Below, one piece after another: positions 1 through 54,480 of a stretch of 54,480 nt of DNA; within the stretch, counting starts at the first letter, position 1, and each line of letters opens with the position of its first letter. The DNA comes from a phage. A model generated the notes under the pieces. The model saw nothing but the letters and a program-made list of their open reading frames with translations, was not told the origin of the DNA and searched no databases. The position numbers were made by a program, and so were the translations under genes. Location of the stretch: the NCBI GenBank assembly GCA_018865545.1, contig GCA_018865545.1_3633.2. The stretch is one strand, 5' to 3'.

Positions 1-116
1 TTTTGAATGTGTACCGGAGCATGGCGCACAGGACTGGTTCATCTGTCTGTCTCAACTGGGGCGCGGCGGGTGTCAAGGTTTAGTTTTACGTTTGTTTGGG
101 TGTGGAGGAGAGTTTT

Positions 117-434
117 ATGGCCTACGATGAAAATTCTATCCGTGTGCTGTCACCTGAGGATATCAAACAACGATTTGACTGGGTACGCATCGGGGATTTG
201 GTTCACGAATATAACTTACCTGTGGATTGGGTCAGACGTGGTTTTGAAGCGTGCTGGAGGTTAGACATCGATCCTGATTATTTTATCAACAAGTACATCC
301 TCAAGCAGGATGTTGATCCTGTACCTGATTTTGAGGCTGTTTTTAAGGAGATTGTTATGGAGTCTCGATTCAAGGATCAGGTATGCACTCGGCAGTCTCA
401 AAAACGCACCTACGAATCAGATTTGCAAATGTAG
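117..434 (+). CDS. hypothetical early protein
   Basis: ORF track 96..434; start moved to ATG117 preceded by GGAGGAG RBS; no recognisable motif. Confidence 0.5.
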   Translation: MAYDENSIRVLSPEDIKQRFDWVRIGDLVHEYNLPVDWVRRGFEACWRLDIDPDYFINKYILKQDVDPVPDFEAVFKEIVMESRFKDQVCTRQSQKRTYESDLQM

Positions 435-513
435 CCTACGGATAGGTAAAAACATCAACGAAAATCGATTCTCCGCTGGATCTACAGAGTAAATTTTCAA
501 TTTTCGGAGAAAA

Positions 514-888
514 ATGATGAAACGTACTATGCCAGACAAAGAGCGCGAAATTGCCCTCCAGTTAGCAAGAGAAAAAAGAGAGCAACAAAAGCGAGAATGG
601 ACTGCGCTGGCAGAAGCGGGAAAAATACGCCAACATTTCGCTGACGCTAATCACTGGACAAGGCTTCGTAGCAAGTATAGGATTTCGTCTCCGTACAAAT
701 TAGCTCCCGCAGAAAGTGAGCATGGAATGAAAATTCTTAGACGAACGATCAGACTGACCGGAGGATTCGAGTGGTTCAATGAGTCTTTCGGTATGGACAT
801 CAAGCAGTTTGTCAGAATGAACCGTACGTGGCCTGCATACGCCATTCAGGGGATCATCCTTGAAGAGTGGGATGATTATCAGAATTGA
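514..888 (+). CDS. hypothetical early protein (basic N-terminus)
   Basis: ORF track; GGAGA RBS before ATG; no motif recognised. Confidence 0.55.
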   Translation: MMKRTMPDKEREIALQLAREKREQQKREWTALAEAGKIRQHFADANHWTRLRSKYRISSPYKLAPAESEHGMKILRRTIRLTGGFEWFNESFGMDIKQFVRMNRTWPAYAIQGIILEEWDDYQN

Positions 889-981
889 TTTTTGTTGTAT
901 TTCTGGTAGCCAACTGGTATGTTTATTACAGGGAGTGATAAACACCCCTGTGTTACTTGTTTTATACAGGAGAGTTGATAT

Positions 982-1605
982 ATGTCTTGGCCTTTTTTGA
1001 TTTATCTTATTGATGTTCTTAGTACGGATGGGAAGTATGATGGCTGGGGATTCTTGTTGTTTCTGTGTGTTATTGTATACATGCTGATGCGTCTTCTTCC
1101 AAAGATCCTCGAAGAACCTAAGCTGGATATCTATCCAGGACAAAATCTTGTTTTAGCACAAGATTGGTCACGATTTAAAGCCGGAGATGTTCTTGTTGTG
1201 AAGGATACTGCGGGTGGTGATGTTCTTCTTCGCCACGGGGAGGAATCCCTTGGTTCTTGGGTGAGCAAGAGCATTTTACGAAAAGTGTGCAAACTTGATG
1301 AAAAACAAGAATATATCCCACAGCAAGATGCGATGGAAACACCGCGAAAGTTAACTGTTATTGCTATGGTTGTCTGTGTAATAGGTATTCTATATGCCAA
1401 CTTCATGCCGCAGAAAGAGACTTCTTACAAGATGCTTGCTGCGTATGTAGGTCAAAACATTGTAGAATCTCCAAGGACTCAACAACTTGCAGACAGCACA
1501 ATCAAGTATCTTGATGCCCAAATCAAGAAGTACACTCAAGAATTGGGTGACTCCTCAGAAGTGGCGAGTAAGGAGTCTAAGCCTGGTGAGAAGGTGAAAG
1601 AGTGA
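982..1605 (+). CDS. hypothetical membrane protein
   Basis: ORF track; AGGAGAG RBS; two hydrophobic segments (LIYLIDVL..FLLFLCVIVYML and VIAMVVCVIGILYANF). Confidence 0.55.
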   Translation: MSWPFLIYLIDVLSTDGKYDGWGFLLFLCVIVYMLMRLLPKILEEPKLDIYPGQNLVLAQDWSRFKAGDVLVVKDTAGGDVLLRHGEESLGSWVSKSILRKVCKLDEKQEYIPQQDAMETPRKLTVIAMVVCVIGILYANFMPQKETSYKMLAAYVGQNIVESPRTQQLADSTIKYLDAQIKKYTQELGDSSEVASKESKPGEKVKE

Positions 1606-1967
1606 TGGGAAAGCCATTTGAAACAAAACGCATAGCGTTGGACTTTGATGATACTTTCACGCTAGAGCCTGAGAGATGGTCACAATTTGTTGCTCTATTT
1701 GCAGCAAAGGATTCAGGTTGGTGTGTTAAATTTGTTACTTATCGCTTCGATTCAGATGATAACTCTGATATCCAGTTTTGGGCTGAAAAACTAGGTATCG
1801 AAATAATTTATTGCAATGGTATCCAGAAAGCACAAGTTTGTGCAGAACTTGGTTGGATCCCAGATGTGTGGATAGACGATTTTCCTGTTCTCATTCCTGT
1901 GAAACAACAACTACAGGGTATGCTTTTAGGAATAGAAAATAACGAAGAAAAACATAATGCTAAGTAG
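1605..1967 (+). CDS. small HAD-like phosphatase (putative)
   Basis: ATG overlaps upstream stop (TGATG); motif IALDFDDTFT matches HAD motif I DxDxT; WIDDF resembles motif IV. Confidence 0.45.
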   Translation: MGKPFETKRIALDFDDTFTLEPERWSQFVALFAAKDSGWCVKFVTYRFDSDDNSDIQFWAEKLGIEIIYCNGIQKAQVCAELGWIPDVWIDDFPVLIPVKQQLQGMLLGIENNEEKHNAK

Positions 1968-2204
1968 TTTAAGGGGGAGTGTTGAGAAGCATTGCGTATT
2001 ACAAATTCAAATGTTGGGAGAAACTCTATGATTTGAGCTACCTTATTTTTGGGAATCTCCCTGTCACTGAAGACATTAAACACAAAATGTATCTTGCATA
2101 CATGAAATACCGTCTCCACGAAAGAAAGAGTGGTTGATGAGAATGTTATGATGCCCTGTAGATACTCTCTACAGGGCTTGAATGCTTAATCACAGGACTT
2201 ACCA

Positions 2205-3029
2205 ATGACAAGTATTTTACACACGACAGGTATTTTACCACACTATCAGAAGGACTATTCTTTCCCTGATTTATCTGGGGATATGTTGCAAATATACGAC
2301 AAAGTGCAAGGCGAAGTGTCGGAGCTACAGTTTAGTTCAGACCCTGATGATGAGCAAGAGTTTGATAAACAGATTTGTCGTGTAGAAAACGAGCTTATAG
2401 AGCTACAATCATTAGCCAAATCAACAGATATCGAAGACTTAAGGCGATACGTAGAGAATCTTGAAAACTTAGTGTTCGGGCTTTCGCAAGCTATTATAAA
2501 CATTGGCGAAATTGCTAAAGTTGCGTCTGACAAGTTGCCAGACAACACAGAAGATATTGAAGAAGCGTTGCAGAATATCTGCTATGAAGGAAGCTCTGCT
2601 CTCGGTTGTGAATGTAGCTTAGGCACTGCCCTCGAAGAACGTGGGTGGAGCCTAGCCCAAAAAACTTTTGTTTATCTTGTTATTGGTGGTGAGTTCCCAC
2701 GACTCTTACAACTTAATGCCCTTTTTGGAAACAGTCAGAGCGATAATATTGCATTAGGTATTGATGGTTGGTTCTGCTTAAGAGGTAAAGAATTAACATT
2801 TTGTCGTGGCGATGATGTGTTAATTCTCAATGCTTCTAAACCTGGTGTTGGAATAACAGTAAGACTTAATGGTAAGTCCACTAATTTCCACACCACAGAA
2901 TTGACAGATATTTTTATGGACATATTCGATCCTACAGAAGACGAAATTCTTATGTATGAAATGACCAGTGGAAAAAGGTATGATATTTTGTTGTGGAGAA
3001 ATATTTTCGGTAAGAAGAAAAGTTTATAG
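2205..3029 (+). CDS. hypothetical protein
   Basis: 274-aa ORF, weak RBS; no motif recognised. Confidence 0.45.
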   Translation: MTSILHTTGILPHYQKDYSFPDLSGDMLQIYDKVQGEVSELQFSSDPDDEQEFDKQICRVENELIELQSLAKSTDIEDLRRYVENLENLVFGLSQAIINIGEIAKVASDKLPDNTEDIEEALQNICYEGSSALGCECSLGTALEERGWSLAQKTFVYLVIGGEFPRLLQLNALFGNSQSDNIALGIDGWFCLRGKELTFCRGDDVLILNASKPGVGITVRLNGKSTNFHTTELTDIFMDIFDPTEDEILMYEMTSGKRYDILLWRNIFGKKKSL

Positions 3030-3285
3030 TATGATATTTTATCGCTGATATTTGTTTTCCCTGTGATATTTTTGTCACAGGGAAAGTTTCAACAACAGAT
3101 ATTTTCTTGATACTTTAAAACTCTACCAGAATTTAAAATTCTGTAAATTTAGAAAACTATTACTTATAAGCGTTTCGACACAATTTTGTTATGAAAGCCT
3201 TGTTTTTATATAAAAACCTGTTTTAGCATGAGTGGTAGGATCACACTCCATACTACCTTTATTCCTACAGATGAGCACCTCCATG

Positions 3286-3500
3286 TCCGAAAACTCGGTT
3301 CTCGATCGAAAATTCATTTTCCAGATCGTATTTGCTCCTTACGGAGAAAATTTTTTAGGGCTACAAATTTCAGTTCTCGATCAGTTTTTCGATTTCAAAA
3401 TCGTATTTGTTTTTTCTTGCGAAAAATTTCGCACGCTCAGTTCTCGATCGAGTTTTCAAAATCGAAATCGTATTTGCTCTATAGCGCGAAAAAATTTTTA
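3286..3500. repeat. three tandem ~68-bp direct repeats (iteron-like), core GTTCTCGATCG...AAATCGTATTTG
   Basis: Direct inspection: units starting near 3286, 3361 and 3428 share GTTCTCGATC(G/A), TTTTC, AAATCGTATTTG and GCGAAAAAATTT blocks. Confidence 0.6.
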
Positions 3501-3881
3501 TGGGTATCATAATTCTATCACACACTTAAACGCAAAGCAACATAAAAATTTTTGTTGAATGATAATCATTCTCATTTGCAGAATGACAGGTAGGATCGGT
3601 GTCTTATCCTCCCCCGTTGACCATCGTCGCCGTAGTTTGAAGTTTATAGCCGTTCTCGGCTTATCTCTTTGTTAGATATAGATTAACATAATTGATAAAG
3701 AAAGCAAGCGTTAATTGTAATCTTTACGTTTCTTTACAAATTTATTTTTGACGAGTTACCGGCGATCGACCTTCCAACCAGCGCCCTGGTATGTTAGCCC
3801 CGCCTTTACGCCGTGGGGATGGCGTTTCCTCTTCTGTATGTGAAACATTATAAGCCCGACCCCCGGGCTTGTCAAACATTT

Positions 3882-4148
3882 TTATTGTTTATTTTCTTGC
3901 CAGGTTAGGACACCTAGCCAGAAATGGCAATCACCTTTCGCCCATTGTGGTATATTGCTTTCTTTCCCACCTTCCCGCGCCCAGGAATAACCGCCCGTGT
4001 AACTTTGCAATTGATAACTATCCTCGACCTTATAATCTGACAGGCTGAGAACTGTTTCTACCTTTAAGCCCGTTGCGCTCGCTACCTGGTGGATAGTTCC
4101 CCCTTGCCAGCCTAACGCGTGCATAAGGTGCAATGTGGTCGTGGTCAT
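3882..4148 (-). CDS. hypothetical protein (isolated minus-strand gene)
   Basis: 88-aa ORF; AGGA RBS 9 nt upstream; possible divergent promoter TTGCCT-16-TATAGA; hairpin GCCCGGGGGTCGGGC downstream. Confidence 0.4.
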   Translation of the reverse strand: MTTTTLHLMHALGWQGGTIHQVASATGLKVETVLSLSDYKVEDSYQLQSYTGGYSWAREGGKESNIPQWAKGDCHFWLGVLTWQENKQ

Positions 4149-4224
4149 TTTTTCTATTCCTCTGTTAGTTGGCTAGTTGTTAAAATTATATCTATAACCA
4201 GCCAGGTTAGCAAGGCAAATAAAA

Positions 4225-4280
4225 GAGAAAAATTTTTTAAAAATAGTATTGACAGCTAGGTAGTATAGATCTACTATGTA
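4225..4280 (+). promoter_or_regulatory. sigma70-like promoter TTGACA-17-TACTAT with AT-rich upstream element (repeat copy 1)
   Basis: TTGACA at 4249-4254, TACTAT at 4272-4277; identical copy at 9289-9317. Confidence 0.55.
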
Positions 4281-4332
4281 CACATCAAGGCGATACACCG
4301 CCACCAACCAACCTAAAAAGGGGTGAATTAAT

Positions 4333-4956
4333 ATGAAAACCATCGTTAACGCTGAGAATGTATCTTTCGATAAGTTGAGCGACGCACAAAAAGAAAAAGC
4401 CATTGATCTTATTCGTGAGCGTGAAAGAGAAAGTAATAATGATTTCTTTGCTGATAGTGTCATTGAAGACTATAAGAATGACATTTTGCCAGAGTACGGG
4501 ATCGATGACGCGGTTATCTATTGGTCAGGATTCTGGTCGCAAGGCGACGGCGCATCAATCAGCACTGACCGCGTGGATATTGAAAAATTTTTAAGAAAAG
4601 TTAAATCTTTAACAAAATTCAGAGGGATCCGCAAACTATTTGATCTCGGTGAATATAGTCCGTTATATGCAAGCATTGAGCGGGATAATTACAGCCGCTA
4701 CCACCATGAAAATACTGTTTCCGGTTACGTTGACACTATGTATTGCGGCGATTTAACGGCAAAGCAGGAAGATTTGACCAATCAGCTTGAAAACTTGTTA
4801 ACTGAAACGATCCGCGATCTGTCTTGTAAACTTTACAGAGATTTAGAATCAGCCTACGATGACCAGTTTACAGATGAAGCCATCACAGAATCAATCGAAG
4901 CCAATGATTATCGTTTTGATATTGATGAAGATGGAAAAGTTTACGCTATCGCTTAA
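4333..4956 (+). CDS. hypothetical acidic early protein
   Basis: ORF track; AAAGGGG RBS; shares its first 8 codons (MKTIVNAE) with the gene at 9373. Confidence 0.6.
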   Translation: MKTIVNAENVSFDKLSDAQKEKAIDLIRERERESNNDFFADSVIEDYKNDILPEYGIDDAVIYWSGFWSQGDGASISTDRVDIEKFLRKVKSLTKFRGIRKLFDLGEYSPLYASIERDNYSRYHHENTVSGYVDTMYCGDLTAKQEDLTNQLENLLTETIRDLSCKLYRDLESAYDDQFTDEAITESIEANDYRFDIDEDGKVYAIA

Positions 4957-5046
4957 AAGTACTTGCATTCAGTTTTAAAATAGTACTATACTACTACAAC
5001 AACAGGACGGGGAACCGCTCCCCGTCACATTCAGGAGATCATCAAA

Positions 5047-5265
5047 ATGGCTAATATCCGCACATTGTTAAAAAATGCAAAGCAAGTTTTATTTTCTGAC
5101 GACGAATATTTTAATTGCAATATCAAAGGCGTTCGGAACATCGAGGATGTAAAGGATTTATTTGGAATAAAAGGTAATGTATATCGTAAAGGGTTACACG
5201 GCAATCATCTTGAATATAAGTTAGCTGATAGTGATTATAATTTTACTTTGACAATTATTTCATAA
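5047..5265 (+). CDS. hypothetical protein
   Basis: ORF track; AGGAGA RBS; preceded by GC hairpin 5006-5028. Confidence 0.5.
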   Translation: MANIRTLLKNAKQVLFSDDEYFNCNIKGVRNIEDVKDLFGIKGNVYRKGLHGNHLEYKLADSDYNFTLTIIS

Positions 5266-5330
5266 AACCACTTGCAAAGTTATATAGTCCTGTTATACTA
5301 CCAACATTGACAAACGAGAGGTAAATAAAA

Positions 5331-5687
5331 ATGGCAATCCAGGCAATCATGTTAGAACTTACAGACTTCCGTAATACTGTAAAAAATTTAACCAAAAAAC
5401 AGGTTGATAATATTATCAACGGATACCGTAGCAAGATTAAAGATCTTCCGCTTAAACGCGATCAACATGCGGCTAATATGATGCTTGACGCTATGATCAA
5501 AAAGATGATTCAGTGCGATCTTACTCTGGCTTATGAATACGCTGGCGATCTCTTTGTAACGTATAATAAGCCAGTGCCAGGCATGTGCACCACGGAAGAA
5601 TTGCACGCCCTGAATCTAAAACAAGATGCATGGGATAATATGCGCCGCGTTATGGTGTGGGCAGAAAGCGGTAAAATTTATCAATAA
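5331..5687 (+). CDS. hypothetical protein
   Basis: ORF track; GAGAGG RBS; upstream TTGCAA-16-TATACT promoter-like sequence. Confidence 0.55.
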   Translation: MAIQAIMLELTDFRNTVKNLTKKQVDNIINGYRSKIKDLPLKRDQHAANMMLDAMIKKMIQCDLTLAYEYAGDLFVTYNKPVPGMCTTEELHALNLKQDAWDNMRRVMVWAESGKIYQ

Positions 5688-5689
5688 AG

Positions 5690-5735
5690 ATAGTTGTCTT
5701 TTAGTTATGCCGTGGTAGAATACACGGCATAGATA
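5690..5735 (+). promoter_or_regulatory. promoter TTGTCT-16-TAGAAT with palindrome ATGCCGTG/CACGGCAT flanking the -10
   Basis: Direct inspection; near-identical element at 10280-10325. Confidence 0.45.
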
Positions 5736-5763
5736 AGAGAAACTACTTATCAGAGTTTAAAAG

Positions 5764-5982
5764 ATGAAAAATATTACGGGTAAAACCGAGCTATTAAAGG
5801 CGCTTTCTGTCGGTGAGTCAGCTTTATGGGTATGCGAAAAAGATCGCCTACCGTCGCGTGAGATGGCCTTGTTTAAGGCTTTATCTTTGAAGCTGAAAAT
5901 TAAATTATCCCAAAAATTAGCGGTTGTTGCCGCACCTGGGGAAACTGCTTTCAGTGTCGTAATGGTTAAAAGGTTGGAGTAG
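5764..5982 (+). CDS. hypothetical protein
   Basis: 72-aa ORF downstream of the palindromic promoter; weak RBS. Confidence 0.4.
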   Translation: MKNITGKTELLKALSVGESALWVCEKDRLPSREMALFKALSLKLKIKLSQKLAVVAAPGETAFSVVMVKRLE

Positions 5983-6067
5983 AAAAAATTAAAAATTATA
6001 TTGACAAGCAAAACAGCAAAAATTAAACTTACACACAGTTAAACAAACAATATTAACGAGGTAAATC

Positions 6068-6439
6068 ATGAAACAGTTAACCGCTTCCCAAAAAGCAATG
6101 ATCCGTGAGTATGTTTTAAACTCTCTTTCTTTCGATATTGAATCGGGTAGCGAGCAAGATCAGATCAAAGAATTAAAAAACCGATTTGAATCTGAATACT
6201 GGTACGATAGCAACAAGAAACGCTATCAAAATGATAAAGTACAAGGCCTCAAAAATTGGTTGCAAGGTTTGCCGAGTGGTGTTAATATCGATTTCACTTA
6301 TTACGATATTGAGCAACGCCTTAAAGATTTTGGGGTCATCACCGAGACGACCAGAGAAAACACTATTGAAAAATATATCTCTGAGTGGTGGGATCTGGTA
6401 GCGCCGTTTTATGCTGGGCTAATCGTCAACTTAAAATAA
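6068..6439 (+). CDS. hypothetical protein
   Basis: ORF track; GAGG RBS; upstream TTGACA-17-TAAACT. Confidence 0.55.
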   Translation: MKQLTASQKAMIREYVLNSLSFDIESGSEQDQIKELKNRFESEYWYDSNKKRYQNDKVQGLKNWLQGLPSGVNIDFTYYDIEQRLKDFGVITETTRENTIEKYISEWWDLVAPFYAGLIVNLK

Positions 6440-6516
6440 TTATTGCAAACTATCTAAAACTGGTTTAAATTAAAGGGAGTGAGTTTATCACTCCCAACAT
6501 GAAAGAGGTTAATCAA

Positions 6517-6828
6517 ATGAATAGTTATTTTGCTACTCGTTCACTTGCACGCATTGCAGCGAAAGAAACAGGCGGCAAAGTTTTAGATAATGGTAAAGAT
6601 GCGCCTATCGGTAAACGTTGGCAGGTTATCCCTGGCTATGTTGTTGAAGCCGTCCAGGATACAGCAAAACAACGCGCCGAGATGGAGAATAAACCAGTAG
6701 TTACCTTGTCCATTGCTAAGCGTAGCAATGTAGCGAATCAAGCCCGTAAGGCGCTTTATTACGCCATCAATTACGCAAAAAATAATAAAATTGTTCCAGT
6801 TTATCATAAGCGTTCATTTAAGAAATAA
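6517..6828 (+). CDS. hypothetical protein
   Basis: ORF track 6499..6828; start moved to ATG6517 behind AAGAGG RBS; hairpin 6473-6493 upstream. Confidence 0.5.
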   Translation: MNSYFATRSLARIAAKETGGKVLDNGKDAPIGKRWQVIPGYVVEAVQDTAKQRAEMENKPVVTLSIAKRSNVANQARKALYYAINYAKNNKIVPVYHKRSFKK

Positions 6829-6897
6829 TTTTTAATTAGATAAAAAGCGCCCTAAGAAATGGGCGCTAAACAAAAACACTTAAAGAGGTAAATTATT

Positions 6898-7248
6898 ATG
6901 GCCAGCATTGTAGAAGTTTTCAAAAAAGCCGTAGAAAATAAAAACGCTGAATTGTCTTTAGTATCTCTGGATTTTACTGATGCTTACGGTAACACTTATT
7001 TTGTTTACGAGCTTGCTTTTACTTGTCCTGAATTGAAAACATGGGAAACATTGCATAAATCTCGCGATCTGCAATATGGATATGGCGATCACGTTTTAAC
7101 TGTTGCAATGAAAGACCTTGCAATCATTACCGGGATGGGATCGGACGCTGTATATATTACCCGTTGGGCACACGATAACGATTTAAAAATCAGTGTCAAC
7201 AAGCGCACCAATTGCCGCAAAAAAGATCTAAAACAGTTCATCGCTTAA
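6898..7248 (+). CDS. hypothetical protein
   Basis: ORF track; AAGAGGT RBS; hairpin AGCGCCC..GGGCGCT upstream. Confidence 0.55.
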
Positions 7249-7264
7249 TCATCCTGGTAGCTGT

Positions 7265-7615
7265 ATGATTCAGTTTTATATAATCATCGCGGCGCTTGCA
7301 ATTTATTTAGGATTGCATAAAAAAATATTTAGATTGATTCTCTGGTTTTACTACGAATACAGGATCAGAATGGTTTATCACTATATCGAATACTCTTTTC
7401 ACGGTGAGAGATACCACACCAGAAGATCCGGCCCATTAAATGATCTTGAGGGCAACGGTTTAATCTGTGAGGTTAAAAAGCGTGGCGGTAAAATTCTTTA
7501 CCACAAAGAGGGTACTTTTGATTATATTGATGACGTGATTAATTTTAGGCAGCAAGCCGTTGCAGATCACGCCAGCAAAATAATCAACGGCAGCTATAAA
7601 CGCAAAGCGGGGTAA
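7265..7615 (+). CDS. hypothetical protein with N-terminal transmembrane segment
   Basis: ORF track; hydrophobic N-terminus IIIAALAIYLGL; weak RBS. Confidence 0.4.
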   Translation: MIQFYIIIAALAIYLGLHKKIFRLILWFYYEYRIRMVYHYIEYSFHGERYHTRRSGPLNDLEGNGLICEVKKRGGKILYHKEGTFDYIDDVINFRQQAVADHASKIINGSYKRKAG

Positions 7616-7616
7616 T

Positions 7617-7799
7617 ATGCGGAATTTTGAAAAAATTGTTAAGGCTAATCGTCTGGAATATGGGGAAACAGACGAAAAACGGGAACGGGTAGGCAAACGT
7701 CACAAACCTAAAAAGGTTCCGAAATTGTGGTGTCCTGATAAATACGATCACAAATTAAAACAGCGTATCGCTGAAAAACAGCGACTTAACGCAAGATAG
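7617..7799 (+). CDS. small basic protein
   Basis: ORF track; Lys/Arg-rich; followed by intrinsic terminator. Confidence 0.4.
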   Translation: MRNFEKIVKANRLEYGETDEKRERVGKRHKPKKVPKLWCPDKYDHKLKQRIAEKQRLNAR

Positions 7800-7804
7800 C
7801 AGAC

Positions 7805-7830
7805 AAGGCCGGATAGTTCCGGCCTTTTTA
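7805..7830 (+). terminator. rho-independent terminator
   Basis: Hairpin AAGGCCGGA-TAGT-TCCGGCCTT followed by TTTTT. Confidence 0.6.
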
Positions 7831-8016
7831 GTGCCTGGCAGCGCCTGTAACGATTAAAAAGGCCAACGGTGGCGTGATGCACCACAAAATAAAATAGCTC
7901 GCCAGAGAGCTTTTTAGAGGCCTTAAAATCGATCCGAAAAATATTGATAAAAAATGCTTGCAATGCTTTCCAGATACTGATAGTGTTACTTCAACAAACA
8001 AAACGAGGTAACGGCA

Positions 8017-8154
8017 ATGATCGAAGTTCTTAAAAATCCTATTTTGTGTGGTATGGTTGTTTCTGTACTACTCCCGATCTCGCTGTTAGTCGTTAGCGAA
8101 ATAGATGATTTTCTTTTCAATAAAAGACTTGCCAACAAGTCAAAAACAAATTAA
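8017..8154 (+). CDS. small hydrophobic peptide (45 aa)
   Basis: Not in ORF track (under 60 aa); ACGAGGT RBS 7 nt before ATG8017; hydrophobic core ILCGMVVSVLLPISLLVV. Confidence 0.3.
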   Translation: MIEVLKNPILCGMVVSVLLPISLLVVSEIDDFLFNKRLANKSKTN

Positions 8155-8191
8155 TATAGTATCAGCATACTAACTAGCGAGGTGATTTAAT

Positions 8192-8410
8192 ATGTTTGGT
8201 TTTATTGTTCTATCTTGTTCTCTTTCTGTCACTGCTGCAAAGGTAGAATGTAACTACACTGTAAAAGAGACTTTTAATGATGAAAAGTCTTGCAATGCAT
8301 ACGAAAATAATTATAAACTAGGAGACGGGGAGCAGTTCGGGATCTGTGATGAATTAAAAGACGGGATCAAGAAAGGTGATAAGCGCCCGATCCTAGTCCT
8401 GAAAAAATAA
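8192..8410 (+). CDS. small secreted protein (putative signal peptide)
   Basis: ORF track; GCGAGGTG RBS; N-terminus MFGFIVLSCSLSVTAA resembles a signal peptide. Confidence 0.5.
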   Translation: MFGFIVLSCSLSVTAAKVECNYTVKETFNDEKSCNAYENNYKLGDGEQFGICDELKDGIKKGDKRPILVLKK

Positions 8411-8450
8411 TTTTCTAATCATGTTGATCAATTTTTAAGAGGTGAATAAA

Positions 8451-8738
8451 ATGTTTGAAGTTTTCGCGGGTATGTGTTTTTATACAGCTTTGGCAGTTCG
8501 CCAGTGTGATGATTATATCGTTGAATCATACGACGATCAGTTAACTTGCGAAATAGTCGCTAATGACTACGGCAAAAAAGATCGCTGGGTTAATCCGGCT
8601 TGTATACCATCCCCAGAGGTAGAAGCCATGCCAGAAGGGGAAGAGGTGACGGATCCAGTTGTAGCGGTATCCTCCTTTTTCGTTGACAACCTGGACGCCC
8701 AAGAATTGATCAACATGTATGTAAAAAATCAAAAATAA
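8451..8738 (+). CDS. hypothetical protein
   Basis: ORF track 8442..8738; start moved to ATG8451 behind AAGAGGTG RBS. Confidence 0.5.
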   Translation: MFEVFAGMCFYTALAVRQCDDYIVESYDDQLTCEIVANDYGKKDRWVNPACIPSPEVEAMPEGEEVTDPVVAVSSFFVDNLDAQELINMYVKNQK

Positions 8739-8780
8739 CGCTTGACGTTGATTTGTGCCACCTTATAATAGGTGGCATAG
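8738..8780 (+). promoter_or_regulatory. promoter TTGACG-16-TATAAT with palindrome TGCCACC/GGTGGCA flanking the -10
   Basis: Direct inspection of 8742-8777. Confidence 0.45.
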
Positions 8781-8828
8781 GTAAGCGAAAGCGGATCTAA
8801 ATCTTAAACAAGTTAAGAGAGGTAAATC

Positions 8829-9149
8829 ATGGAACAAGCTAATAAATTTTTCTTCCTGGCTGGGATCGTGGATAATGTGAAATGTGATTTCAAGCGTGAA
8901 AATGATAAGACGTTACTCACTTTCTGCGATATGCTTGATCATGAGAATGCCGACACGTTACGAATTGAGATCCGCACGATAACCAATATCGACAACGCAA
9001 GCCGTTTAATTTATAAAACTCATTCTATAGCCTACAGCCTAGAAACATCGACAAGCTGCCTGCAACAAGGTGAGAGCTTGCCTATTCTAAATAGTGCCGA
9101 TGTATTTGGCGCGGTTGTTGCCATTGTGAACGATGTTTTTTCCCGCTGA
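8829..9149 (+). CDS. hypothetical protein
   Basis: ORF track; AGAGAGGT RBS. Confidence 0.5.
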   Translation: MEQANKFFFLAGIVDNVKCDFKRENDKTLLTFCDMLDHENADTLRIEIRTITNIDNASRLIYKTHSIAYSLETSTSCLQQGESLPILNSADVFGAVVAIVNDVFSR

Positions 9150-9264
9150 TTGGTGTTAATCTTATGTTAGAAAATATCGTTTTTTGGTGTGGTGTCGTTC
9201 TTGCTGTTATGGTTGGCCTTCTGGCGACGATGGAGAATATTGTGATCTCAAATAACCTGGCACG

Positions 9265-9320
9265 GTAAAAAATTTTTTAAAAATAGTATTGACAGCTAGG
9301 TAGTATAGATCTACTATGTA
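9265..9320 (+). promoter_or_regulatory. sigma70-like promoter TTGACA-17-TACTAT (repeat copy 2)
   Basis: Part of the 130-bp perfect direct repeat 9268-9397 = 4228-4357. Confidence 0.55.
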
Positions 9321-9372
9321 CACATCAAGGCGATACACCGCCACCAACCAACCTAAAAAGGGGTGAATTAAT

Positions 9373-9660
9373 ATGAAAACCATCGTTAACGCTGAGATAA
9401 AAGAGGGTAACAAAATAAATATTCTAACAGTTTATGGCGAGACTGTGGAGTCAGTATCGGAGGCTATTAATAAGATTACACAAAAAATTGCAATTGAAAT
9501 ATTAGCCAGTGATCCGGCTCGTTTGTTTAATGATGTGTACCATGATGACGTATCTTTGCCGTGCTTCACTTTCAAAACAGAAAGCACGTTTGACAAAGTA
9601 AAAAAGTGTATACCTGTTCACGTCTATCTGTGCCAGGAAGATCCAGAAGATTGGATCTAA
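9373..9660 (+). CDS. hypothetical protein
   Basis: ORF track; same RBS and first 8 codons as the gene at 4333, then diverges. Confidence 0.55.
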   Translation: MKTIVNAEIKEGNKINILTVYGETVESVSEAINKITQKIAIEILASDPARLFNDVYHDDVSLPCFTFKTESTFDKVKKCIPVHVYLCQEDPEDWI

Positions 9661-9695
9661 CGGTTGACAATACGCAATGATTGCTTATAATAACC
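9660..9695 (+). promoter_or_regulatory. promoter TTGACA-16-TATAAT
   Basis: Consensus hexamers at 9664-9669 and 9686-9691. Confidence 0.5.
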
Positions 9696-9738
9696 CGCAT
9701 CAGACGGTAAGTTTTCCGCACCTAACAAAAGGCTAATA

Positions 9739-10008
9739 ATGATGAACATCTCAAAAACTACTTTCAACTTCGCTAAAAAGCGTGGGATTGAGCTTGAGCT
9801 AATCGCAGCAGATGATCGCTTGGTCCTGGCTTTTTATGAAGCTAAAAACGAATGTGAGTGGATGTTCTCTTATAATGTTAACTATGATTGCCTAACATGG
9901 CGCGGCAATATCTATCTTCCAAACGAAGTAAAAGAGGAATTACCAGCCACGATCACGACTGAGAAAAAATTACGTGAAGTTATTGACTTCATCTCTAAAA
10001 GTATCTAA
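9739..10008 (+). CDS. hypothetical protein
   Basis: ORF track; AAAGG RBS; downstream of consensus promoter. Confidence 0.5.
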   Translation: MMNISKTTFNFAKKRGIELELIAADDRLVLAFYEAKNECEWMFSYNVNYDCLTWRGNIYLPNEVKEELPATITTEKKLREVIDFISKSI

Positions 10009-10054
10009 GATTACAGGGAAAGGGGCAAAAGCCCCCTACCGCAGAAGGTATAAA

Positions 10055-10279
10055 ATGGATAAATTAACAAAGATTGAACATGAAGTTATGGATCTTGCAA
10101 GGGCTAATAGGCCATTTGACAAGATTTTCTCTAAGGAGAATAAAGAGATCTTGAAAGGTCTAACGCAAGGTCAAAAAGACGGCTTGCGCCGCTTATATCG
10201 TGAGGCGTATGACTATTTTCGCTGGTGGGAAATAGAAGAGGCTAACGCGAAAATAGAAGGCCTAGAAAATTTAGTATAA
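10055..10279 (+). CDS. hypothetical protein
   Basis: ORF track 9974..10279; start moved to ATG10055 behind GAAGGT RBS; GC hairpin 10017-10040 upstream. Confidence 0.45.
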   Translation: MDKLTKIEHEVMDLARANRPFDKIFSKENKEILKGLTQGQKDGLRRLYREAYDYFRWWEIEEANAKIEGLENLV

Positions 10280-10325
10280 AAGTAGTTGACTTTTACTTAT
10301 GCCGTGATAGAATGCACGGCATAGA
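10280..10325 (+). promoter_or_regulatory. promoter TTGACT-16-TAGAAT with palindrome GCCGTG/CACGGC flanking the -10
   Basis: Near-identical to the element at 5690-5735. Confidence 0.45.
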
Positions 10326-10374
10326 TAAGAGAGACGGCACAAGCCATTGATTAAACTTAAAGAGGTAAATTATC

Positions 10375-10776
10375 ATGAATACTTACAAAACTGTTTTTAA
10401 TTTCGACAACTTCAAAGCTATCTGTGACGATCAGATCGGTAAGTGCCGTAAAGAAAAAGGATTCTATAAGTCTTATAAATTGATTGCGGTTGTTGATGAA
10501 GAGATCACCGAAGTGGCAACGCTCAACCTGTACCACACCAACGCTACTAATTACGCTTGCCTGTGGATGCACTGGACCAATATTAAAGGTTGGGATCATG
10601 GCTATGTTGGCGGGAAAGCAAGCGGATACGGTTACGACAGGGAGGAGGCCGCGATCCATGTCGCAGCTAATAAGCTCGGTATTACTGGCAACTGGTTTAA
10701 AGGTGAACAATTGCTAGATGCGATGGCACGTCATTTTGATATGAAAGGCGCGAAGGTTATCTGCTGCAACGCGTGA
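10375..10776 (+). CDS. hypothetical protein
   Basis: ORF track; AAAGAGGT RBS. Confidence 0.55.
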   Translation: MNTYKTVFNFDNFKAICDDQIGKCRKEKGFYKSYKLIAVVDEEITEVATLNLYHTNATNYACLWMHWTNIKGWDHGYVGGKASGYGYDREEAAIHVAANKLGITGNWFKGEQLLDAMARHFDMKGAKVICCNA

Positions 10777-10823
10777 TCACTCAATAGCGGGGAATATTCC
10801 CCGCTTATAGATAGGGCATAATC

Positions 10824-11282
10824 ATGATTTACGATCTTAAATATTACGACGAATTGAGCATTGCAGCACAATTAACCGCCCGTGTCAATATTATAGCAGA
10901 CCTGGAGAATCACCACAGAAAGCGCATAGTTCAGGCTGTCGCCAGTTTTAAAAATGATCCCCATAAAGTGATTAATGACACGGAGCACATTTCACGCCTC
11001 ATAAACGGCGCAAAGGCGCTTTATAGTGTACGTCATTACGGGGATGATTACCTTATAAAGTTTATTCGTGATAATCGTTTGATCTTTACCCCTGGAGGCA
11101 GCTATATAGCCTATAGCGACGGCTTTATGATGATTATTAAGGGTAAGGAATACATCCCCACGGCCTCACAACAAAAAGCATTGAGAGCGCTTTACATCGC
11201 CATTAATGAGCGTGGCCCGTCATATCATGATTGGCTATATAGAATGCACCACAAAATAAAATTTTTTATGATTCCCGCTTGA
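10824..11282 (+). CDS. hypothetical protein
   Basis: ORF track; preceded by hairpin GCGGGGAATATTCCCCGC. Confidence 0.5.
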   Translation: MIYDLKYYDELSIAAQLTARVNIIADLENHHRKRIVQAVASFKNDPHKVINDTEHISRLINGAKALYSVRHYGDDYLIKFIRDNRLIFTPGGSYIAYSDGFMMIIKGKEYIPTASQQKALRALYIAINERGPSYHDWLYRMHHKIKFFMIPA

Positions 11283-11360
11283 CACCCTCATAAAAACGCC
11301 TTATTATCTATCTCATAAGGCGGGGAGCGGTTCCCCGCCACACTTAAGAGGTAAATAATC

Positions 11361-11750
11361 ATGCGTAACCTGGTTCATGTTTCCAACGTTGAAAAATTCC
11401 AATCTTTACAGGCTATCGTAAACGATACAGCGCCTTTTATCGTTAAAGGCTTGATCGCAAGAATGCAACAGAAAAAACCTGAAATCTGGGCTAATTATTG
11501 CCTTGATAATGATGATCAGGCCGCCGCTTTCATGGTTAGCGAACTGCTGGGAAGTGTAGGGAACATGTTACCGGAAAACATCGCAGAAGAGATCACCTAT
11601 CGTTATAATATGGCGATAACTTATCAGGAGGTTGCGCAATTTAACCTGATGGATGACGACGAACAACAGGATCAGGAAATTTACTGGGAGTATGCCGACC
11701 GTCAGGCAGCTTTTGATGAACGGTTGGAGATGTACTATAACGAATGGTAA
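11361..11750 (+). CDS. hypothetical acidic protein
   Basis: ORF track; TAAGAGGT RBS; acidic C-terminus DDDEQQDQE. Confidence 0.55.
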   Translation: MRNLVHVSNVEKFQSLQAIVNDTAPFIVKGLIARMQQKKPEIWANYCLDNDDQAAAFMVSELLGSVGNMLPENIAEEITYRYNMAITYQEVAQFNLMDDDEQQDQEIYWEYADRQAAFDERLEMYYNEW

Positions 11751-11756
11751 TAAACA

Positions 11757-11787
11757 GGCCGCATATTAGCGGCCTTTAATTTTTTCT
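11757..11787 (+). terminator. rho-independent terminator
   Basis: Hairpin AGGCCGC-ATATTA-GCGGCCT followed by TTAATTTTTT. Confidence 0.6.
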
Positions 11788-11847
11788 ATTGACAATATTA
11801 CACTAACCTTTAAAATGTTCTCTATTAAGTATCTTTAAAGGTGTAAC

Positions 11848-12027
11848 ATGCTCCAATCAATCATTGATGTTCTATCAGTCGCTAACAACGTGATGAACGT
11901 AATTACAATGATTAAACTTGTTGCGTGGTTTGTTTCCGGGGATTATCGCTATATTAAATGGCGCAAGCCAACCATAAAAGACGTAGTGAAGATCTCATTT
12001 GAAGCAATGACAGAATATTATCTATAA
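11848..12027 (+). CDS. small hypothetical protein (59 aa)
   Basis: Not in ORF track; AAAGGTG RBS before ATG11848; upstream TTGACA promoter-like. Confidence 0.3.
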   Translation: MLQSIIDVLSVANNVMNVITMIKLVAWFVSGDYRYIKWRKPTIKDVVKISFEAMTEYYL

Positions 12028-12088
12028 CGATTATTTTTTGTTGACATCCAAAAGATTTTTCAATACCATTGATCACATAAGGGCGGCA

Positions 12089-12316
12089 ATGATGCTGCCC
12101 ACAACTGAAAGAGAAATCACCATGGCGCTTAAAAAACTAACAAGTAATACACGTTGGGATGAAATCGGCGGGGAAGTATACATTTTCGCCCGTAAACCAG
12201 GTGATCAAAAATGGTCAAAGGCTTTTACTTGCCACCCTGCAACCATAGACCTGATAAAAAGGGAAGGTTTACGCGAAGCAGTAGCAAGAAATTTGCTGAT
12301 TCCTTATAAAAAATAG
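12089..12316 (+). CDS. hypothetical protein
   Basis: ORF track 12038..12316; start moved to ATG12089 behind AAGGGCGG; upstream TTGACA-17-TACCAT. Confidence 0.45.
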   Translation: MMLPTTEREITMALKKLTSNTRWDEIGGEVYIFARKPGDQKWSKAFTCHPATIDLIKREGLREAVARNLLIPYKK

Positions 12317-12382
12317 TTTGAAATTAATTTCATTATTGATAAAATCTTATATAAAACTTTAACCTAAAAGGGGTAAATTAAT

Positions 12383-12583
12383 ATGAAACGTTTTACTTAT
12401 GGTGTGGTTGGCGGTTCTGTTTCAAACCGTTTTTACAATACCGAGCGTGGTGCTAAAAATGCAGCTACCCGTGAATATGGCAATAGTGCAAATTTACAAG
12501 TTGGCTACATTAGCAAAATTAGCGGTATGTTTATTCCGGTTGCTCAACGCGGCATGTATTGCATAAACTGGATGCCAATGTAA
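12383..12583 (+). CDS. hypothetical protein
   Basis: ORF track; AAAAGGGGT RBS. Confidence 0.5.
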   Translation: MKRFTYGVVGGSVSNRFYNTERGAKNAATREYGNSANLQVGYISKISGMFIPVAQRGMYCINWMPM

Positions 12584-12598
12584 AAAGGAGTAATAAAA

Positions 12599-12790
12599 AT
12601 GGATGTACCACAAGTTAGAAAGGTATTAGCAGCGTTACGCTATCACAATCATAGCAAGGTGAAGAATGATCCTGATTATGTTGATTCCAGCTTGGAGGAA
12701 GACACCTTGCAAGCTATAAGCCATATGCAGGAATTGCTTAAGCGTATGACAGAGAAGAACAGATCTGATTATATAGGTGAAGAGATTTAA
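12599..12790 (+). CDS. hypothetical protein
   Basis: ORF track; AAAGGAG RBS. Confidence 0.5.
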   Translation: MDVPQVRKVLAALRYHNHSKVKNDPDYVDSSLEEDTLQAISHMQELLKRMTEKNRSDYIGEEI

Positions 12791-12821
12791 TCTCTTACAA
12801 CCGCACAAAGTAAAATTGTAC

Positions 12822-12850
12822 AAGGGGCGCATTAAGCGCCCTTTATTTTT
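12822..12850 (+). terminator. rho-independent terminator ending the plus-strand cluster
   Basis: Hairpin GGGGCGC-ATTA-AGCGCCC followed by TTTATTTTTG. Confidence 0.6.
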
Positions 12851-13235
12851 GCCCTAACAAGTATGATAAGTTTTATCTATCAAAACACCACACAGAAAAA
12901 AGTGAATAAAACGCGGTATCGAGCTAAACGAGGGCAGACAATACAACGGCAAGGCTGAACATTTAAGGCCGTTATAACGCGATTCAGGCCGCTTAAAATC
13001 GATCCCCACCACGAACAACCCCCACAAAATGACTAAAACGACACAACATGACCTAAATGATAACCATTATCAATAACATAAGCATTTTTATGCGTTTTTA
13101 GTGAATATCTATTTAAATGATAATGACTCTCAACAACAAACTAACACGACCGAAGCGATTTAATCGCCTACCACAAAATTAATCATTTGTAAAGAACAAT
13201 TTAAAAGCTGCGTAAGTGGCGCGACCGTAGGGAGC

Positions 13236-13460
13236 GACACAATAACGCAGTAGTAACCCCTCCCCTCACTCCTTACAGTCGCCCGGTATCGGGCTAGCGT
13301 TATTATGTCGCTACGCGCCAACGCGTTAACAATTTTGCAAAGAAGCCTGCTTTGCAGGTTAAGCGCATTGCGCTTAATCGCGTAGCGACTATGTGAAATT
13401 ATAACAGTTAAATTATTAATAAAATCTTGCAAAATTGTTAACCTACTGCGTTATTGTGTC
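13236..13460. repeat. nested and interleaved inverted repeats
   Basis: 18-bp perfect IR GACACAATAACGCAGTAG (13236-13253) / CTACTGCGTTATTGTGTC (13443-13460); 16-bp IR 13325-13340 / 13427-13442; 11-bp IR GTCGCTACGCG / CGCGTAGCGAC; palindrome TTAAGCGCATTGCGCTTAA. Confidence 0.7.
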
Positions 13461-13849
13461 CGGTACGGATTAGTTACGTATGTAACTAACAACTAACGTT
13501 GCTAAATTGTGTCCTGTATATAATTCGTTAAATTAACCAAATTAATCCCCGATTATTACGCAGTAAATCACCTGCTTTTAACCCTGTTAATGTGCCACGT
13601 AGTGATCTGCTATCTTGCCCAGGGATAACCGCATGGCATGCGGTTAAATGCTGTTAAGTGCCTGAAATGCCAGATCAATTTAGTCACTGCGTGATTATGA
13701 TTGCGACAATAATTTGCTTATGATTTGTTATGCTTTGTTATAATTTGCTATTTATTTGTTAAACACTCTTTTATCTTTCCTCTTTCATTTTTGTTATATT
13801 TGATTTGTTATCGTTTTCTTCCGTTTCATTTCGTTATTGAAAACAAGAA

Positions 13850-15250
13850 TTATTATCATTCATGTGCCTTAACAGGCTGGCAGGTCTGTTAGTGGTCTGG
13901 TTCTCTGTGTGGTCATGTGATGGCTGGCTTAGTAGCTTGGTTTTATTGTCTGGCCTGTTATTGTTAGCTTGCTTGTTGTTGTGTGGTGTATGTATCAGTT
14001 AGCTAGTGTATGATCTGGTGCGCATAACGTGTATTATGTTAAATCACTAAGCCCACAAATAAGGTGGCTTGTCAATAACAATAAGTGCTGTGTGCGGTAG
14101 TCTGGCCCATCAGTGCGCCCCTTTGTTGTGTGGTGCTCTCAGTGTGTGACCTGTCTGCTGTGTGCGCTGCGCCAAATCTCGAGCGGTTCTCGATCACAAT
14201 AGCTGTAAGATATTTTGTAAAGATTCGTAGTTTTTCTTGACACCCACAATCGTCCGTCTAACCCTTCAGAGATTTATCTGTGATTTTTACCCTTCAGAGA
14301 TAAATACAAACTATGAGCTACATCTGCCACAAGCATACCTGCCATGTCACATCACTAATCTTGCAAGGATATTTCTGTAAGTGAACCTGCACACAATGCA
14401 GCACGCGTCTTGTTGTGTGGGGAGGGTGGGGTAACAATCAGGAAGTGGTGTGGCTGTGATAACGTATTGGATAAAAACTCTGGCTGGCTTGTCGATGATA
14501 TTTGTGTGGGGAAATGCTGATGGGTAAGATATAAGACACTTGTCTCCGGCAGGGGTGGGGTGTGGAAAAGAAATGGGCCTGTCCGACCCATTGTGATATA
14601 GAAATGAAATGGCCATCTCACCATTGACCAGGTAAGCCAATATCAAGGCCAAATTCGTGGCACTCATCCCAGTCAAGACTTTGATTCCAGTTTGTAACTG
14701 TCCTCTCTGTGTGGTGGGTGTATGATGCTCTCTGTGACTGCTTTGGCATCTTTTTTGTCTGAGATTTCCCGAAAAGAGGTGTGTTGTCATTGAGTCTTCC
14801 GGCAGCCTTTTCACCCTTTTTGACTTGTCTCCCACAGGCATTCCACTGCTCCAGTGTCCTGTAACACATAAAATCATTCTCCTGTAATATCTGGTGTGAG
14901 GATAATGACAGATTGTATCAGATGCGTCAAGTCTGTTGACCAGAGTGTGTGGGGAGTGGTGTCGTTATAAAAAAAAATTTTAGGGAGCTTTCCATGACTT
15001 ATTCTGTGGCTTCAGCAAGGCCATAAACCCAGATGTGGCGGGGCTTTCAGCTATGTTGTGTGTTGATCGCAAACAAGGATAAAATAATCAATATAAATGC
15101 AGATAAATGTTGTTTTATTGTGTTTGTGTAACTGGGGTGTCGTGTCTTGATAGGTTATGACCTGTACATATTTTGTACAATTGTGTGGTGTGCAGAGTTT
15201 GGGTGGCAATTCCCCAGACGGGGCAGGGTAGGTTATGGTGGAGAGCAGGG
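13850..15250. repeat. GT-skewed non-coding region with recurring TGTGTGG(G) motifs and G-tracts
   Basis: Direct inspection: TGTGTGG-like motifs near 13975, 14125, 14412, 14446, 14503, 14556, 14707, 14945, 15181; GGGGAGGGTGGGG at 14419-14431. Confidence 0.5.
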
Positions 15251-15270
15251 GCATGGTTAGCCCCATATGA

Positions 15271-15594
15271 TCAGGGTTGTGCGTCTGTTTGTTTGAACTG
15301 GTCTTTTGAACGTATTACATAACCACAACCATATTTTCTCAGCCAGACCAGTTCCCATGGACTATCACTCAGGTTTTTCCTGTTTATCTCTTTTAGCTGG
15401 GCAACCGCATCGTCCCATGATGTGACTTCGAGATAACCGATAAGACTGTCCTCTCCAAAATCTCCGTAATCAAATGTGCATCTGACCTTGGCGATAAACT
15501 CTGTCTGTGGATTTTCAGGTTTTACAAAAGCCCAGTGAAAGATTTGTTCTGTGCAATGCTCATTAACCCACCTGATTTGTGTGGTCATAATCAC
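15271..15594 (-). CDS. hypothetical protein
   Basis: ORF track; last gene of the leftward cluster. Confidence 0.5.
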   Translation of the reverse strand: MIMTTQIRWVNEHCTEQIFHWAFVKPENPQTEFIAKVRCTFDYGDFGEDSLIGYLEVTSWDDAVAQLKEINRKNLSDSPWELVWLRKYGCGYVIRSKDQFKQTDAQP

Positions 15595-15597
15595 CTC

Positions 15598-16221
15598 TTA
15601 TCGTATAATCTCGCCTCGGAAAACTGTCTCTTGCCCCTGAAGATGCCTTGTCATGTAGTCTTTGATCCGGTCATCAACCCATTTAATACGTTCTGGGTTG
15701 GTGTGACAATTAGCGTTGGTACTTTCCAGCCAGTAAGCCGCCTGGTCTGTGGTAAATGGAAAATTCAATGGGCGACCAGCAGCTACGAATTGTGCTTGCA
15801 TCTCCCGAAGTAAGTTATCCCTTTCTCGCCATGACCAGCGCCATTCTGCATAAGCCTTCAGATTGTTTTTCAGGCCTGTTTGTTTTGAAAACTTATACCC
15901 TAAATATTCGTCAGGGTCATTGAGCCATTTCCGGTAATCCCTGTAAAACTCATATAGTTTTTCACTTGAAATTTTTATCTTTGTTGTCTGCATTGGTGGC
16001 AGAGGCAGATATGCCCAGTGTGTTGGCTCACACACAATACGTGTATCATCGTGGTAAGCATACTGGAATACACCTTGCCCAATATGAGCACCAACAAACA
16101 TTTCTTTAGTGTCTGAACAAAACACCAACACATCTACAAAATCTGGTGGTAACTTATCTGAGCACATTACCCATGTATCTGTGTGATTGGTTTTTAATTC
16201 CGCAAAAAATTTATTGTTCAT
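15598..16221 (-). CDS. hypothetical protein
   Basis: ORF track 15598..16299; start moved to ATG16221 behind AAGGGTG RBS. Confidence 0.5.
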   Translation of the reverse strand: MNNKFFAELKTNHTDTWVMCSDKLPPDFVDVLVFCSDTKEMFVGAHIGQGVFQYAYHDDTRIVCEPTHWAYLPLPPMQTTKIKISSEKLYEFYRDYRKWLNDPDEYLGYKFSKQTGLKNNLKAYAEWRWSWRERDNLLREMQAQFVAAGRPLNFPFTTDQAAYWLESTNANCHTNPERIKWVDDRIKDYMTRHLQGQETVFRGEIIR

Positions 16222-16223
16222 AC

Positions 16224-16415
16224 TTACACCCTTAAAAATAAGGAAAACAGACAGGCGACCCCACCAAATACATTGACACAACTTAGAAGAATACTCCACA
16301 ATCTTTTCCAGCCTTTAACAGCAGCACTTTCCGAGAATCCGCAGAGTGCCAACATGAAATTGGAAATTCCAAGAAAGGCCAGTAGTAAATTTAATAGTAT
16401 ATCTATCATCGGCAT
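16224..16415 (-). CDS. small membrane protein
   Basis: ORF track 16224..16469; internal ATG overlapping the upstream stop chosen as start; hydrophobic throughout. Confidence 0.35.
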   Translation of the reverse strand: MPMIDILLNLLLAFLGISNFMLALCGFSESAAVKGWKRLWSILLSCVNVFGGVACLFSLFLRV

Positions 16416-16771
16416 CACCCAAACCACATTACTATCCCTAACACTACGAAAAGAAACCCAAGTAGGCAAAAGGAGGTTATTCTCTCTTTCTTTTTAAACT
16501 CTTTTGTTGGGTTGTAATTTTCCTGTTTTAATACAAGGTTCTCATCATACCAAGTAATCCGTTGCCCGTTCAGGTTATGATACCGCTTATGAAGCTGCAC
16601 AGCTTTTTTGGCAATATCTCCTGTTGGGTATGGGTTTGAGTACATGGCCTCGCCATCATCTGAAACTACTGTTTGGTTTATCGCATCACCATCGTAGTAC
16701 ACTTTCCAGCAGGATTTAGTTATAACCCCATCAACCATGTCTTCTATGTGATATATATTGTACTTGCTCAT
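16415..16771 (-). CDS. hypothetical protein with C-terminal hydrophobic segment
   Basis: ORF track. Confidence 0.5.
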   Translation of the reverse strand: MSKYNIYHIEDMVDGVITKSCWKVYYDGDAINQTVVSDDGEAMYSNPYPTGDIAKKAVQLHKRYHNLNGQRITWYDENLVLKQENYNPTKEFKKKERITSFCLLGFLFVVLGIVMWFG

Positions 16772-17139
16772 GCGTACTCTTTTATCTCCTGGATTGCATC
16801 TTTCGATAGCCAGCTATCAACAGGAATACTACTGAAATCTTTGTGCCACCGATGGGGCTTGTGCCCCTCCCTATGGTCAAGGGGGCATATATCCTCTGGC
16901 ACTTTAAAATGATTGCCTTCGATATCGTAATAGTTTCCGTCTATAAGGGTATAGACGTGTCCTTGTATCCTGCTATAGCATATCTGTGCTTGTGGGAAAA
17001 TGTGTTTAAGTACTAATGCCACTTGATAGCACTTCCCATTCTGACCAATCCACACACTATCCACTTGTGGTGGGAAAATATCCCTGATTTTTCCTATCAG
17101 GGATGTTATATGGTTTTCTACACAACCTGCCATACTCAT
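16768..17139 (-). CDS. hypothetical protein
   Basis: ORF track; 4-nt overlap with neighbour. Confidence 0.5.
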   Translation of the reverse strand: MSMAGCVENHITSLIGKIRDIFPPQVDSVWIGQNGKCYQVALVLKHIFPQAQICYSRIQGHVYTLIDGNYYDIEGNHFKVPEDICPLDHREGHKPHRWHKDFSSIPVDSWLSKDAIQEIKEYA

Positions 17140-17414
17140 CGCCTTGCTTTTAGTAGTGCCTTGAAAAATTTTCTCGCTGCTTTTTCTGCCTGCCCTTTAC
17201 GAGAAAACTCGTTCTCTCTGAATCTCCATTTTCCCGTATCTTCATCCTTCCAGACTTCTGCGTTAAGGAAATCAAGAATATTATCTGTAATCAATTCAAT
17301 ATCCTCATCTGTAAACCAATATTTTATGGCTCCGCTATAGACCTCTCGGAGGTACTCTCTACGGTCATCACCAGAAATCATATTTTTCCCTGATGGCTGC
17401 TCCCAACCCAACAC
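17136..17414 (-). CDS. hypothetical protein
   Basis: ORF track. Confidence 0.5.
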   Translation of the reverse strand: MLGWEQPSGKNMISGDDRREYLREVYSGAIKYWFTDEDIELITDNILDFLNAEVWKDEDTGKWRFRENEFSRKGQAEKAARKFFKALLKARR

Positions 17415-17553
17415 CTATAACTAGTAGTACTGCCACGAATACCAACCAAAAGAGATAAGCATTGCCAAAAATGGTTGTTGGAAACACAACAATAAACAAA
17501 ACAATCAGTACGACAGGAACCCCGATACACAAATTCTTCAGCACTTCCTTCAT
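17368..17553 (-). CDS. small membrane protein
   Basis: ORF track; two hydrophobic stretches. Confidence 0.35.
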   Translation of the reverse strand: MKEVLKNLCIGVPVVLIVLFIVVFPTTIFGNAYLFWLVFVAVLLVIGVGLGAAIREKYDFW

Positions 17554-17555
17554 AA

Positions 17556-17876
17556 TTACAAACTAACCTCTTTCTTCGGCAATGGCTGAAAACATGGTGG
17601 TAATTCACCACCTAACGACCAACGTAGAAGATTATTATATCCTGGGAGTCTCTTGATACCACCTTCTCCTTTATACACCCACGGAACAAGCGTAGATTCA
17701 AATTTTCTCTCACCTGTCTTTGACTCGTACAATAGCCACATACCTTGGGTATTGGTTCCTGTATCCGTCCAGTTTATCTGCCAATCTGATGTTCCCACTA
17801 ATTCGAAATTGTCTGTTTCTTTCTTTTTCTTAAACCATCCAAACATTACTCTATCCTCACTGATACGTAGCGCCAT
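17556..17876 (-). CDS. hypothetical protein
   Basis: ORF track; true start may be the internal Met (MFGWFKKKKE). Confidence 0.45.
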   Translation of the reverse strand: MALRISEDRVMFGWFKKKKETDNFELVGTSDWQINWTDTGTNTQGMWLLYESKTGERKFESTLVPWVYKGEGGIKRLPGYNNLLRWSLGGELPPCFQPLPKKEVSL

Positions 17877-18003
17877 GTTCTTTTGTAATATTCCACAGTT
17901 TCCTCCAGTTTGTCAAGAGGAACTCTAGTTTTCAATACCCACCAGTTCCCTAGATATTCGGCAGAACATGCACTCATCCTGCCACATATGGTATACGTTG
18001 CCA

Positions 18004-18204
18004 CTACATCCTCCACGTTAGTTTCTGAGCGATCTCCAACAAGGCATCTATCTTATGCATATACTCTTTCCTTTTCTCACTGCCAGGAGGGAATTGGTCT
18101 CTCGTTTGCATCAAGGTTTTTATCTCTTCAGACAGATGATTAAGGATTTCAACGCGCTCACGTTTTCGACCTAGTTGCTCAATTTCTTTATCACGACAAT
18201 TCAT
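18004..18204 (-). CDS. hypothetical protein
   Basis: ORF track. Confidence 0.4.
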   Translation of the reverse strand: MNCRDKEIEQLGRKRERVEILNHLSEEIKTLMQTRDQFPPGSEKRKEYMHKIDALLEIAQKLTWRM

Positions 18205-18214
18205 AATACACCCT

Positions 18215-18252
18215 ACAGTGTTGTCAAACTATGAGAGTATGATAATATATGG
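18215..18252 (+). promoter_or_regulatory. promoter TTGTCA-16-TAATAT for the isolated plus-strand gene
   Basis: Hexamers at 18221-18226 and 18243-18248. Confidence 0.45.
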
Positions 18253-18283
18253 TGCAACAACTTACAATAGCAGGAGACGATTT

Positions 18284-18565
18284 ATGACTGTGAAAATACC
18301 TAAAGGCGGCAGATCAGATAGAAATGCATGTGACATGCGTGTAAGGGTAGGGAGAATGTGTCTAATTTATGGAATAACTTATCCACCAATGGTGCGACTT
18401 AATGGTAAAATATGTAAGGTCATCGACATACCAAAAGATAACACAACACGCTTCTTGTGCAAGGTCAAAGATGAAGAGAAGGTTTTTAACATCCCACACA
18501 AAAACCTAACAGTTTTGGATCTTAATGACAACATTGTTATCTCCAAATACCGTTGCATAAACTAA
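18284..18565 (+). CDS. hypothetical protein (plus-strand gene embedded in the minus-strand cluster)
   Basis: ORF track 18218..18565; start moved to ATG18284 behind AGGAGA RBS; own promoter and terminator. Confidence 0.45.
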   Translation: MTVKIPKGGRSDRNACDMRVRVGRMCLIYGITYPPMVRLNGKICKVIDIPKDNTTRFLCKVKDEEKVFNIPHKNLTVLDLNDNIVISKYRCIN

Positions 18566-18598
18566 AATAAAAGCCCCATGCGGGGCTTTTATGTTTAT
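18565..18598. terminator. bidirectional rho-independent terminator
   Basis: AAAATAAAAGCCCCATGCGGGGCTTTTATGTTT: 7-bp GC stem flanked by A-tract and T-tract, between convergent genes. Confidence 0.65.
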
Positions 18599-19335
18599 TC
18601 AAAATCATCAACACCGCTATCGGTAAGGTTTTCTCTGCTCGAAGGTTTTGTCGAAAGAACTTGCTCAAGCAGAGAGGAAAATTTCTGCAAATTACTTATA
18701 GAGGAAGTCTCTGTTGCCATGGCAAGCATATCCACTTCTTTTTCGGTAGGTTGCGTCCAGTCTAGAAACATCTCTTTCATGTACAACGTTGATGTCCCTA
18801 TTGGTGTGGCGAGGTCAACCCTATCAGCATAGACCCAGAAAAGAACTTCTTTCTCTATACATACACACAAAGCAGCACCCAACGAGTATCCTGTAACGAG
18901 GGATGGATATCTTGCAACGAGGATCTCGACATTCAGGTCATCCCAGTGAAATACAACACCCAAACACTTCATATCCACAATGTCTTCCACTGCGGGTTTT
19001 AGCTCCTCATGGGAAGAAAGGGAGTCATAGTTAATATTCTTTATGAATTTAAGAACGTCTTGGCGGTTGTAGGCACAATCGTTATCACCTTGCTTCCAGT
19101 AACCCCAAAATGAAGTCGATAAATTCAACCAAAAACTTGCAGTTGTCCCTAATGTCTCAGCCAGTTTTTCAGCCACATCTTCTGATACTTCTTCCATGTT
19201 ATATAGGATAGTTCTTAACTTATTTACAGGTATACCAGATCTGTCGGCAAGATCATCCACACACCAACCTAATGGATCCAGATATTCGTGGATAATAACC
19301 TCCCCTGGTGACACTGGTGCTCTTTCTTTCTGCAT
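18595..19335 (-). CDS. HigA-like HTH (antitoxin family) protein fused to a C-terminal domain of unknown function
   Basis: Start at ATG19335 behind AAGGAGAG RBS; N-terminus PVSPGEVIIHEYLDPLGWCVDDLADRSGIPVNKLRTIL..AEKLAETLGTTASFWLNL matches the HigA/VapI HTH pattern; about 150 aa follow with no recognised motif. Confidence 0.55.
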   Translation of the reverse strand: MQKERAPVSPGEVIIHEYLDPLGWCVDDLADRSGIPVNKLRTILYNMEEVSEDVAEKLAETLGTTASFWLNLSTSFWGYWKQGDNDCAYNRQDVLKFIKNINYDSLSSHEELKPAVEDIVDMKCLGVVFHWDDLNVEILVARYPSLVTGYSLGAALCVCIEKEVLFWVYADRVDLATPIGTSTLYMKEMFLDWTQPTEKEVDMLAMATETSSISNLQKFSSLLEQVLSTKPSSRENLTDSGVDDFE

Positions 19336-19388
19336 TCTCTCTCCTTTCTCTCTACCAGAAAACCCTGCAAAGCAGGGTTTTGTTACTA

Positions 19389-19592
19389 TCAGCATTTAGG
19401 CGAGCATTTATCGCACGGGCATGAAATTCCGTGGAAACACAAACCTGTTCCGTCTTTCTTGACCCCTGTTCCACCACATTGGGGACAACTATCGTGTAAG
19501 CATTTTGTTTTTGTTGTCTCCTCTTTATCTTTATTAAAGAAGTTTTTCATAATCATTTTCTGTTGTTCAATCGTAAACATTTGCGTCCCCAA
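19389..19592 (-). CDS. small Cys-rich zinc-finger protein (CxxCxGxG type)
   Basis: ORF track; CLHDSCPQCGGTGVKKDGTGLCFHGISCPCDKCSPKC. Confidence 0.45.
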   Translation of the reverse strand: MGTQMFTIEQQKMIMKNFFNKDKEETTKTKCLHDSCPQCGGTGVKKDGTGLCFHGISCPCDKCSPKC

Positions 19593-19873
19593 AATCTTTC
19601 AAGTGCTTCTACCTCTTCCATGTTTGGGAAGATACCATAGAAACAGAACTTACCTTTAGAGAAGTACGGAATAAATACCCGTGCATCAGATGTTTGAAAC
19701 ATCTTGTCAAAATTTGGTAGCTTCAGGTGGGATTTTATAGCCTCTTTAATACTTTTATCCCATTGATGCTGCCATTTGCAGGCTTTTAGGTACTCACTAA
19801 TATTATAAGAACCTACTCTCCCCAAGATACTGGTGAGAAACTTTTTGTTTTTACGAATAATCTTCTTTTTCAC
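19553..19873 (-). CDS. hypothetical protein (paralog of upstream gene)
   Basis: ORF track; N-terminus MKKKIIRKNKKFL resembles MKKKLVRRNKLFL of 19851..20156. Confidence 0.4.
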   Translation of the reverse strand: MKKKIIRKNKKFLTSILGRVGSYNISEYLKACKWQHQWDKSIKEAIKSHLKLPNFDKMFQTSDARVFIPYFSKGKFCFYGIFPNMEEVEALERFWGRKCLRLNNRK

Positions 19874-20156
19874 TCAAAAACCTCGTTTCTTCAAACTGCT
19901 CTGGTGTCAATAAACTTGTTCCTACACGACTGCCATTGCCACACATAATGGGCACGGCAATCATGTGACTATCCTTTTCTGCATTACCTAAATCAAGGTA
20001 CTGCCCATAACGTTTGATAAGTCGAAGGCTCATTTTTGAATTAGCTAAAGCCCTTGTATTATAGAGATAATCCTCAAGGTACAAATGTAGAGCGTTTGCC
20101 ACCTTTAGAGATTTTGATAAGAATAATTTATTACGCCGGACCAGTTTTTTCTTCAT
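19851..20156 (-). CDS. hypothetical protein (paralog)
   Basis: ORF track. Confidence 0.4.
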   Translation of the reverse strand: MKKKLVRRNKLFLSKSLKVANALHLYLEDYLYNTRALANSKMSLRLIKRYGQYLDLGNAEKDSHMIAVPIMCGNGSRVGTSLLTPEQFEETRFLSEKEDYS

Positions 20157-20349
20157 GCAACCCTCGCTTGTGCCTGTACATTGCTAAAGGCCATACAGAA
20201 CTCACTATAAAGCATTTCCATGCCCAACCCCATGGAGTCTTTGGTGCATAAGCTCGTTCAAGCCATTTACTCTTTTCCATCTCTGCCGTATGTACAAACC
20301 ATACGGCAATATACAGTGCAACTATAATGTAGATAAAGCCATTAATCAT
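20131..20349 (-). CDS. small membrane protein
   Basis: ORF track; hydrophobic N-terminus. Confidence 0.35.
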   Translation of the reverse strand: MINGFIYIIVALYIAVWFVHTAEMEKSKWLERAYAPKTPWGWAWKCFIVSSVWPLAMYRHKRGLHEEKTGPA

Positions 20350-21403
20350 TCATCTTATCCCAACACATTTGTTGTGCTGTCATCAAAACATCGGCAGCAA
20401 AGTTAAGATCTGTTGTCTTCGGTAAATGCGTGTTCTTGTACAGAGTGTTACGAATATAGTCATCCTTCTCTTCTGCCCAAGCCAAGAGCTTCTCCAAAGA
20501 CCATGCACCATTCCTGATTGCAAGAAGCTCCTGAGCATCAGGTCTTTTTACTAAGACTTTACCTTCTGCTAGGATCTCCTCAGCCATACGCATCAATCTT
20601 ACCAAATGGATGGCATGTTTGCAATCGTACCCGTACTTTTCTTCTAAGTCATGCCGGACCGGATTTCTGTTTTCAACCCATGTCCAGTAGTTCTTATGCT
20701 TTTCCTTTGCTTGTTTATGGTCATCTGCTAGATACTTAACGATTAAAATTGGTTTACGTTTCTTATCCTCGCCAGAGAACTGTTCGTATGGGACTTTACG
20801 AATAGAGCCGTCAGAGTTAAACAAGCCAGCATTGTCGTGTGTTCCGATCACGCCATAGATATTATCACCCATTGGTAAAAAGACACACAACTTGTTAAGG
20901 TCATCCAGCATTTTCTGGAAGTCTTTGTGTTTTGTAAGATTATCATCCATCCACGAGTGTGTCAAGCGCATGAACTCTTTTTGTGTTGGTTGCTCTTTAG
21001 GCTGCGGGTTATTAATCCATTTATTATGGCCTTTGATACGCTTCAGTTGCGCCATCGCGTACCCAGAAAAAGTAAAAGCAACTTTGCTGGATAGGAGTTT
21101 TGGCGCTTGCTCGCGTAGGTACTCGTAAACATCTGAAGTTTGCAGAATGTCACCTCTATCAACAAACATAAGCTCGATGATGTTTGGGTTCATATCAACG
21201 AACAACTTCATGTAGTTTGTTAGCTCATACAGTTTACCATCCTCTTCATCAATAAGAGTCATTTCTCTGTCAACGAAAAACGGGGTAAGAATGCTTTTAG
21301 GCTCTGCACAATAAATTCCGCGAATATCCACATCAGATGTTGGTAAGTTAGTTCCATAGGCAATACTACCACTGTAGCAGCGCATTAGTTCTAGTTTCTT
21401 CAT
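20342..21403 (-). CDS. Pol-beta superfamily nucleotidyltransferase, function unknown
   Basis: N-terminal motif GSIAYGTNLPTSDVDIRGIY fits the G[SG]..D.D NTase signature. Confidence 0.55.
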   Translation of the reverse strand: MKKLELMRCYSGSIAYGTNLPTSDVDIRGIYCAEPKSILTPFFVDREMTLIDEEDGKLYELTNYMKLFVDMNPNIIELMFVDRGDILQTSDVYEYLREQAPKLLSSKVAFTFSGYAMAQLKRIKGHNKWINNPQPKEQPTQKEFMRLTHSWMDDNLTKHKDFQKMLDDLNKLCVFLPMGDNIYGVIGTHDNAGLFNSDGSIRKVPYEQFSGEDKKRKPILIVKYLADDHKQAKEKHKNYWTWVENRNPVRHDLEEKYGYDCKHAIHLVRLMRMAEEILAEGKVLVKRPDAQELLAIRNGAWSLEKLLAWAEEKDDYIRNTLYKNTHLPKTTDLNFAADVLMTAQQMCWDKMND

Positions 21404-21780
21404 TGTTGTACCTTTTTGTCTTTTCTTGCATTATCCCAAAAATTAAGGATATTTTGGTATCGGATCTTGTCTTCCATATATTCGGCCTCATCACGAAGAT
21501 CGCGCACATGGTCTATTAAGGCACACACTTCATCATGGTATGTTGTATCACTAGTGATGTGCTTAATCATACAAGATCCTGCTTTCCACTTTGAAAGTGA
21601 GTATCTCAGATTATCATCTTTCTCTGTGGGGAACGCGTCAACTAATATTTTTGCCTTATTACCTTTTATCTTTTGTACCACCCCTCTGCGCAATTCATTA
21701 TTACCCCAATAGATAAACACAGTATCACCAACAAATAACCTGGTTCCACTTGCGTCTCTCATTTTATGCCTCCAACACAA
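21400..21780 (-). CDS. hypothetical protein
   Basis: ORF track. Confidence 0.5.
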   Translation of the reverse strand: MCWRHKMRDASGTRLFVGDTVFIYWGNNELRRGVVQKIKGNKAKILVDAFPTEKDDNLRYSLSKWKAGSCMIKHITSDTTYHDEVCALIDHVRDLRDEAEYMEDKIRYQNILNFWDNARKDKKVQQ

Positions 21781-22126
21781 AGAAATAATAAATTGTTACC
21801 GCTGTAAAGTAAAGTGTTTTGGAAATCAGCCGTAACCAACAATCCCTGTTTGTATACACTTTTCCTGCCAAGATATTACTACCTGTTACGATATGCCCCC
21901 ACACCCACACACCAAACAAGAATCCTCCTAGCAAACCCCCTGTTGGTGGTGTTAATGTGGTAATCATCGCAATACCTTCGAGGATGGTGAATATGAAGAA
22001 ATATGAGAATGCCTCTCTTACACATTTTATTCCTCTGCCAGTAACGCAGGTATTAACTAAACCTATAAGACAAAAGATCGTCCAAAGCACATACAATGTA
22101 TAAACCATAACCCACCTAACCTCCAA
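21764..22126 (-). CDS. membrane protein
   Basis: ORF track; multiple hydrophobic segments. Confidence 0.45.
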   Translation of the reverse strand: MEVRWVMVYTLYVLWTIFCLIGLVNTCVTGRGIKCVREAFSYFFIFTILEGIAMITTLTPPTGGLLGGFLFGVWVWGHIVTGSNILAGKVYTNRDCWLRLISKTLYFTAVTIYYFFVLEA

Positions 22127-22173
22127 AATGTTAACCTCTCCAACCCTATCAGAGAGGTTTCAGAAATGATCTG

Positions 22174-22671
22174 TTACTCACCTTTCAGCTTAAAACTTTT
22201 CAATGTTTTGATAAAGTTTTTCTCTGCTGGTGAGTAAGTGTGAACGAAACCTGTTTCTTCACAGGTGTAGGTATCATTAATCTCCATCGCATGTTGAGGC
22301 ATAAATGCACCTTCAGGAACAGGTTTATATTCTGGGTTGTAGATATATTCCGGTAACACAACAGCTACAGCAGTCAGTGCTCCATTCAGGGCTTCCCATT
22401 CTTCACGGAAAGCACCAACAGGGAGGTTTCCCACAGATTTAACCTGCGTAAGAAAATCTTGCAGGACGGATTGATAACCACCATTTAAAACAATAATGGT
22501 CTTATCTTTTTCTCTCCAGCATTTCAGCAAATAGTGCGCATCGAACTCTTCCGGTGTGTTTGCTGGGCGGTTATATGCCTCCATAAGTTCCACAATGGCA
22601 TGCGCTGATTGGATACCTGCATGGATACCGGAGATATATTGATTAACAATACAATACATTCTTGTTTTCAT
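22174..22671 (-). CDS. PTH2-like (peptidyl-tRNA hydrolase-like) protein, tentative
   Basis: GIQSAHA resembles the Q-x-S/A-H-A motif of PTH2 enzymes; weak. Confidence 0.35.
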   Translation of the reverse strand: MKTRMYCIVNQYISGIHAGIQSAHAIVELMEAYNRPANTPEEFDAHYLLKCWREKDKTIIVLNGGYQSVLQDFLTQVKSVGNLPVGAFREEWEALNGALTAVAVVLPEYIYNPEYKPVPEGAFMPQHAMEINDTYTCEETGFVHTYSPAEKNFIKTLKSFKLKGE

Positions 22672-22886
22672 TTTTGTTTTTTCCTCAGAATTATTCTATC
22701 TTCACTAAAAATTTCCTGTAACCCAGCAGCTATCAGTGCAAATATTGCTACCCACCATACAACTAACAGGAGTACCCCAACAAGCAAATCTCTACCTGTG
22801 ATCTGTTGCTCAATCCTGTAGGTAAAAATAAAGAAAGCTACGGATACTAAAGCACCAACAAAGAAGTAGATAAACACTTCAGTCAT
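22668..22886 (-). CDS. small membrane protein
   Basis: ORF track; two hydrophobic helices. Confidence 0.4.
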   Translation of the reverse strand: MTEVFIYFFVGALVSVAFFIFTYRIEQQITGRDLLVGVLLLVVWWVAIFALIAAGLQEIFSEDRIILRKKQK

Positions 22887-23214
22887 TATCTCTTTTCTCC
22901 AAATCCCGTTTCTCCAAGTATCCTTTTACCATAAGTGCTACAGCGTAAATTCCCACAAGACAAATACAAAATGTGAAAATAATAGGTAAAGTCATGACCG
23001 CAAACATCATAAACAGTGGTCCTACAACAGTAATGAATGCTGTTCCAAGCAACAACAAAAATACTACATATTTATCTGCCGTCTCATCCACCTTCTTAAG
23101 ATACACACCTAAACACACAGAAGACAACAGGAATGACAGAATGGACAGCAATAGATACCAATTATCAATAAAGATGATAATTGGACCAGCAACATTTTCT
23201 AGCCACCACATCAT
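22879..23214 (-). CDS. membrane protein
   Basis: ORF track; three hydrophobic segments. Confidence 0.45.
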   Translation of the reverse strand: MMWWLENVAGPIIIFIDNWYLLLSILSFLLSSVCLGVYLKKVDETADKYVVFLLLLGTAFITVVGPLFMMFAVMTLPIIFTFCICLVGIYAVALMVKGYLEKRDLEKRDND

Positions 23215-23228
23215 ATATACTTACCTCT

Positions 23229-24485
23229 TTAGAATAACATATCTCTGCTGATTGCTTTACGAATAGCATCAATACGGGCTACTCGCACAGCTTCACCAAT
23301 CTCTTTACCCTTCTTACCTTTTTCCAGAAGGGGTTTTGTTATAGCTTTAGAATCAACTTTTGTCATAGCATCGTAGGCTTCCAACAAAATATGACCCTGA
23401 GGATAAGGTTTATGTCTAAAATCACCACCTCTTCCTTTAGCATCACAATAACACGCATCTGCAAGTGTGTAAACCTTTATTTTCTGATCAGCTTGTCCAG
23501 CAGCTTCAAATATTTTCATGATGCTTTTTGGTTTCAAACCGTTGTTACCATCTCTGGGGGAGATGGCGTGCACTTTTGTGTGATTTTCCGCAACATATTT
23601 TGCCGTGTCACGATAGATATTATAAATCTTCAACCTTTCACACAAGGATTGGATAACATCTACACCAGCTTTCTCATGACCATGAAGATTACCATTGTCC
23701 TTGTAAGTTATAGCTTTGCCAAAATCATGGCACAGCACAGCAAACTTGGTCAGTGGATCAGCCCCTAATTCATCAGCAACCCGTAACGCTAGAATTGTAT
23801 GGGTGTAAGCATCCCCTTCTGGGTGATGTTCTTTAGGTTGTTGCACACGACGTAGGGCTTCCAGTTCAGGAAGTTCGCCAATACGTCCCATATTGACAGC
23901 AAAAGATCTGAAATAACCACTCTTTAAGGCTTTCAACATTTCCTTCCATTTACGCTCGGCGCTTATTTCTGCCAAAGAGTGTCGGTTGTCATAAGCCAGT
24001 TTAAAAGTTTCTGGATGGATATGCCACTCTTCCCCAAGCTGGGCTTTAAATCTAAACAGGCGTAGAATACGTAATGGATCTTCAATAAATGCCTGCGATG
24101 TATGACGTAATGTTTTAAGTCCTAAATCAACTTGACCACCAAAAGGATCAATAATCTCACCACTGTCAACATCCATCGCCATGGAGTTGATGGTTAGATC
24201 TCTACGTGCCAAATCCTCTTCCAGTGTTACATCTGGACTAAAGCATACCTCAAATCCTTTATGGCCTTCGCCTGTTTTTCTTTCTGTGCGTGCAAGAGCG
24301 TACTCTTCTCTTGTTTCTGGGTGAAGATAAACTGGAAAAGATGCGCCAACTTGTGTGAACCCTCTTTTCAACATCTCTTCATGCGTAGCGCCAACAACAA
24401 CATAATCACGGTCTGATAATTCACGACCCAGCAATTTATCTCTTACTGCACCGCCTACTAAGTATACCTTCATTTCTTCGCCCAC
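23229..24485 (-). CDS. cca: tRNA nucleotidyltransferase (CCA-adding enzyme) with HD domain
   Basis: N-terminus MKVYLVGGAVRDKLLGRELSDRDYVVVGAT..YALARTERK closely resembles bacterial Cca; HD-like region ALLHDIGK-type (LCHDFGK). Confidence 0.85.
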   Translation of the reverse strand: MGEEMKVYLVGGAVRDKLLGRELSDRDYVVVGATHEEMLKRGFTQVGASFPVYLHPETREEYALARTERKTGEGHKGFEVCFSPDVTLEEDLARRDLTINSMAMDVDSGEIIDPFGGQVDLGLKTLRHTSQAFIEDPLRILRLFRFKAQLGEEWHIHPETFKLAYDNRHSLAEISAERKWKEMLKALKSGYFRSFAVNMGRIGELPELEALRRVQQPKEHHPEGDAYTHTILALRVADELGADPLTKFAVLCHDFGKAITYKDNGNLHGHEKAGVDVIQSLCERLKIYNIYRDTAKYVAENHTKVHAISPRDGNNGLKPKSIMKIFEAAGQADQKIKVYTLADACYCDAKGRGGDFRHKPYPQGHILLEAYDAMTKVDSKAITKPLLEKGKKGKEIGEAVRVARIDAIRKAISRDMLF

Positions 24486-24796
24486 GTATTCATATAATTA
24501 ACAATATCTTTTACGGTTCTCTTTCCGTCCAGTGGATAAACCATGTCATCGCTCATCCCACCGTGTTTTAGCATTGCTACCAGTCTAGTATATACCTCTT
24601 TTGGTCTTTTGCAAGTTCTTTTCTTCCATTTATGACCGTCTGGGGAGTACTCCTTATCTTCAAGAGAGATATGAAGGATGTCCCCTATAAACTCTTTAGC
24701 CTGTGTGCTGTAAAGTGGACGGTGGAATATGTAGAATTTCATTGCTTGCTCCTTTGTTGTAATAACAATATCAGTGCAAGCCACCTGTGTCAACAC
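24470..24796 (-). CDS. hypothetical protein
   Basis: ORF track. Confidence 0.45.
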   Translation of the reverse strand: MLTQVACTDIVITTKEQAMKFYIFHRPLYSTQAKEFIGDILHISLEDKEYSPDGHKWKKRTCKRPKEVYTRLVAMLKHGGMSDDMVYPLDGKRTVKDIVNYMNTWAKK

Positions 24797-24831
24797 ATAA
24801 AGAAAAACCCGCTAAAAAGCGGGTTAATCTC

Positions 24832-25113
24832 TTACCATGTTACAAATATGTTTATAGATGTGCCTTGTTTTGTTGGTTGATAGCTAATAATATCTACCGT
24901 GAAGCCACCACCACGAAGATCGCCAACAATATGAGGCAGGTAATCACCCATTTCCTCCGGGAACTGTAGTGACATACCCATTCCAAATAGACCTTTCTTT
25001 GCACATTGGCTGATCCCGTTTACTATCTGATCGTATAGTTCCACCAGAGATTTTGGGGTGTCCTTTTTCGACTTGTTCGCTATCTCTCTCATTTTGCTGG
25101 CGACATTTGCCAT
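24832..25113 (-). CDS. hypothetical protein
   Basis: ORF track; strong TAAGAGGTAAAG RBS before ATG25113; overlaps the 3' tail of the methyltransferase ORF by 170 nt in another frame. Confidence 0.45.
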   Translation of the reverse strand: MANVASKMREIANKSKKDTPKSLVELYDQIVNGISQCAKKGLFGMGMSLQFPEEMGDYLPHIVGDLRGGGFTVDIISYQPTKQGTSINIFVTW

Positions 25114-25624
25114 CTTTACCTCTTAAAAAATAGAAAGGCTTCAAATTAAGGGTGTTCTTTTTGTCCCACACATACCATGCATACCCGCTTCCATCTGTCT
25201 TACCATCCTCTGTAAAAGATGGTCTTTGAGAAAGTACAAGCAGAGATGTTGGGGGATTATCTTGCCACCACTCCCACCTTTTCATACTTTCAAGAAAACC
25301 AAGACGTAGAAGCATGATAACGACATCAGCGTCACGTAGAGCTTTCTCAACAAATTCTTGAGCCAGTGAGTATGGAGGGTTAGAGATTATGATATCTGTG
25401 TGATTATACTCTGTTGCCAGATAATCAACACCTTGGCGTATTTCTCCCCAAGCACTTCCGATTGGTAGAAAATTATAAATCCTACCGGAAGCTCTGCACG
25501 GCTCCATATATTTCTTTTTCATATCTATGGGGATGACTTCCAACAGGGCTTCAACAGCCCATACTGGGGTTTCATACGTGTCGTATTCTCTCCGATCACC
25601 CTTCCTTTTCAGGGGTGCTACCAT
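24944..25624 (-). CDS. DNA methyltransferase-like protein (NPPY motif)
   Basis: DIIISNPPYS motif IV of amino-methyltransferases; C-terminal 60 aa low-complexity and overlapped by the next gene. Confidence 0.45.
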   Translation of the reverse strand: MVAPLKRKGDRREYDTYETPVWAVEALLEVIPIDMKKKYMEPCRASGRIYNFLPIGSAWGEIRQGVDYLATEYNHTDIIISNPPYSLAQEFVEKALRDADVVIMLLRLGFLESMKRWEWWQDNPPTSLLVLSQRPSFTEDGKTDGSGYAWYVWDKKNTLNLKPFYFLRGKDGKCRQQNERDSEQVEKGHPKISGGTIRSDSKRDQPMCKERSIWNGYVTTVPGGNG

Positions 25625-26571
25625 CAGTTACCAACCTTTTCGCTAGTTTCTTTCAGAATATCTTCGGAAACACTAAGAATTTGATTCAGTAGAATGTCTC
25701 TTTTGTGTGGTATTACTCTGGCTTCATTCTCACCATATTGCAGGTTGTTTAATTGTACAAGAATTTCTTTTAACTCGTCAACATTAAAACCATCAAAATC
25801 ACGTTCGTTCAAAGTTGACATATTGAAACTAAAATTCTCGCCACCAACCGCAATGTTCATAAACATTTCTTGTACCTCACCTTTAGGAACAGCATCTATG
25901 TTTTGGGGTGTGACATTCTTAACCACTGTTGTTTTTGTGGTTTTTGAGCCTGTTACATACTTCAGCCCTTGTTGCTCTCTTCGGATATTCTCTTTATCCA
26001 GTAAAGCGGCTTCTGTGCGTGCCAAAATATCTTCTTCTGTCAACCAAACTTCCCCACCACCTTTAATGGTTTCCATTTCTTCAGGTGTTAGCACATCTTT
26101 ATAGAAATAATCGAAGACACGATCAAAGTAGTCTTTTTGGAACACAGCTTGGCGGTAAATGTTGGATCCGTCTCCACCTATCCAACCCTGATAGTTATGG
26201 AACATAAAAATTGTCAATGGTGAAACAGTTCTACGCTCACATGCCAACCATAATACTGTTCCTGCTGAACACACTTGGCCTTCTGCATGAACAATAACCA
26301 TGGCCTGACTTTCTCGGATGGCGCTAACGTATGCCATAGCAATAGCAACATCTCCACCCAATGTATTTATAATAATGCGTACCGTATCCTCTGGATTGGC
26401 TGCACGAATTGTTTGTAACCGCTCTTGGTGATCTTCCAACCAATGCATCTCATTAACGTAAATGACATGATTATTAGCATGAGCACGATATGTAAAAACA
26501 TTAGCAGTCTCTACACGGTTAACGTTAAAATCATTACTCAGTTTTTGCATTACAACCTTCTCCGTTTTCAA
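25624..26571 (-). CDS. ClpP-like serine protease
   Basis: VIVHAEGQVCSAGTVLW (Ser in GxSxG-like context) and FMFHNYQGWIGG (His) resemble the ClpP catalytic motifs. Confidence 0.55.
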   Translation of the reverse strand: MKTEKVVMQKLSNDFNVNRVETANVFTYRAHANNHVIYVNEMHWLEDHQERLQTIRAANPEDTVRIIINTLGGDVAIAMAYVSAIRESQAMVIVHAEGQVCSAGTVLWLACERRTVSPLTIFMFHNYQGWIGGDGSNIYRQAVFQKDYFDRVFDYFYKDVLTPEEMETIKGGGEVWLTEEDILARTEAALLDKENIRREQQGLKYVTGSKTTKTTVVKNVTPQNIDAVPKGEVQEMFMNIAVGGENFSFNMSTLNERDFDGFNVDELKEILVQLNNLQYGENEARVIPHKRDILLNQILSVSEDILKETSEKVGN

Positions 26572-27031
26572 TGAGGATACCCATCAAAATATGGCTATTA
26601 CTCAAAAGCCAATCTATGTTTATGCCGCACTCCTCATCAACAATAACTTTGTCGCTATATCTGGAGCACCGGATAACTCTACGAGCATATTCAGCCGCTA
26701 TAGCTGCTTGGTGTATAATTGTAAACCTATCAAGTTCATCTTTAGTAAGATGAATGAACTTAGATTTACCATTCATACAGATGAGATGCTCCAGCAACTC
26801 AATTCTGTTAGAGAACATCAATTCGGCATCCTTCTTAGCAGCACTTTCAGAATAAAACATACTAGCTAAGAGGCTTTTATTAACAATTCTTAAAGAATTA
26901 GCCACCGTGGTCATATATCTGTTATAAAGCTCAGTAGCCATCTCTTCAAACACGTCAGGCTCTACAACACCACAATTCTGTAACTTTACCAAGGTATCGT
27001 TTGTTAAGACACTACAGACAGTATTTTTCAT
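26534..27031 (-). CDS. hypothetical protein
   Basis: ORF track. Confidence 0.45.
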   Translation of the reverse strand: MKNTVCSVLTNDTLVKLQNCGVVEPDVFEEMATELYNRYMTTVANSLRIVNKSLLASMFYSESAAKKDAELMFSNRIELLEHLICMNGKSKFIHLTKDELDRFTIIHQAAIAAEYARRVIRCSRYSDKVIVDEECGINIDWLLSNSHILMGILIENGEGCNAKTE

Positions 27032-27037
27032 TGTCCC

Positions 27038-27346
27038 CTACCTAGCAATTAGATATTGTATCTTTCCGTCATCTTCCTGATACCCAACATCTACAACATA
27101 GTATTCTCCAACATCAGGAATCAACAACTTATCCCCAACCTCGTACTCTTTTGGGGTATGGTATACCATTGATTCTGTAAAATATTTGTACTTATCCGTA
27201 TCGTTAATGTTGCATGAAATTTCCATTTCTCCGTTGTTGTTGGGTATGAGAATATCCTCACCATTCTTTTTCCCAACCACATAACCACCTACCAATGTTT
27301 TAACTAAGCACAGTGTTTTATTGAGTTTGTCTTGGAACTTTGGCAA
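27038..27346 (-). CDS. hypothetical protein
   Basis: ORF track. Confidence 0.45.
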   Translation of the reverse strand: MPKFQDKLNKTLCLVKTLVGGYVVGKKNGEDILIPNNNGEMEISCNINDTDKYKYFTESMVYHTPKEYEVGDKLLIPDVGEYYVVDVGYQEDDGKIQYLIAR

Positions 27347-27962
27347 AAGAATCCTCCATTTTGTCCAGGAATGTTTCCAGGATTTTTATTCTTTCTGGTG
27401 TGTTAAGATTAAGTGTTTTAATCCCTTTCATCTTAGCAAGATTGACAGCAGTAGCCGTGCCGCCTCTTGGATTACCATTCTTATCTTCTTTTGCGAAGTA
27501 GAGCACAAAGGAAGATGGCTTTGGGTTGTTAATATTCACTCCCAACACTTGATGCACATTCCTAGAATGTAACGCAAATGCTGCTCTGTTTCTCAACAAT
27601 GCTTGTGGGTTTGGATGCACCTTTTGCACCAACTCATCTCGGTATTCTATTTGATCGATATATAGATGGTTAATATATTGTAAGCCATAATCCCAGTTAT
27701 CGTACAAATCCACTTCTTTATCGCCAAAACCTTTCCATGGTATGTAAATTTCTGCGAGTCTGTTACCATACAATATTTTGGTTTTATCGTCAAGGCTATC
27801 GAAATATCGCTGCATCCCTCTCTGGAACGCCGCATCAGCCCCTTCTGCCTTACCGCTCCGCAATGTAAACCCTAACCCAGCCAGTCTAAAAGCAGCGTCT
27901 TCCATGACGCTGATAACTTCTGGGGGTGTTTCACGAGAACCTACCCCAGTATAATAACGCAT
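27318..27962 (-). CDS. DprA/Smf-like Rossmann-fold (SLOG) protein
   Basis: YTGVGSRETP...LRSGKAEGADAAFQRG resembles the DprA GSR...SG.A.G.D core. Confidence 0.45.
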   Translation of the reverse strand: MRYYTGVGSRETPPEVISVMEDAAFRLAGLGFTLRSGKAEGADAAFQRGMQRYFDSLDDKTKILYGNRLAEIYIPWKGFGDKEVDLYDNWDYGLQYINHLYIDQIEYRDELVQKVHPNPQALLRNRAAFALHSRNVHQVLGVNINNPKPSSFVLYFAKEDKNGNPRGGTATAVNLAKMKGIKTLNLNTPERIKILETFLDKMEDSFAKVPRQTQ

Positions 27963-27970
27963 AAACCCCC

Positions 27971-28759
27971 TTATGATGCCATTGGTGTGTAAATACCTTT
28001 ATCTCTGTCTTTCAACAATCCCTTGGCGATTTCCTTGACAACACCACCACGGACTACATCCTGTAGTTGATTAAATTGAACAATACCCACACCAGAAATA
28101 TTATGTCTGTGGAGAAAATCTTCAACCCATTCCAAACCAGAGACACCACGTATATCTTTTTGACTTTCATCCCCCATGATGACAAGAGTGCAATTATCTG
28201 AAATACGAGTTACAATACTCAGCATTTCTTCTGGAGTGCTTTGTTGTGCCTCGTCAATCAGTAGAAAGCTGTTTTCATCAAACGATCTTCCTCTAATACT
28301 CTCCAACTCTTGCACCTCGATACGTCCATGCAGTCCATCTTTCAATGAATTATAATACGCCCCATCACCCATTCTTTTACGAATTGTATCGAGCATATTC
28401 CTTACGTAAGGATATAGTTTCTCCAGAGTAGAACCAGGTTTGAATCCAGAGGTCTTTCCCGTTTGCACATATGGCCTTGCCACAATGATTTTATCTATCT
28501 CGTTTTTCCTGAGAAGATCTGCTGCATATGCAGAGGCGAGATATGTTTTTCCTGTTCCAAAAATCCCTTTGGCTATAATGATGTTACATGTCTTAAGTTT
28601 TTGGAGATAATCTTGTTGTTTTTTATTCATAGCAACAAGTGCTGGGGCGCTGTTTCTATCTTCCTCAAACTTAGGGTTGTATTTCATCTTTCTTTCAGCA
28701 CGTTCTTTCTTCCTTGCTGCAAGTTTTAAAGCACGCGTCTCTTTACTTCTTCCCATCAA
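27971..28759 (-). CDS. phoH: PhoH-like ATPase
   Basis: Walker A GIFGTGKTYLA, LLIDEAQQ and IMGDESQKD motifs typical of PhoH. Confidence 0.8.
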   Translation of the reverse strand: MMGRSKETRALKLAARKKERAERKMKYNPKFEEDRNSAPALVAMNKKQQDYLQKLKTCNIIIAKGIFGTGKTYLASAYAADLLRKNEIDKIIVARPYVQTGKTSGFKPGSTLEKLYPYVRNMLDTIRKRMGDGAYYNSLKDGLHGRIEVQELESIRGRSFDENSFLLIDEAQQSTPEEMLSIVTRISDNCTLVIMGDESQKDIRGVSGLEWVEDFLHRHNISGVGIVQFNQLQDVVRGGVVKEIAKGLLKDRDKGIYTPMAS

Positions 28760-28768
28760 AGGATCTCC

Positions 28769-29473
28769 TTAAGAGTTCAGAACAGATTTAGCTTTATTAT
28801 AGTATGCAGTTCTTTCAGACAGATGATTTGTCCCACCATTCACAAGTTTTGTTATTTTTACAATATCGTCAGCATCGCAGGCTGCATTAATATTCCGAGA
28901 TTGCCAGTACCAACCAGCACTTAATACAGCATATTCCGGCTGCTCAAGAAGCTCTGGGTGATTAATCAAATCTATACCTAGAGCTTTGCCACAATCTCTA
29001 TAATTGGCATAACCTGTAATCTGGATAAGGCCCCTTCCTTTATACTTTGCCCCATCGCCATCTTTTTCCGGTGTATTGCCAAGTTTTTTTGCCAAATTGC
29101 CTGTGTCATACTTATCAAAGTATGCATCATTACCAAGCTCTCTGACATATTTAAACTCAGCAGACTCAACACCTATCTGGGATAGAAAACCAGCTATCCT
29201 GTTTGTGGTGTTAATATCTGTTTTCAAGAAAAGATTGTTTAGAGGTTCAAGAAATTTAGAATTTCTGTTTGCTTTTGCTCCGATAGGAAATATCTTGTCC
29301 AATTGCGCTTGTGTAAGTAGTGTATTCCCCCCGTTTGTCGAGTTAGCTTTTTGTATGCATTTTTCCAATGCGGATTTAGTGGCGGGGCCATAGATACCAT
29401 CAGCCCCAGATTTTCCTACACTAAAACCACCATTTATCAGCATACGTTGAATTTCGGCTATCGCAGAGTTCAT
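28769..29473 (-). CDS. endolysin (GH19 lysozyme/chitinase-like with N-terminal peptidoglycan-binding domain)
   Basis: YKGRGLIQITGYANY signature of family 19; N-terminal IYGPATKSALEKCIQ PG-binding-like repeat. Confidence 0.7.
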   Translation of the reverse strand: MNSAIAEIQRMLINGGFSVGKSGADGIYGPATKSALEKCIQKANSTNGGNTLLTQAQLDKIFPIGAKANRNSKFLEPLNNLFLKTDINTTNRIAGFLSQIGVESAEFKYVRELGNDAYFDKYDTGNLAKKLGNTPEKDGDGAKYKGRGLIQITGYANYRDCGKALGIDLINHPELLEQPEYAVLSAGWYWQSRNINAACDADDIVKITKLVNGGTNHLSERTAYYNKAKSVLNS

Positions 29474-29488
29474 TTTCCCTCTTCTGTG

Positions 29489-29914
29489 TTAGCCCTCTCC
29501 AATTGCCTCACTAAAAGCTGTTTGAAAACTGGAAGCAACTCCAGCAAGTTTAATCGTAATTCTTTCTTGATAAATTGCATACGCTAGCTCATCTGGTGAA
29601 AGAGCTTCTTTCAGATGACCAGCCATTACACCCATTACTTTCTCAAGTGTATCTTCAGATAACATCTTCTTGAGCCGTTTCTGGGCTGTGTTTAACTCTT
29701 TCTCAAGGGTTGGGTTAGAGTCTTTCTTGGCTTGCGCTTTCATCCTCTTCATGGAATCAATCATTAACTGAGTGTCCTCAGTTACCTGATTAATCAACCT
29801 TGGGAAGATCAATTCTGCAAAGATATAGGCCAACTCTTCATGAGTTTTAAGAAGTAAGCTATCAATCGTTAATTTTGGTGCGTACAAGTTTTCTTCATTA
29901 ATGATATCTGCCAT
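29489..29914 (-). CDS. hypothetical protein
   Basis: ORF track 29489..29947; start moved to ATG29914 behind AGAGGA RBS. Confidence 0.45.
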   Translation of the reverse strand: MADIINEENLYAPKLTIDSLLLKTHEELAYIFAELIFPRLINQVTEDTQLMIDSMKRMKAQAKKDSNPTLEKELNTAQKRLKKMLSEDTLEKVMGVMAGHLKEALSPDELAYAIYQERITIKLAGVASSFQTAFSEAIGEG

Positions 29915-29918
29915 GATA

Positions 29919-30065
29919 TTATCCTCTACGGGTTGCTCGTGCCGCATTATCTGCCATTACCTGAAACAATTCCTCTTCGGTAATCTTTCTTTTCTTGCGT
30001 TTTCCACTACGCAGCGCCAGCGCAAGCTCTTTTTCATATGCCTTTCGTAGAGTTTTCTTACTCAT
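29919..30065 (-). CDS. small basic protein (48 aa)
   Basis: Not in ORF track; ATG directly after the nrdG stop (TAAATG) with AGGAGA RBS inside the nrdG 3' end. Confidence 0.35.
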   Translation of the reverse strand: MSKKTLRKAYEKELALALRSGKRKKRKITEEELFQVMADNAARATRRG

Positions 30066-30539
30066 TTAAATCTCCTCTTTCCACAAACCATCTTTTTTAA
30101 CCCACATTCTTTGGTTATCAGAACCCCTGAACCTTTTGGTTGTGGGCTTAGACATATCATACTTACCATCTATAACAATGTCAACAAGATTCTTAATTCT
30201 TTCAGGTATTTCTTCAAATAAATACCCTGTCCACAGCCAAATGTTTTTATCATCTCCGTAAACTGACCGTACCTTTAAAATAATCTTTATAACACCATCA
30301 ATATTTTGCGGATCAAGTGGTTCCCCACCTAAAATTGAGAGTCCTTTTATTTGCTTACGTGCCAAATCCTTTATAATTCTATCTAAGTGCTCATCTGTAA
30401 ACACTTCGCCATAGCTGTATGACCAGGCTCTTTGGTTAAAGCAGCCGCGACAACCATGACCACAACCGCTAACCCAGAGGGAGCATCGCACTCCCTCCCC
30501 GTTGATCATATCTGTTGGTTCATAACCGCAGAAATTCAT
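30066..30539 (-). CDS. nrdG: anaerobic ribonucleotide reductase activating protein
   Basis: Radical-SAM cluster motif CGHGCRGCFN; adjacent to nrdD exons. Confidence 0.8.
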   Translation of the reverse strand: MNFCGYEPTDMINGEGVRCSLWVSGCGHGCRGCFNQRAWSYSYGEVFTDEHLDRIIKDLARKQIKGLSILGGEPLDPQNIDGVIKIILKVRSVYGDDKNIWLWTGYLFEEIPERIKNLVDIVIDGKYDMSKPTTKRFRGSDNQRMWVKKDGLWKEEI

Positions 30540-30940
30540 GTATGTTTCACTCTCTCCACAACTTCTTGCATCTTACCCTTGTTATAAGGACGGCTGTTTG
30601 GAGCAGACAAATATCCAGACACACGTCTAATCACACTTATTGTTTCTTCATCATGATTGCCACAAGAAGGACACTCGAACCCCTTAGCTGTGGCCTTAAA
30701 TTCACCAGAGAAACCACACTCGTGACACCTATCTACAGGTTGATTTATACCAAAATAAGGGATGTATTCATATCCATAATCCACTAAGGCTTCCAATGCT
30801 TGCATGTTGTTTTTTAGATTAGGAACTTCCACATAACCTATGTTGCCACCATTACTTATCTCAGCAAACCCACATTCATAATCCCATTTGAAGAATGGAT
30901 CAGACGTTTTCCACACTGGTTGATGGAACGAGTTTGTCAA
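30536..30940 (-). CDS. nrdD: anaerobic ribonucleoside-triphosphate reductase, exon 3 (glycyl-radical C-terminus)
   Basis: Zn-ribbon CHECGFSGEF..CPSCGN and glycyl radical motif RRVSGYL; 5' boundary approximate (frame open upstream to about 30955). Confidence 0.75.
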   Translation of the reverse strand: MTNSFHQPVWKTSDPFFKWDYECGFAEISNGGNIGYVEVPNLKNNMQALEALVDYGYEYIPYFGINQPVDRCHECGFSGEFKATAKGFECPSCGNHDEETISVIRRVSGYLSAPNSRPYNKGKMQEVVERVKHT

Positions 30941-31300
30941 ATAATCTCTTTCAATTAACCCAGGATATGCTTCTTTAAGTTTTGTGGCAAATTTATAACA
31001 CAGAGATTCTGCCGATGTACCGCTGCTTTCGCAGTATTTTTACGGACTAGACTATATCACGATCTTGTGACCACTCACAAGACCCTCCACATTTCGCCAT
31101 TCAAGGCTACTCTACTCGCTTCTTCACATCAGGTGAGGCTGATGCTATGCTTTCGATAGTCGTTAGAGACAATTTCTTGCCTACGGGGTTAGCTCTGCCC
31201 CAACAGGGTTTAGCCTTTCTTAACAGCTTATTGTTTATTCAGCTATGCCCGTTTAGTGGAGTTATTCGACAACCATCACTGGTTGAAGGCCCAATTGTGT
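30941..31300 (-). ncRNA. group I intron (ORF-less) in nrdD, boundaries approximate
   Basis: Separates exon 2 from exon 3; on the coding strand contains AACGACTATCGAAAG (P7 5'-like) and AAGATCGTGATATAGTCTAGTCC (P7 3'/P9.0-like). Confidence 0.55.
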
Positions 31301-32391
31301 CTAGGCGTGCCATATAAGCTAAATGCTAAACCACTTCGCTCTTTAAAATCAGCACAAATATCCTTCATGTATTTCAAGATATTCATTGCCATCTCTTTAC
31401 GAACTGGTTCGCCATACAAAATTTCAACTGCTTCATAAAGACCCACATAGCCAATACTGATTGATGCGTAGCCATTAAAGAAGAGTTTACTAATCTTTTC
31501 ATCAGGTCCAAGTCGTGCAATAGCCCCTTCCATAAACATTGTAGGGTTCTGGGAGGCTTTTACATCCATCAATCTACCGACTCTAACCATATGCGCTTTA
31601 TATGCCATTTCCATGTGCTTTTCAAGCAATTCGGTAAACAGAGTTTTCTTAGATTTTGCTTCTGCTGCAATCATAGGCAAGTTTAGAGAGACAACACCAA
31701 GATTGAATCTACCGTCATATTTCTCACCATGTTCTGTTGCATAATAAGATAAGAAACTTCTACAGCCCATGCTTGTAACACGCCCGTCTGAAGAACCTGT
31801 TACCTTTTTATTCAACGGGACAGATATGAAATCTGGATAAATCCTTTCAACACAACACTCCATAGCTAATTGCTTTAAGTCGTAGTTTGGATCGCCAGGC
31901 TTCATGTTTACCCCATCTTCCAAGAAGAAGATAACTTTTGGAAAAACAGGTGTGACTTTATCTTTGCCAAGTCCGTTCTTGTGAACAAGAAGATAATTCT
32001 TTGTAATCATTCTCCCAAAATAGGAAGTATCAAGCCCAAGGCTCAAGGTAATAAATGGGCATTGACCGTTAGCACTCATCAAGGTATTTACCTGATAAAG
32101 CAATGTCTGCATAGCATCGTAAACATCTTTTTCCGTCATCTGCATAGCTACACCTTCTGGGTCTGGCAGCCATTGCTCCTGACAAAATTTTAGATTTTTA
32201 TCGTAACTTGCCTTGGCATATTGTTTTAATCCTTCGTCAATATGAGTGTATGACTGACCACCATACTGTGCCGAAGAAACTGCTTGGGATATCTGGCTAA
32301 GAATCGTACAGGCGACACCTATTGATTTTGGTTTTTCTATTTTTGCGTTGCCAATTTTAAAACCGTTCTCCAACATACCCCTGTAATCCAC
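31276..32391 (-). CDS. nrdD: anaerobic ribonucleoside-triphosphate reductase, exon 2
   Basis: Central NrdD-like body ending near FSLYGTP; the last 8 codons and stop (RHNWAFNQ*) are probably intron read-through. Confidence 0.8.
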   Translation of the reverse strand: MDYRGMLENGFKIGNAKIEKPKSIGVACTILSQISQAVSSAQYGGQSYTHIDEGLKQYAKASYDKNLKFCQEQWLPDPEGVAMQMTEKDVYDAMQTLLYQVNTLMSANGQCPFITLSLGLDTSYFGRMITKNYLLVHKNGLGKDKVTPVFPKVIFFLEDGVNMKPGDPNYDLKQLAMECCVERIYPDFISVPLNKKVTGSSDGRVTSMGCRSFLSYYATEHGEKYDGRFNLGVVSLNLPMIAAEAKSKKTLFTELLEKHMEMAYKAHMVRVGRLMDVKASQNPTMFMEGAIARLGPDEKISKLFFNGYASISIGYVGLYEAVEILYGEPVRKEMAMNILKYMKDICADFKERSGLAFSLYGTPRHNWAFNQ

Positions 32392-32757
32392 AAGACTACA
32401 GTTGAAGAGCGGACTTATTAGGTAATCTAAATCCTTGATTTTCCTACATTTTTGCAGGCAATGACTATATCATAATCTCGAAAGAGATTCTCTGCTTTTC
32501 AACTGGTAGCGTCTCCAGCTTACTCCCGAAGGATAGTCGATACACATAACGAAGTCTCACTCAGAATTATTATCTTCACGGAATGATACTTCGTCTTAGC
32601 ACGGTATTACCTTGCCCCTTAGCCGAAGGGTTTAGGCTCCCTTACTCATAATGCAGTCACCTGCTTCTGAACCGTTAGCACAGTTTTTACTGCACACCGC
32701 TTTGCAATCAGCGTTAACAGAGTTATTCAATACTGATCACTCAGTAAGGCCACGATG
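32392..32757 (-). ncRNA. group I intron (ORF-less) in nrdD, boundaries approximate
   Basis: Separates ATP-cone exon from exon 2; coding strand contains GTATCGACTATCC and GATTATGATATAGTC, the same GATATAGTC block as the second intron. Confidence 0.55.
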
Positions 32758-33261
32758 TTATTCATGGATATGACCATACCCATTTGTATGCCATTCAGCT
32801 AATTCTTTTGGTAGAATTTGAGTTAGTGAAACGTGCTTGCTAAGGATACCAGCGAGAAGATCACGATGGCTACTAACCACCCCACTTGGTTTATTAGCGT
32901 TTTCTTTAGTAAATTCATCGGCAGTTTGTTCTAAGAATCCCGTAATATCTGCAAACAGCTTCCCTTTACATTCCCTAACGTTATCACGCGTTTTACGATA
33001 TTCAATATAAACCCGTGCTGCATTTTTGAGGTCAAGATCCATTAGTGAATCTTCCACAATGCGGTGAATATCACAAACAGCCACTTTCTCTTGTGGTGGT
33101 TCTGATTTTTCCAGAGTTCCCCAGACTTGCTCGCCAACTGCACATGCCAGAGGATATGATTTCTCACCATAACCAGCAGCAATCAGAGCAGCTTCTGCCG
33201 CTCTAATAACTTTCACACCATCATAATCTTCTTCACGCCCATCACGTTTAACAACTTTCAT
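32758..33261 (-). CDS. nrdD: anaerobic ribonucleoside-triphosphate reductase, exon 1 (ATP-cone)
   Basis: MKVVKRDGREEDYDGVKVIRA ATP-cone start; ends GYGHIHE just before the intron. Confidence 0.75.
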   Translation of the reverse strand: MKVVKRDGREEDYDGVKVIRAAEAALIAAGYGEKSYPLACAVGEQVWGTLEKSEPPQEKVAVCDIHRIVEDSLMDLDLKNAARVYIEYRKTRDNVRECKGKLFADITGFLEQTADEFTKENANKPSGVVSSHRDLLAGILSKHVSLTQILPKELAEWHTNGYGHIHE

Positions 33262-33264
33262 TGT

Positions 33265-33567
33265 TTATTCCCCCAGTTCAGTATTAATAAACGCAATAAA
33301 TTCATCTGCCGTACCAACATACACAGTATCGACACCGCACTCATAGAAAATCCGTGGGACTGTTTTTGGGATAACAGGGGAACATTTTAAGACCAATTCC
33401 TCTTTGGTGAAGTCTTCTCCTAATTTCTTATAGATAAAGTTAAGTCCTTTTTGTTTTGCAAACTCTTTTGCTCTTACACAATGAGGGCAATTATCTTTTC
33501 CATAAATTAAAAACGTGCATTCTTTAAAGTTCATCTTAAAAATCCCAGATTTCTTCTTCTGCATCAT
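33265..33567 (-). CDS. glutaredoxin/thioredoxin-like protein (CPHC)
   Basis: YGKDNCPHCVRAKEF active-site motif; located between nrdB and nrdD. Confidence 0.7.
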   Translation of the reverse strand: MMQKKKSGIFKMNFKECTFLIYGKDNCPHCVRAKEFAKQKGLNFIYKKLGEDFTKEELVLKCSPVIPKTVPRIFYECGVDTVYVGTADEFIAFINTELGE

Positions 33568-34624
33568 TCACTGTGGTGTTAACACGATAATCTGTGTTAG
33601 ACATTTCTTGGTTAGCCGTCTGCTGTAGCGCAGGATTCATCCATACTTGCATAAACGGTAAAGGGTCTTTGGAAGGAGGGTTGAAGTCCCTATCAAATCC
33701 AAAGTGGTCATAAATAGGAGCACAATTATAATCAACCCACTCTTTCAGCAATGGTTCGTTAAGGCCAATGATTGCTCTACCATCACTGAAAATATAGTGA
33801 CTCCAACTATACTCTTTTAATCTAACTTCGTCAAGAATTTCTTTCAATTCATGTTTGATGGCATTAAAGCTGTTCAACCATACAGGGTCTTCTAACAGAA
33901 TTTCAATAATTGCCAAGTCGTTCTTTGTGTGGAGAATCTCATCAAGCATTATTTTTTGCACAAGTTGTGCCACTTGAACAAAGATCCCTTGTTCAGCCAA
34001 GGCAAATGTGCACGCAAAACTGGATATGAACTCTATAGCTTCTAGGCCAAGCAGGGCAAACATAGCTCTCAGAATGCCTCTACGGGCCTCTTCTTTATCT
34101 ATAGAAGCAGGATCCAGTCTGTATTTAGCACCAAGAACTTCCAGTTCGCGCATATATTTGACAATGACACCAGATCTGTTTAAAACTTCTTGGTTGTTTT
34201 GTACTTCCTCAATAATTTCTCGTGCATTTGGCAAACACTGTCTGACAATTTCTGAGTATGTCAAAGCATGAAGCACTTCGATTTCTGCCTGTTTCATCAT
34301 CAAAGCGTATAATTCACTGTTTGTGATGAATGGGGCAAATAAACAGATAATTGATTGCGCTGCAACACTATCAGCTTCCCATTGCCACATCAAAGTTTGC
34401 ACCATAACATCATAGGTTGATTTACTGCATGTGGCAAAATCTGAAATTGATTGTACTAAATCAACTTCGTCTTCTGACCAGTCTTGCTCTTTTTGTTTTT
34501 TATATAAATCGAAAAGTTTTGGGTATTTTTTATTAATGGAGTCATACATCCCCATCTGCTGACCAAGAAACAGAGGGTAATCCCCAGTTTTATGTGCTGT
34601 GTTTTCTGTATTGAATAATGCCAT
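33536..34624 (-). CDS. nrdB: ribonucleotide reductase class Ia beta subunit
   Basis: 362 aa; ferritin-like region with conserved E/H pairs (EIVRQCLPNA, EFISSFACTFALAEQG); adjacent to nrdA. Confidence 0.85.
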   Translation of the reverse strand: MALFNTENTAHKTGDYPLFLGQQMGMYDSINKKYPKLFDLYKKQKEQDWSEDEVDLVQSISDFATCSKSTYDVMVQTLMWQWEADSVAAQSIICLFAPFITNSELYALMMKQAEIEVLHALTYSEIVRQCLPNAREIIEEVQNNQEVLNRSGVIVKYMRELEVLGAKYRLDPASIDKEEARRGILRAMFALLGLEAIEFISSFACTFALAEQGIFVQVAQLVQKIMLDEILHTKNDLAIIEILLEDPVWLNSFNAIKHELKEILDEVRLKEYSWSHYIFSDGRAIIGLNEPLLKEWVDYNCAPIYDHFGFDRDFNPPSKDPLPFMQVWMNPALQQTANQEMSNTDYRVNTTVNDAEEEIWDF

Positions 34625-34664
34625 TTAGACCTCGATGAAAAAGGGGCTTTCGCCCCTTAATAAA

Positions 34665-36980
34665 TTACAATGCACAACTCTCGCAGTACGGATCTTCAAC
34701 TGAACTGTCTGCAATCAAAGGATAGTTCTTTTTAGTTTCTTCCTCAGCTTGTTTCTTCGCGTGAAGTTCCGCTGTCAAAGAATCACCAGCACCAACCTTA
34801 GAGTTTAGATAGTACCATGTTTTCATACCCACTTTTGTTGCCTTGATAAGATATCCTAGCTGTTCTTTCATAGAAATCTTACCATCTTTGTGTTTGGTGT
34901 AATCAAGATAGAGATCTGCACTGATCGCCTGTCCAGTAAATTTCTGGAACAGGGCATAAATATCTATCAGATCATTTGTTGGTGTATCCCAAGCAGATGT
35001 GTAGTAATCTTTTAATTTTTCATAATCAGGAACGATAAAAAGAACCTGACCTTGAGGTGATTTTTTAAAGATCACATGATCACGAACAGGGTATATACCA
35101 TTTGTGGTGTTTGTTGCCAAAGACGAACTCTCGTTCGGCATGTAGGCTTCCAGAACACTGTTCCTGATCCCACCAAAATCAACAATCTCCTTGCGTAAGG
35201 ACTCCCAATCCTGTTTGAGTGTAGGATCCTTCACCACACTATCAATCGTTTTGTTGTAAGTATCAATCGGTAGCCAACCAGATGGGTATTTTGTTTTACC
35301 AATCCACTCACAAACACCACGTTCTTTAGCTAACCGCAGACTTGCCTTATGAAGGCTGTAGCTGTGCAATTCAGCTAAATCATGTACCAACTGTTTGCTC
35401 TCAGGAGAACCATAAGGAACTCTATGTGTCGCAATATAATGTGCCACGTTTGTGATGCCAACACCAATAGACCTACGTTTTTTAACTGTGCTCTCCATAT
35501 TTTCATACGGATAGGTCATGATATCCATCACGTTGTCAATCATGAGTACGGTATAGTATGCCACATCTTCATACTCTTCTTGTTTAACTCTGCCAGCAAC
35601 CAACGATGCTAGGAAGCATAAAGCAACCTCACCATCTTCAGCATCATACTCGAAGAGGTTACGCATATCTGAATAACCTTTTGTTGGTAGTGATATCTCA
35701 CAACACAAATTGCTTGAATAAATAATTTCCTTAAATGGGGTGTGTCTATTCATCTCGTCAGTCCAGTAAACATAAAGTCTACCAGTTTCTGTACGCTGAG
35801 TAATTATCTCTATTGCCAAATCTCTCGCTTTAATCCAAGTTTTTGGAATAGAAGCATCCTTGGCAATTTTATCAACTTCAGAGTCAAACTCCTCCATTGT
35901 CATAGTGAACATCCCATCATGGAGTTGTGGGGCATCTTTATAAGATACCAGCATCCAATCCAGGTTTTTCGCAACACGATTGACAAAAGATTTGTTAATA
36001 CCAACGGAATAATCCATTGTGTTAATCCGCTTAGATGTCACAGTCATAGGGTTACGTAAGCGAATTAATTCATCAATTTGTGGATCAAGAGCTAAGAAAG
36101 AAATTGTTGCTGAACCACCTCTGGACTGTTGCCTATTTTCTTTTACCCCAGCATCAATACCACGATAATAAGGTAGTTTACCCATATGCTTGATTGTGTT
36201 TCCTCTAACACCATCACCAATAGAGCGAGATGCTAGATAATAACCGATACCAGCTTGATTAACAGTCATCGTATATGCAACTTCTCGTGCAACACCGATA
36301 GATTTAGCTGTATCGTCTGCCTTAATTACACAACACGAAGCATATCCTGTTTTTCCGGTACGAAGCCCGTTAAGGTATGGTGTCGGGGCGTTGATTTTAA
36401 GATCAGACAAATATGTGTACAATTTTGTCACATCTTTAATACGACGATCCTTAGGCATATTCTTCATAACTGCCATCGCCATCCCCATAAACATCATCTG
36501 TGGGGATTCAAAAAGGATGTCATTAACAGCGTCCTTAATACCGTACTTATCACGGAACTGTTTCAATACAGCATACCCATAAGACAGATCTTTACTATGG
36601 TCGATGACAGCTTCTAATGCTGTTAACTCCAAGCCTGTGTATTTCATATCTTCCCAATAGCCTGAATCAACCATACGGTGATAGAAATTTGGCAAACTTG
36701 GGATTTTTGTGAACCCACCAAAGGCTTCTTTATAAATCTGCCCGACTAAAACTCTACCAGCCATCCGTGCATGTGCTTCATCTTTACGGCTAATACATGC
36801 ATCTATAATAGCTTGGTTCACTTCTTTGGTTGTGCAACCATCATATAGTCTTTTATATGCGTCAAGAGCAATGTGTGACCAGTTGCCGTTGCCATCATCA
36901 CCAAAAATGGCAGCTTTGTTAAGGCGTTCAGGGTCGAATACTACCTCTGACCCATCGCTTTTAATAACTTTAGTAATCAA
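34665..36980 (-). CDS. nrdA: ribonucleotide reductase class Ia alpha subunit
   Basis: 771 aa; N-terminal ATP-cone; active-site SNLCCEISLPT; C-terminal CESCAL tail. Confidence 0.9.
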   Translation of the reverse strand: MITKVIKSDGSEVVFDPERLNKAAIFGDDGNGNWSHIALDAYKRLYDGCTTKEVNQAIIDACISRKDEAHARMAGRVLVGQIYKEAFGGFTKIPSLPNFYHRMVDSGYWEDMKYTGLELTALEAVIDHSKDLSYGYAVLKQFRDKYGIKDAVNDILFESPQMMFMGMAMAVMKNMPKDRRIKDVTKLYTYLSDLKINAPTPYLNGLRTGKTGYASCCVIKADDTAKSIGVAREVAYTMTVNQAGIGYYLASRSIGDGVRGNTIKHMGKLPYYRGIDAGVKENRQQSRGGSATISFLALDPQIDELIRLRNPMTVTSKRINTMDYSVGINKSFVNRVAKNLDWMLVSYKDAPQLHDGMFTMTMEEFDSEVDKIAKDASIPKTWIKARDLAIEIITQRTETGRLYVYWTDEMNRHTPFKEIIYSSNLCCEISLPTKGYSDMRNLFEYDAEDGEVALCFLASLVAGRVKQEEYEDVAYYTVLMIDNVMDIMTYPYENMESTVKKRRSIGVGITNVAHYIATHRVPYGSPESKQLVHDLAELHSYSLHKASLRLAKERGVCEWIGKTKYPSGWLPIDTYNKTIDSVVKDPTLKQDWESLRKEIVDFGGIRNSVLEAYMPNESSSLATNTTNGIYPVRDHVIFKKSPQGQVLFIVPDYEKLKDYYTSAWDTPTNDLIDIYALFQKFTGQAISADLYLDYTKHKDGKISMKEQLGYLIKATKVGMKTWYYLNSKVGAGDSLTAELHAKKQAEEETKKNYPLIADSSVEDPYCESCAL

Positions 36981-37255
36981 ACATTCTCCTTCTCTTCTAC
37001 ATCATATTTAGCCAAAAATAAAGCAGCTTCATCATTAAGATCCTCTTTTAAAGAGTCTCTATCATCTGCAAGGATATTAATTACTTTTCCTGTGTATGCG
37101 TCATAATAAACATCATCATACATCTTGCTATCATCTGTAAGATCATTAAAATATAACCACCCAGCATAATGATATTTATCATCAAAACCGCGATCTTTCC
37201 ATTTGGTCTTTTCTCGCGCCATTATGCCCCCAGACCAAACATATCGCCAAGCCAT
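36977..37255 (-). CDS. hypothetical protein
   Basis: ORF track. Confidence 0.45.
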   Translation of the reverse strand: MAWRYVWSGGIMAREKTKWKDRGFDDKYHYAGWLYFNDLTDDSKMYDDVYYDAYTGKVINILADDRDSLKEDLNDEAALFLAKYDVEEKENV

Positions 37256-37698
37256 GATTCATCTTTAGAATCAAAGTTAATATCTAAACTTTGCTTTCTT
37301 TCTCCACGCTTTGTGTATTTTCTGACATTGACTTTTTCTGCCACAGGAAGATCGTATGGAAGATCAATAACAAATTCCATATCCTTTTCTGAATACATTT
37401 CTACATCAAGAATATCTATACCATTATAAATTCCTGCGTATGGATAATCGTTCCGCATATCACCTACAAAAATTGTTGTTTTTCTATAGGTTGATGGGAA
37501 ATTGGCACAACGAACATTCTTGTTGTGTAGCATTGTAATATGTTTAGGAAGTCCATCAGCATCACTGACTTGGAATCCAATAGCATACAACGCAGCACGA
37601 AGTTGATTTTCTTCTTTAATATTAAAACCGGGGATTGTGCGAAGAAAGTCCAGCGTCACAGAAATATGCTGTGTAGGTTTACGTTTTGTTTTTTTCAT
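37222..37698 (-). CDS. hypothetical protein
   Basis: ORF track. Confidence 0.5.
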   Translation of the reverse strand: MKKTKRKPTQHISVTLDFLRTIPGFNIKEENQLRAALYAIGFQVSDADGLPKHITMLHNKNVRCANFPSTYRKTTIFVGDMRNDYPYAGIYNGIDILDVEMYSEKDMEFVIDLPYDLPVAEKVNVRKYTKRGERKQSLDINFDSKDESWLGDMFGLGA

Positions 37699-37782
37699 AT
37701 ATTCTCCACCACATTTGCAAACTAGGGGACAAATAGCCCCCTATACATCATGCAAACATAATATGTATTTTTATTAAATTTG

Positions 37783-39669
37783 TCAACCTGCCACAACATT
37801 GTTGGGAACTAGTTGGCGGTATTGTACCCACCCACGTAGATTTCCTGACCACATATTTCCTTTTCTATCCATATGTGTCACGCCGTCACTTGCCTGTCCA
37901 TCCCACCACAATGAAGCCTCATTCTCCAACATAGGTGTTGCAACATGCTCAAAAGGAGATGCGTGTACCTTATCACCACTTGTTAGCTTTTTATAGATAT
38001 CAAGGGCTTTATCCTTAGTGTTGTTAAGCACGCGATACGAGACTTGTGCACAACAAGACACAGAAATAGCAATTGCCTCATCAACACGTAGCATCACAGG
38101 CTCGTTGTTCTCATCTAAAACACAATACCCATGAAATTCTCCAACATCCTCACCAACCTCAACTGTGTAGAGGTGCTCTACATATGGGGTGTGCCACTGA
38201 CCAGGTTCTAATAGCTCAGGTACAGACTCATCCACAGCTTGTTTCATGAGAGATGCTAGTTTATGGATCGTCGGGTCTGCATCTCCATCTGCACGAAGAT
38301 GGAAAAAATTATTCCAATCCGTAGCAGTAACAACAGTTTTCATCCTCTGGAACGGTTCCAGTAAGCGATTTGCCACCTGCTTGTGGTATCCCGCTTGTGA
38401 GTATGCTTCGGCAAAACGTGATGCACTTAAAGCCGCCAATTTCCACCAATCCTCTGGGGAATATCCAGCATCTATTTCAGCATTGTGATTACCATCATCT
38501 TGCATACCAGGTTTATTCTTACCAAATTGAACAGGCATGGCAGGATTTTTTCGTACTTGCTCAATCATCTTAGAGATTGGAATTGCTCTGCTGCTCATAG
38601 CATTCCTGCTAAACAGTCTATGCGTCATAAGTTCACAGTTCCCACTGATAAATACGACACCTTCCCTTCGAACAACCACGTAGGAGGTGTCTACACTTAC
38701 ACAATACACCTTCCCTACATAGTCCTCATACTCGAAGATATCTTTATCCTGCCTTAGACTAATGTAGTTCGTAACTTTAAATGAGCATTTATACAGAGAG
38801 CCATACTTACGAATATTCACAGAGTCACCATTCAGGTGAGCTAACACCTGAATTTGGTTAATCAGTGTTTTGGATGTGGTGTTATACTCCATGTTGTCAA
38901 TATTGCCGTCTGAGAGTAGCAATGCTCTCTTAAATAAGCGGTACTGCTCCTTATTTAACCCTCTGATATATTTTGGTAATTTTTTCTCCCCTTCTCCAGT
39001 GTAACATGCTTCTGTTAATGGGTTTTTATTAAAACTGATAACTATATCGTCCCCATATATAGAGGTGCTATATTCGTATCCACACTCTTCAAGGATACGT
39101 GTAACTTCCTGTACCTTCCGAGACTTTTTAAAATGGAAGTTTGCCTTATTCCCCTTTTCTGGGGTATGTCCATCAGCAGCAAACCAAACACAAAATTCAA
39201 TCTCCGCATCAGAAAGGTCACACTTTGCATTCATTACCCCAGACTGCTCGATACGTAATGTTCCATAGTCTCCTACAAGTTCCTCAGCAAGAATCGTCTT
39301 ACTTACAAATTTACCCCCAGTAGTCCTTTTTTTCGTAAGGACTCGATGCTTGTCTGTAACAAGCATGGGGAACTTCTTCTTGTTCAGAGATACCATCCGA
39401 TGACGACCTTCGTTCTCTATGTGTGCGGATGGGGTTACAAAGCTAATAGCTCCTGTTGTATCATCATACTGTGCTACCTTAGCATTGAGTGCAAATACTT
39501 CCCTGAAAGATCTGAACTCTGGCAATTCCGAGTTAATCTGACTGAGTATTTCTGTCTTCTCGTCAAAGCAGTGAATAATGCGGGGGTATTCCAACTCAAA
39601 AGTGGTAATTCTGATACCTTGTGGGGAAATACTGTCAGCTACGATATGTACAGAGATCTGATTATTCAT
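37783..39669 (-). CDS. thyX: ThyX-like flavin-dependent thymidylate synthase interrupted by a LAGLIDADG intein
   Basis: ThyX signature HRLFSRNAMS (RHR-x7-S with T for the first R), NFFHLRADGDAD and HASPFEH; insertion CFDEKTEIL...VVFISGN with LAGLIDADG-like CVWFAADGHT and LLLSDGNI. Confidence 0.55.
   Translation of the reverse strand: MNNQISVHIVADSISPQGIRITTFELEYPRIIHCFDEKTEILSQINSELPEFRSFREVFALNAKVAQYDDTTGAISFVTPSAHIENEGRHRMVSLNKKKFPMLVTDKHRVLTKKRTTGGKFVSKTILAEELVGDYGTLRIEQSGVMNAKCDLSDAEIEFCVWFAADGHTPEKGNKANFHFKKSRKVQEVTRILEECGYEYSTSIYGDDIVISFNKNPLTEACYTGEGEKKLPKYIRGLNKEQYRLFKRALLLSDGNIDNMEYNTTSKTLINQIQVLAHLNGDSVNIRKYGSLYKCSFKVTNYISLRQDKDIFEYEDYVGKVYCVSVDTSYVVVRREGVVFISGNCELMTHRLFSRNAMSSRAIPISKMIEQVRKNPAMPVQFGKNKPGMQDDGNHNAEIDAGYSPEDWWKLAALSASRFAEAYSQAGYHKQVANRLLEPFQRMKTVVTATDWNNFFHLRADGDADPTIHKLASLMKQAVDESVPELLEPGQWHTPYVEHLYTVEVGEDVGEFHGYCVLDENNEPVMLRVDEAIAISVSCCAQVSYRVLNNTKDKALDIYKKLTSGDKVHASPFEHVATPMLENEASLWWDGQASDGVTHMDRKGNMWSGNLRGWVQYRQLVPNNVVAG
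38638..39570 (-). mobile_element. intein with LAGLIDADG homing-endonuclease domain (about 311 aa, boundaries approximate)
   Basis: Starts with Cys in block-A-like CFDEKTEIL, ends ...SGN immediately before Cys; inserted 5 residues before the ThyX catalytic motif. Confidence 0.5.
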
Positions 39670-39989
39670 TATAAAGCCCCTTCCAGTTTCTTTAGAAAGT
39701 CATCTTTAAAACTATCTACCAGTTTCATATATTCTTCTGCAATCATATCCTCAATAATCCCACGGCGTTCAGAATATTTTTTATCGAAGGAGATCATTTC
39801 TTCGATTTCTTCTGCGGTGAAGATTTTTAAGTGCATATCGTTAATAATTTTAGTAACAAATTCCTCTGTGATACCCAGATCTTCAATTGTGATCCCTGTT
39901 CCTTCAAGGCCAAGGATAGGGATGATTTTCCCTGCACGAGCAATCATTTCATTCTTAAGGTATTCAAAAGATTCTTTTTTCAACATCAT
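39669..39989 (-). CDS. hypothetical protein
   Basis: ORF track. Confidence 0.45.
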   Translation of the reverse strand: MMLKKESFEYLKNEMIARAGKIIPILGLEGTGITIEDLGITEEFVTKIINDMHLKIFTAEEIEEMISFDKKYSERRGIIEDMIAEEYMKLVDSFKDDFLKKLEGAL

Positions 39990-40183
39990 CTTCCTCTCTT
40001 TTTTATCTTAAACTTTGTTTGCGGATCCATACCCGCTTTAAAAACAAGATATCTTGTAAGAATATCATTACACATATCACTGGTAGCTTTAAAAGAGATT
40101 AAGAAGTCCTCATCCTCTGTGAAAACTTCCACCCAATCTCCATATTTTACTACAAAATCACCTTTTGTGCATCGTCTAATCAT
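39986..40183 (-). CDS. hypothetical protein
   Basis: ORF track. Confidence 0.4.
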   Translation of the reverse strand: MIRRCTKGDFVVKYGDWVEVFTEDEDFLISFKATSDMCNDILTRYLVFKAGMDPQTKFKIKKRGR

Positions 40184-40785
40184 GCTATGTCTAAAACAAA
40201 ATCACGTATTGTATACCAATCATCTGTTTCAAGGTCTAGGGATGTTTTTAATTCTTCAGACTGATCATAAGGTGTTTTAAATTTAATTTTAATAACCTCT
40301 GGACCAAACTGATTAAGGAACTCATTCCTATCATCAATAATAACATCAACATCTACCCCAGCTTTATGCTTTGTTGCATAGAAAGCATGACCGGAACCAG
40401 GCTCTAAGCTGAAAAACTCTTCTGTTTCTCTTTTTAGAAAGCGCACTTTAGATGAAAAATGACCTTTCATACAATAAGAAACAAAATGATTAAAATGACC
40501 AGCTTTAGCCCATGCAGCTACTGCTTCCACTGCACCGGGGAGAGGCTTCAACTTATCGTAAAGATAAGGATCCTCCCAAAACTCATAAGGACTAAGCTGA
40601 TGCACCTTCGCAGGTGGGAAATACTTAGAAACATTGTAATACAGCATACCTTGTGGATTTGGTGGTGGTAATGATAAATCCATTTTAACACCATAAACCT
40701 TTTCCAACCACTCAATCCAAGGTGTCCCAGAATCAACAAATGTCAAATCTACATCAATTCCGATCTTAAGCGTATTCACCTTCAA
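40180..40785 (-). CDS. HAD-like hydrolase (putative 5'-deoxyribonucleotidase)
   Basis: IGIDVDLTFVD fits HAD motif I (DxDxT); C-terminal DVDVIIDDR resembles motif IV. Confidence 0.4.
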   Translation of the reverse strand: MKVNTLKIGIDVDLTFVDSGTPWIEWLEKVYGVKMDLSLPPPNPQGMLYYNVSKYFPPAKVHQLSPYEFWEDPYLYDKLKPLPGAVEAVAAWAKAGHFNHFVSYCMKGHFSSKVRFLKRETEEFFSLEPGSGHAFYATKHKAGVDVDVIIDDRNEFLNQFGPEVIKIKFKTPYDQSEELKTSLDLETDDWYTIRDFVLDIA

Positions 40786-41392
40786 AGACTCCCCCTGTTG
40801 CCAAAACGTTTTTTAAGAAATCCAATTTTTCAACAGCATTGTCATAAACCTTCCTATTGTAATACTTATTTGTTGGACGGTAATTATTAAGTTTCCGCTC
40901 ACATTCAGAAATTATGTAACGTAACCATGCATGATGGGCTTCTAGTTCAGAATCGAAAGTCCCTATATGGATAAAGCTAGGAAAATTACGACAATGTACT
41001 GCTTTCCATCTTTCTCTATTTTTAATTTTACATGTCCCAAGAAGACCACCAGATTTCGTTACCGTTTTCTCTGGGAATGGAAAACAATAGAGGATATCCT
41101 TTGGTGTGAATATGCATGTTTCTGGACTGTACAGTTGACTTTTCCTAATTAAGTAGATATCTAAGCTGTGATCTGGTTTTTTATTCTTCAGATACCATTC
41201 TTTGTAATTACTAAACACCAACCACTCATCACATACATTAAAATCGGTGTCGCCCGTCATATAGCAAAACAGAATCATTGATCGCCACGTTTTATGAGCC
41301 ATTTTAACTTTCCATACCGTTTCGCCAGGGTCATGATTATCTGTGGCGACACCACAAAACAAACCATCAACCTCAAAAGAAAAATTTTTCAT
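40766..41392 (-). CDS. AP2-domain homing endonuclease-like protein
   Basis: WKAVHCRNFPSFIHIGTFDSELEAHHAWLRYI resembles the AP2 DNA-binding domain of phage HNH/AP2 endonucleases. Confidence 0.4.
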   Translation of the reverse strand: MKNFSFEVDGLFCGVATDNHDPGETVWKVKMAHKTWRSMILFCYMTGDTDFNVCDEWLVFSNYKEWYLKNKKPDHSLDIYLIRKSQLYSPETCIFTPKDILYCFPFPEKTVTKSGGLLGTCKIKNRERWKAVHCRNFPSFIHIGTFDSELEAHHAWLRYIISECERKLNNYRPTNKYYNRKVYDNAVEKLDFLKNVLATGGVFEGEYA

Positions 41393-41991
41393 TATTCAAC
41401 CCCAGCAGCAGTAAAGACGAACCACTTATGGATTGACTTGGCACAGTCTTCCATTTTACCATCAATATTCTCGAAATCTCTTTCGTACCCTCGGATCCCG
41501 TCTAAATAGAGCCAATTACGACTATCATTGCCCCAGTCACAACCTTCTCTGTGAATACGTGCCAAGAAGAATTTACCACCAGTTTCATAAGCATAGTTGG
41601 AAAGCTCAAGGATCTCTTCCTTAAAACCACCATCTGAAAAAACAACCAACCATGCCTCTTGATGGTTTTTCTTTAAATTCTCTACAGCAGCTTTGCCAAA
41701 AGCATTCTGTCCGAAAATTGGTTTAATCACATTCTCTGAACAATGGATCATCCATTCTCGTGGGGAGACATGTTCTCCATCAATTTGCAGGTAAGGACAA
41801 GGTTTTTCTTTGTATCTACGGTCATAAAGACTGTTCCACAAATCTTTTGAGACTCCAGCAGATCTGATAGCAACTTCAAAAAGTAGTTTCTTCACTTCTT
41901 CATGAAACACACCAGAGATGTTCTCACTCAAATAAGAACAAATAGCGTCTTTTCCAGCACCTGGTGGTGCATTTAAAACAAGAATATGCAT
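41392..41991 (-). CDS. deoxynucleoside monophosphate kinase (P-loop)
   Basis: MHILVLNAPPGAGKDAICSYL P-loop resembling phage dNMP kinases. Confidence 0.55.
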   Translation of the reverse strand: MHILVLNAPPGAGKDAICSYLSENISGVFHEEVKKLLFEVAIRSAGVSKDLWNSLYDRRYKEKPCPYLQIDGEHVSPREWMIHCSENVIKPIFGQNAFGKAAVENLKKNHQEAWLVVFSDGGFKEEILELSNYAYETGGKFFLARIHREGCDWGNDSRNWLYLDGIRGYERDFENIDGKMEDCAKSIHKWFVFTAAGVE

Positions 41992-42005
41992 TCAATCTCC
42001 CACAA

Positions 42006-42980
42006 TCAGATGATATTAACAAGGGTATTAGCCATCTCTTCTTTGGTGCGGATATTACGTCTGTCACGCATAACAGATCCACAACATTCGCAACGGTAAG
42101 CCTGAAATTTTGATAGATATGTTGTTCCTACCTTACCATCCATAACTGACAAATTATCAGAATTGCATCTTACGCAACGAAGTTCAACATTATCATCCGG
42201 CTCATTAAAAAGTGTAACGTTAGGATGTTTTTTCATAAAAGGCCTTACTTTAAGGTAAATACCTTCCAGTGTTGGAATATCACCAATGTTATAATATTCC
42301 ATTTCCTCAAATGCCTTAACATCTCCGTGGCAGCATCGTTTCCACAAAGAGATTCCTTCGTGGTGTCTTTTACGAGCCTCTAGTTGAAAGTAGTTACACG
42401 CAGCCTCTAAAGAGTTAGAAGGTAACGAAAAAGCATTCTTTAACTCTGCAAGAGTATCAATAACAATATATGGCGAGGGGGGGTTCATACCATGAAAAGC
42501 AAATCTTTGGTTTGCCCATCCTTTATCAAATTTAGCATTGTGTGCAATGAAAATATCACACTCATCCAAAATGTGCCACAAATCTTCCACAAGCTCTCTG
42601 TCATCATGGATATCTGTTTTAAATGTTTCGTAGTCAGGTAATTTACGACTTAATATTGCTGGATTGTCTAACCACTTCCCTGCCCATGTCAACATATATG
42701 GCTCGCTCTCTACGTGAGACGGAGAGATGTTTTCTTTAATTCTTCTAAATACCCAAGCCAACGTTGGTGCTACTTCCACATCACCCAGAAAAATTTTTGC
42801 CCCCGGCTTTTTAGTGAGGGTCTCCACAATCTGTTTTGATGCCTCTGTATTCTGAGCGTGAGCTTTAAGAACTAACCTGATATGTGACTCTTTACTTTCT
42901 TTTCCCAGATACCGACGAGCTATTTCTCTGTTGCTCAAACCTTTAGACTTTAACTCTAGAATTTCTTCTGCACTAAGCAT
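42006..42980 (-). CDS. DnaQ-like 3'-5' exonuclease with N-terminal HTH and C-terminal zinc ribbon
   Basis: FLGDVEV (Exo I-like), FIAHNAKFD (Exo II), CVRCNS..CECCGS zinc ribbon; N-terminal LSNREIARRY HTH-like. Confidence 0.45.
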   Translation of the reverse strand: MLSAEEILELKSKGLSNREIARRYLGKESKESHIRLVLKAHAQNTEASKQIVETLTKKPGAKIFLGDVEVAPTLAWVFRRIKENISPSHVESEPYMLTWAGKWLDNPAILSRKLPDYETFKTDIHDDRELVEDLWHILDECDIFIAHNAKFDKGWANQRFAFHGMNPPSPYIVIDTLAELKNAFSLPSNSLEAACNYFQLEARKRHHEGISLWKRCCHGDVKAFEEMEYYNIGDIPTLEGIYLKVRPFMKKHPNVTLFNEPDDNVELRCVRCNSDNLSVMDGKVGTTYLSKFQAYRCECCGSVMRDRRNIRTKEEMANTLVNII

Positions 42981-43192
42981 TACACCTCTCTAACAAACTC
43001 GATGATATCGTTAACAGCAAAATCACGGACATCACCCTTGTCGATATCGTATGCCCTCATTAGCCATTGAGGTTTTTTGTGATAAGGGGTCGTTCCAAAC
43101 CACAATTTTGGGTCTAAAACATTTCTGTAGCCACACTTACCTTTCCAGTTTTTATAATAAAAACGTAGAGGGTTATTCAAATCTCCAGCCAA
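42980..43192 (-). CDS. hypothetical protein
   Basis: ORF track. Confidence 0.4.
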   Translation of the reverse strand: MAGDLNNPLRFYYKNWKGKCGYRNVLDPKLWFGTTPYHKKPQWLMRAYDIDKGDVRDFAVNDIIEFVREV

Positions 43193-43472
43193 AATTCTCC
43201 TCCGTCTGCCTCACAAATTCCTTCAAATACAAGATAATACTATCCTGTTTCTTAGTTGTTGAAGGAATGTCTAATCCAAGGTCTTGTTTTGCTCTTTCGA
43301 TGATCTTTTCATTAGAGCATCTTCTTAAGAACTTTAGCATGTCATCCTTATATGAGGGATGTAAGGGGTAACTGCTAAAATCCCTCTCAAGATAATCTGC
43401 AAGGTTTCTTAATGCTGTGGACAAAGATGTTTCTGTGTGAAGTGACACATACTTCATCCAAGCCTTCAACAC
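43173..43472 (-). CDS. hypothetical protein; frame is open a further 276 nt upstream with an HNH-like motif but no canonical start
   Basis: ORF track start is GTG43472; upstream in-frame translation reads ...NPCLDHDHFEGKCRGVLSQCVNTFEGY with no ATG/GTG/TTG until the stop at 43749-43751. Confidence 0.35.
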   Translation of the reverse strand: MLKAWMKYVSLHTETSLSTALRNLADYLERDFSSYPLHPSYKDDMLKFLRRCSNEKIIERAKQDLGLDIPSTTKKQDSIILYLKEFVRQTEENFGWRFE

Positions 43473-43696
43473 GTACCCTTCGAAAGTGTTAACACACTGA
43501 CTAAGGACTCCACGGCATTTCCCTTCAAAATGGTCATGATCAAGACAAGGGTTGCGAAGTGGCTCACCTAAAACAGGATCAAGACCATTCTGGTCTAAGA
43601 TTAGATATTCTCTAAACTCAGCTATTTGCTTAGGATTTTTTAACCAGAGACTATTGTTGAGAGGGACGCTTACTGCTTTCTTCCTTGGTTTACGTT

Positions 43697-44326
43697 TTAC
43701 TTTCTGTTGTTTTTGTCTCTTTCTTGGGATAATTCCTCCAAGAATTTTTTACCTATTAAGTAAGCATCAGCATAATCTGATTTACCAGCAGCCAATGTAA
43801 TACCATCTAACCAACCAGGACAAACACAATCAACAGCCCGTATCATGTGTGATTTTTCCATCTTTACTTTACGAGATGAGTATACCTTTTTCCCAGTCTT
43901 TTTGTCAAGTCTTTCTTTAACTATTTCTCTATCTTTTTCTGGGAGTAAGTTTCTGGCAAAAGACTTTAGAGAAGTTGGTGGTATTTTATGTATATTATCA
44001 AGCCACTCAGGTGATTTATCACATAAGGCATAGACAATGCAATGGAACAAACCTGCCAAATCACGCGTCGCATTCCCTACAGATCCGAAACTCAAATCCT
44101 CCATCACATACTTATCTATCTTGTACTTATCAACTAATTCCAAGATCTTTTGAACTATGTGTCTGATTTGTTCGTAGACTGTATCGTAATAAACGACATC
44201 TTTATTTTTCTTAGACCTGCTGGAGTTAGATCCTGTTCTAATCATCTCTCTATATATGGGAACACCATGCTCCCATATAACAACAGCGCAGTGGGAGATT
44301 GACTGGTCAACCGACATCAGTCGCAT
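43697..44326 (-). CDS. RuvC-like Holliday junction resolvase (tentative)
   Basis: N-terminus MRLMSVDQSISHCAVVIWE resembles the RuvC/YqgF first strand with catalytic Asp. Confidence 0.35.
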   Translation of the reverse strand: MRLMSVDQSISHCAVVIWEHGVPIYREMIRTGSNSSRSKKNKDVVYYDTVYEQIRHIVQKILELVDKYKIDKYVMEDLSFGSVGNATRDLAGLFHCIVYALCDKSPEWLDNIHKIPPTSLKSFARNLLPEKDREIVKERLDKKTGKKVYSSRKVKMEKSHMIRAVDCVCPGWLDGITLAAGKSDYADAYLIGKKFLEELSQERDKNNRK

Positions 44327-44636
44327 CTAAACCCCCGCCAAAATCTTCAACAGCCTGATCTTTAAATAAAACTAAACCACATTCTAAATCACCATGCAAC
44401 ACACTTGTCAGAAGAACTAGTCTTTCTCCTTCTACCAACTCACAATCTTCTAAAATCTGTGCAGCAAATATTTTATCCTTGTTTATAAAATCATCCTTAA
44501 AAAGGATATGATCACCATTCTCATCTTCTACTAATTTCCACTGCCCTGTACCAACCAAGAACTTCGGTTTCAAAGACGATACAGAAAGTGCTTGGGAGTC
44601 CCTCATCACAGCTTCTATAATCATCACATCTATCAT
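44307..44636 (-). CDS. hypothetical protein
   Basis: ORF track. Confidence 0.4.
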   Translation of the reverse strand: MIDVMIIEAVMRDSQALSVSSLKPKFLVGTGQWKLVEDENGDHILFKDDFINKDKIFAAQILEDCELVEGERLVLLTSVLHGDLECGLVLFKDQAVEDFGGGLDATDVG

Positions 44637-45766
44637 AGTACCCCTACCCTTTTCAATTCTGTTGCTAGTGTTGTTTTATCATTGGGGTGTCTTTTCATGT
44701 AAACCATCTGGAAAATTACAGATGCCCATTGACCAGCACTCATCTTTTTAAGGCTTCCATCCCAAGATGTAAATTCAACCCCGTTTGGAAACCATGCCTT
44801 ATACTGGTCAACAATTGCTTCCCACATCTCTTTTTCTGTTCCAAGATGCCCGATCAAATTGAAAGCCGCAGTATCCCCAAATCTTCCGTTTATATCAAAG
44901 CACTGGTATGGTTTAATATTGTCAGAAATATCACCACAAAGCATCTGATAACCGAAGAACTTTTTGCCCCAGCCTTTAACCTTATTACCTTCCATCCATA
45001 TTTCACCCATTGAGTCATCAATCAGCATTGGGGTTGGATGTTTCCACTGCTTCTCTCCGTTATCGCGCATCGTATCAAATAGCAGACCTGGTGTTCCTTT
45101 CTGATCCTTATCGAAGGATGCTATCAGGAAATTAAACTTACCTGTCTTCTTATAATTTTCCCACCCTGTGTACATTAGTACGGATAAGTAATCATCTGCT
45201 TCAACACCATTGATGACTTTTGCATTGTACTTCTTCTTAACGTAATCTCGCGTTTCCTGTAAAAGCAACGGCCTGAGTAGATCTTCCCTATTACCTTTAT
45301 ATCTCTCTGGGGCAGGAAGCATAAGACGGAAATTATTCTCGCCACCAAGAACACCAACACCTTGCTTGCTACTAATTTCAAGATGATCAAAAATAGCATT
45401 GATCTTCATTTTGAGAAGATGAAGGCAATTCTCAACAGGCTCCGGTGTTTGGATATCCTCAACAAGGAAGTCTTCCCTCGTCCAAGGTGTAAATGATTTT
45501 CCTGCGGCCTTTGCTTTCATTTCCATATTGGCATTTTGGTCTTTTAGCCAACCGCCTACAACTTTTTTGGTTGATCCCCAAAACTCTGTGCGATTACGAA
45601 ACTCTTTAGATTTCCCAGATTTAATATGCGTCGCTCGGATGGTTCTTTTTTCAGAACCAGCAGCCGATACGTAACATGTTTGATCTAAATCTAAGACAAT
45701 TACACAATCATTTGTGATTTTATCTTTCCAGTTTTTATCGTATGGATACCCCACAACACCTCTCAA
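44633..45766 (-). CDS. 5'-3' exonuclease / flap endonuclease (FEN family)
   Basis: VINGVEADDYLSVL (GxEADD motif) and LCGDISDNIKPY (H3TH GDxSDNI motif). Confidence 0.6.
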   Translation of the reverse strand: MRGVVGYPYDKNWKDKITNDCVIVLDLDQTCYVSAAGSEKRTIRATHIKSGKSKEFRNRTEFWGSTKKVVGGWLKDQNANMEMKAKAAGKSFTPWTREDFLVEDIQTPEPVENCLHLLKMKINAIFDHLEISSKQGVGVLGGENNFRLMLPAPERYKGNREDLLRPLLLQETRDYVKKKYNAKVINGVEADDYLSVLMYTGWENYKKTGKFNFLIASFDKDQKGTPGLLFDTMRDNGEKQWKHPTPMLIDDSMGEIWMEGNKVKGWGKKFFGYQMLCGDISDNIKPYQCFDINGRFGDTAAFNLIGHLGTEKEMWEAIVDQYKAWFPNGVEFTSWDGSLKKMSAGQWASVIFQMVYMKRHPNDKTTLATELKRVGVL

Positions 45767-46200
45767 GTATTACCTAAATAATCTTTCAAATAGCTAACGT
45801 CAAGTTCCCATTCCTGACGCTTACTTCTCTCACGATACAGAGCAAACGCCTCTTCAACATATTTTTCGGCTACATGTTGAGGGATGTTGTTAACTTTCAT
45901 GAAATGCCTCAAAGCTATATGCCCTCTACCTCGTAAACTAGCCAAACCAATATGTTTAACTTCGTGACACGATGGGCATAGTGCAATAAGACCTTTCAGG
46001 GTGATCTTACCATCTTCAAAATCCCATACCTCGTGGCATTCAACAGGGTGTTTATGTCCTTTGCCACCGCAGATTTCACATTTATAACCTGCTTCTGCAT
46101 AACATTTCTTTCTTACCTTGTCCCATTCTGATTTTGATAAGTAAGAACGTAAATTGTTGAACCATGCCGTTTTAGGTACTAGTTCAATAGTTAATCTCAT
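45763..46200 (-). CDS. HNH endonuclease
   Basis: CEICGGKGHKHPVECHEVWDFEDGKITLKGLIALCPSCHEVKH HNH zinc-finger motif. Confidence 0.7.
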   Translation of the reverse strand: MRLTIELVPKTAWFNNLRSYLSKSEWDKVRKKCYAEAGYKCEICGGKGHKHPVECHEVWDFEDGKITLKGLIALCPSCHEVKHIGLASLRGRGHIALRHFMKVNNIPQHVAEKYVEEAFALYRERSKRQEWELDVSYLKDYLGNT

Positions 46201-46378
46201 TCCGATTTCTCCCGAAGTACATATGCAAAATTCTCATCCAACTGGGCATTGGTAAAAGAGCCAGCAGAGAACATATCATTAGTGCCTTCAAATCATAATC
46301 TTGACAAACAAGCCATCCAATGCTTACCAAACATAAAGACAGGATAAAACTTAACAACACTATTAACATATTTTTCAT
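46184..46378 (-). CDS. small membrane protein
   Basis: ORF track; hydrophobic. Confidence 0.35.
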   Translation of the reverse strand: MKNMLIVLLSFILSLCLVSIGWLVCQDYDLKALMICSLLALLPMPSWMRILHMYFGRNRNEINY

Positions 46379-46398
46379 AACAATCTATGTTCTATGTT

Positions 46399-46596
46399 TT
46401 AATGAAATATTCTTTTTGATGGGCAGCTTCCAGCACCTTCTTTAACCACTGTTTCTGTACTATGCCCATCGCTATAAATACAGACTTTGGAATCACCATC
46501 ACGATATTCTGCCTCAAGGCTCAAGGTGTTTGTGGTAGAAATTGCTAGAGGACTAAACAGAAGTGAGGACAGGAGGATAATGTTTTTAAATTTCAT
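46399..46596 (-). CDS. small secreted protein (signal peptide)
   Basis: ORF track 46399..46632; start moved to ATG46596 behind AGGTGG RBS; MKFKNIILLSSLLFSPLAIS signal-like. Confidence 0.4.
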   Translation of the reverse strand: MKFKNIILLSSLLFSPLAISTTNTLSLEAEYRDGDSKVCIYSDGHSTETVVKEGAGSCPSKRIFH

Positions 46597-46605
46597 TTTT
46601 ACCAC

Positions 46606-46637
46606 CTTTGAAAAAGCCCGATGAAAGCTCATCGGGC
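46606..46637 (-). terminator. rho-independent terminator
   Basis: On the minus strand, hairpin GCCCGATGAGCTTTCATCGGGC followed by TTTTT. Confidence 0.55.
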
Positions 46638-46647
46638 ATACGGTATA

Positions 46648-47538
46648 TTATTTACCTGTAGGTAATGTTACAAACGGGGCTTGTGCTCCACTAGTCATAT
46701 ACACAGGTGTTACACCATTCCATTTATTAATTGCTTCAAGCTGCATAATCTCTGGATTTTTACGCAGAGCAGCACCACGTAGTTCAATAGATTCTGCATC
46801 ACCTTTGGCAATCAAGATTTTAGCATCTGCTTCGCCTTGTGCTTGGAGTCGTTTAGACTCAGCCTCGCCACGAGCCGCCTCAATACGTTTCTGGGCTTCA
46901 GCTTTCACTTGCTGAATTTCGTTTTCACGAAGCAGTGCTTTTTGTGTCGCTTCGATTTTATCATTAATGGAAGCAGTCACCTTTGGCGGATACACAAGAT
47001 CGTCAGTATAAGAAAGTTTCACAAGCACAATACCAACAGGATCAAGTTTTTGTTTCAGATGCTTGGTTACGCTCTCAAGCAGTTGTGTTTTTCCATCACC
47101 AGTCAGTGTACCGATATCCATTGAACCAGCTTCTTTGATCAAAGCATCAGAGATATTCTGGCGAATGTTTACCTCTGTAATTTCTTGTACACCTTTACGG
47201 TACGTCTGGAAAATAGTCGTTACTTTAGAACGATCAACATAATATTCAACACCAATTTTCGCAGAAACTGTCATAGAGTCTTTTGTCTGGAAATTGAATG
47301 GTTGGTCATAGTTATGCAACTGGTTAAAAGTCGGGAACTGATAAATCTCTTCGTTCCAAGTCAGCCAGTACTTACCTACCCCAACCTCTTGTTGCTGGAC
47401 ACCTTTTTCATCACCGTACAGATCAACTTTAACGCCAACGTAACCTGCTGGAACGGTTGCACGCTCACAACCTGTGAGACCAATTGCAGAGACTGCAAGA
47501 ATACCTGCAAAAATAACTCGTTTAATAGATTTAAACAT
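46648..47538 (-). CDS. SPFH/band-7 (prohibitin-like) lipoprotein
   Basis: Lipobox-like LTGC near the N-terminus; C-terminal coiled coil EIQQVKAEAQKRIEAARGEAESKRLQAQGEADAKILIAKGDAES typical of band-7 proteins. Confidence 0.7.
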   Translation of the reverse strand: MFKSIKRVIFAGILAVSAIGLTGCERATVPAGYVGVKVDLYGDEKGVQQQEVGVGKYWLTWNEEIYQFPTFNQLHNYDQPFNFQTKDSMTVSAKIGVEYYVDRSKVTTIFQTYRKGVQEITEVNIRQNISDALIKEAGSMDIGTLTGDGKTQLLESVTKHLKQKLDPVGIVLVKLSYTDDLVYPPKVTASINDKIEATQKALLRENEIQQVKAEAQKRIEAARGEAESKRLQAQGEADAKILIAKGDAESIELRGAALRKNPEIMQLEAINKWNGVTPVYMTSGAQAPFVTLPTGK

Positions 47539-47551
47539 TAAACCAATCTCC

Positions 47552-47764
47552 TTACTTTTTACGTTTTCCAGTTTTCTTCTTAGAAGACTTGCCTAAGAAG
47601 ACCTTACGCCCCCAGACAAAAACAATCATCGGAGACACAAACAACATTGCAAAACCACACATTACCATCAGTGTGTCTTTTGCAGACAGCATTGTTGGTA
47701 CTACAAATCCAATGATGACACAGATAAAAACAAGAATACCAACGCAATTTAAATACGTCTTCAC
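47552..47764 (-). CDS. small membrane protein (possible NfeD-like partner of the SPFH protein)
   Basis: ORF track; two hydrophobic helices and a Lys-rich tail; immediately upstream of the SPFH gene. Confidence 0.4.
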   Translation of the reverse strand: MKTYLNCVGILVFICVIIGFVVPTMLSAKDTLMVMCGFAMLFVSPMIVFVWGRKVFLGKSSKKKTGKRKK

Positions 47765-47766
47765 AA

Positions 47767-48084
47767 TTATCCCTCACGACCAAACAGAATATCCACCTCA
47801 GCCATTTGCTCAACCTTTTCCTCAAGGTCTTTTCGCTTCTTACCCGCTTGGTATTGTCGGTCAAATTCTGCATTTATCATTGCATTGATAAATTTAGGGT
47901 CGTATCCGTGGCTTTCTTTTTCTACGGATACGATATCTTTAAGCATGTCACTTGCGTCTTTTTTCATGATGCGAGCTTCAACACCTTCCAAGATGACTTT
48001 TTTCAGTCGATCGCGCTCAACAGGATCAGAAGGTAAAGTATTTTTCAGTTCAATTTTTGTTTTAGGCATACGTGGCATTTTCAT
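47767..48084 (-). CDS. hypothetical protein
   Basis: ORF track. Confidence 0.45.
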   Translation of the reverse strand: MKMPRMPKTKIELKNTLPSDPVERDRLKKVILEGVEARIMKKDASDMLKDIVSVEKESHGYDPKFINAMINAEFDRQYQAGKKRKDLEEKVEQMAEVDILFGREG

Positions 48085-48142
48085 CTCCTCTGTCTACGTA
48101 TAAATTTAATTATAAAAATTTTATATGGTTTGTCAAGGGGTA

Positions 48143-48349
48143 TTAAATAAAATCTACACCAATTAAATCACCATCACAACGAGCAATATTATCTGCCACA
48201 CTGCTAAGTTCATAGACATAGCAAGTATGAGCATATTTCTTAGCGCCACCCCAACGGCGCTTTACAACAAAGCGTACAACACACTTCTGAAACAGTGTTT
48301 CTGTACCACCGCGTTGTTCGATCTTCTTGATAAGGTCTTCGATATTCAC
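48143..48349 (-). CDS. hypothetical protein
   Basis: ORF track. Confidence 0.4.
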   Translation of the reverse strand: MNIEDLIKKIEQRGGTETLFQKCVVRFVVKRRWGGAKKYAHTCYVYELSSVADNIARCDGDLIGVDFI

Positions 48350-48361
48350 TTTTTACCACAC

Positions 48362-48389
48362 TTCCAAAACAAGCCCCTTATAAGGGGCT
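48362..48389 (-). terminator. rho-independent terminator
   Basis: On the minus strand, hairpin AGCCCCTTA/TAAGGGGCT followed by TTGTTTT. Confidence 0.5.
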
Positions 48390-48404
48390 ATTGTTATATA
48401 TTGA

Positions 48405-49094
48405 TTACACTTTAATAATCGGTTCAACAAAGGTAATTGGTTTCATAATTTTACCATTACCATCCATAAAGGCAACACGTTCACCGACCTGAACATGGAT
48501 TACAGAATTATAGCGTCCTTTTGAACGGCGTTCAATCTCTTTGCATTCAAACTCCAACATCTCCAGTTCTTTATCCTTGTAGTCAGGATATTTAACAAGT
48601 AGTTGTGTGATTGTTGGGAACTTAGAGTCGTTAGAATTAAGAACCTCTTCCATATTATACCCAAGATTGATATCCAATTTATAGCATAAAGCCACAACTT
48701 GTTTCAAAATCTCAGCATAATCAGAGATTTTCAACTTATCTTTATGTACCAAGTCAAGCAAACTACCGATTTGCAACTCAACCGTGTCTGAGGGAACCAT
48801 GCATGACTCCCATTTTTCAGTGTCCCACTGCACCAAACGCAAAGCGTAAGAGCTTACGACAAAAAGATCACAGGCTGCATCAATAACCGCTGCCTTGTCG
48901 GATGATGATAAGGCTTCAATAAGCTCAGAAAGCTCCTCTTTAATAAGATTTGTTTGTAGTTTAATATCTGTTGACATTCCTCCACGACCAATCCTTGCTA
49001 CCTCATTCCATTTGGCAACACGATGACCATATGCAATCATGTTATCAGGCTTGCTCATGGTTTCAAGTGTGGAATACATATTTTTTAAATTCAT
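48405..49094 (-). CDS. MazG-like nucleotide pyrophosphohydrolase (tentative)
   Basis: IKEELSELIEAL...DAACDL resembles the MazG EExxE...ExxD motif. Confidence 0.4.
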   Translation of the reverse strand: MNLKNMYSTLETMSKPDNMIAYGHRVAKWNEVARIGRGGMSTDIKLQTNLIKEELSELIEALSSSDKAAVIDAACDLFVVSSYALRLVQWDTEKWESCMVPSDTVELQIGSLLDLVHKDKLKISDYAEILKQVVALCYKLDINLGYNMEEVLNSNDSKFPTITQLLVKYPDYKDKELEMLEFECKEIERRSKGRYNSVIHVQVGERVAFMDGNGKIMKPITFVEPIIKV

Positions 49095-49103
49095 CTCTTC
49101 TCC

Positions 49104-49475
49104 TTAATTTACTGCATCTGGTATATGATCACCATCTGGTTGATCACGAATTATTCTTAGAGGTAACAAAGCACCATTTTTTCCTGTGAACAGACATTTA
49201 TCTGCATAGCTACCATTCTTGTACCAAGAGTATGATGTATTAACTTTATAAGTCATACCATCAAACTGGCAAGCAACAGTGTTAATTATTGGCCTAATAA
49301 GACAAAATGTAAGGATACCAATAACAACAAACCATGCGATAATAATCTTGCGAATATTTGGTTTTACCCAATCAATAAAATCATCTAATTTATCCCGTCT
49401 GAACCTATATGCCAGATACACACATACAGAGAACAGTATAGTAGTCAGTAGAACGAACACCCAATACCAAATCAT
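49104..49475 (-). CDS. membrane protein
   Basis: ORF track; N-terminal and internal hydrophobic helices. Confidence 0.45.
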   Translation of the reverse strand: MIWYWVFVLLTTILFSVCVYLAYRFRRDKLDDFIDWVKPNIRKIIIAWFVVIGILTFCLIRPIINTVACQFDGMTYKVNTSYSWYKNGSYADKCLFTGKNGALLPLRIIRDQPDGDHIPDAVN

Positions 49476-49487
49476 AATTATTAACCT

Positions 49488-50777
49488 TTAATATATAGGA
49501 TCCCACGTCAAAGAATCTACCTCACGAACACATTTGCCAACAGGAAATTGCGGAACACCGTCATCGGTCCTTGCTTGGTATGTAAAAGTTATATACTTGC
49601 CGATAAGTTTTTTCATATTCTCTTGTGAGCGTTCTTCGTGTGTGCCTCTCATCTTACAGTTAAATTGTGTACCATCCTTCTCAGCACACAACAGGACACC
49701 TTCTCCATTCTTATCCTCAAAGGAATCAAGAACTCTGGCCTCACCATCCTGAAACAATTTCCACTTTTGAAGATCAGACGATCTTTGTCCAAACTCATAC
49801 TTTCCGTGAAAGTTCCTTATTACAACACCCTCATAACCTGCTTCCATAAACTCCTTGATGAGCATTTTAACACGATCCTCACCAGACACTATTGCTCCGT
49901 GCACCACTTTAATCAGGTTATAAGGCCATGTATATTCAGAGACTTTCTGTAAATTATTAAACCTACACTTGTTTGTGTCAGAAGACATCCATGGTGTGTC
50001 ATCTTCCGAAGGGATATCGAAAATATGATATTCTAAGTCTAAACTTGAATAACCACAATACTTATTAATATTTTTCTCTGGTTTCTTTGTGATAGGATGT
50101 TCTAACCCTTCGGAGTCTTTCCAAAATTCATCACCATTGTTAATTGCTTTTTCAAATCGCTTTATGTCTGATTGATAGTCTTTTTCTATCTCACACTCTA
50201 TCTCTTCTGGTGTTCTCCATTTCTTAGCCAAAGAGACTATTTTCTGGAGACTTAACCCATGAATATACAACTCACCATCAAACATTTTCAACCCTGTCTT
50301 TTTGGCTAGCTTAGACATCTGATCAAGCAATTGGCCTTGTACAGGATATGTTTTATTGCCACGACTATTAAACACAGGTACACCATCATCACCAACAAGA
50401 ACAAGTGCTCTGACACCATCGAGTTTTGGTTGAACATGCACAGGGTACACTAAAGAGCTTTTCCTTTTAATAGCATCATGTGCAAGCATTGGTGAGAAAT
50501 CTTGTGTTTTTGTAAGATCATCCTTTGATACACGATACCCAAGGCGTACTTGTTTTTCCCACTTAGATTTTGCCTCCAAAACAGCTTGTTCTGTATCAGT
50601 TGTCTCATTTTTCTTACCGATGTTTTTGGCAAAGCATTTTGTGCGTTTATACTGCATTTTACCGTTTTCTTTACCAAACTCAACAACAGTTTCTGATCCA
50701 TCTACCCACACATTCCACACTTGATATGTACCATCCCTGTTTATGGCGTACAGTGTTGGGAGGTTATTTTCAAGCAT
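49488..50777 (-). CDS. ATP-dependent DNA ligase
   Basis: Motif I KLDGVR, motif III FDGELYIHG, motif IV EGVVIRN, motif V DLQKWKLF; start set to ATG50777 behind GCGAGGT RBS. Confidence 0.7.
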   Translation of the reverse strand: MLENNLPTLYAINRDGTYQVWNVWVDGSETVVEFGKENGKMQYKRTKCFAKNIGKKNETTDTEQAVLEAKSKWEKQVRLGYRVSKDDLTKTQDFSPMLAHDAIKRKSSLVYPVHVQPKLDGVRALVLVGDDGVPVFNSRGNKTYPVQGQLLDQMSKLAKKTGLKMFDGELYIHGLSLQKIVSLAKKWRTPEEIECEIEKDYQSDIKRFEKAINNGDEFWKDSEGLEHPITKKPEKNINKYCGYSSLDLEYHIFDIPSEDDTPWMSSDTNKCRFNNLQKVSEYTWPYNLIKVVHGAIVSGEDRVKMLIKEFMEAGYEGVVIRNFHGKYEFGQRSSDLQKWKLFQDGEARVLDSFEDKNGEGVLLCAEKDGTQFNCKMRGTHEERSQENMKKLIGKYITFTYQARTDDGVPQFPVGKCVREVDSLTWDPIY

Positions 50778-51555
50778 TAAATACCTCGCTTGTGACAACA
50801 GATTTTCCTTCAAGGTGATTCTCTACCAACTCGATAAGTTTTTGGTTGCTGAATGCTTCAACTGCTCCACAGCGCATTTGGTACACACCATATTTATCAT
50901 ACTGCTCTTGTTCAAAGTAATTAATCGCTGGGTTTATTACAACGAGTTTAATACCTCGTTTTGCGATTGCATGTAGCAATTCCCAGTTAAAGTCGATAAC
51001 TTGGTTAGAGCAGCCAACCAGAAGTACAAGGTCTTGAGTATTCAAGTCATCAAGCATGGTAAACATGTCCTGATAAAGTGGTGCATTCTCACCGAAAAAT
51101 ACCACATTTGGCTTGCACCACCAGTAATCATCAGGATCAACAGCCGTATACCCAACATCAATCACACGCTTAGGAAACTCTTCACCATTCTGTACAACAA
51201 GCTCTTTTAGAAAACCATGCACATGGAGAATATCTTTCTTTTCAATGCCAGCGCGTTCAAGCAGATCGTCAACATTTGTTGTAAGATTACGTACTTGACC
51301 AGGATAACGCTTATACCATTCTGCAACACGCAGATGTGCCATGTTGGGATGGACAGTCTTCAATTCCTCACGACGTTTGTTATAAAATTCGTGTGTTTTG
51401 TGATAGAAATTGCCACGAAATGCATGAATATTACATACTTCTTCAAGATCATATTCGTCCCAGAGGGCTTTACCTGAAGAAGTATCTGTACGGAATGTAC
51501 GAATACCGCTTTCTGTTGACATACCTGCACCACTAATCACAAGTAATCGACGCAT
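50770..51555 (-). CDS. Sir2-family NAD-dependent deacetylase / ADP-ribosyltransferase
   Basis: LVISGAGMSTESGIRTFR matches the Sir2 GAGxSxxSGIPxFR motif. Confidence 0.75.
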   Translation of the reverse strand: MRRLLVISGAGMSTESGIRTFRTDTSSGKALWDEYDLEEVCNIHAFRGNFYHKTHEFYNKRREELKTVHPNMAHLRVAEWYKRYPGQVRNLTTNVDDLLERAGIEKKDILHVHGFLKELVVQNGEEFPKRVIDVGYTAVDPDDYWWCKPNVVFFGENAPLYQDMFTMLDDLNTQDLVLLVGCSNQVIDFNWELLHAIAKRGIKLVVINPAINYFEQEQYDKYGVYQMRCGAVEAFSNQKLIELVENHLEGKSVVTSEVFNA

Positions 51556-51563
51556 ATAACCAC

Positions 51564-51971
51564 CTATTGTAATTTTAAAGAGTTACGTAAACGTGCTTCT
51601 TGACGATCACGAATAAACTGCGGGACATCATGAATGCTTTCGTTACCATGATAATTTTCCACAACTACAGATGTTACATCATAGCAGTAGTTTTCTGCTA
51701 AGTCAAGATAAGGTTTCAACTCTTTCGCAGAAGTTGTTGTGTTTGAAACAATAATCTTTTCAACTTCATTCTGCATGTGGAGTTCTACTTTGTCACGACA
51801 CCATTGATGAGCTTTGTGGACATTTTCTTCTTTCCACTCATACACACCGTCTTCGGTGTAATGAAATTGGTCAGCTTCACACACAGGCCAACGACCATCA
51901 TCAGACAACTCTTTAGCAAGAGTTGATTTTCCTGACCCAGAGACACCACGTAAAATAAATAACTTTTTCAT
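51564..51971 (-). CDS. P-loop polynucleotide 5'-kinase-like protein
   Basis: MKKLFILRGVSGSGKSTLAKEL resembles the N-terminus of the T4 Pnk kinase domain. Confidence 0.55.
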   Translation of the reverse strand: MKKLFILRGVSGSGKSTLAKELSDDGRWPVCEADQFHYTEDGVYEWKEENVHKAHQWCRDKVELHMQNEVEKIIVSNTTTSAKELKPYLDLAENYCYDVTSVVVENYHGNESIHDVPQFIRDRQEARLRNSLKLQ

Positions 51972-51981
51972 CAGTTTTCCT

Positions 51982-52314
51982 TTAGTATTGGTGGCGGTAT
52001 AATTTTATACCAAGAATATTTTCAAAATATTCTTTCGCCAACATGAATTTGTTCACAGCAGATGGGTTAGAGCTATGTACGTGAATTTCTTTAAGATTCA
52101 TAAACTTACCATCATGAAGCTCACGTTCAACATAGAGGAAAGCATCGTAACCTTCCTCATCAGAACCCAAATCATTATCAAAATGAATTGAATCAATGTC
52201 ACTATCACTCATAAATTTTAGTAATGAGTAAAAGCTAGAGAGATTCTTACACCATAAAGCATTAGGGTAGCCATAATCTACTGGATTTCGTAGATCATCC
52301 AACCATAGTTTCAA
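51982..52314 (-). CDS. hypothetical protein
   Basis: ORF track; between the kinase and RNA ligase genes. Confidence 0.45.
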   Translation of the reverse strand: MKLWLDDLRNPVDYGYPNALWCKNLSSFYSLLKFMSDSDIDSIHFDNDLGSDEEGYDAFLYVERELHDGKFMNLKEIHVHSSNPSAVNKFMLAKEYFENILGIKLYRHQY

Positions 52315-53243
52315 ATTGTGCCTCCGAAAAAATCCTCGATGATTTCACGACGGAATTGTTCATGCAAACATTCCCAATGTTCTTTAGAATAGTTATCACG
52401 CAAGTAGTTTAAAAGGTTATAATACTCTTCGTCAACTTTCTTCTTAGCTTCTTCTGGGTTTCCCCAAATCATATCCCACTTGTTCTTACCGCCACGCATC
52501 AAAAATTTCTTCGCCAAATAGTGTGGTGATTTTATCTTCAAGAGAAGATCTTGCTGTCCTGTAGCATCACGTACAACAAACCCTTCATGTTTGCATTCTT
52601 TAGACATTTTCAGGATGTCTGAAAAGTGCATATTTATGTAAATCTCTGGTCGTTTAAAACCGAACTCTTTTGCGATAAGATCCAGAGCTTTTTCACTAAG
52701 CATAGAAGTTAATTTGTTTTTATGAAATCGGACACCAATCAAATACACACCTGCCTTTTCTGGTACAATGTGTGGGTCTGAAGGAGCGCAAATCTCAAAG
52801 ATAAATGTTGTCTTTGGTTCTTCCACACATGATAACAACATTGGCAAATTAGTACATTCTTCCATGATCATACCTTTTGCAAGTTTTGCAAAATCGGAAT
52901 CTAAAGTTCCTGTTGTTGAAACAATTAGCTCACCATTGTATGAGCTTACTGCTGCCATGAAGCCATTAACTTTACGTGCTGCATTCACAACCATATCTTT
53001 TGGAAGATCAGTACCGTTCTCTAAATGATTGAAAATCTTTGTAAAAGGCCAAACAATAATGTTGTCATCACTGTCCACAACCATACCACGGCAATCAAGT
53101 AAGCGACTGTCTTGATCCCACAAGTTTTCCCAGAAAACTTTGTTACTGTATTTCAAAACAGACAAACCTTTAAACTCACCACTGGTATAAGTCTTCTTTT
53201 TGACAAGGCCTTTTGCTACTAAATCTTCAACATTAAATTTCAT
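52311..53243 (-). CDS. RNA ligase (covalent nucleotidyltransferase, KxNG type)
   Basis: Motif I KVNGF, motif III IFEIC, motif IV EGFVVRD, motif V LLLKIKSPHY; KxNG rather than KxDG favours an RNA ligase. Confidence 0.55.
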   Translation of the reverse strand: MKFNVEDLVAKGLVKKKTYTSGEFKGLSVLKYSNKVFWENLWDQDSRLLDCRGMVVDSDDNIIVWPFTKIFNHLENGTDLPKDMVVNAARKVNGFMAAVSSYNGELIVSTTGTLDSDFAKLAKGMIMEECTNLPMLLSCVEEPKTTFIFEICAPSDPHIVPEKAGVYLIGVRFHKNKLTSMLSEKALDLIAKEFGFKRPEIYINMHFSDILKMSKECKHEGFVVRDATGQQDLLLKIKSPHYLAKKFLMRGGKNKWDMIWGNPEEAKKKVDEEYYNLLNYLRDNYSKEHWECLHEQFRREIIEDFFGGTI

Positions 53244-53440
53244 TTGTCTTCACCGTCACTATTGTATGATTGTTTATTAAATGACTCAATTATACATGTT
53301 GATCGTCTTGCGTCAACAGATTGGCTTGTTAAATCTTTAGCAACAACCAGCTTTTCCACATCATCTTTTTTGATGGATCCGTAAGCACCAGAATCCATCA
53401 TGAAGAATATTTTATCTTCTGTTATCTTGTGTATTTTCAT
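53240..53440 (-). CDS. hypothetical protein
   Basis: ORF track. Confidence 0.35.
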   Translation of the reverse strand: MKIHKITEDKIFFMMDSGAYGSIKKDDVEKLVVAKDLTSQSVDARRSTCIIESFNKQSYNSDGEDK

Positions 53441-53461
53441 TCATAAAATCTCAATGATTAT

Positions 53462-54040
53462 TCAATGCCCATCAGCAGTGAAAACGTCTTTTTCCATACA
53501 CATTTGGTATGCTTCTGGCAAACCCAAAATTCTCCCATGTACATCCCAACCAACATCAAGAATCCGTCCTTTCGCACTGTAAGATCCGTGGCAATGACCA
53601 TGCAAGAACACAGACCCATAGTGAGATTTATTCCACGCTGCAAACGGGTAATGGCTCATACAAATTTTTTGTTCATAATCGTTAAATTCGTAATAATCGC
53701 ACACATCATGACCACGTTTTTTGAATGTTTTAATCGCATCAAAATTGTCATGATTACCTTTGACAAGGACGATATGCCCAACAAGCTCATCAAGAATTTC
53801 TTCAAGTCTTTTAATAACTTGCTTGCCATGACCGAAACAGAAATCACCAAGCACAAAAGTCACAGTATCGGCATCTGCGCCGTGGTTAAATTTCACTGTG
53901 AGGTCTTGGTTCATTTGTTCAACGGTTTTGTACAAATCACCACGAAAACGTTTTGAACTCTCAAAGTTAAGGATGTTTTTATGCCAGTAATGTAAATCAG
54001 ATGTTACACGGTATTTGGTTCCCATTTCTCTCTCCCACAC
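53462..54040 (-). CDS. calcineurin-like metallophosphoesterase (Ser/Thr phosphatase family)
   Basis: Motifs SDLHY (DxH), LGDFCFGHG (GD), VKGNHD (GNHD), LHGHCH. Confidence 0.75.
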   Translation of the reverse strand: MWEREMGTKYRVTSDLHYWHKNILNFESSKRFRGDLYKTVEQMNQDLTVKFNHGADADTVTFVLGDFCFGHGKQVIKRLEEILDELVGHIVLVKGNHDNFDAIKTFKKRGHDVCDYYEFNDYEQKICMSHYPFAAWNKSHYGSVFLHGHCHGSYSAKGRILDVGWDVHGRILGLPEAYQMCMEKDVFTADGH

Positions 54041-54050
54041 ACAACAAAAA

Positions 54051-54446
54051 TCACTGTCGCTCTAACAAATCTTCTGCTGGATAAGCATACAGCATGTATT
54101 CCCAACCACGATGATAGTGTCTGTGCTGCCAGTTGATTAATTTTAGGCACACAATGTTCACCACGTTCCTGTCCCCATGGATAAAAACACAAGTCTCAAG
54201 GATTGACTTTCCAAACTCAACATGACTGTCAAGATACAGTTTTGTGTTGTATCTTTTTTCAGCATCTAGCATGATCTGTTTCAGAGCCAGAAATGCCTCA
54301 CGACACACAGATTTTTCATCAGAAATCATTTTGATATTCAAGCATTTCCCCCACACAGGCAACCACGTAAATCGTGTCTGATCACCACAACACAATCGGT
54401 TTGAAACAAACCTGTTTGACACACAACTGAATCGTCGTAGTGTCAT
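54051..54446 (-). CDS. hypothetical protein
   Basis: ORF track. Confidence 0.45.
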   Translation of the reverse strand: MTLRRFSCVSNRFVSNRLCCGDQTRFTWLPVWGKCLNIKMISDEKSVCREAFLALKQIMLDAEKRYNTKLYLDSHVEFGKSILETCVFIHGDRNVVNIVCLKLINWQHRHYHRGWEYMLYAYPAEDLLERQ

Positions 54447-54480
54447 GCCAAAACACAGACAGACATGATACGACGAAGAT

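Follow-up and report, generated by a model that had tools for sequence, protein, structure and literature searches.

A variable block of small genes with host-type promoters in an rV5-like coliphage

Introduction

Positions 117-12790 of the phage DNA analysed here (a stretch of 54,480 nucleotides, hereafter the window) carry 29 plus-strand ORFs of 45-274 aa and one 34-aa ORF (Table 1), which raises the question of whether this block is a host-takeover and anti-defence locus, as a first-pass annotation had proposed, or an accessory region of mixed content. The source is an rV5-like coliphage of the Vequintavirinae, about 94% identical to TH18 and Av-05, and its positions 1-13000 align with TH18, 18-1-2 and Av-05 at 93-94% nucleotide identity across 95-98% of this segment. 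The set of small phage genes is real, though of a rather ordinary kind. We favour, with a probability of roughly 0.7, the reading that the phage is an Avunavirus-like member of this rV5-like group and that the block forms one of its hyperplastic accessory-gene regions.

Results

Coding status and gene content

The comparison with TH18 and Av-05 gave pooled dN/dS values of 0.12 and 0.15, respectively, with individual values below 0.3 for nearly all genes; therefore the ORFs are regarded as genuine, and purifying selection on about 30 small protein-coding genes is shown at the level of substitution patterns. A clear Shine-Dalgarno (SD) sequence could be read directly before about 24 of the 29 genes, and the SD windows diverge from the relatives by 3.2%. 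The gene number, sizes and strong ribosome-binding sites of the first-pass annotation thus hold, as does its single recognisable motif, the only above-threshold Pfam match being that of g7617 to the T7 gp1.1 family. PHROG families are matched by 27 of the 29 genes (all but g9373 and g11848), always labelled 'unknown function', and NCBIfam and PDB sequence searches of the block proteins gave no match. All block genes lying in the window are annotated as 'hypothetical' in TH18, and one homologue (of g5047) bears a product name in Av-05. No block protein looks structural or housekeeping, the identities that had been named as contrary to an anti-defence role.

A closer inspection of single genes revealed several further features. 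The allele of g5047 is only 72-78% identical in nucleotides to its relatives, against a background of 93%. Three starts were moved, that of g6517 from 6499 (the phrog_8127 match begins at residue 7 and an SD precedes the ATG at 6517), that of g10055 from 9974 (phrog_24380 match from residue 28) and that of g12122 from 12038. The hydrophobic segments of g982 span residues 20-44 and 120-144, and its promoter is weak only (895-923). In g1602 the residues D13xD15xT17, T45, K75 and D91D92 are invariant among 18 homologs, with no match to Pfam and PDB profiles. Sub-threshold matches only were obtained for g2205 with EzrA and for g10824 with Fil of phage 186 (18 bits, cut-off 25); a 10-bp hairpin (2153-2177) lies upstream of g2205. 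No match to g9373 was found by tblastn in 50,697 phage records.

Table 1. Features of the block and its surroundings (positions in the window)
Feature	Position	Strand	Remarks
g117, 105 aa, acidic	117..434	+	phrog_18265, unknown function; dN/dS 0.23-0.52; strong SD
g514, 124 aa, basic	514..888	+	phrog_21723; dN/dS 0.12-0.27
g982, 207 aa, two predicted membrane helices	982..1605	+	phrog_12750
g1602, 120 aa, HAD-phosphatase-like motifs	1605..1967	+	phrog_4919
g1979, 52 aa	1979..2137	+	phrog_11776; 11-nt spacer after preceding gene, without promoter
g2205, 274 aa, acidic, N-terminal part coiled-coil-like	2205..3029	+	phrog_12959
Three ~67-nt direct repeats (63-75 nt), family D2	3294..3498	.	ORF-free DNA
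Conserved non-coding RNA-like element	3731..3846	-	
Consensus sigma70 promoter TTGACA-17-TATAAT	3847..3875	-	perfect consensus
Minus-strand gene, 88 aa, conserved	3882..4148	-	phrog_19316; annotated in TH18, Av-05, Bas60
130-nt perfect direct repeat, copies 1 and 2	4228..4357, 9268..9397	+	100% identical
Strong promoter TTGACA-17-TACTAT	4249..4277	+	for g4333
g4333, 207 aa, acidic	4333..4956	+	phrog_5162
g5047, 72 aa, divergent allele	5047..5265	+	phrog_12266
Strong promoter TTGCAA-16-TATACT with TG	5272..5299	+	for g5331
g5331, 118 aa	5331..5687	+	phrog_7352; 88% nt identity to Bas60, other subfamily
Strong promoter TTGTCT-16-TAGAAT with TG	5694..5721	+	-10 in loop of 9-bp hairpin 5706-5731
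g5764, 72 aa	5764..5982	+	phrog_5988; dN/dS 0.02 or lower
Strong promoter TTGACA-17-TAAACT	6001..6029	+	for g6068
g6068, 123 aa	6068..6439	+	phrog_11100; sub-threshold Unstab_antitox match
g6517, 103 aa, very basic	6517..6828	+	phrog_8127
g6898, 116 aa	6898..7248	+	phrog_6246
g7265, 116 aa, predicted N-terminal membrane helix	7265..7615	+	phrog_7903
g7617, 60 aa, basic, T7 gp1.1-like	7617..7799	+	Pfam PF08200 Phage_1_1, 27.9 bits, cut-off 21
Intrinsic terminator	7805..7826	+	9-bp GC stem, then TTTTT
g8017, 45 aa, membrane peptide	8017..8154	+	phrog_7482
g8192, 72 aa, signal-peptide or lipobox-like N-terminus (IVLSC)	8192..8410	+	phrog_12257; read directly
g8451, 95 aa, acidic	8451..8738	+	phrog_8255
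Strong promoter TTGACG-16-TATAAT	8742..8769	+	-10 is loop of hairpin 8756-8777
g8829, 106 aa	8829..9149	+	phrog_7366
Possible 34-aa hydrophobic ORF	9164..9268	+	peg131 in TH18 annotation
Strong promoter TTGACA-17-TACTAT	9289..9317	+	for g9373
g9373, 95 aa, orphan on inserted module	9373..9660	+	left breakpoint directly after -35
Perfect consensus promoter TTGACA-16-TATAAT	9664..9691	+	for g9739
g9739, 89 aa	9739..10008	+	most widely spread block gene
g10055, 74 aa	10055..10279	+	phrog_24380
Strong promoter TTGACT-16-TAGAAT with TG	10286..10313	+	-10 in loop of hairpin 10298-10323
g10375, 133 aa	10375..10776	+	phrog_7028; ~40% identical homolog in rV5-type phages
g10824, 152 aa	10824..11282	+	phrog_8549
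Strong promoter TTGACA-17-TATTAT	11279..11307	+	overlaps hairpin 11297-11322
g11361, 129 aa, very acidic	11361..11750	+	phrog_15485; 78% nt identity to Bas60
Terminator hairpin, then T-rich run	11756..11775	+	14 nt upstream of next -35
Strong promoter TTGACA-16-TAAAAT	11789..11816	+	for g11848
g11848, 59 aa, partly hydrophobic	11848..12027	+	no PHROG; kept in TH18 and Av-05
Strong promoter TTGACA-17-TACCAT	12041..12069	+	for g12122; left breakpoint of Av-05 deletion
g12122, 64 aa	12122..12316	+	phrog_20168; start moved from 12038; module missing from Av-05
Strong promoter TTGAAA-16-TAAAAT with TG	12318..12345	+	for g12383
g12383, 66 aa, basic	12383..12583	+	phrog_7744
g12599, 63 aa	12599..12790	+	phrog_9599; 80% identical homolog in jumbo phage 121Q
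Terminal intrinsic terminator of cluster	12822..12844	+	kept in TH18, extra gene module inserted just upstream there

Promoters and intergenic organization

Strong sigma70 sites (scan score of at least 10) number 12 on the plus strand, compared with the 4.5 ± 2.4 that dinucleotide shuffles give, and each of the 12 precedes a start codon by 32-62 nt. Six further block genes show weak matches only, and the eleven genes without a promoter match, the six of 117-3029 among them, sit in tight operon-like runs, so that the earlier statement that most genes have their own sigma70-like promoter was too generous. The six genes of 117-3029, with no strong promoter within the window, behave as an ordinary operon. 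Between relatives only 1 of 234 aligned positions in the hexamers of the strong promoters is substituted, whereas the promoter spacers diverge by 8.8%, the remaining intergenic DNA by 8.1% and third codon positions by 12.3% (Fisher p = 2e-7). Near-invariant hexamers beside drifting spacers therefore argue convincingly, as far as sequence conservation goes, that the 12 strong promoters are functional. AT content is 77% in the 25 nt that precede the -35, against 61% regionally. An excess of sigma70-like sites is also seen in the minus-strand metabolic/replication block (23 versus 13.2 ± 3.9 expected), and therefore such promoters are not unique to this region. 'Early' expression is something that we infer from promoter type. 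Host RNA polymerase would then transcribe the block genes immediately after DNA entry.

The intergenic regions follow a plan that starts with the stop codon, an AT-rich tract, the -35, the spacer and the -10, and ends with a GC-rich hairpin followed by AAGAGGTAAAT.AT and the ATG, the hairpin covering the -10 or lying within the spacer or the 5'UTR. Non-coding DNA, 26% of the region, holds 16 of the 26 perfect stems of at least 7 bp. GC-rich hairpins overlap or adjoin many block promoters; three of them (5706, 8756, 10298) hold the -10 hexamer in their loop, and another, at 3852, lies in a promoter spacer. However, a strong hairpin covers the core promoter in only 5 of 13 strong promoters, and hairpin energies showed no difference between the full set of 29 upstream regions and coding-sequence controls (p = 0.22); the hairpin component therefore characterises a subset. 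A handful of genuine terminators divide the block into units.

Repeats and exchange of modules

The two copies of the 130-nt repeat, which comprises AT-rich upstream DNA, promoter, 5'UTR, SD and the first 8 codons, flank 5 kb of the block. An 81-nt repeat is shared between 5663 and 10255-10335, and leader/SD repeats recur across the block. Each of the three differences in gene content with respect to TH18 and Av-05 consists of a whole promoter-to-gene module: 9295-9715 (g9373) is missing from both relatives, 12049-12371 (g12122) is missing from Av-05, and TH18 carries an additional promoter-plus-gene module after g12599. The left junctions of the two window-specific modules fall directly after TTGACA or TTGACATC, and the extra TH18 module starts about 15 nt before its own TTGACA. 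Within these three indels and two relatives, the alignments show gene content changing among 93%-identical phages by modules, with the left junction (for the TH18 module, the point where the insertion starts) at the -35 hexamer. The promoter-module architecture matches that of the PeSL cassette regions of T4-type phages, which have been defined and for which promoter, terminator and recombination roles have been demonstrated (PMC2839356, PMC4122927). By analogy with PeSL, and judging from the products, the repeated promoter/leader sequences may serve as recombination joints that shuffle single-gene modules.

Of the 50,697 phage records, only 6 contain the complete gene set. Single block genes are scattered among unrelated phage families, with Seunavirus, Mydovirus, rV5, jumbo phages, N4-like podophages, T1-like phages and RB49 sharing some of them, and in Bas60, from another subfamily, the common genes appear in shuffled order. 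In its general character, a variable accessory region with host-type promoters is supported.

Discussion

Putative functions of the block

The strongest lead concerns g4333, whose family is common to jumbo phages and conjugative plasmids. Its 273 homologs show no Pfam domain, and the motifs GFWSQGDGAS and YxHENT are invariant; the AF2 model (pLDDT 91) gave no convincing match in a fold search. The homologs adjoin ssb, a large ParB gene, radC, a PF03230 antirestriction gene and strawberry notch. Islands of this kind surround them in all 6 plasmids sampled, which are conjugative or related ones, and leading regions have been described as anti-defence islands (PMC11541004). Because of these plasmid neighbours the family appears to be the best counter-defence candidate in the block.

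That the block as a whole is chiefly an anti-defence or host-takeover island, with several proteins inhibiting host nucleases, restriction or abortive infection, is a tentative reading that we hold at somewhat below even odds. It draws on the variable, mosaic region with host-type promoters, the setting in which counter-defence genes are said to concentrate (bioRxiv 10.1101/2023.04.06.535777), on the antirestriction neighbourhoods of g4333 homologs on plasmids and on small, very acidic products (g2205, g4333, g8451 and g11361, pI 4.1-4.4). However, the neighbourhoods concern one gene in thirty, and no characterised anti-defence protein was matched in Pfam, NCBIfam and PDB sequence searches or in the fold search with the two proteins modelled, g4333 and g9739 (also pLDDT 91). 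An anti-restriction role also sits poorly with the BASEL study, where Vequintavirinae and relatives were 'exceptionally susceptible' to restriction-modification systems (PMC8594841). The general character of the locus, accessory and with host-type promoters, thus stands, and the inhibitors of the first-pass proposal are left without direct support.

It is unlikely that the block consists mainly of factors that act at the membrane in superinfection exclusion or lysis timing, as opposed to cytoplasmic inhibitors. Membrane helices or an N-terminus resembling a signal peptide or lipobox are predicted for about five or six products (g982, g7265, g8017, g8192, the 34-aa ORF at 9164 and, more weakly, g11848), and T4 (Imm, Sp) and T5 (Llp) do exclude by small early membrane proteins, but about 24 of 30 products carry no membrane signal, and Pfam and PHROG annotation revealed no homolog of Imm, Sp, Llp or Cor. 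Least credible by far is that many ORFs are over-called frames in fast-evolving filler DNA. The 'hypothetical' labels would fit it, as would the two genes outside PHROG, g9373 also lacking a phage-database match, but the dN/dS values, the PHROG coverage, the conserved SD windows and the two confident AF2 models largely refute it, so that g9373 and the 34-aa ORF are the only cases to which it may still apply. Under the preferred accessory-region reading, the products would be dispensable and would interact with the host in a mixture of ways (takeover, exclusion, counter-defence).

The minus-strand interval

Plus-strand genes are absent from 3030-4332, where the block is interrupted. Divergence from the relatives at 3030-3700 is only 4.1%, compared with 8.1% for other intergenic DNA. 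The RNA-like element is found in 233 phage records, nearly all without annotation at the site, and matches no Rfam family; among its 29 distinct sequences the 16 predicted pairs are 99.6% paired, with one compensatory pair (AU 19, GC 10). The adjacent minus-strand promoter is present in 13 of 13 distinct upstream sequences and its spacer holds a hairpin (AAGCCCG/CGGGCTT in the window); 11 of the 13 have a spacer hairpin at least as stable as -5 kcal/mol, with stems that differ in sequence.

Gene content of the block

Comparison of positions 1-13000 with 50,697 phage records by megablast revealed 93-94% identity over 95-98% of this stretch to phages 18-1-2, 19-1-2, 24-2-1, vB_EcoM_TH18 (TH18) and Av-05, while the remaining phages covered at most 12% of it. 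These closest relatives are Escherichia phages of the Vequintavirinae, Av-05 being the type of Avunavirus. Six-frame ORFs, upstream sequences and the boundaries of PHROG matches defined a block of 29 plus-strand genes of 45-274 aa at 117-12790 (named here by g and the start coordinate), with revised start codons for four of them (6517, 8451, 10055 and 12122), and an extra conserved ORF for a hydrophobic product of 34 aa. The first-pass annotation, which had described a dense and continuous block of small genes of unknown function, was right in gene count and size range; the continuity is broken at 3030-4332, where the plus strand carries no gene.

The pooled dN/dS (Nei-Gojobori) was 0.12 and 0.15 against the TH18 and Av-05 orthologs, respectively, and stayed below 0.3 for nearly every gene taken individually; by this measure the block genes are real and under purifying selection. 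A good Shine-Dalgarno sequence precedes about 24 of the 29 start codons, often inside a recurring leader, AAGAGGTAAAT.AT-ATG. PHROG families were matched by 27 of the genes (E 1e-20 to 1e-113), every label reading "unknown function". In TH18 all the homologues are named "hypothetical protein", as they are in Av-05 except for the g5047 homologue, annotated as "phosphoribosylpyrophosphate synthetase".

The sole Pfam match above threshold in the block is that of g7617, whose residues 1-33 align to positions 1-31 of the 40 in PF08200, the T7 gp1.1 family (27.9 bits, cut-off 21); we know of no function for T7 gp1.1 itself. The match of g10824 to Fil of phage 186 (18 bits) lies below the Pfam cut-off of 25, and that of g6068 to an antitoxin family is likewise below threshold. 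The NCBIfam search of the block products returned nothing except an EzrA match, a coiled-coil artefact, and querying the PDB with the 30 products joined into one sequence gave no match even at E = 10. About 5-6 products are predicted to be membrane-targeted. The product of g1602 displays the four catalytic HAD motifs in order, DxDx(T/V), S/T, K, and DD or (G/S)Dxxx(D/E), with D13, D15, T17, T45, K75, D91 and D92 invariant among 18 homologs. None of these 18 members matched a Pfam model, and single-sequence and profile searches of the PDB with g1602, as with g4333, were empty or at chance level; g1602 is thus classed as HAD-like by motif only.

Downstream of the block, the minus strand carries nucleotide-metabolism and replication functions, with genes for RNR, thymidylate synthase, ligase, exonuclease, Dam and a CCA-adding enzyme. 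Beyond the start of the window, TH18 and Av-05 carry nicotinamide phosphoribosyltransferase and PRPP-synthetase genes, divergent from the block and pointing away from it, so that the block forms a plus-strand island between two minus-strand blocks. NAD-salvage genes of this kind have been linked to the countering of NAD-depleting defence systems. Elsewhere in the window, one segment corresponds to a TH18 gene annotated as a SIR2-family deacetylase (see the table).

Promoters

A standard scan showed weak sigma70 matches barely in excess of chance (56 against 44 +/- 6). At a stricter score (at least 10), the plus strand of 1-12900 presented 12 sites, against 4.5 +/- 2.4 in dinucleotide shuffles, and the minus strand one further site. 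Every one of the 12 plus-strand sites has its end 32-62 nt ahead of a start codon, a placement that chance would very rarely produce, given that only about 8% of positions in the region qualify. The 24 hexamers (-35 and -10) of these sites show a single substitution in 234 positions aligned with TH18 and Av-05; the corresponding spacers diverge by 8.8%, the rest of the intergenic DNA by 8.1% and third codon positions by 12.3% (Fisher p = 2e-7). Evolutionary conservation therefore confirms the 12 strong predicted promoters, and with them the presence of host-type promoters expected from the first-pass annotation. The 25 nt preceding the -35 are 77% AT (61% for the region).

Weak matches, of equivocal conservation, were found for six more genes and none for eleven. 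The earlier statement that most genes have their own promoter is consequently overstated: it holds firmly for about 40% of them and, generously, for up to about 60%. The six genes of 117-3029 have no strong match; a TG-extended promoter that the relatives have about 410 nt ahead of the first ATG, outside the window, probably drives this run. The window contains the T4-type late promoter TATAAATA only once per strand, too rarely for a contrast of early with late regions. A literature search found no transcriptome, functional screen or group-specific anti-defence genes for the Vequintavirinae; a conserved set of 12 promoters and a cleaned gene map are now given for a phage group with no published transcriptome.

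Features of the block and of neighbouring ORF-free zones (coordinates of the window)
Feature	Coordinates	Strand	Remarks
Direct repeat, 130 nt	4228-4357; 9268-9397		100% identical
Promoter and hairpin unit, 81 nt	5663; 10255		79% identity
Hydrophobic ORF, 34 aa	9164-9268		
Module with g9373	9295-9715		missing in TH18 and Av-05
Module with g12122	12049-12371		missing in Av-05
g5047	5047-5265		divergent allele
Hairpins with -10 hexamer in loop	5706-5731; 8756-8777; 10298-10323		
Hairpin overlapping -10	11297-11322		
Hairpin filling spacer of minus-strand promoter	3852-3870		also 3' hairpin of upstream gene
Other hairpins, in 5'UTR			13-32 nt before start codon
Terminators with T-runs	7805-7826; 11756-11775; 12822-12844		
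ORF-free stretch	3030-3700		
Three direct repeats, 63-75 nt	3294-3498		in ORF-free stretch
RNA-like element	3731-3846	minus	non-coding, conserved
Promoter TTGACA-17-TATAAT	3875->3847	minus	perfect consensus
Minus-strand gene	3882-4148	minus	phrog_19316
Motif TTTGTAAAGA	3717-3736	minus	ORF-free zone
Motif TTTGTAAAGA	13187-13196; 14214-14224		ORF-free zones
Nested perfect inverted repeats	13236-13460		18 nt at 13236/13443; 16 nt at 13325/13427
Segment matching TH18 SIR2-family gene	50770-51555		

Likeness to promoter-early stem-loop cassettes

Perfect hairpins with a stem of at least 7 bp are concentrated in non-coding DNA, which holds 16 of the 26 while representing 26% of the sequence. A closer inspection of the promoters showed a clear stem-loop at 3852, 5706, 8756, 10298 and 11297 and an adjacent one at 5006, 11756 and 12081; at 5272, 6001, 9664 and 12318 it is absent or weak. 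Pooled over the block, upstream hairpin energy did not differ significantly from that of coding-sequence controls. The hairpin component is not universal in the block, a strong hairpin being present at a subset of the promoters.

This arrangement recalls the promoter-early stem-loop (PeSL) cassettes of the T4-type phages RB49/phi1, PST and nt-1, in which a sigma70 promoter with an AT-rich tract upstream bears a stem-loop [quoted passage not shown], and which close with a Shine-Dalgarno sequence and start codon and occur in hyperplastic regions beside ORFans (PMC2839356, PMC4122927). For RB49/phi1 the promoter, terminator and mini-circle activities of PeSLs were demonstrated by experiment (Arbiol 2010, PMC2839356; Comeau 2014, PMC4122927). 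The block likewise contains strong, near-consensus sigma70 promoters preceded by AT-rich DNA, and cassettes that finish on their 3' side with a Shine-Dalgarno sequence and a start codon; at a subset of the promoters there is also a stem-loop, placed in the spacer, across the -10 or next to the promoter. The cassettes flank small ORFan genes that vary between relatives, the junctions of gain, loss and replacement fall inside cassettes, and direct repeats of a cassette flank gene sets. The block differs from the T4-type regions in its lineage, which is Vequintavirinae and not Tevenvirinae-type, and in having a strong hairpin at only some promoters; its promoter, terminator and mini-circle activities are predictions from sequence.

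The reading with the best support is that this Vequintavirinae phage has, in the block, a hyperplastic accessory region of PeSL-like type, a known kind of architecture in another lineage; in the literature searched, PeSL-like elements are reported only in T4-type phages, a cyanophage and haloviruses. It is standard for large lytic phages to carry clustered small early genes of unknown function, and the block is already present, unannotated, in published genomes, so that as a finding it is ordinary. [quoted passage not shown]

Repeats, module gain and loss, and mosaic spread

The two copies of the 130-nt repeat comprise an AT-rich tract, a promoter, the 5'UTR, a Shine-Dalgarno sequence and the first eight codons (MKTIVNAE). 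They flank 5,040 bp with 14 ORFs (13 genes and the 34-aa ORF), and by recombining with each other they would remove the segment or release it in circular form; by the PeSL mini-circle model they would be an obvious substrate for recombination between a pair of cassettes. A promoter and hairpin unit of 81 nt is also repeated.

Gene content differs from that of TH18 and Av-05 in exactly three places, all of them promoter-bounded modules (a promoter with its gene). At the module carrying g9373, the identity with both relatives stops right after the -35 TTGACA and returns at the leader of g9739; g9373 is an orphan, with no PHROG match and no tblastn match in any phage record. The left-hand junction of the g12122 module lies right after TTGACATC, again immediately behind the -35. 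The third difference is an extra promoter and gene in TH18, placed between g12599 and the terminal terminator and starting about 15 nt upstream of its own -35. In addition, g5047 shows 72-78% nucleotide identity to TH18 and Av-05 within a 93% background; most of the differences fall in the central part of the protein, which suggests a replaced allele or diversifying selection.

A tblastn search with the concatenated products recovered the whole gene set in only 6 records, single genes being widely scattered. Thus, g982 to g2205 are also found in Seunavirus, Mydovirus and Proteus phages, g4333 and g5331 in rV5-type phages and in jumbo phages of about 350 kb, g1602 in N4-like podophages, and g9739 in T1-like siphophages, RB49, phi92 and a Vibrio phage. 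The Justusliebigvirus Bas60, of another subfamily, has a homologous train of small genes with the shared genes in a different order, and its DNA is 88% identical at g5331. Repeats, indels and mosaic spread fit a modular shuffling in which single-gene modules would be exchanged at promoter and leader repeats, the recombination itself being inferred. The promoter-cassette shuffling of T4-type phages hence appears to extend to an unrelated myovirus lineage, and would make single genes easy to delimit, delete or swap.

The interrupted stretch and its RNA-like element

The stretch without plus-strand genes contains a minus-strand gene and, downstream of a consensus promoter on the same strand, an RNA-like element in which about 95 nt exceed the adjacent protein-coding gene in conservation. 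An alignment of 16 sequences from five Vequintavirinae lineages and the Stephanstirmvirinae has 60 invariant columns. By blastn the element occurs in 233 phage records, spanning both these subfamilies, the match site almost always bearing no annotated feature. Thirteen IMG/VR contigs contain a 26-nt core of the element, and 13 metagenome contigs a 23-nt core; among the genomes of 185,579 bacterial and archaeal species, the 23-nt core appeared in one 4-kb MAG contig only. A 45-aa ORF that overlaps the element is not intact in Bas60, where a 2-nt indel disrupts it and its ATG is lost.

Across 29 distinct sequences, the 16 pairs of a three-helix structure are formed in 99.6% of cases, against 18-50% in shifted-register controls. 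One pair is compensatory (A-U in 19 sequences, G-C in 10, never mismatched), and the apical hairpin varies in length. An outer helix, GAAGAG with CTCGTC, was discarded on inspection of the alignment, as it is not maintained across the 29 sequences. The promoter is present in 13 of 13 distinct upstream sequences, and its GC-rich spacer forms a hairpin of -5 kcal/mol or lower in 11 of them, with differing sequence. Scanning of the whole window revealed no tRNA and no Rfam family at the gathering threshold; for the element, Rfam matches up to E = 10 were at chance level only. On the basis mainly of its extreme conservation and the single covarying pair, the element is a candidate small RNA, found in more than 230 phage genomes and covered by no annotation or Rfam model.

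A precedent for a counter-defence RNA at a non-coding locus of an rV5-like phage is the pseudo-ToxI of phiTE (Blower 2012, PMC3475682). Identity of the element with this escape locus was ruled out, given that pseudo-ToxI lies at 106.7 kb in phiTE, to be compared with 39.7 kb for the RNA-like element, and has another sequence, with a 36-nt repeat unit. Tentatively, and at somewhat less than even odds, the element may represent a new family of structured small RNAs specific to rV5-like and phAPEC8-like phages, expressed from the opposite-strand consensus promoter and forming, together with cassette genes (the g4333 family), an early host-manipulation or counter-defence module.

The three direct repeats of the adjoining ORF-free stretch have conserved ends, GTTCTCGATC ... 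ATCGTATTTG, with GATC sites, and each has its own small internal hairpin. The ORF-free DNA around them diverges from the relatives by 4.1%, a level as low as that of first and second codon positions. Possible identities of the repeats are iterons, binding sites for a regulator or an RNA present in several copies. Fur boxes considered at 3556-3580 and 13054-13138 were dismissed, neither matching the 19-nt consensus within 3 mismatches.

The question of counter-defence

The first-pass annotation had likened the block to host-takeover and anti-defence loci. As a reading of the whole block, an anti-defence island is a reasonable guess: counter-defence genes are concentrated in phage "accessory regions" tested functionally (Silas et al., bioRxiv 10.1101/2023.04.06.535777), and these regions share with the block variable, horizontally exchanged, non-essential-looking small genes between conserved blocks. 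No block gene is known among those tested in that study, however, whose main text is without rV5-type phages. Pfam, NCBIfam and PDB sequence searches, and a fold search for the two proteins modelled, gave no block product similar to an anti-defence protein of known activity (Ocr, ArdA, KlcA/ArdB, Acr, Tad, Gad, Acb and others), and published phenotypic evidence speaks against effective anti-restriction. The block does offer one contextually supported candidate, g4333.

Homologs of g4333 with about 30% identity are encoded by 38 plasmids, 23 of them conjugative. In all six plasmids sampled, the homolog lies among markers of the establishment region: ssb, a ParB of about 700 aa, radC with DUF932, an ArdC-like zincin, an antirestriction gene (confirmed as PF03230), toxin-antitoxin modules, and strawberry notch or a methylase-helicase. 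On the strength of these marker genes, the sites are taken as putative leading regions. In five of the six, the homolog follows an ORF of 136-145 aa with an 8-nt overlap, which suggests a two-gene unit; in the sixth (Celeribacter), an IS110 transposase gene is directly upstream. The sampled plasmids are alphaproteobacterial, and the phage g4333 is without the 136-145-aa partner. The plasmid protein is named "antitoxin of toxin-antitoxin stability system" at NCBI; no Pfam model matches the plasmid proteins of the family and no NCBIfam model matches phage g4333.

Anti-defence genes are over-represented in islands within the leading region of conjugative plasmids (Samuel et al. 2024, PMC11541004). 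Both such plasmid islands and the block contain the g4333 family, and both are first expressed on DNA entry, as inferred for the block; they differ in that just one of about 30 block genes is shared. Gene neighbourhood thus makes the g4333 family a contextually supported counter-defence candidate, for this one gene only, and the preferred reading of the block as a whole stays that of a PeSL-like accessory region. In a screen the g4333 family would rank first, followed by the widely travelled g9739 and by the window-specific orphan g9373.

Records of related phages and other sites in ORF-free zones

The records of 18-1-2, 19-1-2 and 24-2-1 (OK136181, OK181860 and OK181862), of about 54 kb and described as complete genomes, match the 54.5-kb window nearly end to end, and TH18 (134 kb) and Av-05 (121 kb) contain the window as a part. 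The three shorter records look like partial genomes, and the window is probably likewise partial. Several further records of about 146 kb, MG065639, MG065645 and MG065689, are labelled "Campylobacter phage" with C. jejuni as host and show about 83% identity to Escherichia phages of the phAPEC8 type; these host labels look doubtful.

The motif TTTGTAAAGA, which recurs in ORF-free zones and may be a regulator-binding site, is duplicated as TTTGTAAAGAAACGTAAAGA on the 3' side of the RNA-like element; in other genera, a second promoter with a GC spacer follows it there. The nested inverted repeats are located in a 1.5-kb ORF-free zone where the plus- and minus-strand transcription blocks converge. 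Their inner segment of 118 bp is reversed in Av-05 with 98% identity, which suggests an invertible or palindrome-recombining segment.

Follow-up and report, generated by a model that had tools for sequence, protein, structure and literature searches.

The window analysed here, a stretch of phage DNA 54,480 nucleotides (nt) in length, is a scaffold of an Avunavirus (Av-05-like and rV5-like, Vequintavirinae) and covers 54 kb of a genome of approximately 134 kb. A megablast search with positions 3030-4330 gave full-length matches of 95.5-95.6% identity to Escherichia phages Av-05, 18-1-2, 19-1-2, 24-2-1, and vB_EcoM_TH18; phage 18-1-2 is classified in the Vequintavirinae, genus Avunavirus. This region carries an array of three direct repeats, followed by a Fur-box-like palindrome that overlaps a candidate promoter (Table 1). 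The complete TH18 genome (133,882 base pairs [bp]) is 98% identical to the window over the array stretch and has the array at 83.16-83.37 kb, approximately 3.2 kb into a block of small plus-strand genes that begins at the divergence point at 79.4-80.0 kb. The genes flanking the array encode proteins of 274, 88, and 207 amino acids (aa). The first-pass annotation had placed the repeats in a 1.3-kb non-coding island, but the truly non-coding stretch around the array is shorter (approximately 3030-3881): positions 3882-4148 are a real minus-strand gene, which encodes the 88-aa protein, matches phrog_19316 (E = 1.5e-54), and contains an HTH-like segment, TIHQVASATGLKVETVLSL.

The 88-aa gene and the non-coding DNA 3' of it (3700-4148) share 80-91% nucleotide identity with Phapecoctavirus and Dompiswa phages, which belong to another subfamily. 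blastn finds no such gene in Mydovirus or Seunavirus, and the small minus-strand gene at this position in these genera looks unrelated by eye; the sharing with another subfamily and the absence by blastn from these two genera suggest module exchange. On the minus strand, a perfect sigma70 consensus (TTGACA-17-TATAAT) at 3875..3847 overlaps the terminator hairpin of the 88-aa gene, and a promoter-like site with a variable spacer can be seen by eye at the same position in relatives. Further along this strand, approximately 110 nt (3840..3730) are conserved and contain a hairpin with compensatory changes (pair 72/94 is AU in six sequences and GC in six), making this a candidate small RNA without an Rfam match. 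At the other side of the array, at the 3' end of the 274-aa gene and just past it (2907-3098), lie six of the 12 plus-strand GATATTT copies of the window. Similar clusters are found in the same place in relatives, often followed by three or four copies of AAATGGTTTTC and three of TTATCTCAAA, and a second small GATATTT cluster is present in the window at 14209-14497. One promoter cassette (A/T tract, aaaaatagta, TTGACA-17-TACTAT, and an identical leader) occurs at both 4228-4310 and 9267-9350, where it matches over at least 80 nt and precedes two different early genes; it recalls the mobile promoter cassettes of T4-type phages.

A repeat search recovered the array as a three-copy direct family (3294-3356, 3369-3431, and 3436-3498) with 67-75% identity between copies. 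The three tandem repeats described previously are thus real, but their periods are 75 and 67 bp rather than approximately 68 bp. Tandem Repeats Finder, when run on the window, missed the array because its units are too divergent. Each unit contains an exact copy of box A (GTTCTCGATC), an exact copy of box B (ATCGTATTTG) 17 nt past box A, and an A/T tract approximately 12 nt past box B. Box B starts differently among the units, with AGATCG... in unit 1 but AAATCG... in the other two. The unit consensus consists of GGTwCTCGATCG (box A), a T5C block, aTCGTATTT (box B), and an A6T5 tract. The core had also been reported to recur near 14177. A copy is indeed present in that region (Table 1), but it is box A alone, lacking box B, and is not exact in TH18; in the homologous stretch of Klebsiella phage KPP-1 it is not kept as box A, and the GATATTTTGTAAAGA motifs that follow it are also present in the island around the array.

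Table 1. Features of the array and its surroundings in the window, with the spacing of the same elements among related phages.
Feature	Position or distance	Strand	Details
Repeat unit 1, 75 bp	3295..3369		box A GTTCTCGATC 3298-3307, 17-nt spacer, box B ATCGTATTTG 3325-3334, A/T tract AAAATTTTTT 3347-3356
Repeat unit 2, 67 bp	3370..3436		box A 3373-3382, box B 3400-3409, A/T tract AAAAATTT 3422-3429
Repeat unit 3	3437..3507		box A 3440-3449 within 10-bp palindrome CTCGATCGAG, box B 3467-3476, A/T tract AAAAAATTTTT 3489-3499, then conserved GGGTAT
Linker, array to promoter	3508..3543		sequence varies among genera, length constant
A/T tract AAAAATTTTT	3544..3553	+	directly 5' of candidate -35
Candidate promoter, overlapped by Fur-box-like palindrome	3555..3584	+	TTGAAT (3555-3560) - 18 nt - CAGAAT (3579-3584); TTGAATGATAATCATTCTCATTTGCAGAAT
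Lone box A copy GGTTCTCGATC	14185..14195	+	GATATTTTGTAAAGA 13 nt on; no box B; large non-coding region
Unit 1 to unit 2	74-76 bp		phages compared
Unit 2 to unit 3	66-71 bp		phages compared
Unit 3 box A start to first Fur-like box	118-121 bp		9/12 phages measured

The array is conserved well beyond the genus. Sensitive blastn searches found it in six Avunavirus records and, collinear and at approximately 75% identity, in Mydovirus, Seunavirus, and (with a second query) Henunavirus. In Klebsiella phages (Mydovirus), similarity to a 521-nt query (3180-3700) is limited to 3289-3612, again at approximately 75% identity, and of all stretches within 3030-4330, the array and the Fur-like box were found to be the most conserved. 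An alignment of eight arrays from four genera is collinear and contains few indels, and the 24 units of these arrays align without gaps over 72 columns, with conserved blocks at columns 3-11 (GGTwCTCGA), 17-21 (TTTTC), 33-39 (CGTATTT or TGGATTT), and 53-63 (A6T5). The array of rV5 (Vequintavirus) has diverged: its three units are spaced at 65 and 74 and keep the geometry of box A, 17 nt, and box B. Recognizable versions are also found in Serratia phage ChuuTotoro and Pectobacterium phage POP18, and the Phapecoctavirus nepoznato has three AT-rich units of other sequence in the same place. Between genera, the product of the adjacent 274-aa gene shares 27-40% amino acid identity; considering this weak identity beside the conservation of the array, the non-coding array is more constrained than its coding neighbour. 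Three Avunavirus genomes show seven differences in 341 nt, none of them within boxes A or B; one changes tract AAAAATTT to AAATTTTT with its length unchanged. Judging from these alignments, the array DNA is evidently under purifying selection, though non-coding.

Units are more alike within a phage (identity 0.77) than between phages (0.68-0.70), which indicates concerted evolution. The E. coli phages among these viruses (Avunavirus, 4MG, rV5, and Phapecoctavirus) bear different versions of the boxes, which by this comparison appear to follow phage lineage rather than host. In Avunavirus, the unit 'heads' (box A, spacer, and box B) look rotated with respect to other genera, unit 1 resembling their unit 3, unit 2 their unit 1, and unit 3 their unit 2, while the unit 'tails' and spacings remain positional; the pattern, which comprises few nucleotide differences, suggests recombination or gene conversion between units. 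The Dam GATC site of box A is lost in Erwinia phages. TH18 encodes a Dam-like DNA N6-adenine methyltransferase at 104,903-105,583, so the GATC sites of box A may be methylated by the phage. A permutation test for 10-11-bp periodicity of conservation along the unit was not significant (p = 0.16).

A unit profile built from these 24 units (eight phages, four genera) matched the window solely at the three units (E = 4e-13 to 7e-18; next best E approximately 1) and matched the TH18 genome (133,882 bp) at three places only. With three matches and no more in either sequence, the units do not form a promoter class dispersed over the genome. A 21-base double-unit pattern gave 59 single matches in 185,579 bacterial species genomes; these are scattered over unrelated, largely high-GC taxa, with none in Enterobacterales, and therefore provide no evidence for a homologous array in bacteria. 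A loose two-box pattern gave only chance single matches in IMG/VR. Searches of E. coli chromosomes and plasmids did not find the array either, except in one 137.6-kb 'plasmid' record, CP057073.1, whose Fur-box match and size suggest an rV5-like phage. Records named 'Campylobacter phage' (C12, A142, and others; approximately 135-143 kb) likewise carry the rV5-type Fur-box region; these records and CP057073.1 are probably mislabelled rV5-like coliphage genomes.

Two open reading frames (ORFs), 3228..3512 and 3232..3558, cover the array, and one or both could in principle encode a genuine repeat-containing protein. In most phages the plus strand has frames that run through the array without a stop, several GenBank records list a hypothetical protein at this position (e.g. 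PVP-SE1 ORF 202 and Mydo gp054), and part of ORF 3228..3512 matches phrog_25933, a small PHROG of unknown function (E = 3e-12); the match of the overlapping ORF is marginal (E = 0.003). Neither ORF matches Pfam, however, and the codon phases of the boxes differ from phage to phage (1,1,2; 2,1,1; 2,1,2; 2,0,1; 1,2,2; and 1,0,2). Even the close relatives KB57 and Mydo differ in phase because of a 1-nt indel in an A/T tract of the array, the periods of 75 and 67 bp place successive units in different frames, and in rV5 no frame is open across the whole array. That two plus-strand frames are open simultaneously points to composition rather than coding. The first-pass annotation had regarded both ORFs as artefacts, a view that these comparisons bear out, and we find a genuine protein at this position scarcely credible. 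Since no reading frame is conserved, we do not assign ORF 3228..3512 to phrog_25933. The array is routinely annotated as a hypothetical protein; ORFs over it, and phrog_25933 with them, are best treated as spurious.

Alternatively, the array could be transcribed and its RNA could, as a sponge or decoy, sequester an RNA-binding protein or endoribonuclease, either as a type III antitoxin mimic or, via A6U5, as an Hfq sponge. ToxN-type cleavage occurs at AA^AU sites, which the A-run and following U-run of every unit resemble. The Vequintavirinae also offer a precedent: in phage ΦTE, pseudo-ToxI repeats neutralise ToxN (PMC3475682). Upstream of the array, a weak promoter-like sequence (TTGTTT-18-TAGCAT) is present at 3200-3229, but it is not conserved among relatives. 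Rfam searches of the array returned nothing at the gathering threshold or at E values up to 5. Folded together, the eight arrays reach a consensus energy of -5.7 kcal/mol (289 columns) and the covariation term is unfavourable (+0.75), and single-sequence fold z-scores are not significant (-0.42 for the plus strand and -1.45 for the minus strand): the array RNA has neither a conserved fold nor covariation. Its units are 67-75 nt in length and 67-75% alike, whereas those of type III antitoxins are 34-45 nt and near-identical. There is no toxin gene and no terminator context, the 3' side being occupied by the Fur-like box, the promoter, and further non-coding DNA, and a gap-free geometry maintained over genera would be atypical of an unstructured RNA. 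In unit length and identity, in fold, and in promoter-terminator-toxin context, the array thus departs from type III antitoxins and pseudo-ToxI repeats, and a function as RNA decoy seems improbable.

Other RNA-related candidates were discarded. Homology to pseudo-ToxI was rejected, as a ToxI query matches other loci only. The same query has at least 90% identity to 200 phage records, 163 of which are Klebsiella phages; antitoxin-mimic repeats may accordingly be far more widespread than the lone ΦTE case. Record OY757067.1 has tRNA genes and HNH pseudogenes annotated over the array (3023-8379), which prompted us to consider tRNA remnants. ARAGORN finds no tRNA in that stretch or in the window, and the annotation of the record therefore appears to be shifted relative to its sequence. 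A CRISPR-like array was also rejected: the 'repeat' interiors vary, and the 'spacers' share the A/T tract and are conserved between phage genera.

The DNA downstream of the array contains the candidate promoter and the palindrome. An A/T tract similar in kind to that preceding this promoter is also found before the sigma70-type TTGACA promoter-like sites at 4228, 9267, and 11258. The putative promoter at 3555-3584 matches 8/12 hexamer positions, under the threshold of the promoter scanner, and its -10 varies among phages (CAGAAT, CTGAAT, or CGGAAT); a search for a consensus fold in the RNA just 3' of it found none. A sigma70 scan of 3290-3500 detected no site within the array. Tandem sigma70 promoters were rejected as an identity for the repeats: with TATTTG as the -10, the -35 position reads TCGAnn, and the unit is absent elsewhere in the genome.

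The core of the palindrome (TGATAATCATTCTCA, 3560-3574) has one mismatch to the 7-1-7 core TGATAATnATTATCA (13/14), and the 19-mer at 3555 matches the Fur consensus GATAATGATAATCATTATC at 15/19 positions. A 15/19 match alone is near chance genome-wide, with an estimated three or so sites; within the 134-kb TH18 genome, this box is the site that matches best. The palindrome is a perfect 9-1-9 one in Seunavirus and Henunavirus (AATGAGAATCATTCTCATT), and more than 240 records, those of Vequintavirus and Phapecoctavirus among them, share its 45-47-nt core at 84-95% identity. By sequence it is this adjacent palindrome, not the repeats, that qualifies as a Fur box, and it overlaps the candidate promoter; binding of Fur to the 3555-3584 box is predicted. 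In some genera (KB57, 4MG, POP18, and nepoznato) the box is present in two to four tandem copies with a 29-bp period. Where a phage has two or three boxes, the promoter-proximal one is displaced by 29 or 58 bp, so that array and promoter do not keep a conserved helical phase; this speaks against a face-of-helix activator. The distance separating the array from the first box, on the other hand, is constant (Table 1), which suggests that the array and the Fur-like box act together. Nothing in the literature searched connects rV5-like phages with Fur boxes, the repeats described here, or a mapped origin, and it holds no transcript or binding data for this subfamily.

We tentatively favour the reading that the array is a phased composite protein-binding array and makes up, jointly with one or more Fur-like boxes, a control region upstream of the conserved candidate promoter. 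It had been proposed that the repeats are initiator or regulator binding sites, and protein binding at the DNA level does fit best with gap-free units and the lack of an RNA fold, though the repeats are not iterons in the strict sense (see below). A sequence-specific protein would occupy all three modules, which stand at fixed distances from one to four Fur-box-like palindromes over a candidate sigma70 promoter, and the A6T5 tract of each module would serve as a bend or UP-like tract. The likeliest occupant would be a phage-encoded early protein, possibly aided by a nucleoid protein that recognizes the A-tracts. This occupant and host Fur, the latter on the neighbouring box or boxes, would together build a nucleoprotein complex that sets the activity of the 3555-3584 promoter and possibly shields it from the upstream early operon.

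As to the binder, a phage protein or a DNA-shape reader is likelier: the boxes track lineage, the Fur-like box is nearly constant, and the units of one phage resemble each other, all of which is more in keeping with a phage protein co-evolving with the boxes, or with gene conversion, than with a sequence-specific host factor. Searches of the island for host-factor sites (DnaA, IHF, the oriC 13-mer, and an H-NS nucleation motif) found none, and resemblances to the sites of Lrp, TrpR, SlmA, and PurR were considered and judged too weak. Pfam searches of approximately 28 early-region proteins gave no recognizable DNA-binding domain, and Pfam and PHROG searches of the flanking genes and approximately 25 further early ORFs gave no Rep or DNA-binding assignment. 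The product of the 274-aa upstream gene, which co-occurs with the array clades (70 records), was rejected as binder: it is acidic, has a weak, sub-threshold match to a coiled-coil-type Pfam family (EzrA), and is missing from rV5, which keeps a diverged array. Against the 88-aa HTH-like protein as binder, blastn finds none in Mydovirus or Seunavirus, which keep the array.

A more specific proposal is that this is a dedicated sensory region, in which a lineage-specific triple array and a ladder of host Fur boxes allow iron status and a phage factor to gate a small regulatory RNA or the start of replication; we consider this rather unlikely. If the control region does read host iron, how well these phages perform in the gut or in infected tissue could depend on the iron available there. 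Phages of the Vequintavirinae and of Phapecoctavirus are widely isolated for use in therapy and biocontrol, and their early regulation and replication origin are undefined.

The main rival to the control-region reading, and a weaker one, is that the array serves as all or part of a replication origin. A phage initiator or helicase loader would then bind to the modules, the A/T and T-rich blocks would unwind, the promoter would activate or prime replication through an R-loop, and Fur would couple the process to iron. Adjacent promoters provide transcriptional activation or an R-loop primer at T4 oriF and oriG and at the primary origin of T7, and a candidate promoter adjoins this array as well. 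As a cis element the array occurs once in 134 kb of genome, and in relatives several families of short repeats are crowded into the same 850 bp (three to six GATATTT, three or four AAATGGTTTTC, three TTATCTCAAA, and three 70-bp units). GATC is enriched 4.6-fold in the array of a phage that encodes a Dam-like methyltransferase, but the GATC of box A is not conserved in Erwinia phages. Several further properties weigh against an origin. Positions 3000-4340 contain no DnaA box (with up to one mismatch), IHF consensus, or oriC-type 13-mer. AT content is only mildly raised in the array (34.9% GC, with a window background of 39.5%; 31-35% GC across the 3000-4340 region), no Rep- or initiator-like gene is adjacent, and the replication genes of TH18 are approximately 60 kb away. 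The GC-skew switch in the window, at approximately 15 kb (about 12 kb from the array), lies where plus- and minus-strand genes converge and follows transcription; in rV5, too, the skew changes only where the direction of transcription changes, and the origin of rV5-like phages is undefined (PMC3606486). The units, moreover, are three to four times as long as classical iterons. For the label 'iteron-like' used in the first-pass annotation, the strict sense of iteron is not supported: these are composite modules of 67-75 bp with a conserved part of approximately 60 bp, without an adjacent initiator, DnaA or IHF sites, or an unwinding element, whereas classical iterons are direct repeats of approximately 17-22 bp, usually in helical phase. 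An origin at this position is accordingly a possibility that we rate as low.

Repeated sites for terminase, with bends, are also a feature of lambda cosB (R1-R3) and of pac sequences, and the three repeated sites with bends described here resemble that architecture. The array could then be a packaging or genome-end site bound, for example, by the small terminase. Box A and GATATTT recur together at 14185-14215, and the homologous region of KPP-1 overlaps its reported 514-bp direct terminal repeat. This terminal repeat (116,316-116,829), however, is approximately 8.5 kb from the KPP-1 array (125,116-125,472), the terminase genes of TH18 are approximately 16 kb from its array, and Vequintavirus genomes, in which the array has diverged, are reported to be circularly permuted. 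We regard a packaging role as very improbable. Records that start near the island (e.g. EC152) were considered as possible genome ends and dismissed, as the break looks arbitrary and there is no terminal redundancy.

The region around the lone box A has features of its own. A 1.5-kb non-coding stretch (12800-14350) lies where the plus- and minus-strand gene blocks converge; it contains Fur-like cores at 12864, 13058, 13118, and 13844, 4.8 copies of ATTTGTTATG at 13712-13761, and, at 14185-14223, the lone box A plus GATATTTTGTAAAGA. In Klebsiella phage KPP-1, the counterpart shares the GATATTTTGTAAAGAT motif and has six Fur-like cores in 750 bp; the direct terminal repeat of 514 bp reported for KPP-1 overlaps it (PMC9862379). 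This second large non-coding region with clustered Fur-like boxes probably lies near the genome terminus.

While the array is apparently undescribed so far, it is of a kind already known, that of tandem binding-site arrays. With the iterons of lambda ori, P1 oriR, pSC101, and R6K, it shares non-coding direct repeats at a single locus, a conserved copy number, an AT-rich neighbourhood, and GATC; it differs in having 67-75-bp modules in place of 17-22-bp sites and in lacking an adjacent initiator, DnaA or IHF sites, and a strongly AT-rich unwinding element. F-plasmid sopC and lambda cosB R1-R3 similarly combine long units, a short recognition core, few copies, and fixed spacing. sopC consists of 12 units of 43 bp, each with an inverted repeat; in the phage array, box A of unit 3 forms a palindrome of 10-12 bp in several phages, but the palindrome is not a conserved feature of units 1 and 2 or of the Erwinia phages. 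Unlike sopC and cosB, the array is found in a virulent phage without a partition system and away from the reported genome end. The tandem repeats of ΦTE pseudo-ToxI also occupy a non-coding stretch in an rV5-like (Vequintavirinae) phage, but they lie at another locus, and consist of 36-nt near-identical units that form a structured RNA; no sequence similarity to them was found in the array. A further parallel is the upstream activating architecture of strong promoters, as in rrnB P1, with three Fis sites and an UP element, and in curved A-tract DNA: in the phage, too, three phased A/T-tract modules lie upstream of a promoter. The phage modules differ in being approximately 100-290 bp upstream, in carrying the specific boxes A and B without a Fis or IHF consensus, and in a phasing that shifts by 29 bp in some genera. 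The palindrome, for its part, resembles the Fur-repressed promoters of enterobacteria, such as that of aerobactin iucA: it matches the core at 13/14 positions, overlaps the candidate -35 and -10, and contains AATGAGAATCATT, which is present in the iucA site as well. Unlike iucA, the predicted box is in a virulent phage, occurs in some genera as tandem copies with a 29-bp period, and is coupled to a triple array.

Follow-up and report, generated by a model that had tools for sequence, protein, structure and literature searches.

The window analysed here is a complete contig of an E. coli phage, 54,480 nucleotides long (GCA_018865545.1_3633.2, assembly GCA_018865545.1) that belongs to Avunavirus within the Vequintavirinae, and shows about 93% identity to Av-05 and TH18. 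Between positions 4000 and 12400 a promoter scan predicts many similar promoters on the + strand, located between small ORFs; early expression of these genes is presumed from the type of promoter and the gene layout. In this block two sites, 4228-4357 and 9268-9397, both on the + strand and spaced by 5040 nt, are 100% identical over 130 nt. Exact alignment of both copies (130/130) confirmed the perfect direct repeat of 130 bp described in the first-pass annotation, and a 29-nt core of the promoter was found exactly twice in the window and in none of 100 shuffles.

Copy 1 (4228..4357) begins with an AT-rich UP block (4228-4248), followed by a -35 box, TTGACA (4249-4254), and after a spacer of 17 nt by a -10 box, TACTAT (4272-4277). 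A leader of approximately 50 nt includes a weak hairpin of 4 bp (GGCG/CGCC, 4289-4302) and a CA-rich spacer after it; the SD, GGGGTG (4320-4325), is placed 7 nt ahead of the ATG at 4333, and this codon, 7 further codons (encoding together MKTIVNAE) and 1 nt complete the copy. The promoter scan and the alignment thus agree with the earlier description of a promoter, a leader, an RBS and the first eight codons within the repeat, as well as with the claim that the proteins diverge past MKTIVNAE, given that they differ from codon 9 on. The predicted fold of the site-1 (P1) leader is not better than that of shuffled sequences (z -0.91), its 4-bp stem being weak and not followed by a U-tract; a 5-bp TAGTA/TACTA pairing within the 130-nt unit spans the -10 box, and no Rfam family matched the unit or its leader.

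The gene behind copy 1 is ORF207 (4333..4956, +), which encodes a protein of 207 residues assigned to phrog_5162 (PHROGs, E 7.8e-84); it is the native owner of the cassette. A unique segment of 4910 nt with around 14 small ORFs in the ORF list (4358..9267, +) separates it from copy 2, within which begins an ORF of 95 aa, ORF95 (9373..9660, +). This is followed by a stretch (9661..9721, +) that includes a promoter of the form TTGACA-16-TATAAT (9664-9691, with a score of 12/12 in the promoter scan) and the 5' part of the leader of the next gene, an 89-aa gene of phrog_6147 (9739..10008, +). No Pfam match was obtained for ORF207, ORF95 or their neighbours, and the PHROGs scan gave matches only to families of unknown function.

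The relatives of this phage provide the comparison for both sites. The copy 1 cassette is present at the orthologous place, ahead of the same 207-aa gene, in Av-05, 18-1-2/TH18, GCA_003360955 and ERR13946601; the match is 92-94% for Av-05 and 18-1-2/TH18, while GCA_003360955 and ERR13946601 differ at few of the 130 positions. Since the cassette precedes the 207-aa gene in every relative, copy 1 is the ancestral one. At site 2, six other lineages carry instead an unrelated 56-nt promoter core and leader (P2) between flanks that are 93-97% identical, and in these six the breakpoints fall exactly at 9294|9722; the replacement by 427 nt is found only in the window. Homology to the relatives resumes at 9722, in the leader of the 89-aa gene (CTAAC-AAAGG), the gene that the site-2 promoter serves directly in the relatives; their leader stem at this site is conserved, one change in it being compensatory.

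The first 27 nt of the repeat (AAAAATTTTTTAAAAATAGTATTGACA, the AT-rich UP block plus TTGACA) are already common to both sites in the relatives: at site 2 this 27-mer is exact in L014, L015, L016 and L018, and in L001 and L002 it is off by 1 indel or 2 nt. Given that the relatives share only these 27 nt at site 2, the repeat consists of 27 nt of pre-existing identity in the UP block and -35 box (9268..9294, +) and 103 newly copied nt (9295..9397, +) that comprise the promoter spacer, the -10 box, the leader, the SD, the ATG, 7 codons and 1 nt. The source of this tract is indicated by a private allele, an A at 4280 and 9320 in the window where all four other lineages have a G; its occurrence in both copies shows that the copy was made from within the window genome. 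For a copy 2 dating back to the split from Av-05/18-1-2 (approximately 6% divergence), the probability that 130 nt would still be free of differences is around 4e-4. By these comparisons, copy 2 is not an old paralog but a lineage-specific derived copy of copy 1, unique to this genome, a point that the first pass had missed. The short state of site 2 is probably ancestral, from its presence in six lineages versus one and from the identity argument; no syntenic outgroup was found past Avunavirus. Finding an outgroup for polarisation by way of the 89-aa gene was tried and discarded, as this promiscuous gene turns up, without synteny, in T1-like, T4-like and phAPEC8-like phages.

Another characteristic feature of the locus is that ORF95 is a chimera. 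Its first eight codons come from the 207-aa gene by copying, codons 9-14 (9397-9414) represent the read-through of a former SD (AAGAGGG) and its spacer, codon 15 is ATA (9415-9417) where the homologs have ATG, and codons 16-95 are the body of a family of phage proteins of 81-84 residues. An exhaustive HMMER search recovered eight small homologs, of 81-84 residues with one of 89, that align from residue 15-19 of ORF95 on, with the N-terminus MNILT... placed at residue 15. The DNA around the start reads TAACAAAATGAAC in the closest homolog and TAACAAAATAAAT in the window, and codons 9-14 are homologous to the 5'UTR (SD and spacer) of that homolog. In the AlphaFold model of ORF95 (pLDDT 87) the fold begins at residue 16, the first block of 10 residues averages a pLDDT of 56, and the N-terminal extension of 14 residues is predicted to be unstructured. 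A fold search returned generic alpha/beta matches and one uncharacterised protein of Serratia phage BF. The ATA at codon 15 may stem from an error in sequencing, or may still act as a very weak start; as the native ATG is replaced by ATA, the repeat would supply translation initiation besides transcription. The chimera, like the ATA in place of the native ATG, had been overlooked in the earlier reading. A previous classification of ORF95 as an ORFan, from a tblastn search against phages and a word-indexed search of 5.8 billion proteins that gave self only, was overturned by the exhaustive HMMER search. For annotators, the case is a warning: where small phage proteins that are otherwise unrelated begin with identical residues, these can be the sign of such a fusion.

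The gene body of ORF95 seems to have arrived as part of a module. The stretch 9661..9721 is absent from all relatives at site 2, and the closest homolog, in L005, carries 3' of the gene the same layout of a stop, 3 nt and TTGACA-16-TATAAT; from this, the downstream promoter at 9664-9691 would be part of the module. The GC content of the module (0.38) is similar to that of the region (0.39).

These observations are best explained, with a probability that we place at roughly three in four, by a recent duplication in which a regulatory cassette was copied, within a single genome, to the front of an accessory gene that had been acquired. We infer the following order of events. A horizontally circulating module, formed by a gene of the 81-aa family and then its own downstream promoter, would have taken the place of the normal 56-nt promoter core and leader at site 2. 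A tract of approximately 103 nt would then have been copied from the front of the 207-aa gene to this promoter 5 kb downstream, presumably by a template switch or a gene-conversion-like patch. The left junction, in the 27-nt AT-rich UP/-35 block common to both promoters, would be homologous, and the right one, which falls in codon 9 on the source side and directly before the SD on the side of the target gene, illegitimate. The join would be in frame by chance, and as the target's own start is ATA, the target gene would be transcribed from the copied promoter and translated from the start of the upstream gene. Both genes are expected to be expressed with equal timing and strength by the host sigma-70 RNA polymerase. 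If correct, this locus offers a clean, datable snapshot of accessory-gene rewiring in the early region of a lytic phage, in which 27 nt of shared UP/-35 block sufficed for a complete expression cassette to be copied, and an accidental in-frame join gave rise to a new chimeric protein and a new recombinogenic pair of repeats.

As a predicted side effect, the 130-bp direct repeats could delete the 4.9-kb block of around 14 genes or excise it as a circle; the stability of this 5-kb block between perfect repeats is of practical interest, because Vequintavirinae are used in biocontrol and therapy. Both copies together were seen only in the window genome, the arrangement is a singleton in all the collections searched (phages, E. 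coli genomes, plasmids, viral contigs and metagenome contigs), and in these same collections no deletion or shuffled variant between the copies was detected. The proposal of the first pass that a promoter cassette can drive recombination between early-gene modules stands in part: the cassette is a complete one of the sigma-70 type, it was copied by recombination, and junctions in the block fall at promoter, leader and RBS motifs, but recombination between the two copies was not seen. A predecessor, in which site 2 would carry the 81-aa gene with the promoter and ATG native to that gene, likewise did not turn up in the collections searched; the junction or the module gave no match or only chance ones in viral contigs, complete E. 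coli genomes, plasmids and metagenome contigs, and among GTDB genomes the sole match was a chance match in Cohnella.

A bolder version of the explanation sees the copy not as an accident but as an adaptive rescue, in which an acquired gene whose ATG is now ATA was reactivated by capturing a promoter, leader, SD, ATG and eight codons. More generally, rV5-like phages would use portable promoter/start cassettes, first codons included, as recombination-borne expression adaptors, and mini-circles of several genes, the 5-kb block for instance, could be excised by them for horizontal transfer. We regard this version, and any selective value it implies, as doubtful. Recurrent capture of the eight-codon block by other genes was not seen.

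Turning from that extension to alternatives to a recent duplication, the two copies could be an old duplication kept identical by ongoing gene conversion, the two-copy state being ancestral and lost by replacement in the others. This is compatible with the absence of an outgroup that polarises site 2 and with the capacity of phage recombination to homogenise short repeats; in addition, the site-1 and site-2 cassettes of the relatives are themselves old paralogs that share the UP/-35 block, CACATSAAGG and CACYAAC. Nevertheless, six lineages with flanks diverged by 3-7% all share the 56-nt P2 state and its exact breakpoints, and an old duplication would need a single early replacement that left the window as the only basal lineage to survive. 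No homogenisation is seen in the second repeated promoter pair of the block. On its right side the repeat stops inside coding sequence without homology, as is typical when an illegitimate join occurs once rather than when conversion recurs. We consider an old duplication improbable, and to a similar degree the import of the whole 427-nt segment, in which a P1-type cassette would already have been joined to the gene, from another phage instead of a copy from the resident site 1; the recombination would have taken place in the UP/-35 block and the leader. A P1-type -10 box and leader (TACTATGT-CACATCAAGGC) do occur ahead of different genes in distant phages, and one of these cases is a homolog of the ORF95 family in a 153-kb IMG/VR contig, which makes a donor with a P1-like cassette and an 81-aa gene plausible. 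However, copy 2 contains the eight codons of the resident 207-aa gene, which among viral contigs are present in Av-05 only, and matches the resident copy at 130/130 positions, private allele included, while the nearest foreign site-1 cassette has 2/130 differences; with resident codons and a private allele, the donor of such an import would essentially be the same lineage.

Still less probable is an artefact of assembly or a mixed population, in which A-R-B-R-C (R being the repeat) is not one molecule but a deletion variant A-R-C together with a circular or tandem B-R, or a chimeric join. The window indeed comes from an E. coli isolate assembled in draft form from short reads, its arrangement is a singleton, and a de Bruijn graph with one collapsed repeat is, by itself, also compatible with A-R-C plus a B-R circle. 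The possibility of an artefact had already been raised at the first pass, and it was addressed with the independent k=31 assembly of run SRR14792941 in Logan, which was made with a different assembler, probably from the same reads; it agrees with the window at 100% identity without amounting to independent sequencing. Its contigs break within the repeat, at a depth of exactly 30 nt: contig_352, which is 4970 bp long and holds the 4910-nt segment between the copies as a separate contig, corresponds to 4328-9297 of the window, and contig_122 begins at 9368. Breaks at the ends of the repeat are the pattern of a true repeat. The k=31 contig runs unbranched from the end of a 34-aa ORF via the 27-nt block into the P1-specific GCT (9295-9297), which means that reads join segment B to the P1 core and that no P2 core is present in the sample. 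Apart from the agreement of two assemblers, the order A-B-C accords with the synteny of all relatives, 130 nt would be unusual as a k-mer length, and the unique 324 nt (9398-9721) have no match in the E. coli, plasmid and phage collections, yet show the local style of promoter, SD and stop and the local GC content. Finally, an autonomous mobile element (MITE-like, homing, or resembling the attachment site of an integron) with a dedicated enzyme for its movement is highly improbable in spite of a perfect repeat beside a variable gene cassette, as there are just two copies in 54 kb and one per relative, the ends show no terminal inverted repeats or target-site duplication, one end lies within coding sequence, and no recombinase, transposase or homing-endonuclease family was found in eight neighbour ORFs with Pfam or in six with PHROGs.

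The duplicated cassette resembles the promoter-early stem-loop (PeSL) regulatory cassettes of T4-type phages (Arbiol et al. 2010, PMC2839356; Comeau et al. 2014, PMC4122927). Both systems are intergenic and lie in a block of small, mostly unknown early genes, and in both an upstream stop in an AT-rich stretch is followed by a consensus sigma-70 -35/-10 promoter, a stem-loop, an SD and an ATG. Here the predicted consensus promoter, TTGACA-17-TACTAT, is present in the intergenic part of both copies, a weak predicted stem-loop overlaps the -10 box or sits at the 5' end of the leader, and GGGGTG, 7 nt and ATG form the 3' end of the unit. At copy 2, a TAA (9266-9268) leads directly into AAAAATTTTTTAAAAATAGTA, and A+T makes up 88% of the 25 nt that precede the -35 box; the AT block recurs at copy 1, where, however, the gene lying upstream is divergent. 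The authors of the PeSL studies proposed the AT-rich part as the crossover point (PMC2839356; PMC4122927), which the 27-nt UP/-35 block fits, and in both systems close relatives show indel or replacement junctions in the cassettes, and a gene module with its own promoter is inserted with its neighbours undisturbed.

There are also differences. The PeSL stem-loop is stable, often polyG/polyC, located in or beside the promoter, and acts as a terminator or attenuator (PMC2839356; PMC4122927), whereas that of the 130-nt unit is weak (4-bp GGCG/CGCC and 5 bp across the -10 box) with no evident terminator role, strong G/C stems being found in neighbouring cassettes. The duplicated tract passes the SD and eight codons into coding sequence, giving an in-frame chimeric protein. 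The mini-circles of PeSLs and their promoter and terminator activity were shown experimentally (PMC2839356; PMC4122927), while the present likeness is one of sequence; these mini-circles derive from recombination of neighbouring cassettes, are packageable, and were followed by inverse PCR on infected cells or virions (PMC2839356). The host phage is of the Vequintavirinae (rV5-like), in contrast with the hyperplastic regions between the core modules of T4-type phages (Straboviridae), and as the window belongs to Vequintavirinae/Avunavirus, the unit is classed as PeSL-like in its working, outside the T4 element family. The literature search gave no paper linking PeSLs to Vequintavirinae. The cassette shuffling known from T4-type phages would extend to this subfamily.

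Two other systems share some of these traits. Morons are extra genes with their own promoter and terminator placed between conserved genes of lambdoid and other tailed phages. Likewise, the accessory gene described here is extra with respect to six lineages and its unit carries a transcription signal of its own, the promoter at 9664-9691; however, it lies in the early block of a lytic phage, this promoter is downstream and would serve the next gene and not that of the module, no terminator is present, and expression would rely on a copied resident promoter and start region. In integrons, a gene cassette is placed downstream of a resident promoter by capture. The likeness to this system is conceptual, a gene without functional expression signals being expressed behind a resident promoter, whereas here there is no integrase, attC or attI, the promoter and start were copied to the gene instead of the gene being moved to the promoter, and, instead of site-specific junctions, there is a homologous one at one end and an illegitimate one at the other.

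The junctions at site 2, at the -35 box and the leader, are not the only ones of this kind in the block of small genes. The region 12049-12371 shows, when compared with Av-05, junctions just past a -35 box and at an SD/ATG; L016 is without the 152-aa gene and the right junction lies at a -35 box; and one gene common to L016 and L014 occupies a different promoter slot in each, its junctions lying at an SD, a leader hairpin and a UP region. Approximately 10 of the 12 mapped junctions are intergenic, while intergenic sequence makes up around 19% of the block, a clustering that could reflect selection for viable recombinants as much as hot spots. In this context, the case is an ordinary example of phage accessory-gene reshuffling at promoter cassettes and implies no new mechanism. 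A general homogenisation of promoter repeats was considered and rejected for D3, the other repeated pair in the block, where orthologs (77-80/81 positions matching) are closer than paralogs (65-72/82). A minor observation concerns the leader of L004 (CGCCTCTTAACAA), which resembles the boxA of rrn and lambda antitermination; the window's own leader fits this motif poorly.

The two copies of the repeat, at positions 4228-4357 and 9268-9397, are identical at 130 of 130 nt in an exact comparison within the window, with an offset of 5040 nt, as the first-pass annotation had claimed; the promoter, leader, ribosome-binding site, MKTIVNAE codons and later divergence of the two proteins that it described are likewise all present. 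The unit opens in both copies with an AT-rich block at its 5' end, followed by a promoter on the + strand predicted by a promoter scan (TTGACA at 4249-4254, a 17-nt spacer and TACTAT at 4272-4277 in copy 1), a leader of approx. 50 nt in which a weak hairpin (GGCG/CGCC) precedes a CA-rich spacer, the Shine-Dalgarno (SD) sequence GGGGTG, and a start region formed by ATG plus seven codons (MKTIVNAE) and one extra base. Copy 1 precedes a + strand ORF of 207 aa (4333-4956) and copy 2 a + strand ORF of 95 aa (ORF95, 9373-9660), and these ORFs part ways at codon 9. The promoter core matches twice in the window versus zero times in shuffles; therefore, the repeat is beyond the reach of chance.

The 95-aa protein has a single database entry, annotated on a 54,480-bp contig in an E. 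coli assembly; the window is therefore an entire phage contig within the draft assembly of a bacterium. The nearest relatives belong to the Vequintavirinae, genus Avunavirus (Av-05, vB_EcoM_TH18, 18-1-2, 19-1-2 and 24-2-1), with approx. 92-93% identity. Small + strand genes with no assigned function make up the region; each is served by promoters of the sigma-70 type, in which an AT-rich block lies upstream and a G/C-rich stem-loop is often present. The repeat also holds in the Logan assembly of run SRR14792941 (k=31), whose sequence agrees with the window at 100%; this provides a different assembler, probably on the same reads, rather than independent sequencing. The Logan contigs break exactly 30 nt inside each repeat end: a 4970-bp contig corresponds to window 4328-9297 and a 45-kb contig begins at 9368. 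This arithmetic (4910 unique nt + 2 x 30 = 4970) fits a true repeat, and a mixed population, formed by a variant in which a single copy joins the segments before and after the repeats plus a circle of the intervening segment with one copy, is formally possible. From the preceding gene, the contig with its end at 9297 continues without a branch into promoter-core bases specific to site 1, indicating that the sample does not contain an alternative promoter at site 2. Contigs of similar size were obtained for this segment in several independent short-read assemblies from related phages (54,435, 53,997, 54,117 and 54,752 bp, next to the 54,480 bp of the window, and a sixth of 56,817 bp), which suggests that these genomes (approx. 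120-134 kb) contain larger repeats at constant positions that break the assemblies. A record of Enterococcus phage heks shows approx. 90% DNA identity to these coliphage sequences, and Campylobacter phage records approx. 60% protein identity; these Enterococcus- and Campylobacter-named records are probably mislabelled or contaminated database entries.

Copy 1 is orthologous in every relative, where it lies upstream of the same 207-aa gene, and copy 2 is found in this genome alone. The window is collinear with its relatives from 398 to 9294 and from 9722 to 12800, and the 427 nt between them (9295-9721) stand where the relatives have 56 nt. Four more lineages were obtained through exact-protein look-ups (one NCBI assembly and three Logan assemblies, with flanks 93-97% identical), and all of them show the 56-nt state with the same breakpoints. 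Their UP/-35 block at site 2 is AAAAATTTTTTAAAAATAGTATTGACA, the same as the first 27 nt of the repeat; hence, the repeat consists of 27 nt of old identity and 103 nt newly copied. Both copies in the window carry a private A (4280 and 9320) where 4/4 other lineages have G, the nearest foreign site-1 cassette differs at 2/130 positions, and the probability of zero differences would be approx. 4e-4 if copy 2 dated from the split of Av-05 and 18-1-2 (approx. 6% divergence). From these results, the copy is recent and was taken from site 1 of this genome itself. A further promoter pair repeated in this block (81 nt, 79% identical) evolves independently at each site; hence, homogenisation is not general here, and the perfect identity over 130 nt points to a single recent event.

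First searches suggested that ORF95 was an ORFan; this was overturned by an exhaustive HMMER search, which revealed a family of homologs of 81-84 aa (one of 89 aa) with a best identity of 64%. The homologs, whose N-terminus is MNILT(V/I)Y, align from residue 15-19 of ORF95 onward, and codon 15 of ORF95 is ATA at the position of their start codon. At the DNA level the closest homolog reads TAACAAAATGAAC versus TAACAAAATAAAT in the window, and codons 9-14 of ORF95 (ATA AAA GAG GGT AAC AAA) match its SD sequence and spacer. ORF95 is therefore a chimera formed by eight copied codons, six translated codons of a former 5'UTR, an Ile in place of the former Met, and the body of the family. The AlphaFold model (pLDDT 87) shows a fold that begins at residue 16, with low confidence (pLDDT 56) for the first 10-residue block. 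The fold searches gave no function; the one convincing relative that they retrieved is a protein of Serratia phage BF (82 aa, uncharacterised). The promoter scan also predicted a perfect-consensus + strand promoter at 9664-9691, 4 nt past the ORF95 stop; given that the layout 'stop, 3 nt, TTGACA-16-TATAAT' is common to the window and to the homolog's contig, this promoter is part of the acquired module. Homology to the relatives restarts in the conserved leader motif CTAAC-AAAGG before the next gene, and the GC content of the module equals that of the region. The 567-bp metagenome contig with the closest homolog carries a 71-nt promoter-leader cassette twice (273-343 and 497-567, 97% identical, 224 nt apart), preceding successive genes; both contig ends lie inside these cassettes, which suggests at least three copies that broke the assembly.

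A possible order of events would be as follows. A module formed by an SD, an 81-aa gene, a promoter and part of a leader would have been exchanged into site 2 through conserved regulatory motifs. Subsequently, a tract would have been copied from site 1, likely through a template switch or a gene-conversion patch, starting in the common 27-nt UP/-35 block and ending in an illegitimate join that links codon 9 of the 207-aa gene to the position immediately before the module's SD. The join is in frame and the native ATG reads ATA, so translation must now begin at the copied ATG; the change to ATA could have occurred either before the copying, which would then be a rescue, or after it, by drift or removal of an internal start. 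A clue to why site 1 served as the donor comes from a 153-kb IMG/VR phage contig (L004), in which a homolog of ORF95 is natively located behind a promoter and leader of the site-1 type (TTGACG-17-TACTATGTATCACATCAAGGC...); in another large phage, the -10/leader start of this type lies in front of a third gene that is unrelated. The presence of such cassettes before different genes in distant phages indicates an old, portable family. The incoming module may have offered extra homeology. The L004 leader contains CGCCTCTTAACAA just past the hairpin (2975-2995), which resembles the boxA antitermination motif of rrn and lambda (GCTCTTTAACAA); the window's own leader matches it poorly.

Cassette-bounded shuffling is, descriptively, general in this block. 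One gene shared by the window and 18-1-2 is missing from Av-05, and the junctions of this indel lie immediately past a -35 box and at the SD/ATG block. A 442-nt insertion in 18-1-2 opens with its own promoter. The lineage L016 lacks the 152-aa gene; CCCGCTT microhomology is seen there, and the right-hand junction falls at a -35 box. A gene encoding MKISLDSAIS... (approx. 92-104 aa) is found behind different promoters in the lineages L014 (approx. 5017-5295) and L016 (approx. 3033-3347), in place of window 12103-12302 and 11355-12079, respectively; an SD, a leader hairpin and a UP region mark the junctions. Approximately 10 of the 12 mapped junctions are intergenic, with an intergenic share of the block of approx. 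19%, a bias that selection for viable recombinants gives as well. The earlier proposal of a promoter cassette that can drive recombination holds for the cassette and for the junctions located at cassettes, but the two copies were not seen to recombine with each other. What goes beyond that proposal is that a recent, lineage-specific copy would provide a captured gene, whose own ATG is dead, with the start of both transcription and translation. An RBS/start block of approx. 29 nt, AACCTAAAA(A)GGGGT(G/A)AATTAATATGAAA, occurs at 4310-4338, 9350-9378 and 12361-12388; the third belongs to an unrelated gene at 12385 and coincides with the right junction of the Av-05 indel. A mosaic patch (5080-5250) was also observed in a 72-aa gene (5047-5265), whose middle is 64-72% identical to both relatives, which share approx. 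90% there, whereas the first 15 and last 12 codons, approximately, are conserved; its GC content is 0.30 versus 0.39 regionally, and the patch is an allelic replacement whose junctions lie within the ORF.

In T4-type phages, the promoter-early stem-loop (PeSL) cassettes comprise an AT-rich stretch that includes the stop codon of the upstream gene, a consensus promoter of the sigma-70 type, a stem-loop, an SD and an ATG; they bound indels between relatives, and the crossover was proposed to occur in the AT-rich part (Arbiol et al. 2010, PMC2839356; Comeau et al. 2014, PMC4122927). The cassettes of the window match PeSLs in anatomy and indel-bounding behaviour; however, this phage group is not T4-type but rV5-like, and no paper linking PeSLs with rV5-like phages was found in the literature searched. 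Moreover, the stem-loop of the 130-nt unit is weak, the duplicated tract reaches into coding sequence and produces a fusion protein, and promoter, terminator and mini-circle activity, demonstrated by experiment in PeSLs, is at most putative here. The module also resembles a moron in that it is an extra gene with its own transcription signal. The cassette copy is a further case of a known phenomenon, tidy and instructive, that would not surprise a phage genomicist.

In three + strand promoters (8742-8769, 5694-5721 and 10286-10313), the -10 hexamer lies in the loop of a perfect 8-bp inverted repeat, as in the PeSL subclass in which the stem-loop overlaps the -10. The first reads GTGCCACC-TTATAATA-GGTGGCA and the other two ATGCCGTG-(G/A)TAGAAT(A/G)-CACGGCAT, the latter being contained in the 81-nt repeat (5663-5743 and 10255-10335, 79% identical). 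In the relatives' leader at site 2 (L001 8917-8975 and its equivalents in L002, L014, L015, L016 and L018), an 8-bp stem is kept in 6/6 lineages, with one fully compensatory pair (C-G to A-U) and two compatible one-sided changes; accordingly, the leader stem-loops of these cassettes appear to be under selection. Finally, three tandem-like copies of a non-coding 63-nt unit (67-75% identical, with a spacing of 75 and 67 nt) are located at 3294-3498, inside the ORF-poor stretch of approx. 3030-3880 and upstream of divergent promoters. This stretch may be an origin, iteron-like or regulatory region, and L004 shows 31-nt tandem repeats at a comparable position (1558-1667).

Follow-up and report, generated by a model that had tools for sequence, protein, structure and literature searches.

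Early-gene hairpins of an rV5/Av-05-like coliphage are conserved RNA stem-loops in repeated promoter cassettes that resemble those of T4-type phages

The closest described counterparts of the elements analysed here are the promoter-early stem-loop (PeSL) cassettes of T4-type phages, reported for RB49/phi1, PST/T4 and nt-1/KVP40 (Arbiol et al. 2010, PMC2839356; Comeau et al. 2014, PMC4122927). We checked the anatomy of the RB49 cassettes directly in sequence, for example at TTGACA-GGGGATCACGTATCCCC-TATACT. The DNA analysed here is a stretch of 54,480 nucleotides (the window) from a phage of the rV5/Av-05-like coliphage type; it is about 92% identical to phage Av-05 and belongs to Avunavirus. 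Its five early hairpins (hp1 to hp5) are real, evolutionarily maintained RNA stem-loops that sit in repeated early cassettes of promoter, stem-loop and ribosome site. By analogy, these cassettes resemble the PeSL cassettes, and the mechanism itself would not be new. Each type of cassette combines a near-consensus sigma70 early promoter with a U-tract-less G(n)-loop-C(n) stem-loop, a Shine-Dalgarno (SD) sequence and an ATG. Both are repeated many times per genome before small ORFans of a hyperplastic region, here the early hyperplastic block of an Av-05-like phage. The same stem-loop classes occur (between -35 and -10, overlapping -10, and downstream of -10), and gene-module indels of close relatives break at the cassettes.

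The features are listed in Table 1. All five hairpins of the initial annotation are present, with offsets of 0-3 nt, and they do lie just upstream of the downstream genes, ending 18-21 nt before the start codons. The RNA folding check that it proposed yields stable structures (-12 to -18 kcal/mol), with energies for hp1 to hp5 of -15.5, -14.8, -12.2, -15.2 and -17.7 kcal/mol and z-scores against dinucleotide shuffles of -3.1, -4.5, -1.95, -3.9 and -3.7. On its z-score and energy, hp3 is the weakest of the five. The number of GC-rich stems in bases 1-13000 far exceeds chance: 15 are perfect and at least 6 bp long, 14 of them intergenic, versus 2.1 +/- 1.4 (maximum 5) in 30 dinucleotide shuffles, and 10 reach at least 8 bp versus 0.6. 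The relation described earlier between hp1 and hp5, as reverse complements of each other, holds within the window at 19 of 21 bases and is exact (21/21) between window hp1 and the Av-05 ortholog of hp5. The two hairpins are one palindromic stem with the loop flipped.

Table 1. Hairpins, promoters, inverted repeats, terminators and gene modules of the early block, in window coordinates.
Feature	Position	Strand	Sequence	Context
Promoter of hp1 (putative, sigma70)	4963-4992	+	TTGCAT-18-TATACT	read from sequence; 9/12 consensus only
hp1	5006-5026	+	GACGGGGA/ACCGC/TCCCCGTC; 8-bp stem, 5-nt loop	begins 13 nt past -10 box; ends 20 nt short of ATG 5047
Promoter of hp2 (putative)	6443-6471	+	TTGCAA-17-TAAATT	read from sequence; weak match
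hp2	6475-6495	+	GGGAGTGA/GTTTA/TCACTCCC; 8-bp stem	begins 3 nt past -10 box; ends 21 nt short of ATG 6517
Promoter of hp3	9983-10011	+	TTGACT-17-TAAGAT; 9/12	overlaps stop codon of gene 9739-10008
hp3	10016-10040	+	core 10022-10035 GGGGC/AAAA/GCCCC; outer pairs at 10016-10040 weak	begins 10 nt past -10 box; ends 19 nt short of ATG 10055
hp4	10786-10805	+	AGCGGGGA/ATAT/TCCCCGCT	without promoter; 9 nt past stop of gene 10375-10776; 18 nt short of ATG 10824
Promoter of hp5	11279-11307	+	TTGACA-17-TATTAT; strong, 11/12	overlaps stop codon of gene 10824-11282
hp5	11319-11339	+	GGCGGGGA/GCGGT/TCCCCGCC; 8-bp stem	begins 11 nt past -10 box; ends 21 nt short of ATG 11361
Sixth U-tract-less hairpin	6846-6867	+	AGCGCCC/TAAGAAAT/GGGCGCT	30 nt before ATG 6898; promoter weak at most
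Inverted repeat	5706-5731	+		encloses -10 box TAGAAT of promoter 5694-5721; PeSL 'overlapping -10' class
Inverted repeat	8756-8777	+		encloses -10 box TATAAT of promoter 8742-8769
Inverted repeat	10298-10323	+		encloses -10 box TAGAAT of promoter 10286-10313
Hairpin	3852-3870	-		fills spacer of minus-strand promoter 3875-3847 (TTGACA-17-TATAAT); PeSL 'between -35 and -10' class
Weak 4-bp GC hairpin	4289-4302	+	GGCG/ATACAC/CGCC	11 nt past -10 box of promoter 4249-4277
Canonical terminator	7805-7826	+		hairpin + T-run
Canonical terminator	11756-11775			hairpin + T-run
Canonical terminator	12825-12841			hairpin + T-run
Gene module	9295-9721	+		gene 9373-9660 + promoter parts; absent from Av-05 and 18-1-2; left breakpoint right after -35 hexamer TTGACA; right junction at SD
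Gene module	12049-12371	+		ORF 12038-12316; absent from Av-05; left breakpoint right after TTGACATC; right junction at SD

A sigma70-like promoter is present just upstream of four of the five hairpins (hp1, hp2, hp3 and hp5). These four are parts of promoter/5'-leader cassettes, and since they follow promoters, the initial placement of the hairpins between early genes is right as to position and does not hold as a simple intergenic reading. The ortholog of the gene downstream of hp1 in alia and L003 has TTGACA-16-TAAAAT and a hairpin. In the hp4 region the promoter listing contains no promoter of at least 9/12, and promoter-less genes also stand behind hairpins elsewhere (L003 6016, alia 8533, PVP-SE1 10401). 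The consensus cassette reads TTGACA-N17-TAnnnT, 9-15 nt, a G-rich/C-rich hairpin, 17-25 nt including the SD, and ATG, and it is repeated within the window and in alia, PVP-SE1 and Klebsiella KP13-26. The spacing is fixed across these genomes and L003, with 9-15 nt from the -10 box to the hairpin and 15-25 nt (mostly 17-25) from the hairpin to the ATG. A hairpin accompanies 23 of 46 strong promoters before ORFs; in alia, PVP-SE1 and KP13-26 it is present at roughly one in two strong early promoters. Some elements are duplicated: the inverted repeat at 5706-5731 is a near-copy of that at 10298-10323, and the hairpin at 4289-4302 recurs at 9329-9342, after promoter 9289-9317. The equivalent first cassette of PVP-SE1 has GGGCG...CGCCC.

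Comparison with relatives separates stems from loops. Av-05, 18-1-2 and L034 retain the hp1 stem with varying loops (ACCGC, ATCGC, ACTGC, ATCAC), its closing pair being G.U in Av-05, and the hp4 stem is identical across four relatives with a variable loop. In Av-05 and 18-1-2, hp2 retains a 7-bp stem through a deletion and a T>C change, and the hp3 loop is GAAA. The hp5 ortholog was found in five genera, with compensatory changes. Among its orthologs from Avunavirus, Justusliebigvirus, Seunavirus and Klebsiella KP13-26, pairing is complete (100% of 60 cells), two of eight pairs are changed on both sides (GC/CG/AU; GC/AU), and the covariation score is matched by 0 of 500 shuffles and by no slid register. 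Sixteen window hairpins differ from Av-05 at 14 stem positions. Ten of these form five compensatory pairs (hairpin 3852, hp2, inverted repeats 8756 and 10298, and hp5), two give G.U pairs valid only on the + strand, and two are loop-proximal mismatches. The compensatory change is G-C>A-T at 3852 in relatives and at 10298 in Av-05, and A-T>G-C, plus a U.G pair, at 8756 in Av-05. Between Av-05 and 18-1-2, the cassette hairpin before the ortholog of gene 9739 provides two more compensatory pairs and one G.U. Judged from these substitutions, the base pairing of the hairpins is under selection.

The hairpin features are, by their base composition, also strand-specific. The 5' arms of 42 non-redundant hairpins contain 191 G versus 53 C (78% G among G+C), and G.T is followed by a Watson-Crick pair five times and A.C once. 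Loops are inverted between close relatives in four window hairpins and one alia/L003 pair, and such free variation argues for a generic structure and not a sequence-specific binding site. The hairpins are nevertheless dispensable accessories, because L034, a 96% relative, has lost hp2 and a hairpin is missing at roughly one strong early promoter in two. Structure, selection, geometry, cassette context and spread among genera are established for these elements.

Our best guess at function is the role of transcript stabiliser. We give an about even chance to the proposal that the hairpins are PeSL-like cassette stem-loops which, as non-terminating sense-strand RNA, cap and insulate short early mRNAs and protect their ends. 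Each cassette would run from an early sigma70 promoter through a G(n)-loop-C(n) stem-loop to the SD site, the hairpin would work as sense-strand RNA, and RNA polymerase would pass it because the U-tract is lacking. In transcripts from their own promoters, hp1, hp3 and hp5 are predicted to begin some 4-7 nt from the 5' end, where they may impede RppH and RNase E in their 5'-end-dependent attack. Both enzymes require single-stranded 5' ends, which explains stabilisation by 5' secondary structures (reviewed in PMC3997798). In read-through or polycistronic RNA (hp4, hp2 and 6846), the hairpin may block 3' exonuclease entry into the upstream cistron or, alternatively, provide a protective 5' structure once the RNA is processed. 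Read-through is implied for hp4 and its analogues by their position before genes without a promoter of their own.

A literature search for this phage group found no transcriptome paper and no mapped transcript ends; we infer the transcription start sites of the cassettes and any effect on RNA half-life. Start sites were assumed to lie 7 nt past the -10 box, which gives unpaired leaders of 4-7 nt. Classical 5' stabilisers reportedly tolerate only a few unpaired nucleotides, a limit attributed to Emory et al. in 1992. The predicted leaders would be at or above this tolerance and the start site of hp2 is predicted to fall inside its own 5' arm, and both points would count against a 5' cap. Hairpins 5706, 8756, 10298 and 3852 are excluded from the RNA of their own promoters, so one '5' cap' function cannot fit the whole family. 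The dispensability of the hairpins counts against the proposal as well.

Unlikely, but the best of the alternatives, is that the hairpins are attenuators or terminators of transcription from upstream promoters and limit read-through across the packed early promoters. The PeSL papers assign this role to the stem-loops, one of which, in RB49, cut downstream lacZ like rrnB T1 (PMC2839356, PMC4122927); by analogy, this terminator-like report would weigh against protection. Attenuation also suits all position classes (spacer, around -10, after -10, and promoter-less), and in PVP-SE1 the identical stem GCCGGGA/TCCCGGC is followed by T-runs at annotated terminators and lacks them elsewhere. However, the RB49 stem-loop is of the spacer class and is followed by an A/T-rich -10 box, unlike hp1 to hp5. 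No T-run follows any of the five on the + strand (tails ACAUUCAGG, AACAUGAAAG, CUACCGCAG, UAUAGAUAGG and ACACUUAAGA), as initially annotated, and a terminator scan of that strand called none of them. The early block has T-run terminators (7805, 11756, 12825) where termination is needed, alongside the U-tract-less hairpins. Efficient termination would silence genes behind promoter-less hairpins (10824-11282; PVP-SE1 gp183). Since hp4 precedes a gene without a detectable promoter, transcription probably reads through it, which makes efficient intrinsic termination unlikely. The lack of U-tracts, the T-run terminators elsewhere in the block and this probable read-through bear out the earlier view that intrinsic terminators are unlikely here.

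The distance from hairpin to ATG is the most constant measure (15-25 nt, and 18-21 nt in the five), whether or not a promoter is present. It would suit translation-initiation insulators, in which a hairpin 6-12 nt upstream of the SD keeps the ribosome-binding site unpaired and uncoupled from ribosomes that terminate upstream. Predicted folds agree in leaving the stretch from hairpin to start codon mostly unpaired, with short, weakly paired stretches reaching the SD at hp1 and hp3. We consider this role improbable: constant spacing may just reflect cassette compaction and common descent, many early genes have no hairpin and yet SDs that are just as good, and L034, without hp2, reuses the former 5' arm of hp2 as its SD.

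Slightly less probable still is action at the DNA level, as recombination or template-switch hot spots, cruciforms, or operators for a dimeric phage repressor just past early promoters. The loop inversions, together with hp1 being a loop-flipped hp5, show that the DNA repeats do interact. Close relatives differ by whole-gene indels that begin directly past the -35 box, with module breakpoints at cassettes (Table 1), and some repeats lie inside promoters. Yet compensatory changes preserve pairing rather than sequence, and half-site spacing and sequence vary more widely in one genome than a dimeric protein would tolerate. The G-over-C bias of 5' arms and the + strand G.U pairs would not be expected if the site were symmetric double-stranded DNA. 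At 5-9 bp, the arms are short for cruciform extrusion.

RNase III processing, suggested initially, fares poorly. Classical RNase III substrates have roughly two helical turns, whereas these helices have 5-8 bp and form no extended duplex; the stems are too short for RNase III sites to be likely. In T7, intergenic hairpins similarly placed between cistrons serve as processing sites of early mRNAs, but a search of Rfam found no family match for the hairpins here, neither loop nor stem sequences are conserved, and specific cleavage by RNase III or a phage nuclease is very improbable. Termination of antisense (minus-strand) transcription is the least probable reading, since the T-rich minus-strand tails that led a terminator scan to flag hp1, hp2 and 6846 derive from the A-rich upstream promoter region, hp3, hp4, hp5 and alia-type cassettes have no such tails, and arm orientation bias tracks the sense genes.

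Lambda nut/boxB and HK022 put also are small hairpins transcribed just past an early promoter; the window hairpins differ in having no conserved loop or boxA-like partner, with loops that vary and invert, and in standing before nearly every small gene, not once per operon. Intercistronic stabilisers (REP in malEFG, selective RNA processing and stabilisation, T4 CUUCGG hairpins) are likewise U-tract-less, lie between cistrons of read-through RNA, and can act as a barrier to 3' exonucleases and set differential stability, a layout that fits hp4 and 6846. Unlike them, the window hairpins have no REP consensus or UUCG loops and most are tied to promoters. The 5'-terminal stabilisers of the ompA and papA leaders and of the T7 phi10 leader of pET vectors share a stable GC-rich hairpin that precedes the SD near the mRNA 5' end, and a ribosome-binding site free of structure. 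They differ in that the predicted unpaired leader here exceeds the ideal and some family members cannot occur in their own transcript. PeSL cassettes come from Straboviridae, whereas the lineage here is Vequintavirinae and Stephanstirmvirinae. The hairpin downstream of -10, in the 5' leader, is dominant here and a minority class in RB49/phi1, promoter-less copies occur here, and the window copies are less uniform than those of alia or RB49.

The initial annotation had described five short GC-rich hairpins ahead of genes in the early region, and all five are borne out, close to where it had placed them, by exact stems and by folding energies (minimum free energies of -12.2 to -17.7 kcal/mol; z-scores from -1.95 for hp3 to -4.5). 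These hairpins, hp1 to hp5, are listed with related features in the table below, where the sixth hairpin, the weak hairpins, the inverted repeats and the spacer hairpin belong to the same family. They are of the G(n)-loop-C(n) type, with G-rich 5' arms and C-rich 3' arms, and their 3' ends lie 18-21 nt ahead of the next start codon. Perfect GC-rich stems are enriched in the first 13 kb of the window, with 15 stems of at least 6 bp (2.1 +/- 1.4 in shuffles) and 10 of at least 8 bp (0.6 in shuffles). Fourteen of the 15 are intergenic. The promoters and the cassette context had been missed. The reported complementarity of two hairpins was also confirmed: hp1 and hp5 are reverse complements at 19 of 21 bases in the window, and hp1 matches the hp5 ortholog of phage Av-05 in this way at all 21.

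Hairpins, promoters and terminators in the window
Feature	Position	Strand	Details
hp1	5006-5026	+	GACGGGGA/ACCGC/TCCCCGTC
hp2	6475-6495	+	GGGAGTGA/GTTTA/TCACTCCC
hp3 core	10022-10035	+	GGGGC/AAAA/GCCCC
hp4	10786-10805	+	AGCGGGGA/ATAT/TCCCCGCT
hp5	11319-11339	+	GGCGGGGA/GCGGT/TCCCCGCC
Promoter before hp1		+	TTGCAT-18-TATACT, 9/12, weaker, read by eye; hp1 13 nt past -10
Promoter before hp2		+	TTGCAA-17-TAAATT, 9/12, weaker, read by eye; hp2 3 nt past -10
Promoter before hp3	9983-10011	+	TTGACT-17-TAAGAT, 9/12; hp3 10 nt past -10
Promoter before hp5	11279-11307	+	TTGACA-17-TATTAT, 11/12; hp5 11 nt past -10 box
Sixth hairpin without U-tract	6846-6867		
Weak GGCG/CGCC hairpins			11 nt past -10 boxes of duplicated promoters at 4249 and 9289
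Inverted repeats enclosing -10 hexamer	5706-5731, 8756-8777, 10298-10323		
Hairpin filling promoter spacer	3852-3870		minus-strand promoter
Canonical terminators with T-runs	7805, 11756, 12825		separate from the hairpins

The listed promoters place hp1, hp2, hp3 and hp5 in a recurring unit, here called a cassette, in which an early promoter is followed by a stem-loop, a Shine-Dalgarno (SD) site and an ATG. No promoter was detectable before hp4 in the promoter scan, and hp4 and the hairpin at 6846 are promoter-less or 'half' elements. A motif of roughly (T)ATCACATAG or ACACACAT is shared after the -10 box (window 4278-4288 and 11308-11318; phage alia 1686-1697). It is present both in the cassettes of Vequintavirinae and Stephanstirmvirinae and in the promoter-early stem-loops (PeSLs) of the T4-type phage RB49, and may reflect a sequence preference that their initial transcribed regions have in common.

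The cassettes occupy a run of small + strand genes at 4800-11600. Over 95% of its length this region is 92-93% identical to Escherichia phages Av-05, 18-1-2, 19-1-2, 24-2-1 and TH18, which by sequence identity places the window in Avunavirus (Vequintavirinae). None of 10 early-block proteins tested has a Pfam family above cut-off, and PHROGs returned only families of unknown function; by these searches the block is ORFan-rich. Rfam gave no matches at the gathering score across the window and none at E<=1 within 4800-11600, and a tRNA search of the window found none. Two annotations in this block deserve comment. Av-05 starts the ortholog of the gene behind hp2 at an upstream ATG (window 6499) that lacks an SD and lies 3 nt past the hairpin; a start at 6517 is favoured by phage 18-1-2 and by an SD (AAAGAGGT), and Av-05 probably carries a wrong start here. 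The ORFan that follows hp1, of 70-72 aa, is named 'phosphoribosylpyrophosphate synthetase' in Av-05 (6820-7032, Av05_0027), a label that has spread to alia (5114-5329) and looks like an annotation error because the window ortholog has no Pfam match. Separately, three direct repeats of ~63 nt (CTCAGTTCTCGATCGA...ATCGTATTTGCTC), spaced 67-75 nt apart, lie at 3294-3498 within a large gene-free divergent 1.3-kb non-coding region (3030-4330). Alia has annotated repeat_regions in a possibly equivalent region, and the repeats may be a replication origin or iteron-like array.

A single-protein locus search returned 2 loci only, and a word-indexed protein search few distant relatives; tblastn on a phage collection was used in their place. 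Gene 11361-11750 has a homolog at 74% identity on an IMG/VR contig (L003) whose conservation with the window is mosaic. The early block of L003 carries the cassette at least 10 times in 7 kb, as TTGACA-16/17-TAnnnT, 9-15 nt, a hairpin (e.g. GGCGGGAAA/TGG/TTTCCCGCC), 17-24 nt including the SD, and ATG; most cassette promoters in the relatives are of this form. The cassette is also found in alia (Justusliebigvirus, Stephanstirmvirinae), in Salmonella phage PVP-SE1 (Seunavirus; stems GCCGGGG/CCCCGGC) and in Klebsiella phage KP13-26, which has additional hairpins within the -35/-10 spacer (TTGAC-GCGCCC-AAGGAAA-GGGCGC-ATAAT) at 104, 1509, 7177 and 7487. Hairpins that lack a promoter and have the same spacing to the ATG recur at L003 6016, alia 8533 and PVP-SE1 10401. 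An IMG/VR scan with CGGGGAGCGGTTCCCCG proved a poor guide to cassette distribution: 15 of its 17 matches were chance occurrences in unrelated GC-rich contigs, and only Av-05 and one 153-kb contig had the cassette.

Across the window, alia, PVP-SE1 and KP13-26, a hairpin accompanies 23 of the 46 strong promoters (at least 10/12 consensus match) ahead of ORFs. In a 96% relative (Logan SRR31429831 contig, 3440-3525), a deletion of ~24 nt has removed the hp2 loop together with its 3' arm, and the leftover 5' arm, GGGTGAGG, acts as the SD for the next gene; one hairpin has thus been knocked out naturally. The hairpins are therefore dispensable, since half of the strong promoters lack one and this relative has lost most of hp2. 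We also considered whether hairpins and canonical terminators are mutually exclusive, which would have been evidence for an upstream-acting role. This was dropped: the two terminator-preceded promoters both lack hairpins, against 21 of 44 others that lack one, a difference that is not significant, and one contig (L032) has a hairpin cassette ~400 nt after a terminator.

The way the stems have changed shows selection on base pairing. Between the window and Av-05, 14 stem positions differ across 16 hairpins. Ten of these make up five compensatory pairs (3852, hp2, 8756, 10298 and hp5), two create G.U pairs, on the + strand only (hp1 and 8756), and two are mismatches near the loop. The cassette hairpin before the gene 9739 ortholog reads GGGGAGAG/CTCTCCCC in one of Av-05 and 18-1-2 and GGGGCAAG/CTTGCCTC in the other, adding two compensatory pairs and one G.U. 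Orthologs of hp5 from five genera are 100% paired, with GC, CG or AU at pair 2 and GC or AU at pair 7; their covariation score was matched by none of 500 shuffles, and all slid registers were worse. The loops of hp1 vary freely (ACCGC, ATCGC, ACTGC, ATCAC). The strands are also used unequally: 5' arms of 42 non-redundant hairpins contain 191 G and 53 C, and G.T-type stem extensions outnumber the A.C type by 5 to 1. Taken together, compensatory changes, free loops and strand asymmetry favour a structure that is read as sense-strand RNA, and speak against a symmetric protein site in double-stranded DNA. An operator for a dimeric repressor was rejected on the varying half-site sequence and spacing and on the compensatory changes.

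Breakpoints of gene-module indels also lie in the cassettes. Av-05 and 18-1-2 lack window 9295-9721, which contains gene 9373-9660, and Av-05 lacks 12049-12371; both extra modules start right past a -35 hexamer and stop at an SD. Partial cassette repeats are present within the window (5673-5743 resembles 10266-10335, and 4225-4357 resembles 9268-9397). In the second pair, gene 9373-9660 is preceded by a duplicate of promoter 4249 together with its leader and the opening codons of gene 4333, and this arrangement suggests that the module was acquired or duplicated via cassette recombination. Loops themselves have been exactly reverse-complemented between close relatives on identical stems, at window 2153-2177, 7805-7826, 11756-11775 and 12825-12841 and between L003 2857-2880 and alia 5374-5397 (TACTC/GAGTA, TAGT/ACTA, ATATTA/TAATAT, ATTAA/TTAAT and GCTATT/AATAGC); Av-05 hp5 with its loop flipped is window hp1. 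The pattern resembles repeated flip-flopping of the DNA at short inverted repeats, through either template switching or intrastrand recombination.

We next consider function. With transcription assumed to start 7 nt past the -10 box, the predicted unpaired leaders ahead of hp1, hp3 and hp5 measure 7, 4 and 5 nt, respectively, and the hp2 start falls inside the stem. Most of the stretch between hairpin and start codon is unpaired in the predicted folds. Stabilising 5'-terminal stem-loops characteristically sit a few unpaired nucleotides from the transcript 5' end. Such structures stabilise mRNAs because RppH and RNase E depend on 5' ends that are single-stranded (PMC3997798). A hairpin of this kind would also halt 3' exonucleases on read-through transcripts. 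For the promoter-internal classes, the only possible targets are upstream transcripts or the DNA itself. We therefore favour a general function, the protection and insulation of RNA ends, to which we give an even chance. The stabiliser half of the proposal in the initial annotation, RNase processing sites or stabilisers, may well hold.

The main rivals are attenuation, insulation of translation and DNA-level roles. Attenuation of transcription is doubtful. Intrinsic terminators are GC-rich hairpins with a U-tract immediately after; hp1-hp5 have no T-run on the + strand, and a terminator scan calls none of the five there. Like hp4, PVP-SE1 10401 has no detectable promoter of its own for the gene behind it. 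Efficient termination is unlikely given the missing U-tracts, the proper terminators elsewhere and these promoter-less genes, in agreement with the initial annotation, and any termination at the hairpins is predicted to be weak. Insulation of translation seems improbable. Equally improbable, in our estimate, is an element dedicated to the 5' leaders of early mRNAs throughout the rV5-, Av-05-, PVP-SE1- and phi92-like lineages that does more than stabilise passively. Such an element might, for example, exempt early phage transcripts from a shut-off of host mRNA that the phage induces and that depends on 5' ends, or offer a handle for an early-to-middle switch factor, and the loop flip-flops would then reveal routine hairpin-mediated DNA inversion in these phages. 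DNA-level roles are likewise improbable. The other half of the earlier proposal fares worse: RNase III acts on long dsRNA helices that span some two turns and may contain an internal loop, whereas these stems span 5-8 bp with no longer duplex in the leader folds, making RNase III processing unlikely. An antisense-terminator reading was rejected, with T-rich minus-strand tails at 3 sites only.

For annotation of therapeutic rV5- and phi92-like phages, the cassette offers a rule for early units (promoter, 9-15 nt, hairpin, ~20 nt to ATG) and a warning that the hairpins should not be labelled terminators. The leaders are also compact natural 5'-leader parts for expression design.

The closest known counterparts are the PeSLs of RB49 and phi1, in which a strong sigma70 promoter is combined with a stem-loop of 'polyG followed by polyC' located in one of five positions: within the -35/-10 spacer, overlapping the -35 box, overlapping the -10 box, upstream, or past -10. 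Hyperplastic regions carry them ahead of ORFans, and modules are shuffled through them (PMC2839356; PMC4122927). PeSL stem-loops are also described as terminators or attenuators of transcription, and their cassettes as recombining into mini-circles. In the literature searched, PeSLs are described mainly in T4-type phages, with passing mention in a few others and none on rV5- or phi92-like phages; the rV5 genome paper covers promoters and terminators only, and the search returned neither a transcriptome nor mapped start sites for Vequintavirinae or Stephanstirmvirinae. Direct inspection of the RB49 region revealed the same anatomy, e.g. TTGACA-GGGGATCACGTATCCCC-TATACT and -10-enclosing stems, with no U-tracts. 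The window shares with PeSLs its intergenic, near-consensus sigma70-like early promoters (hp4 apart), its G(n)-loop-C(n) stems without a canonical U-tract, and the position classes: hp1, hp2, hp3 and hp5 are downstream of -10, 5706, 8756 and 10298 overlap it, and 3852, with the KP13-26 spacer hairpins, lies between -35 and -10. In both, many copies per genome stand before ORFans in a hyperplastic region, and in the window indel breakpoints between close relatives fall in cassettes. The differences are that PeSLs belong to T4-like myoviruses and the window to Avunavirus, that hairpins past the -10 box, within the 5' leader, predominate in the window, and that some copies are promoter-less. By these sequence features the hairpins are PeSL-like cassettes outside the T4 group. 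The idea of portable promoter/stem-loop cassettes flanking ORFans is thereby extended from T4-type phages to the large myoviruses of Vequintavirinae and Stephanstirmvirinae, which suggests that hyperplastic early regions share a design or have converged on one.
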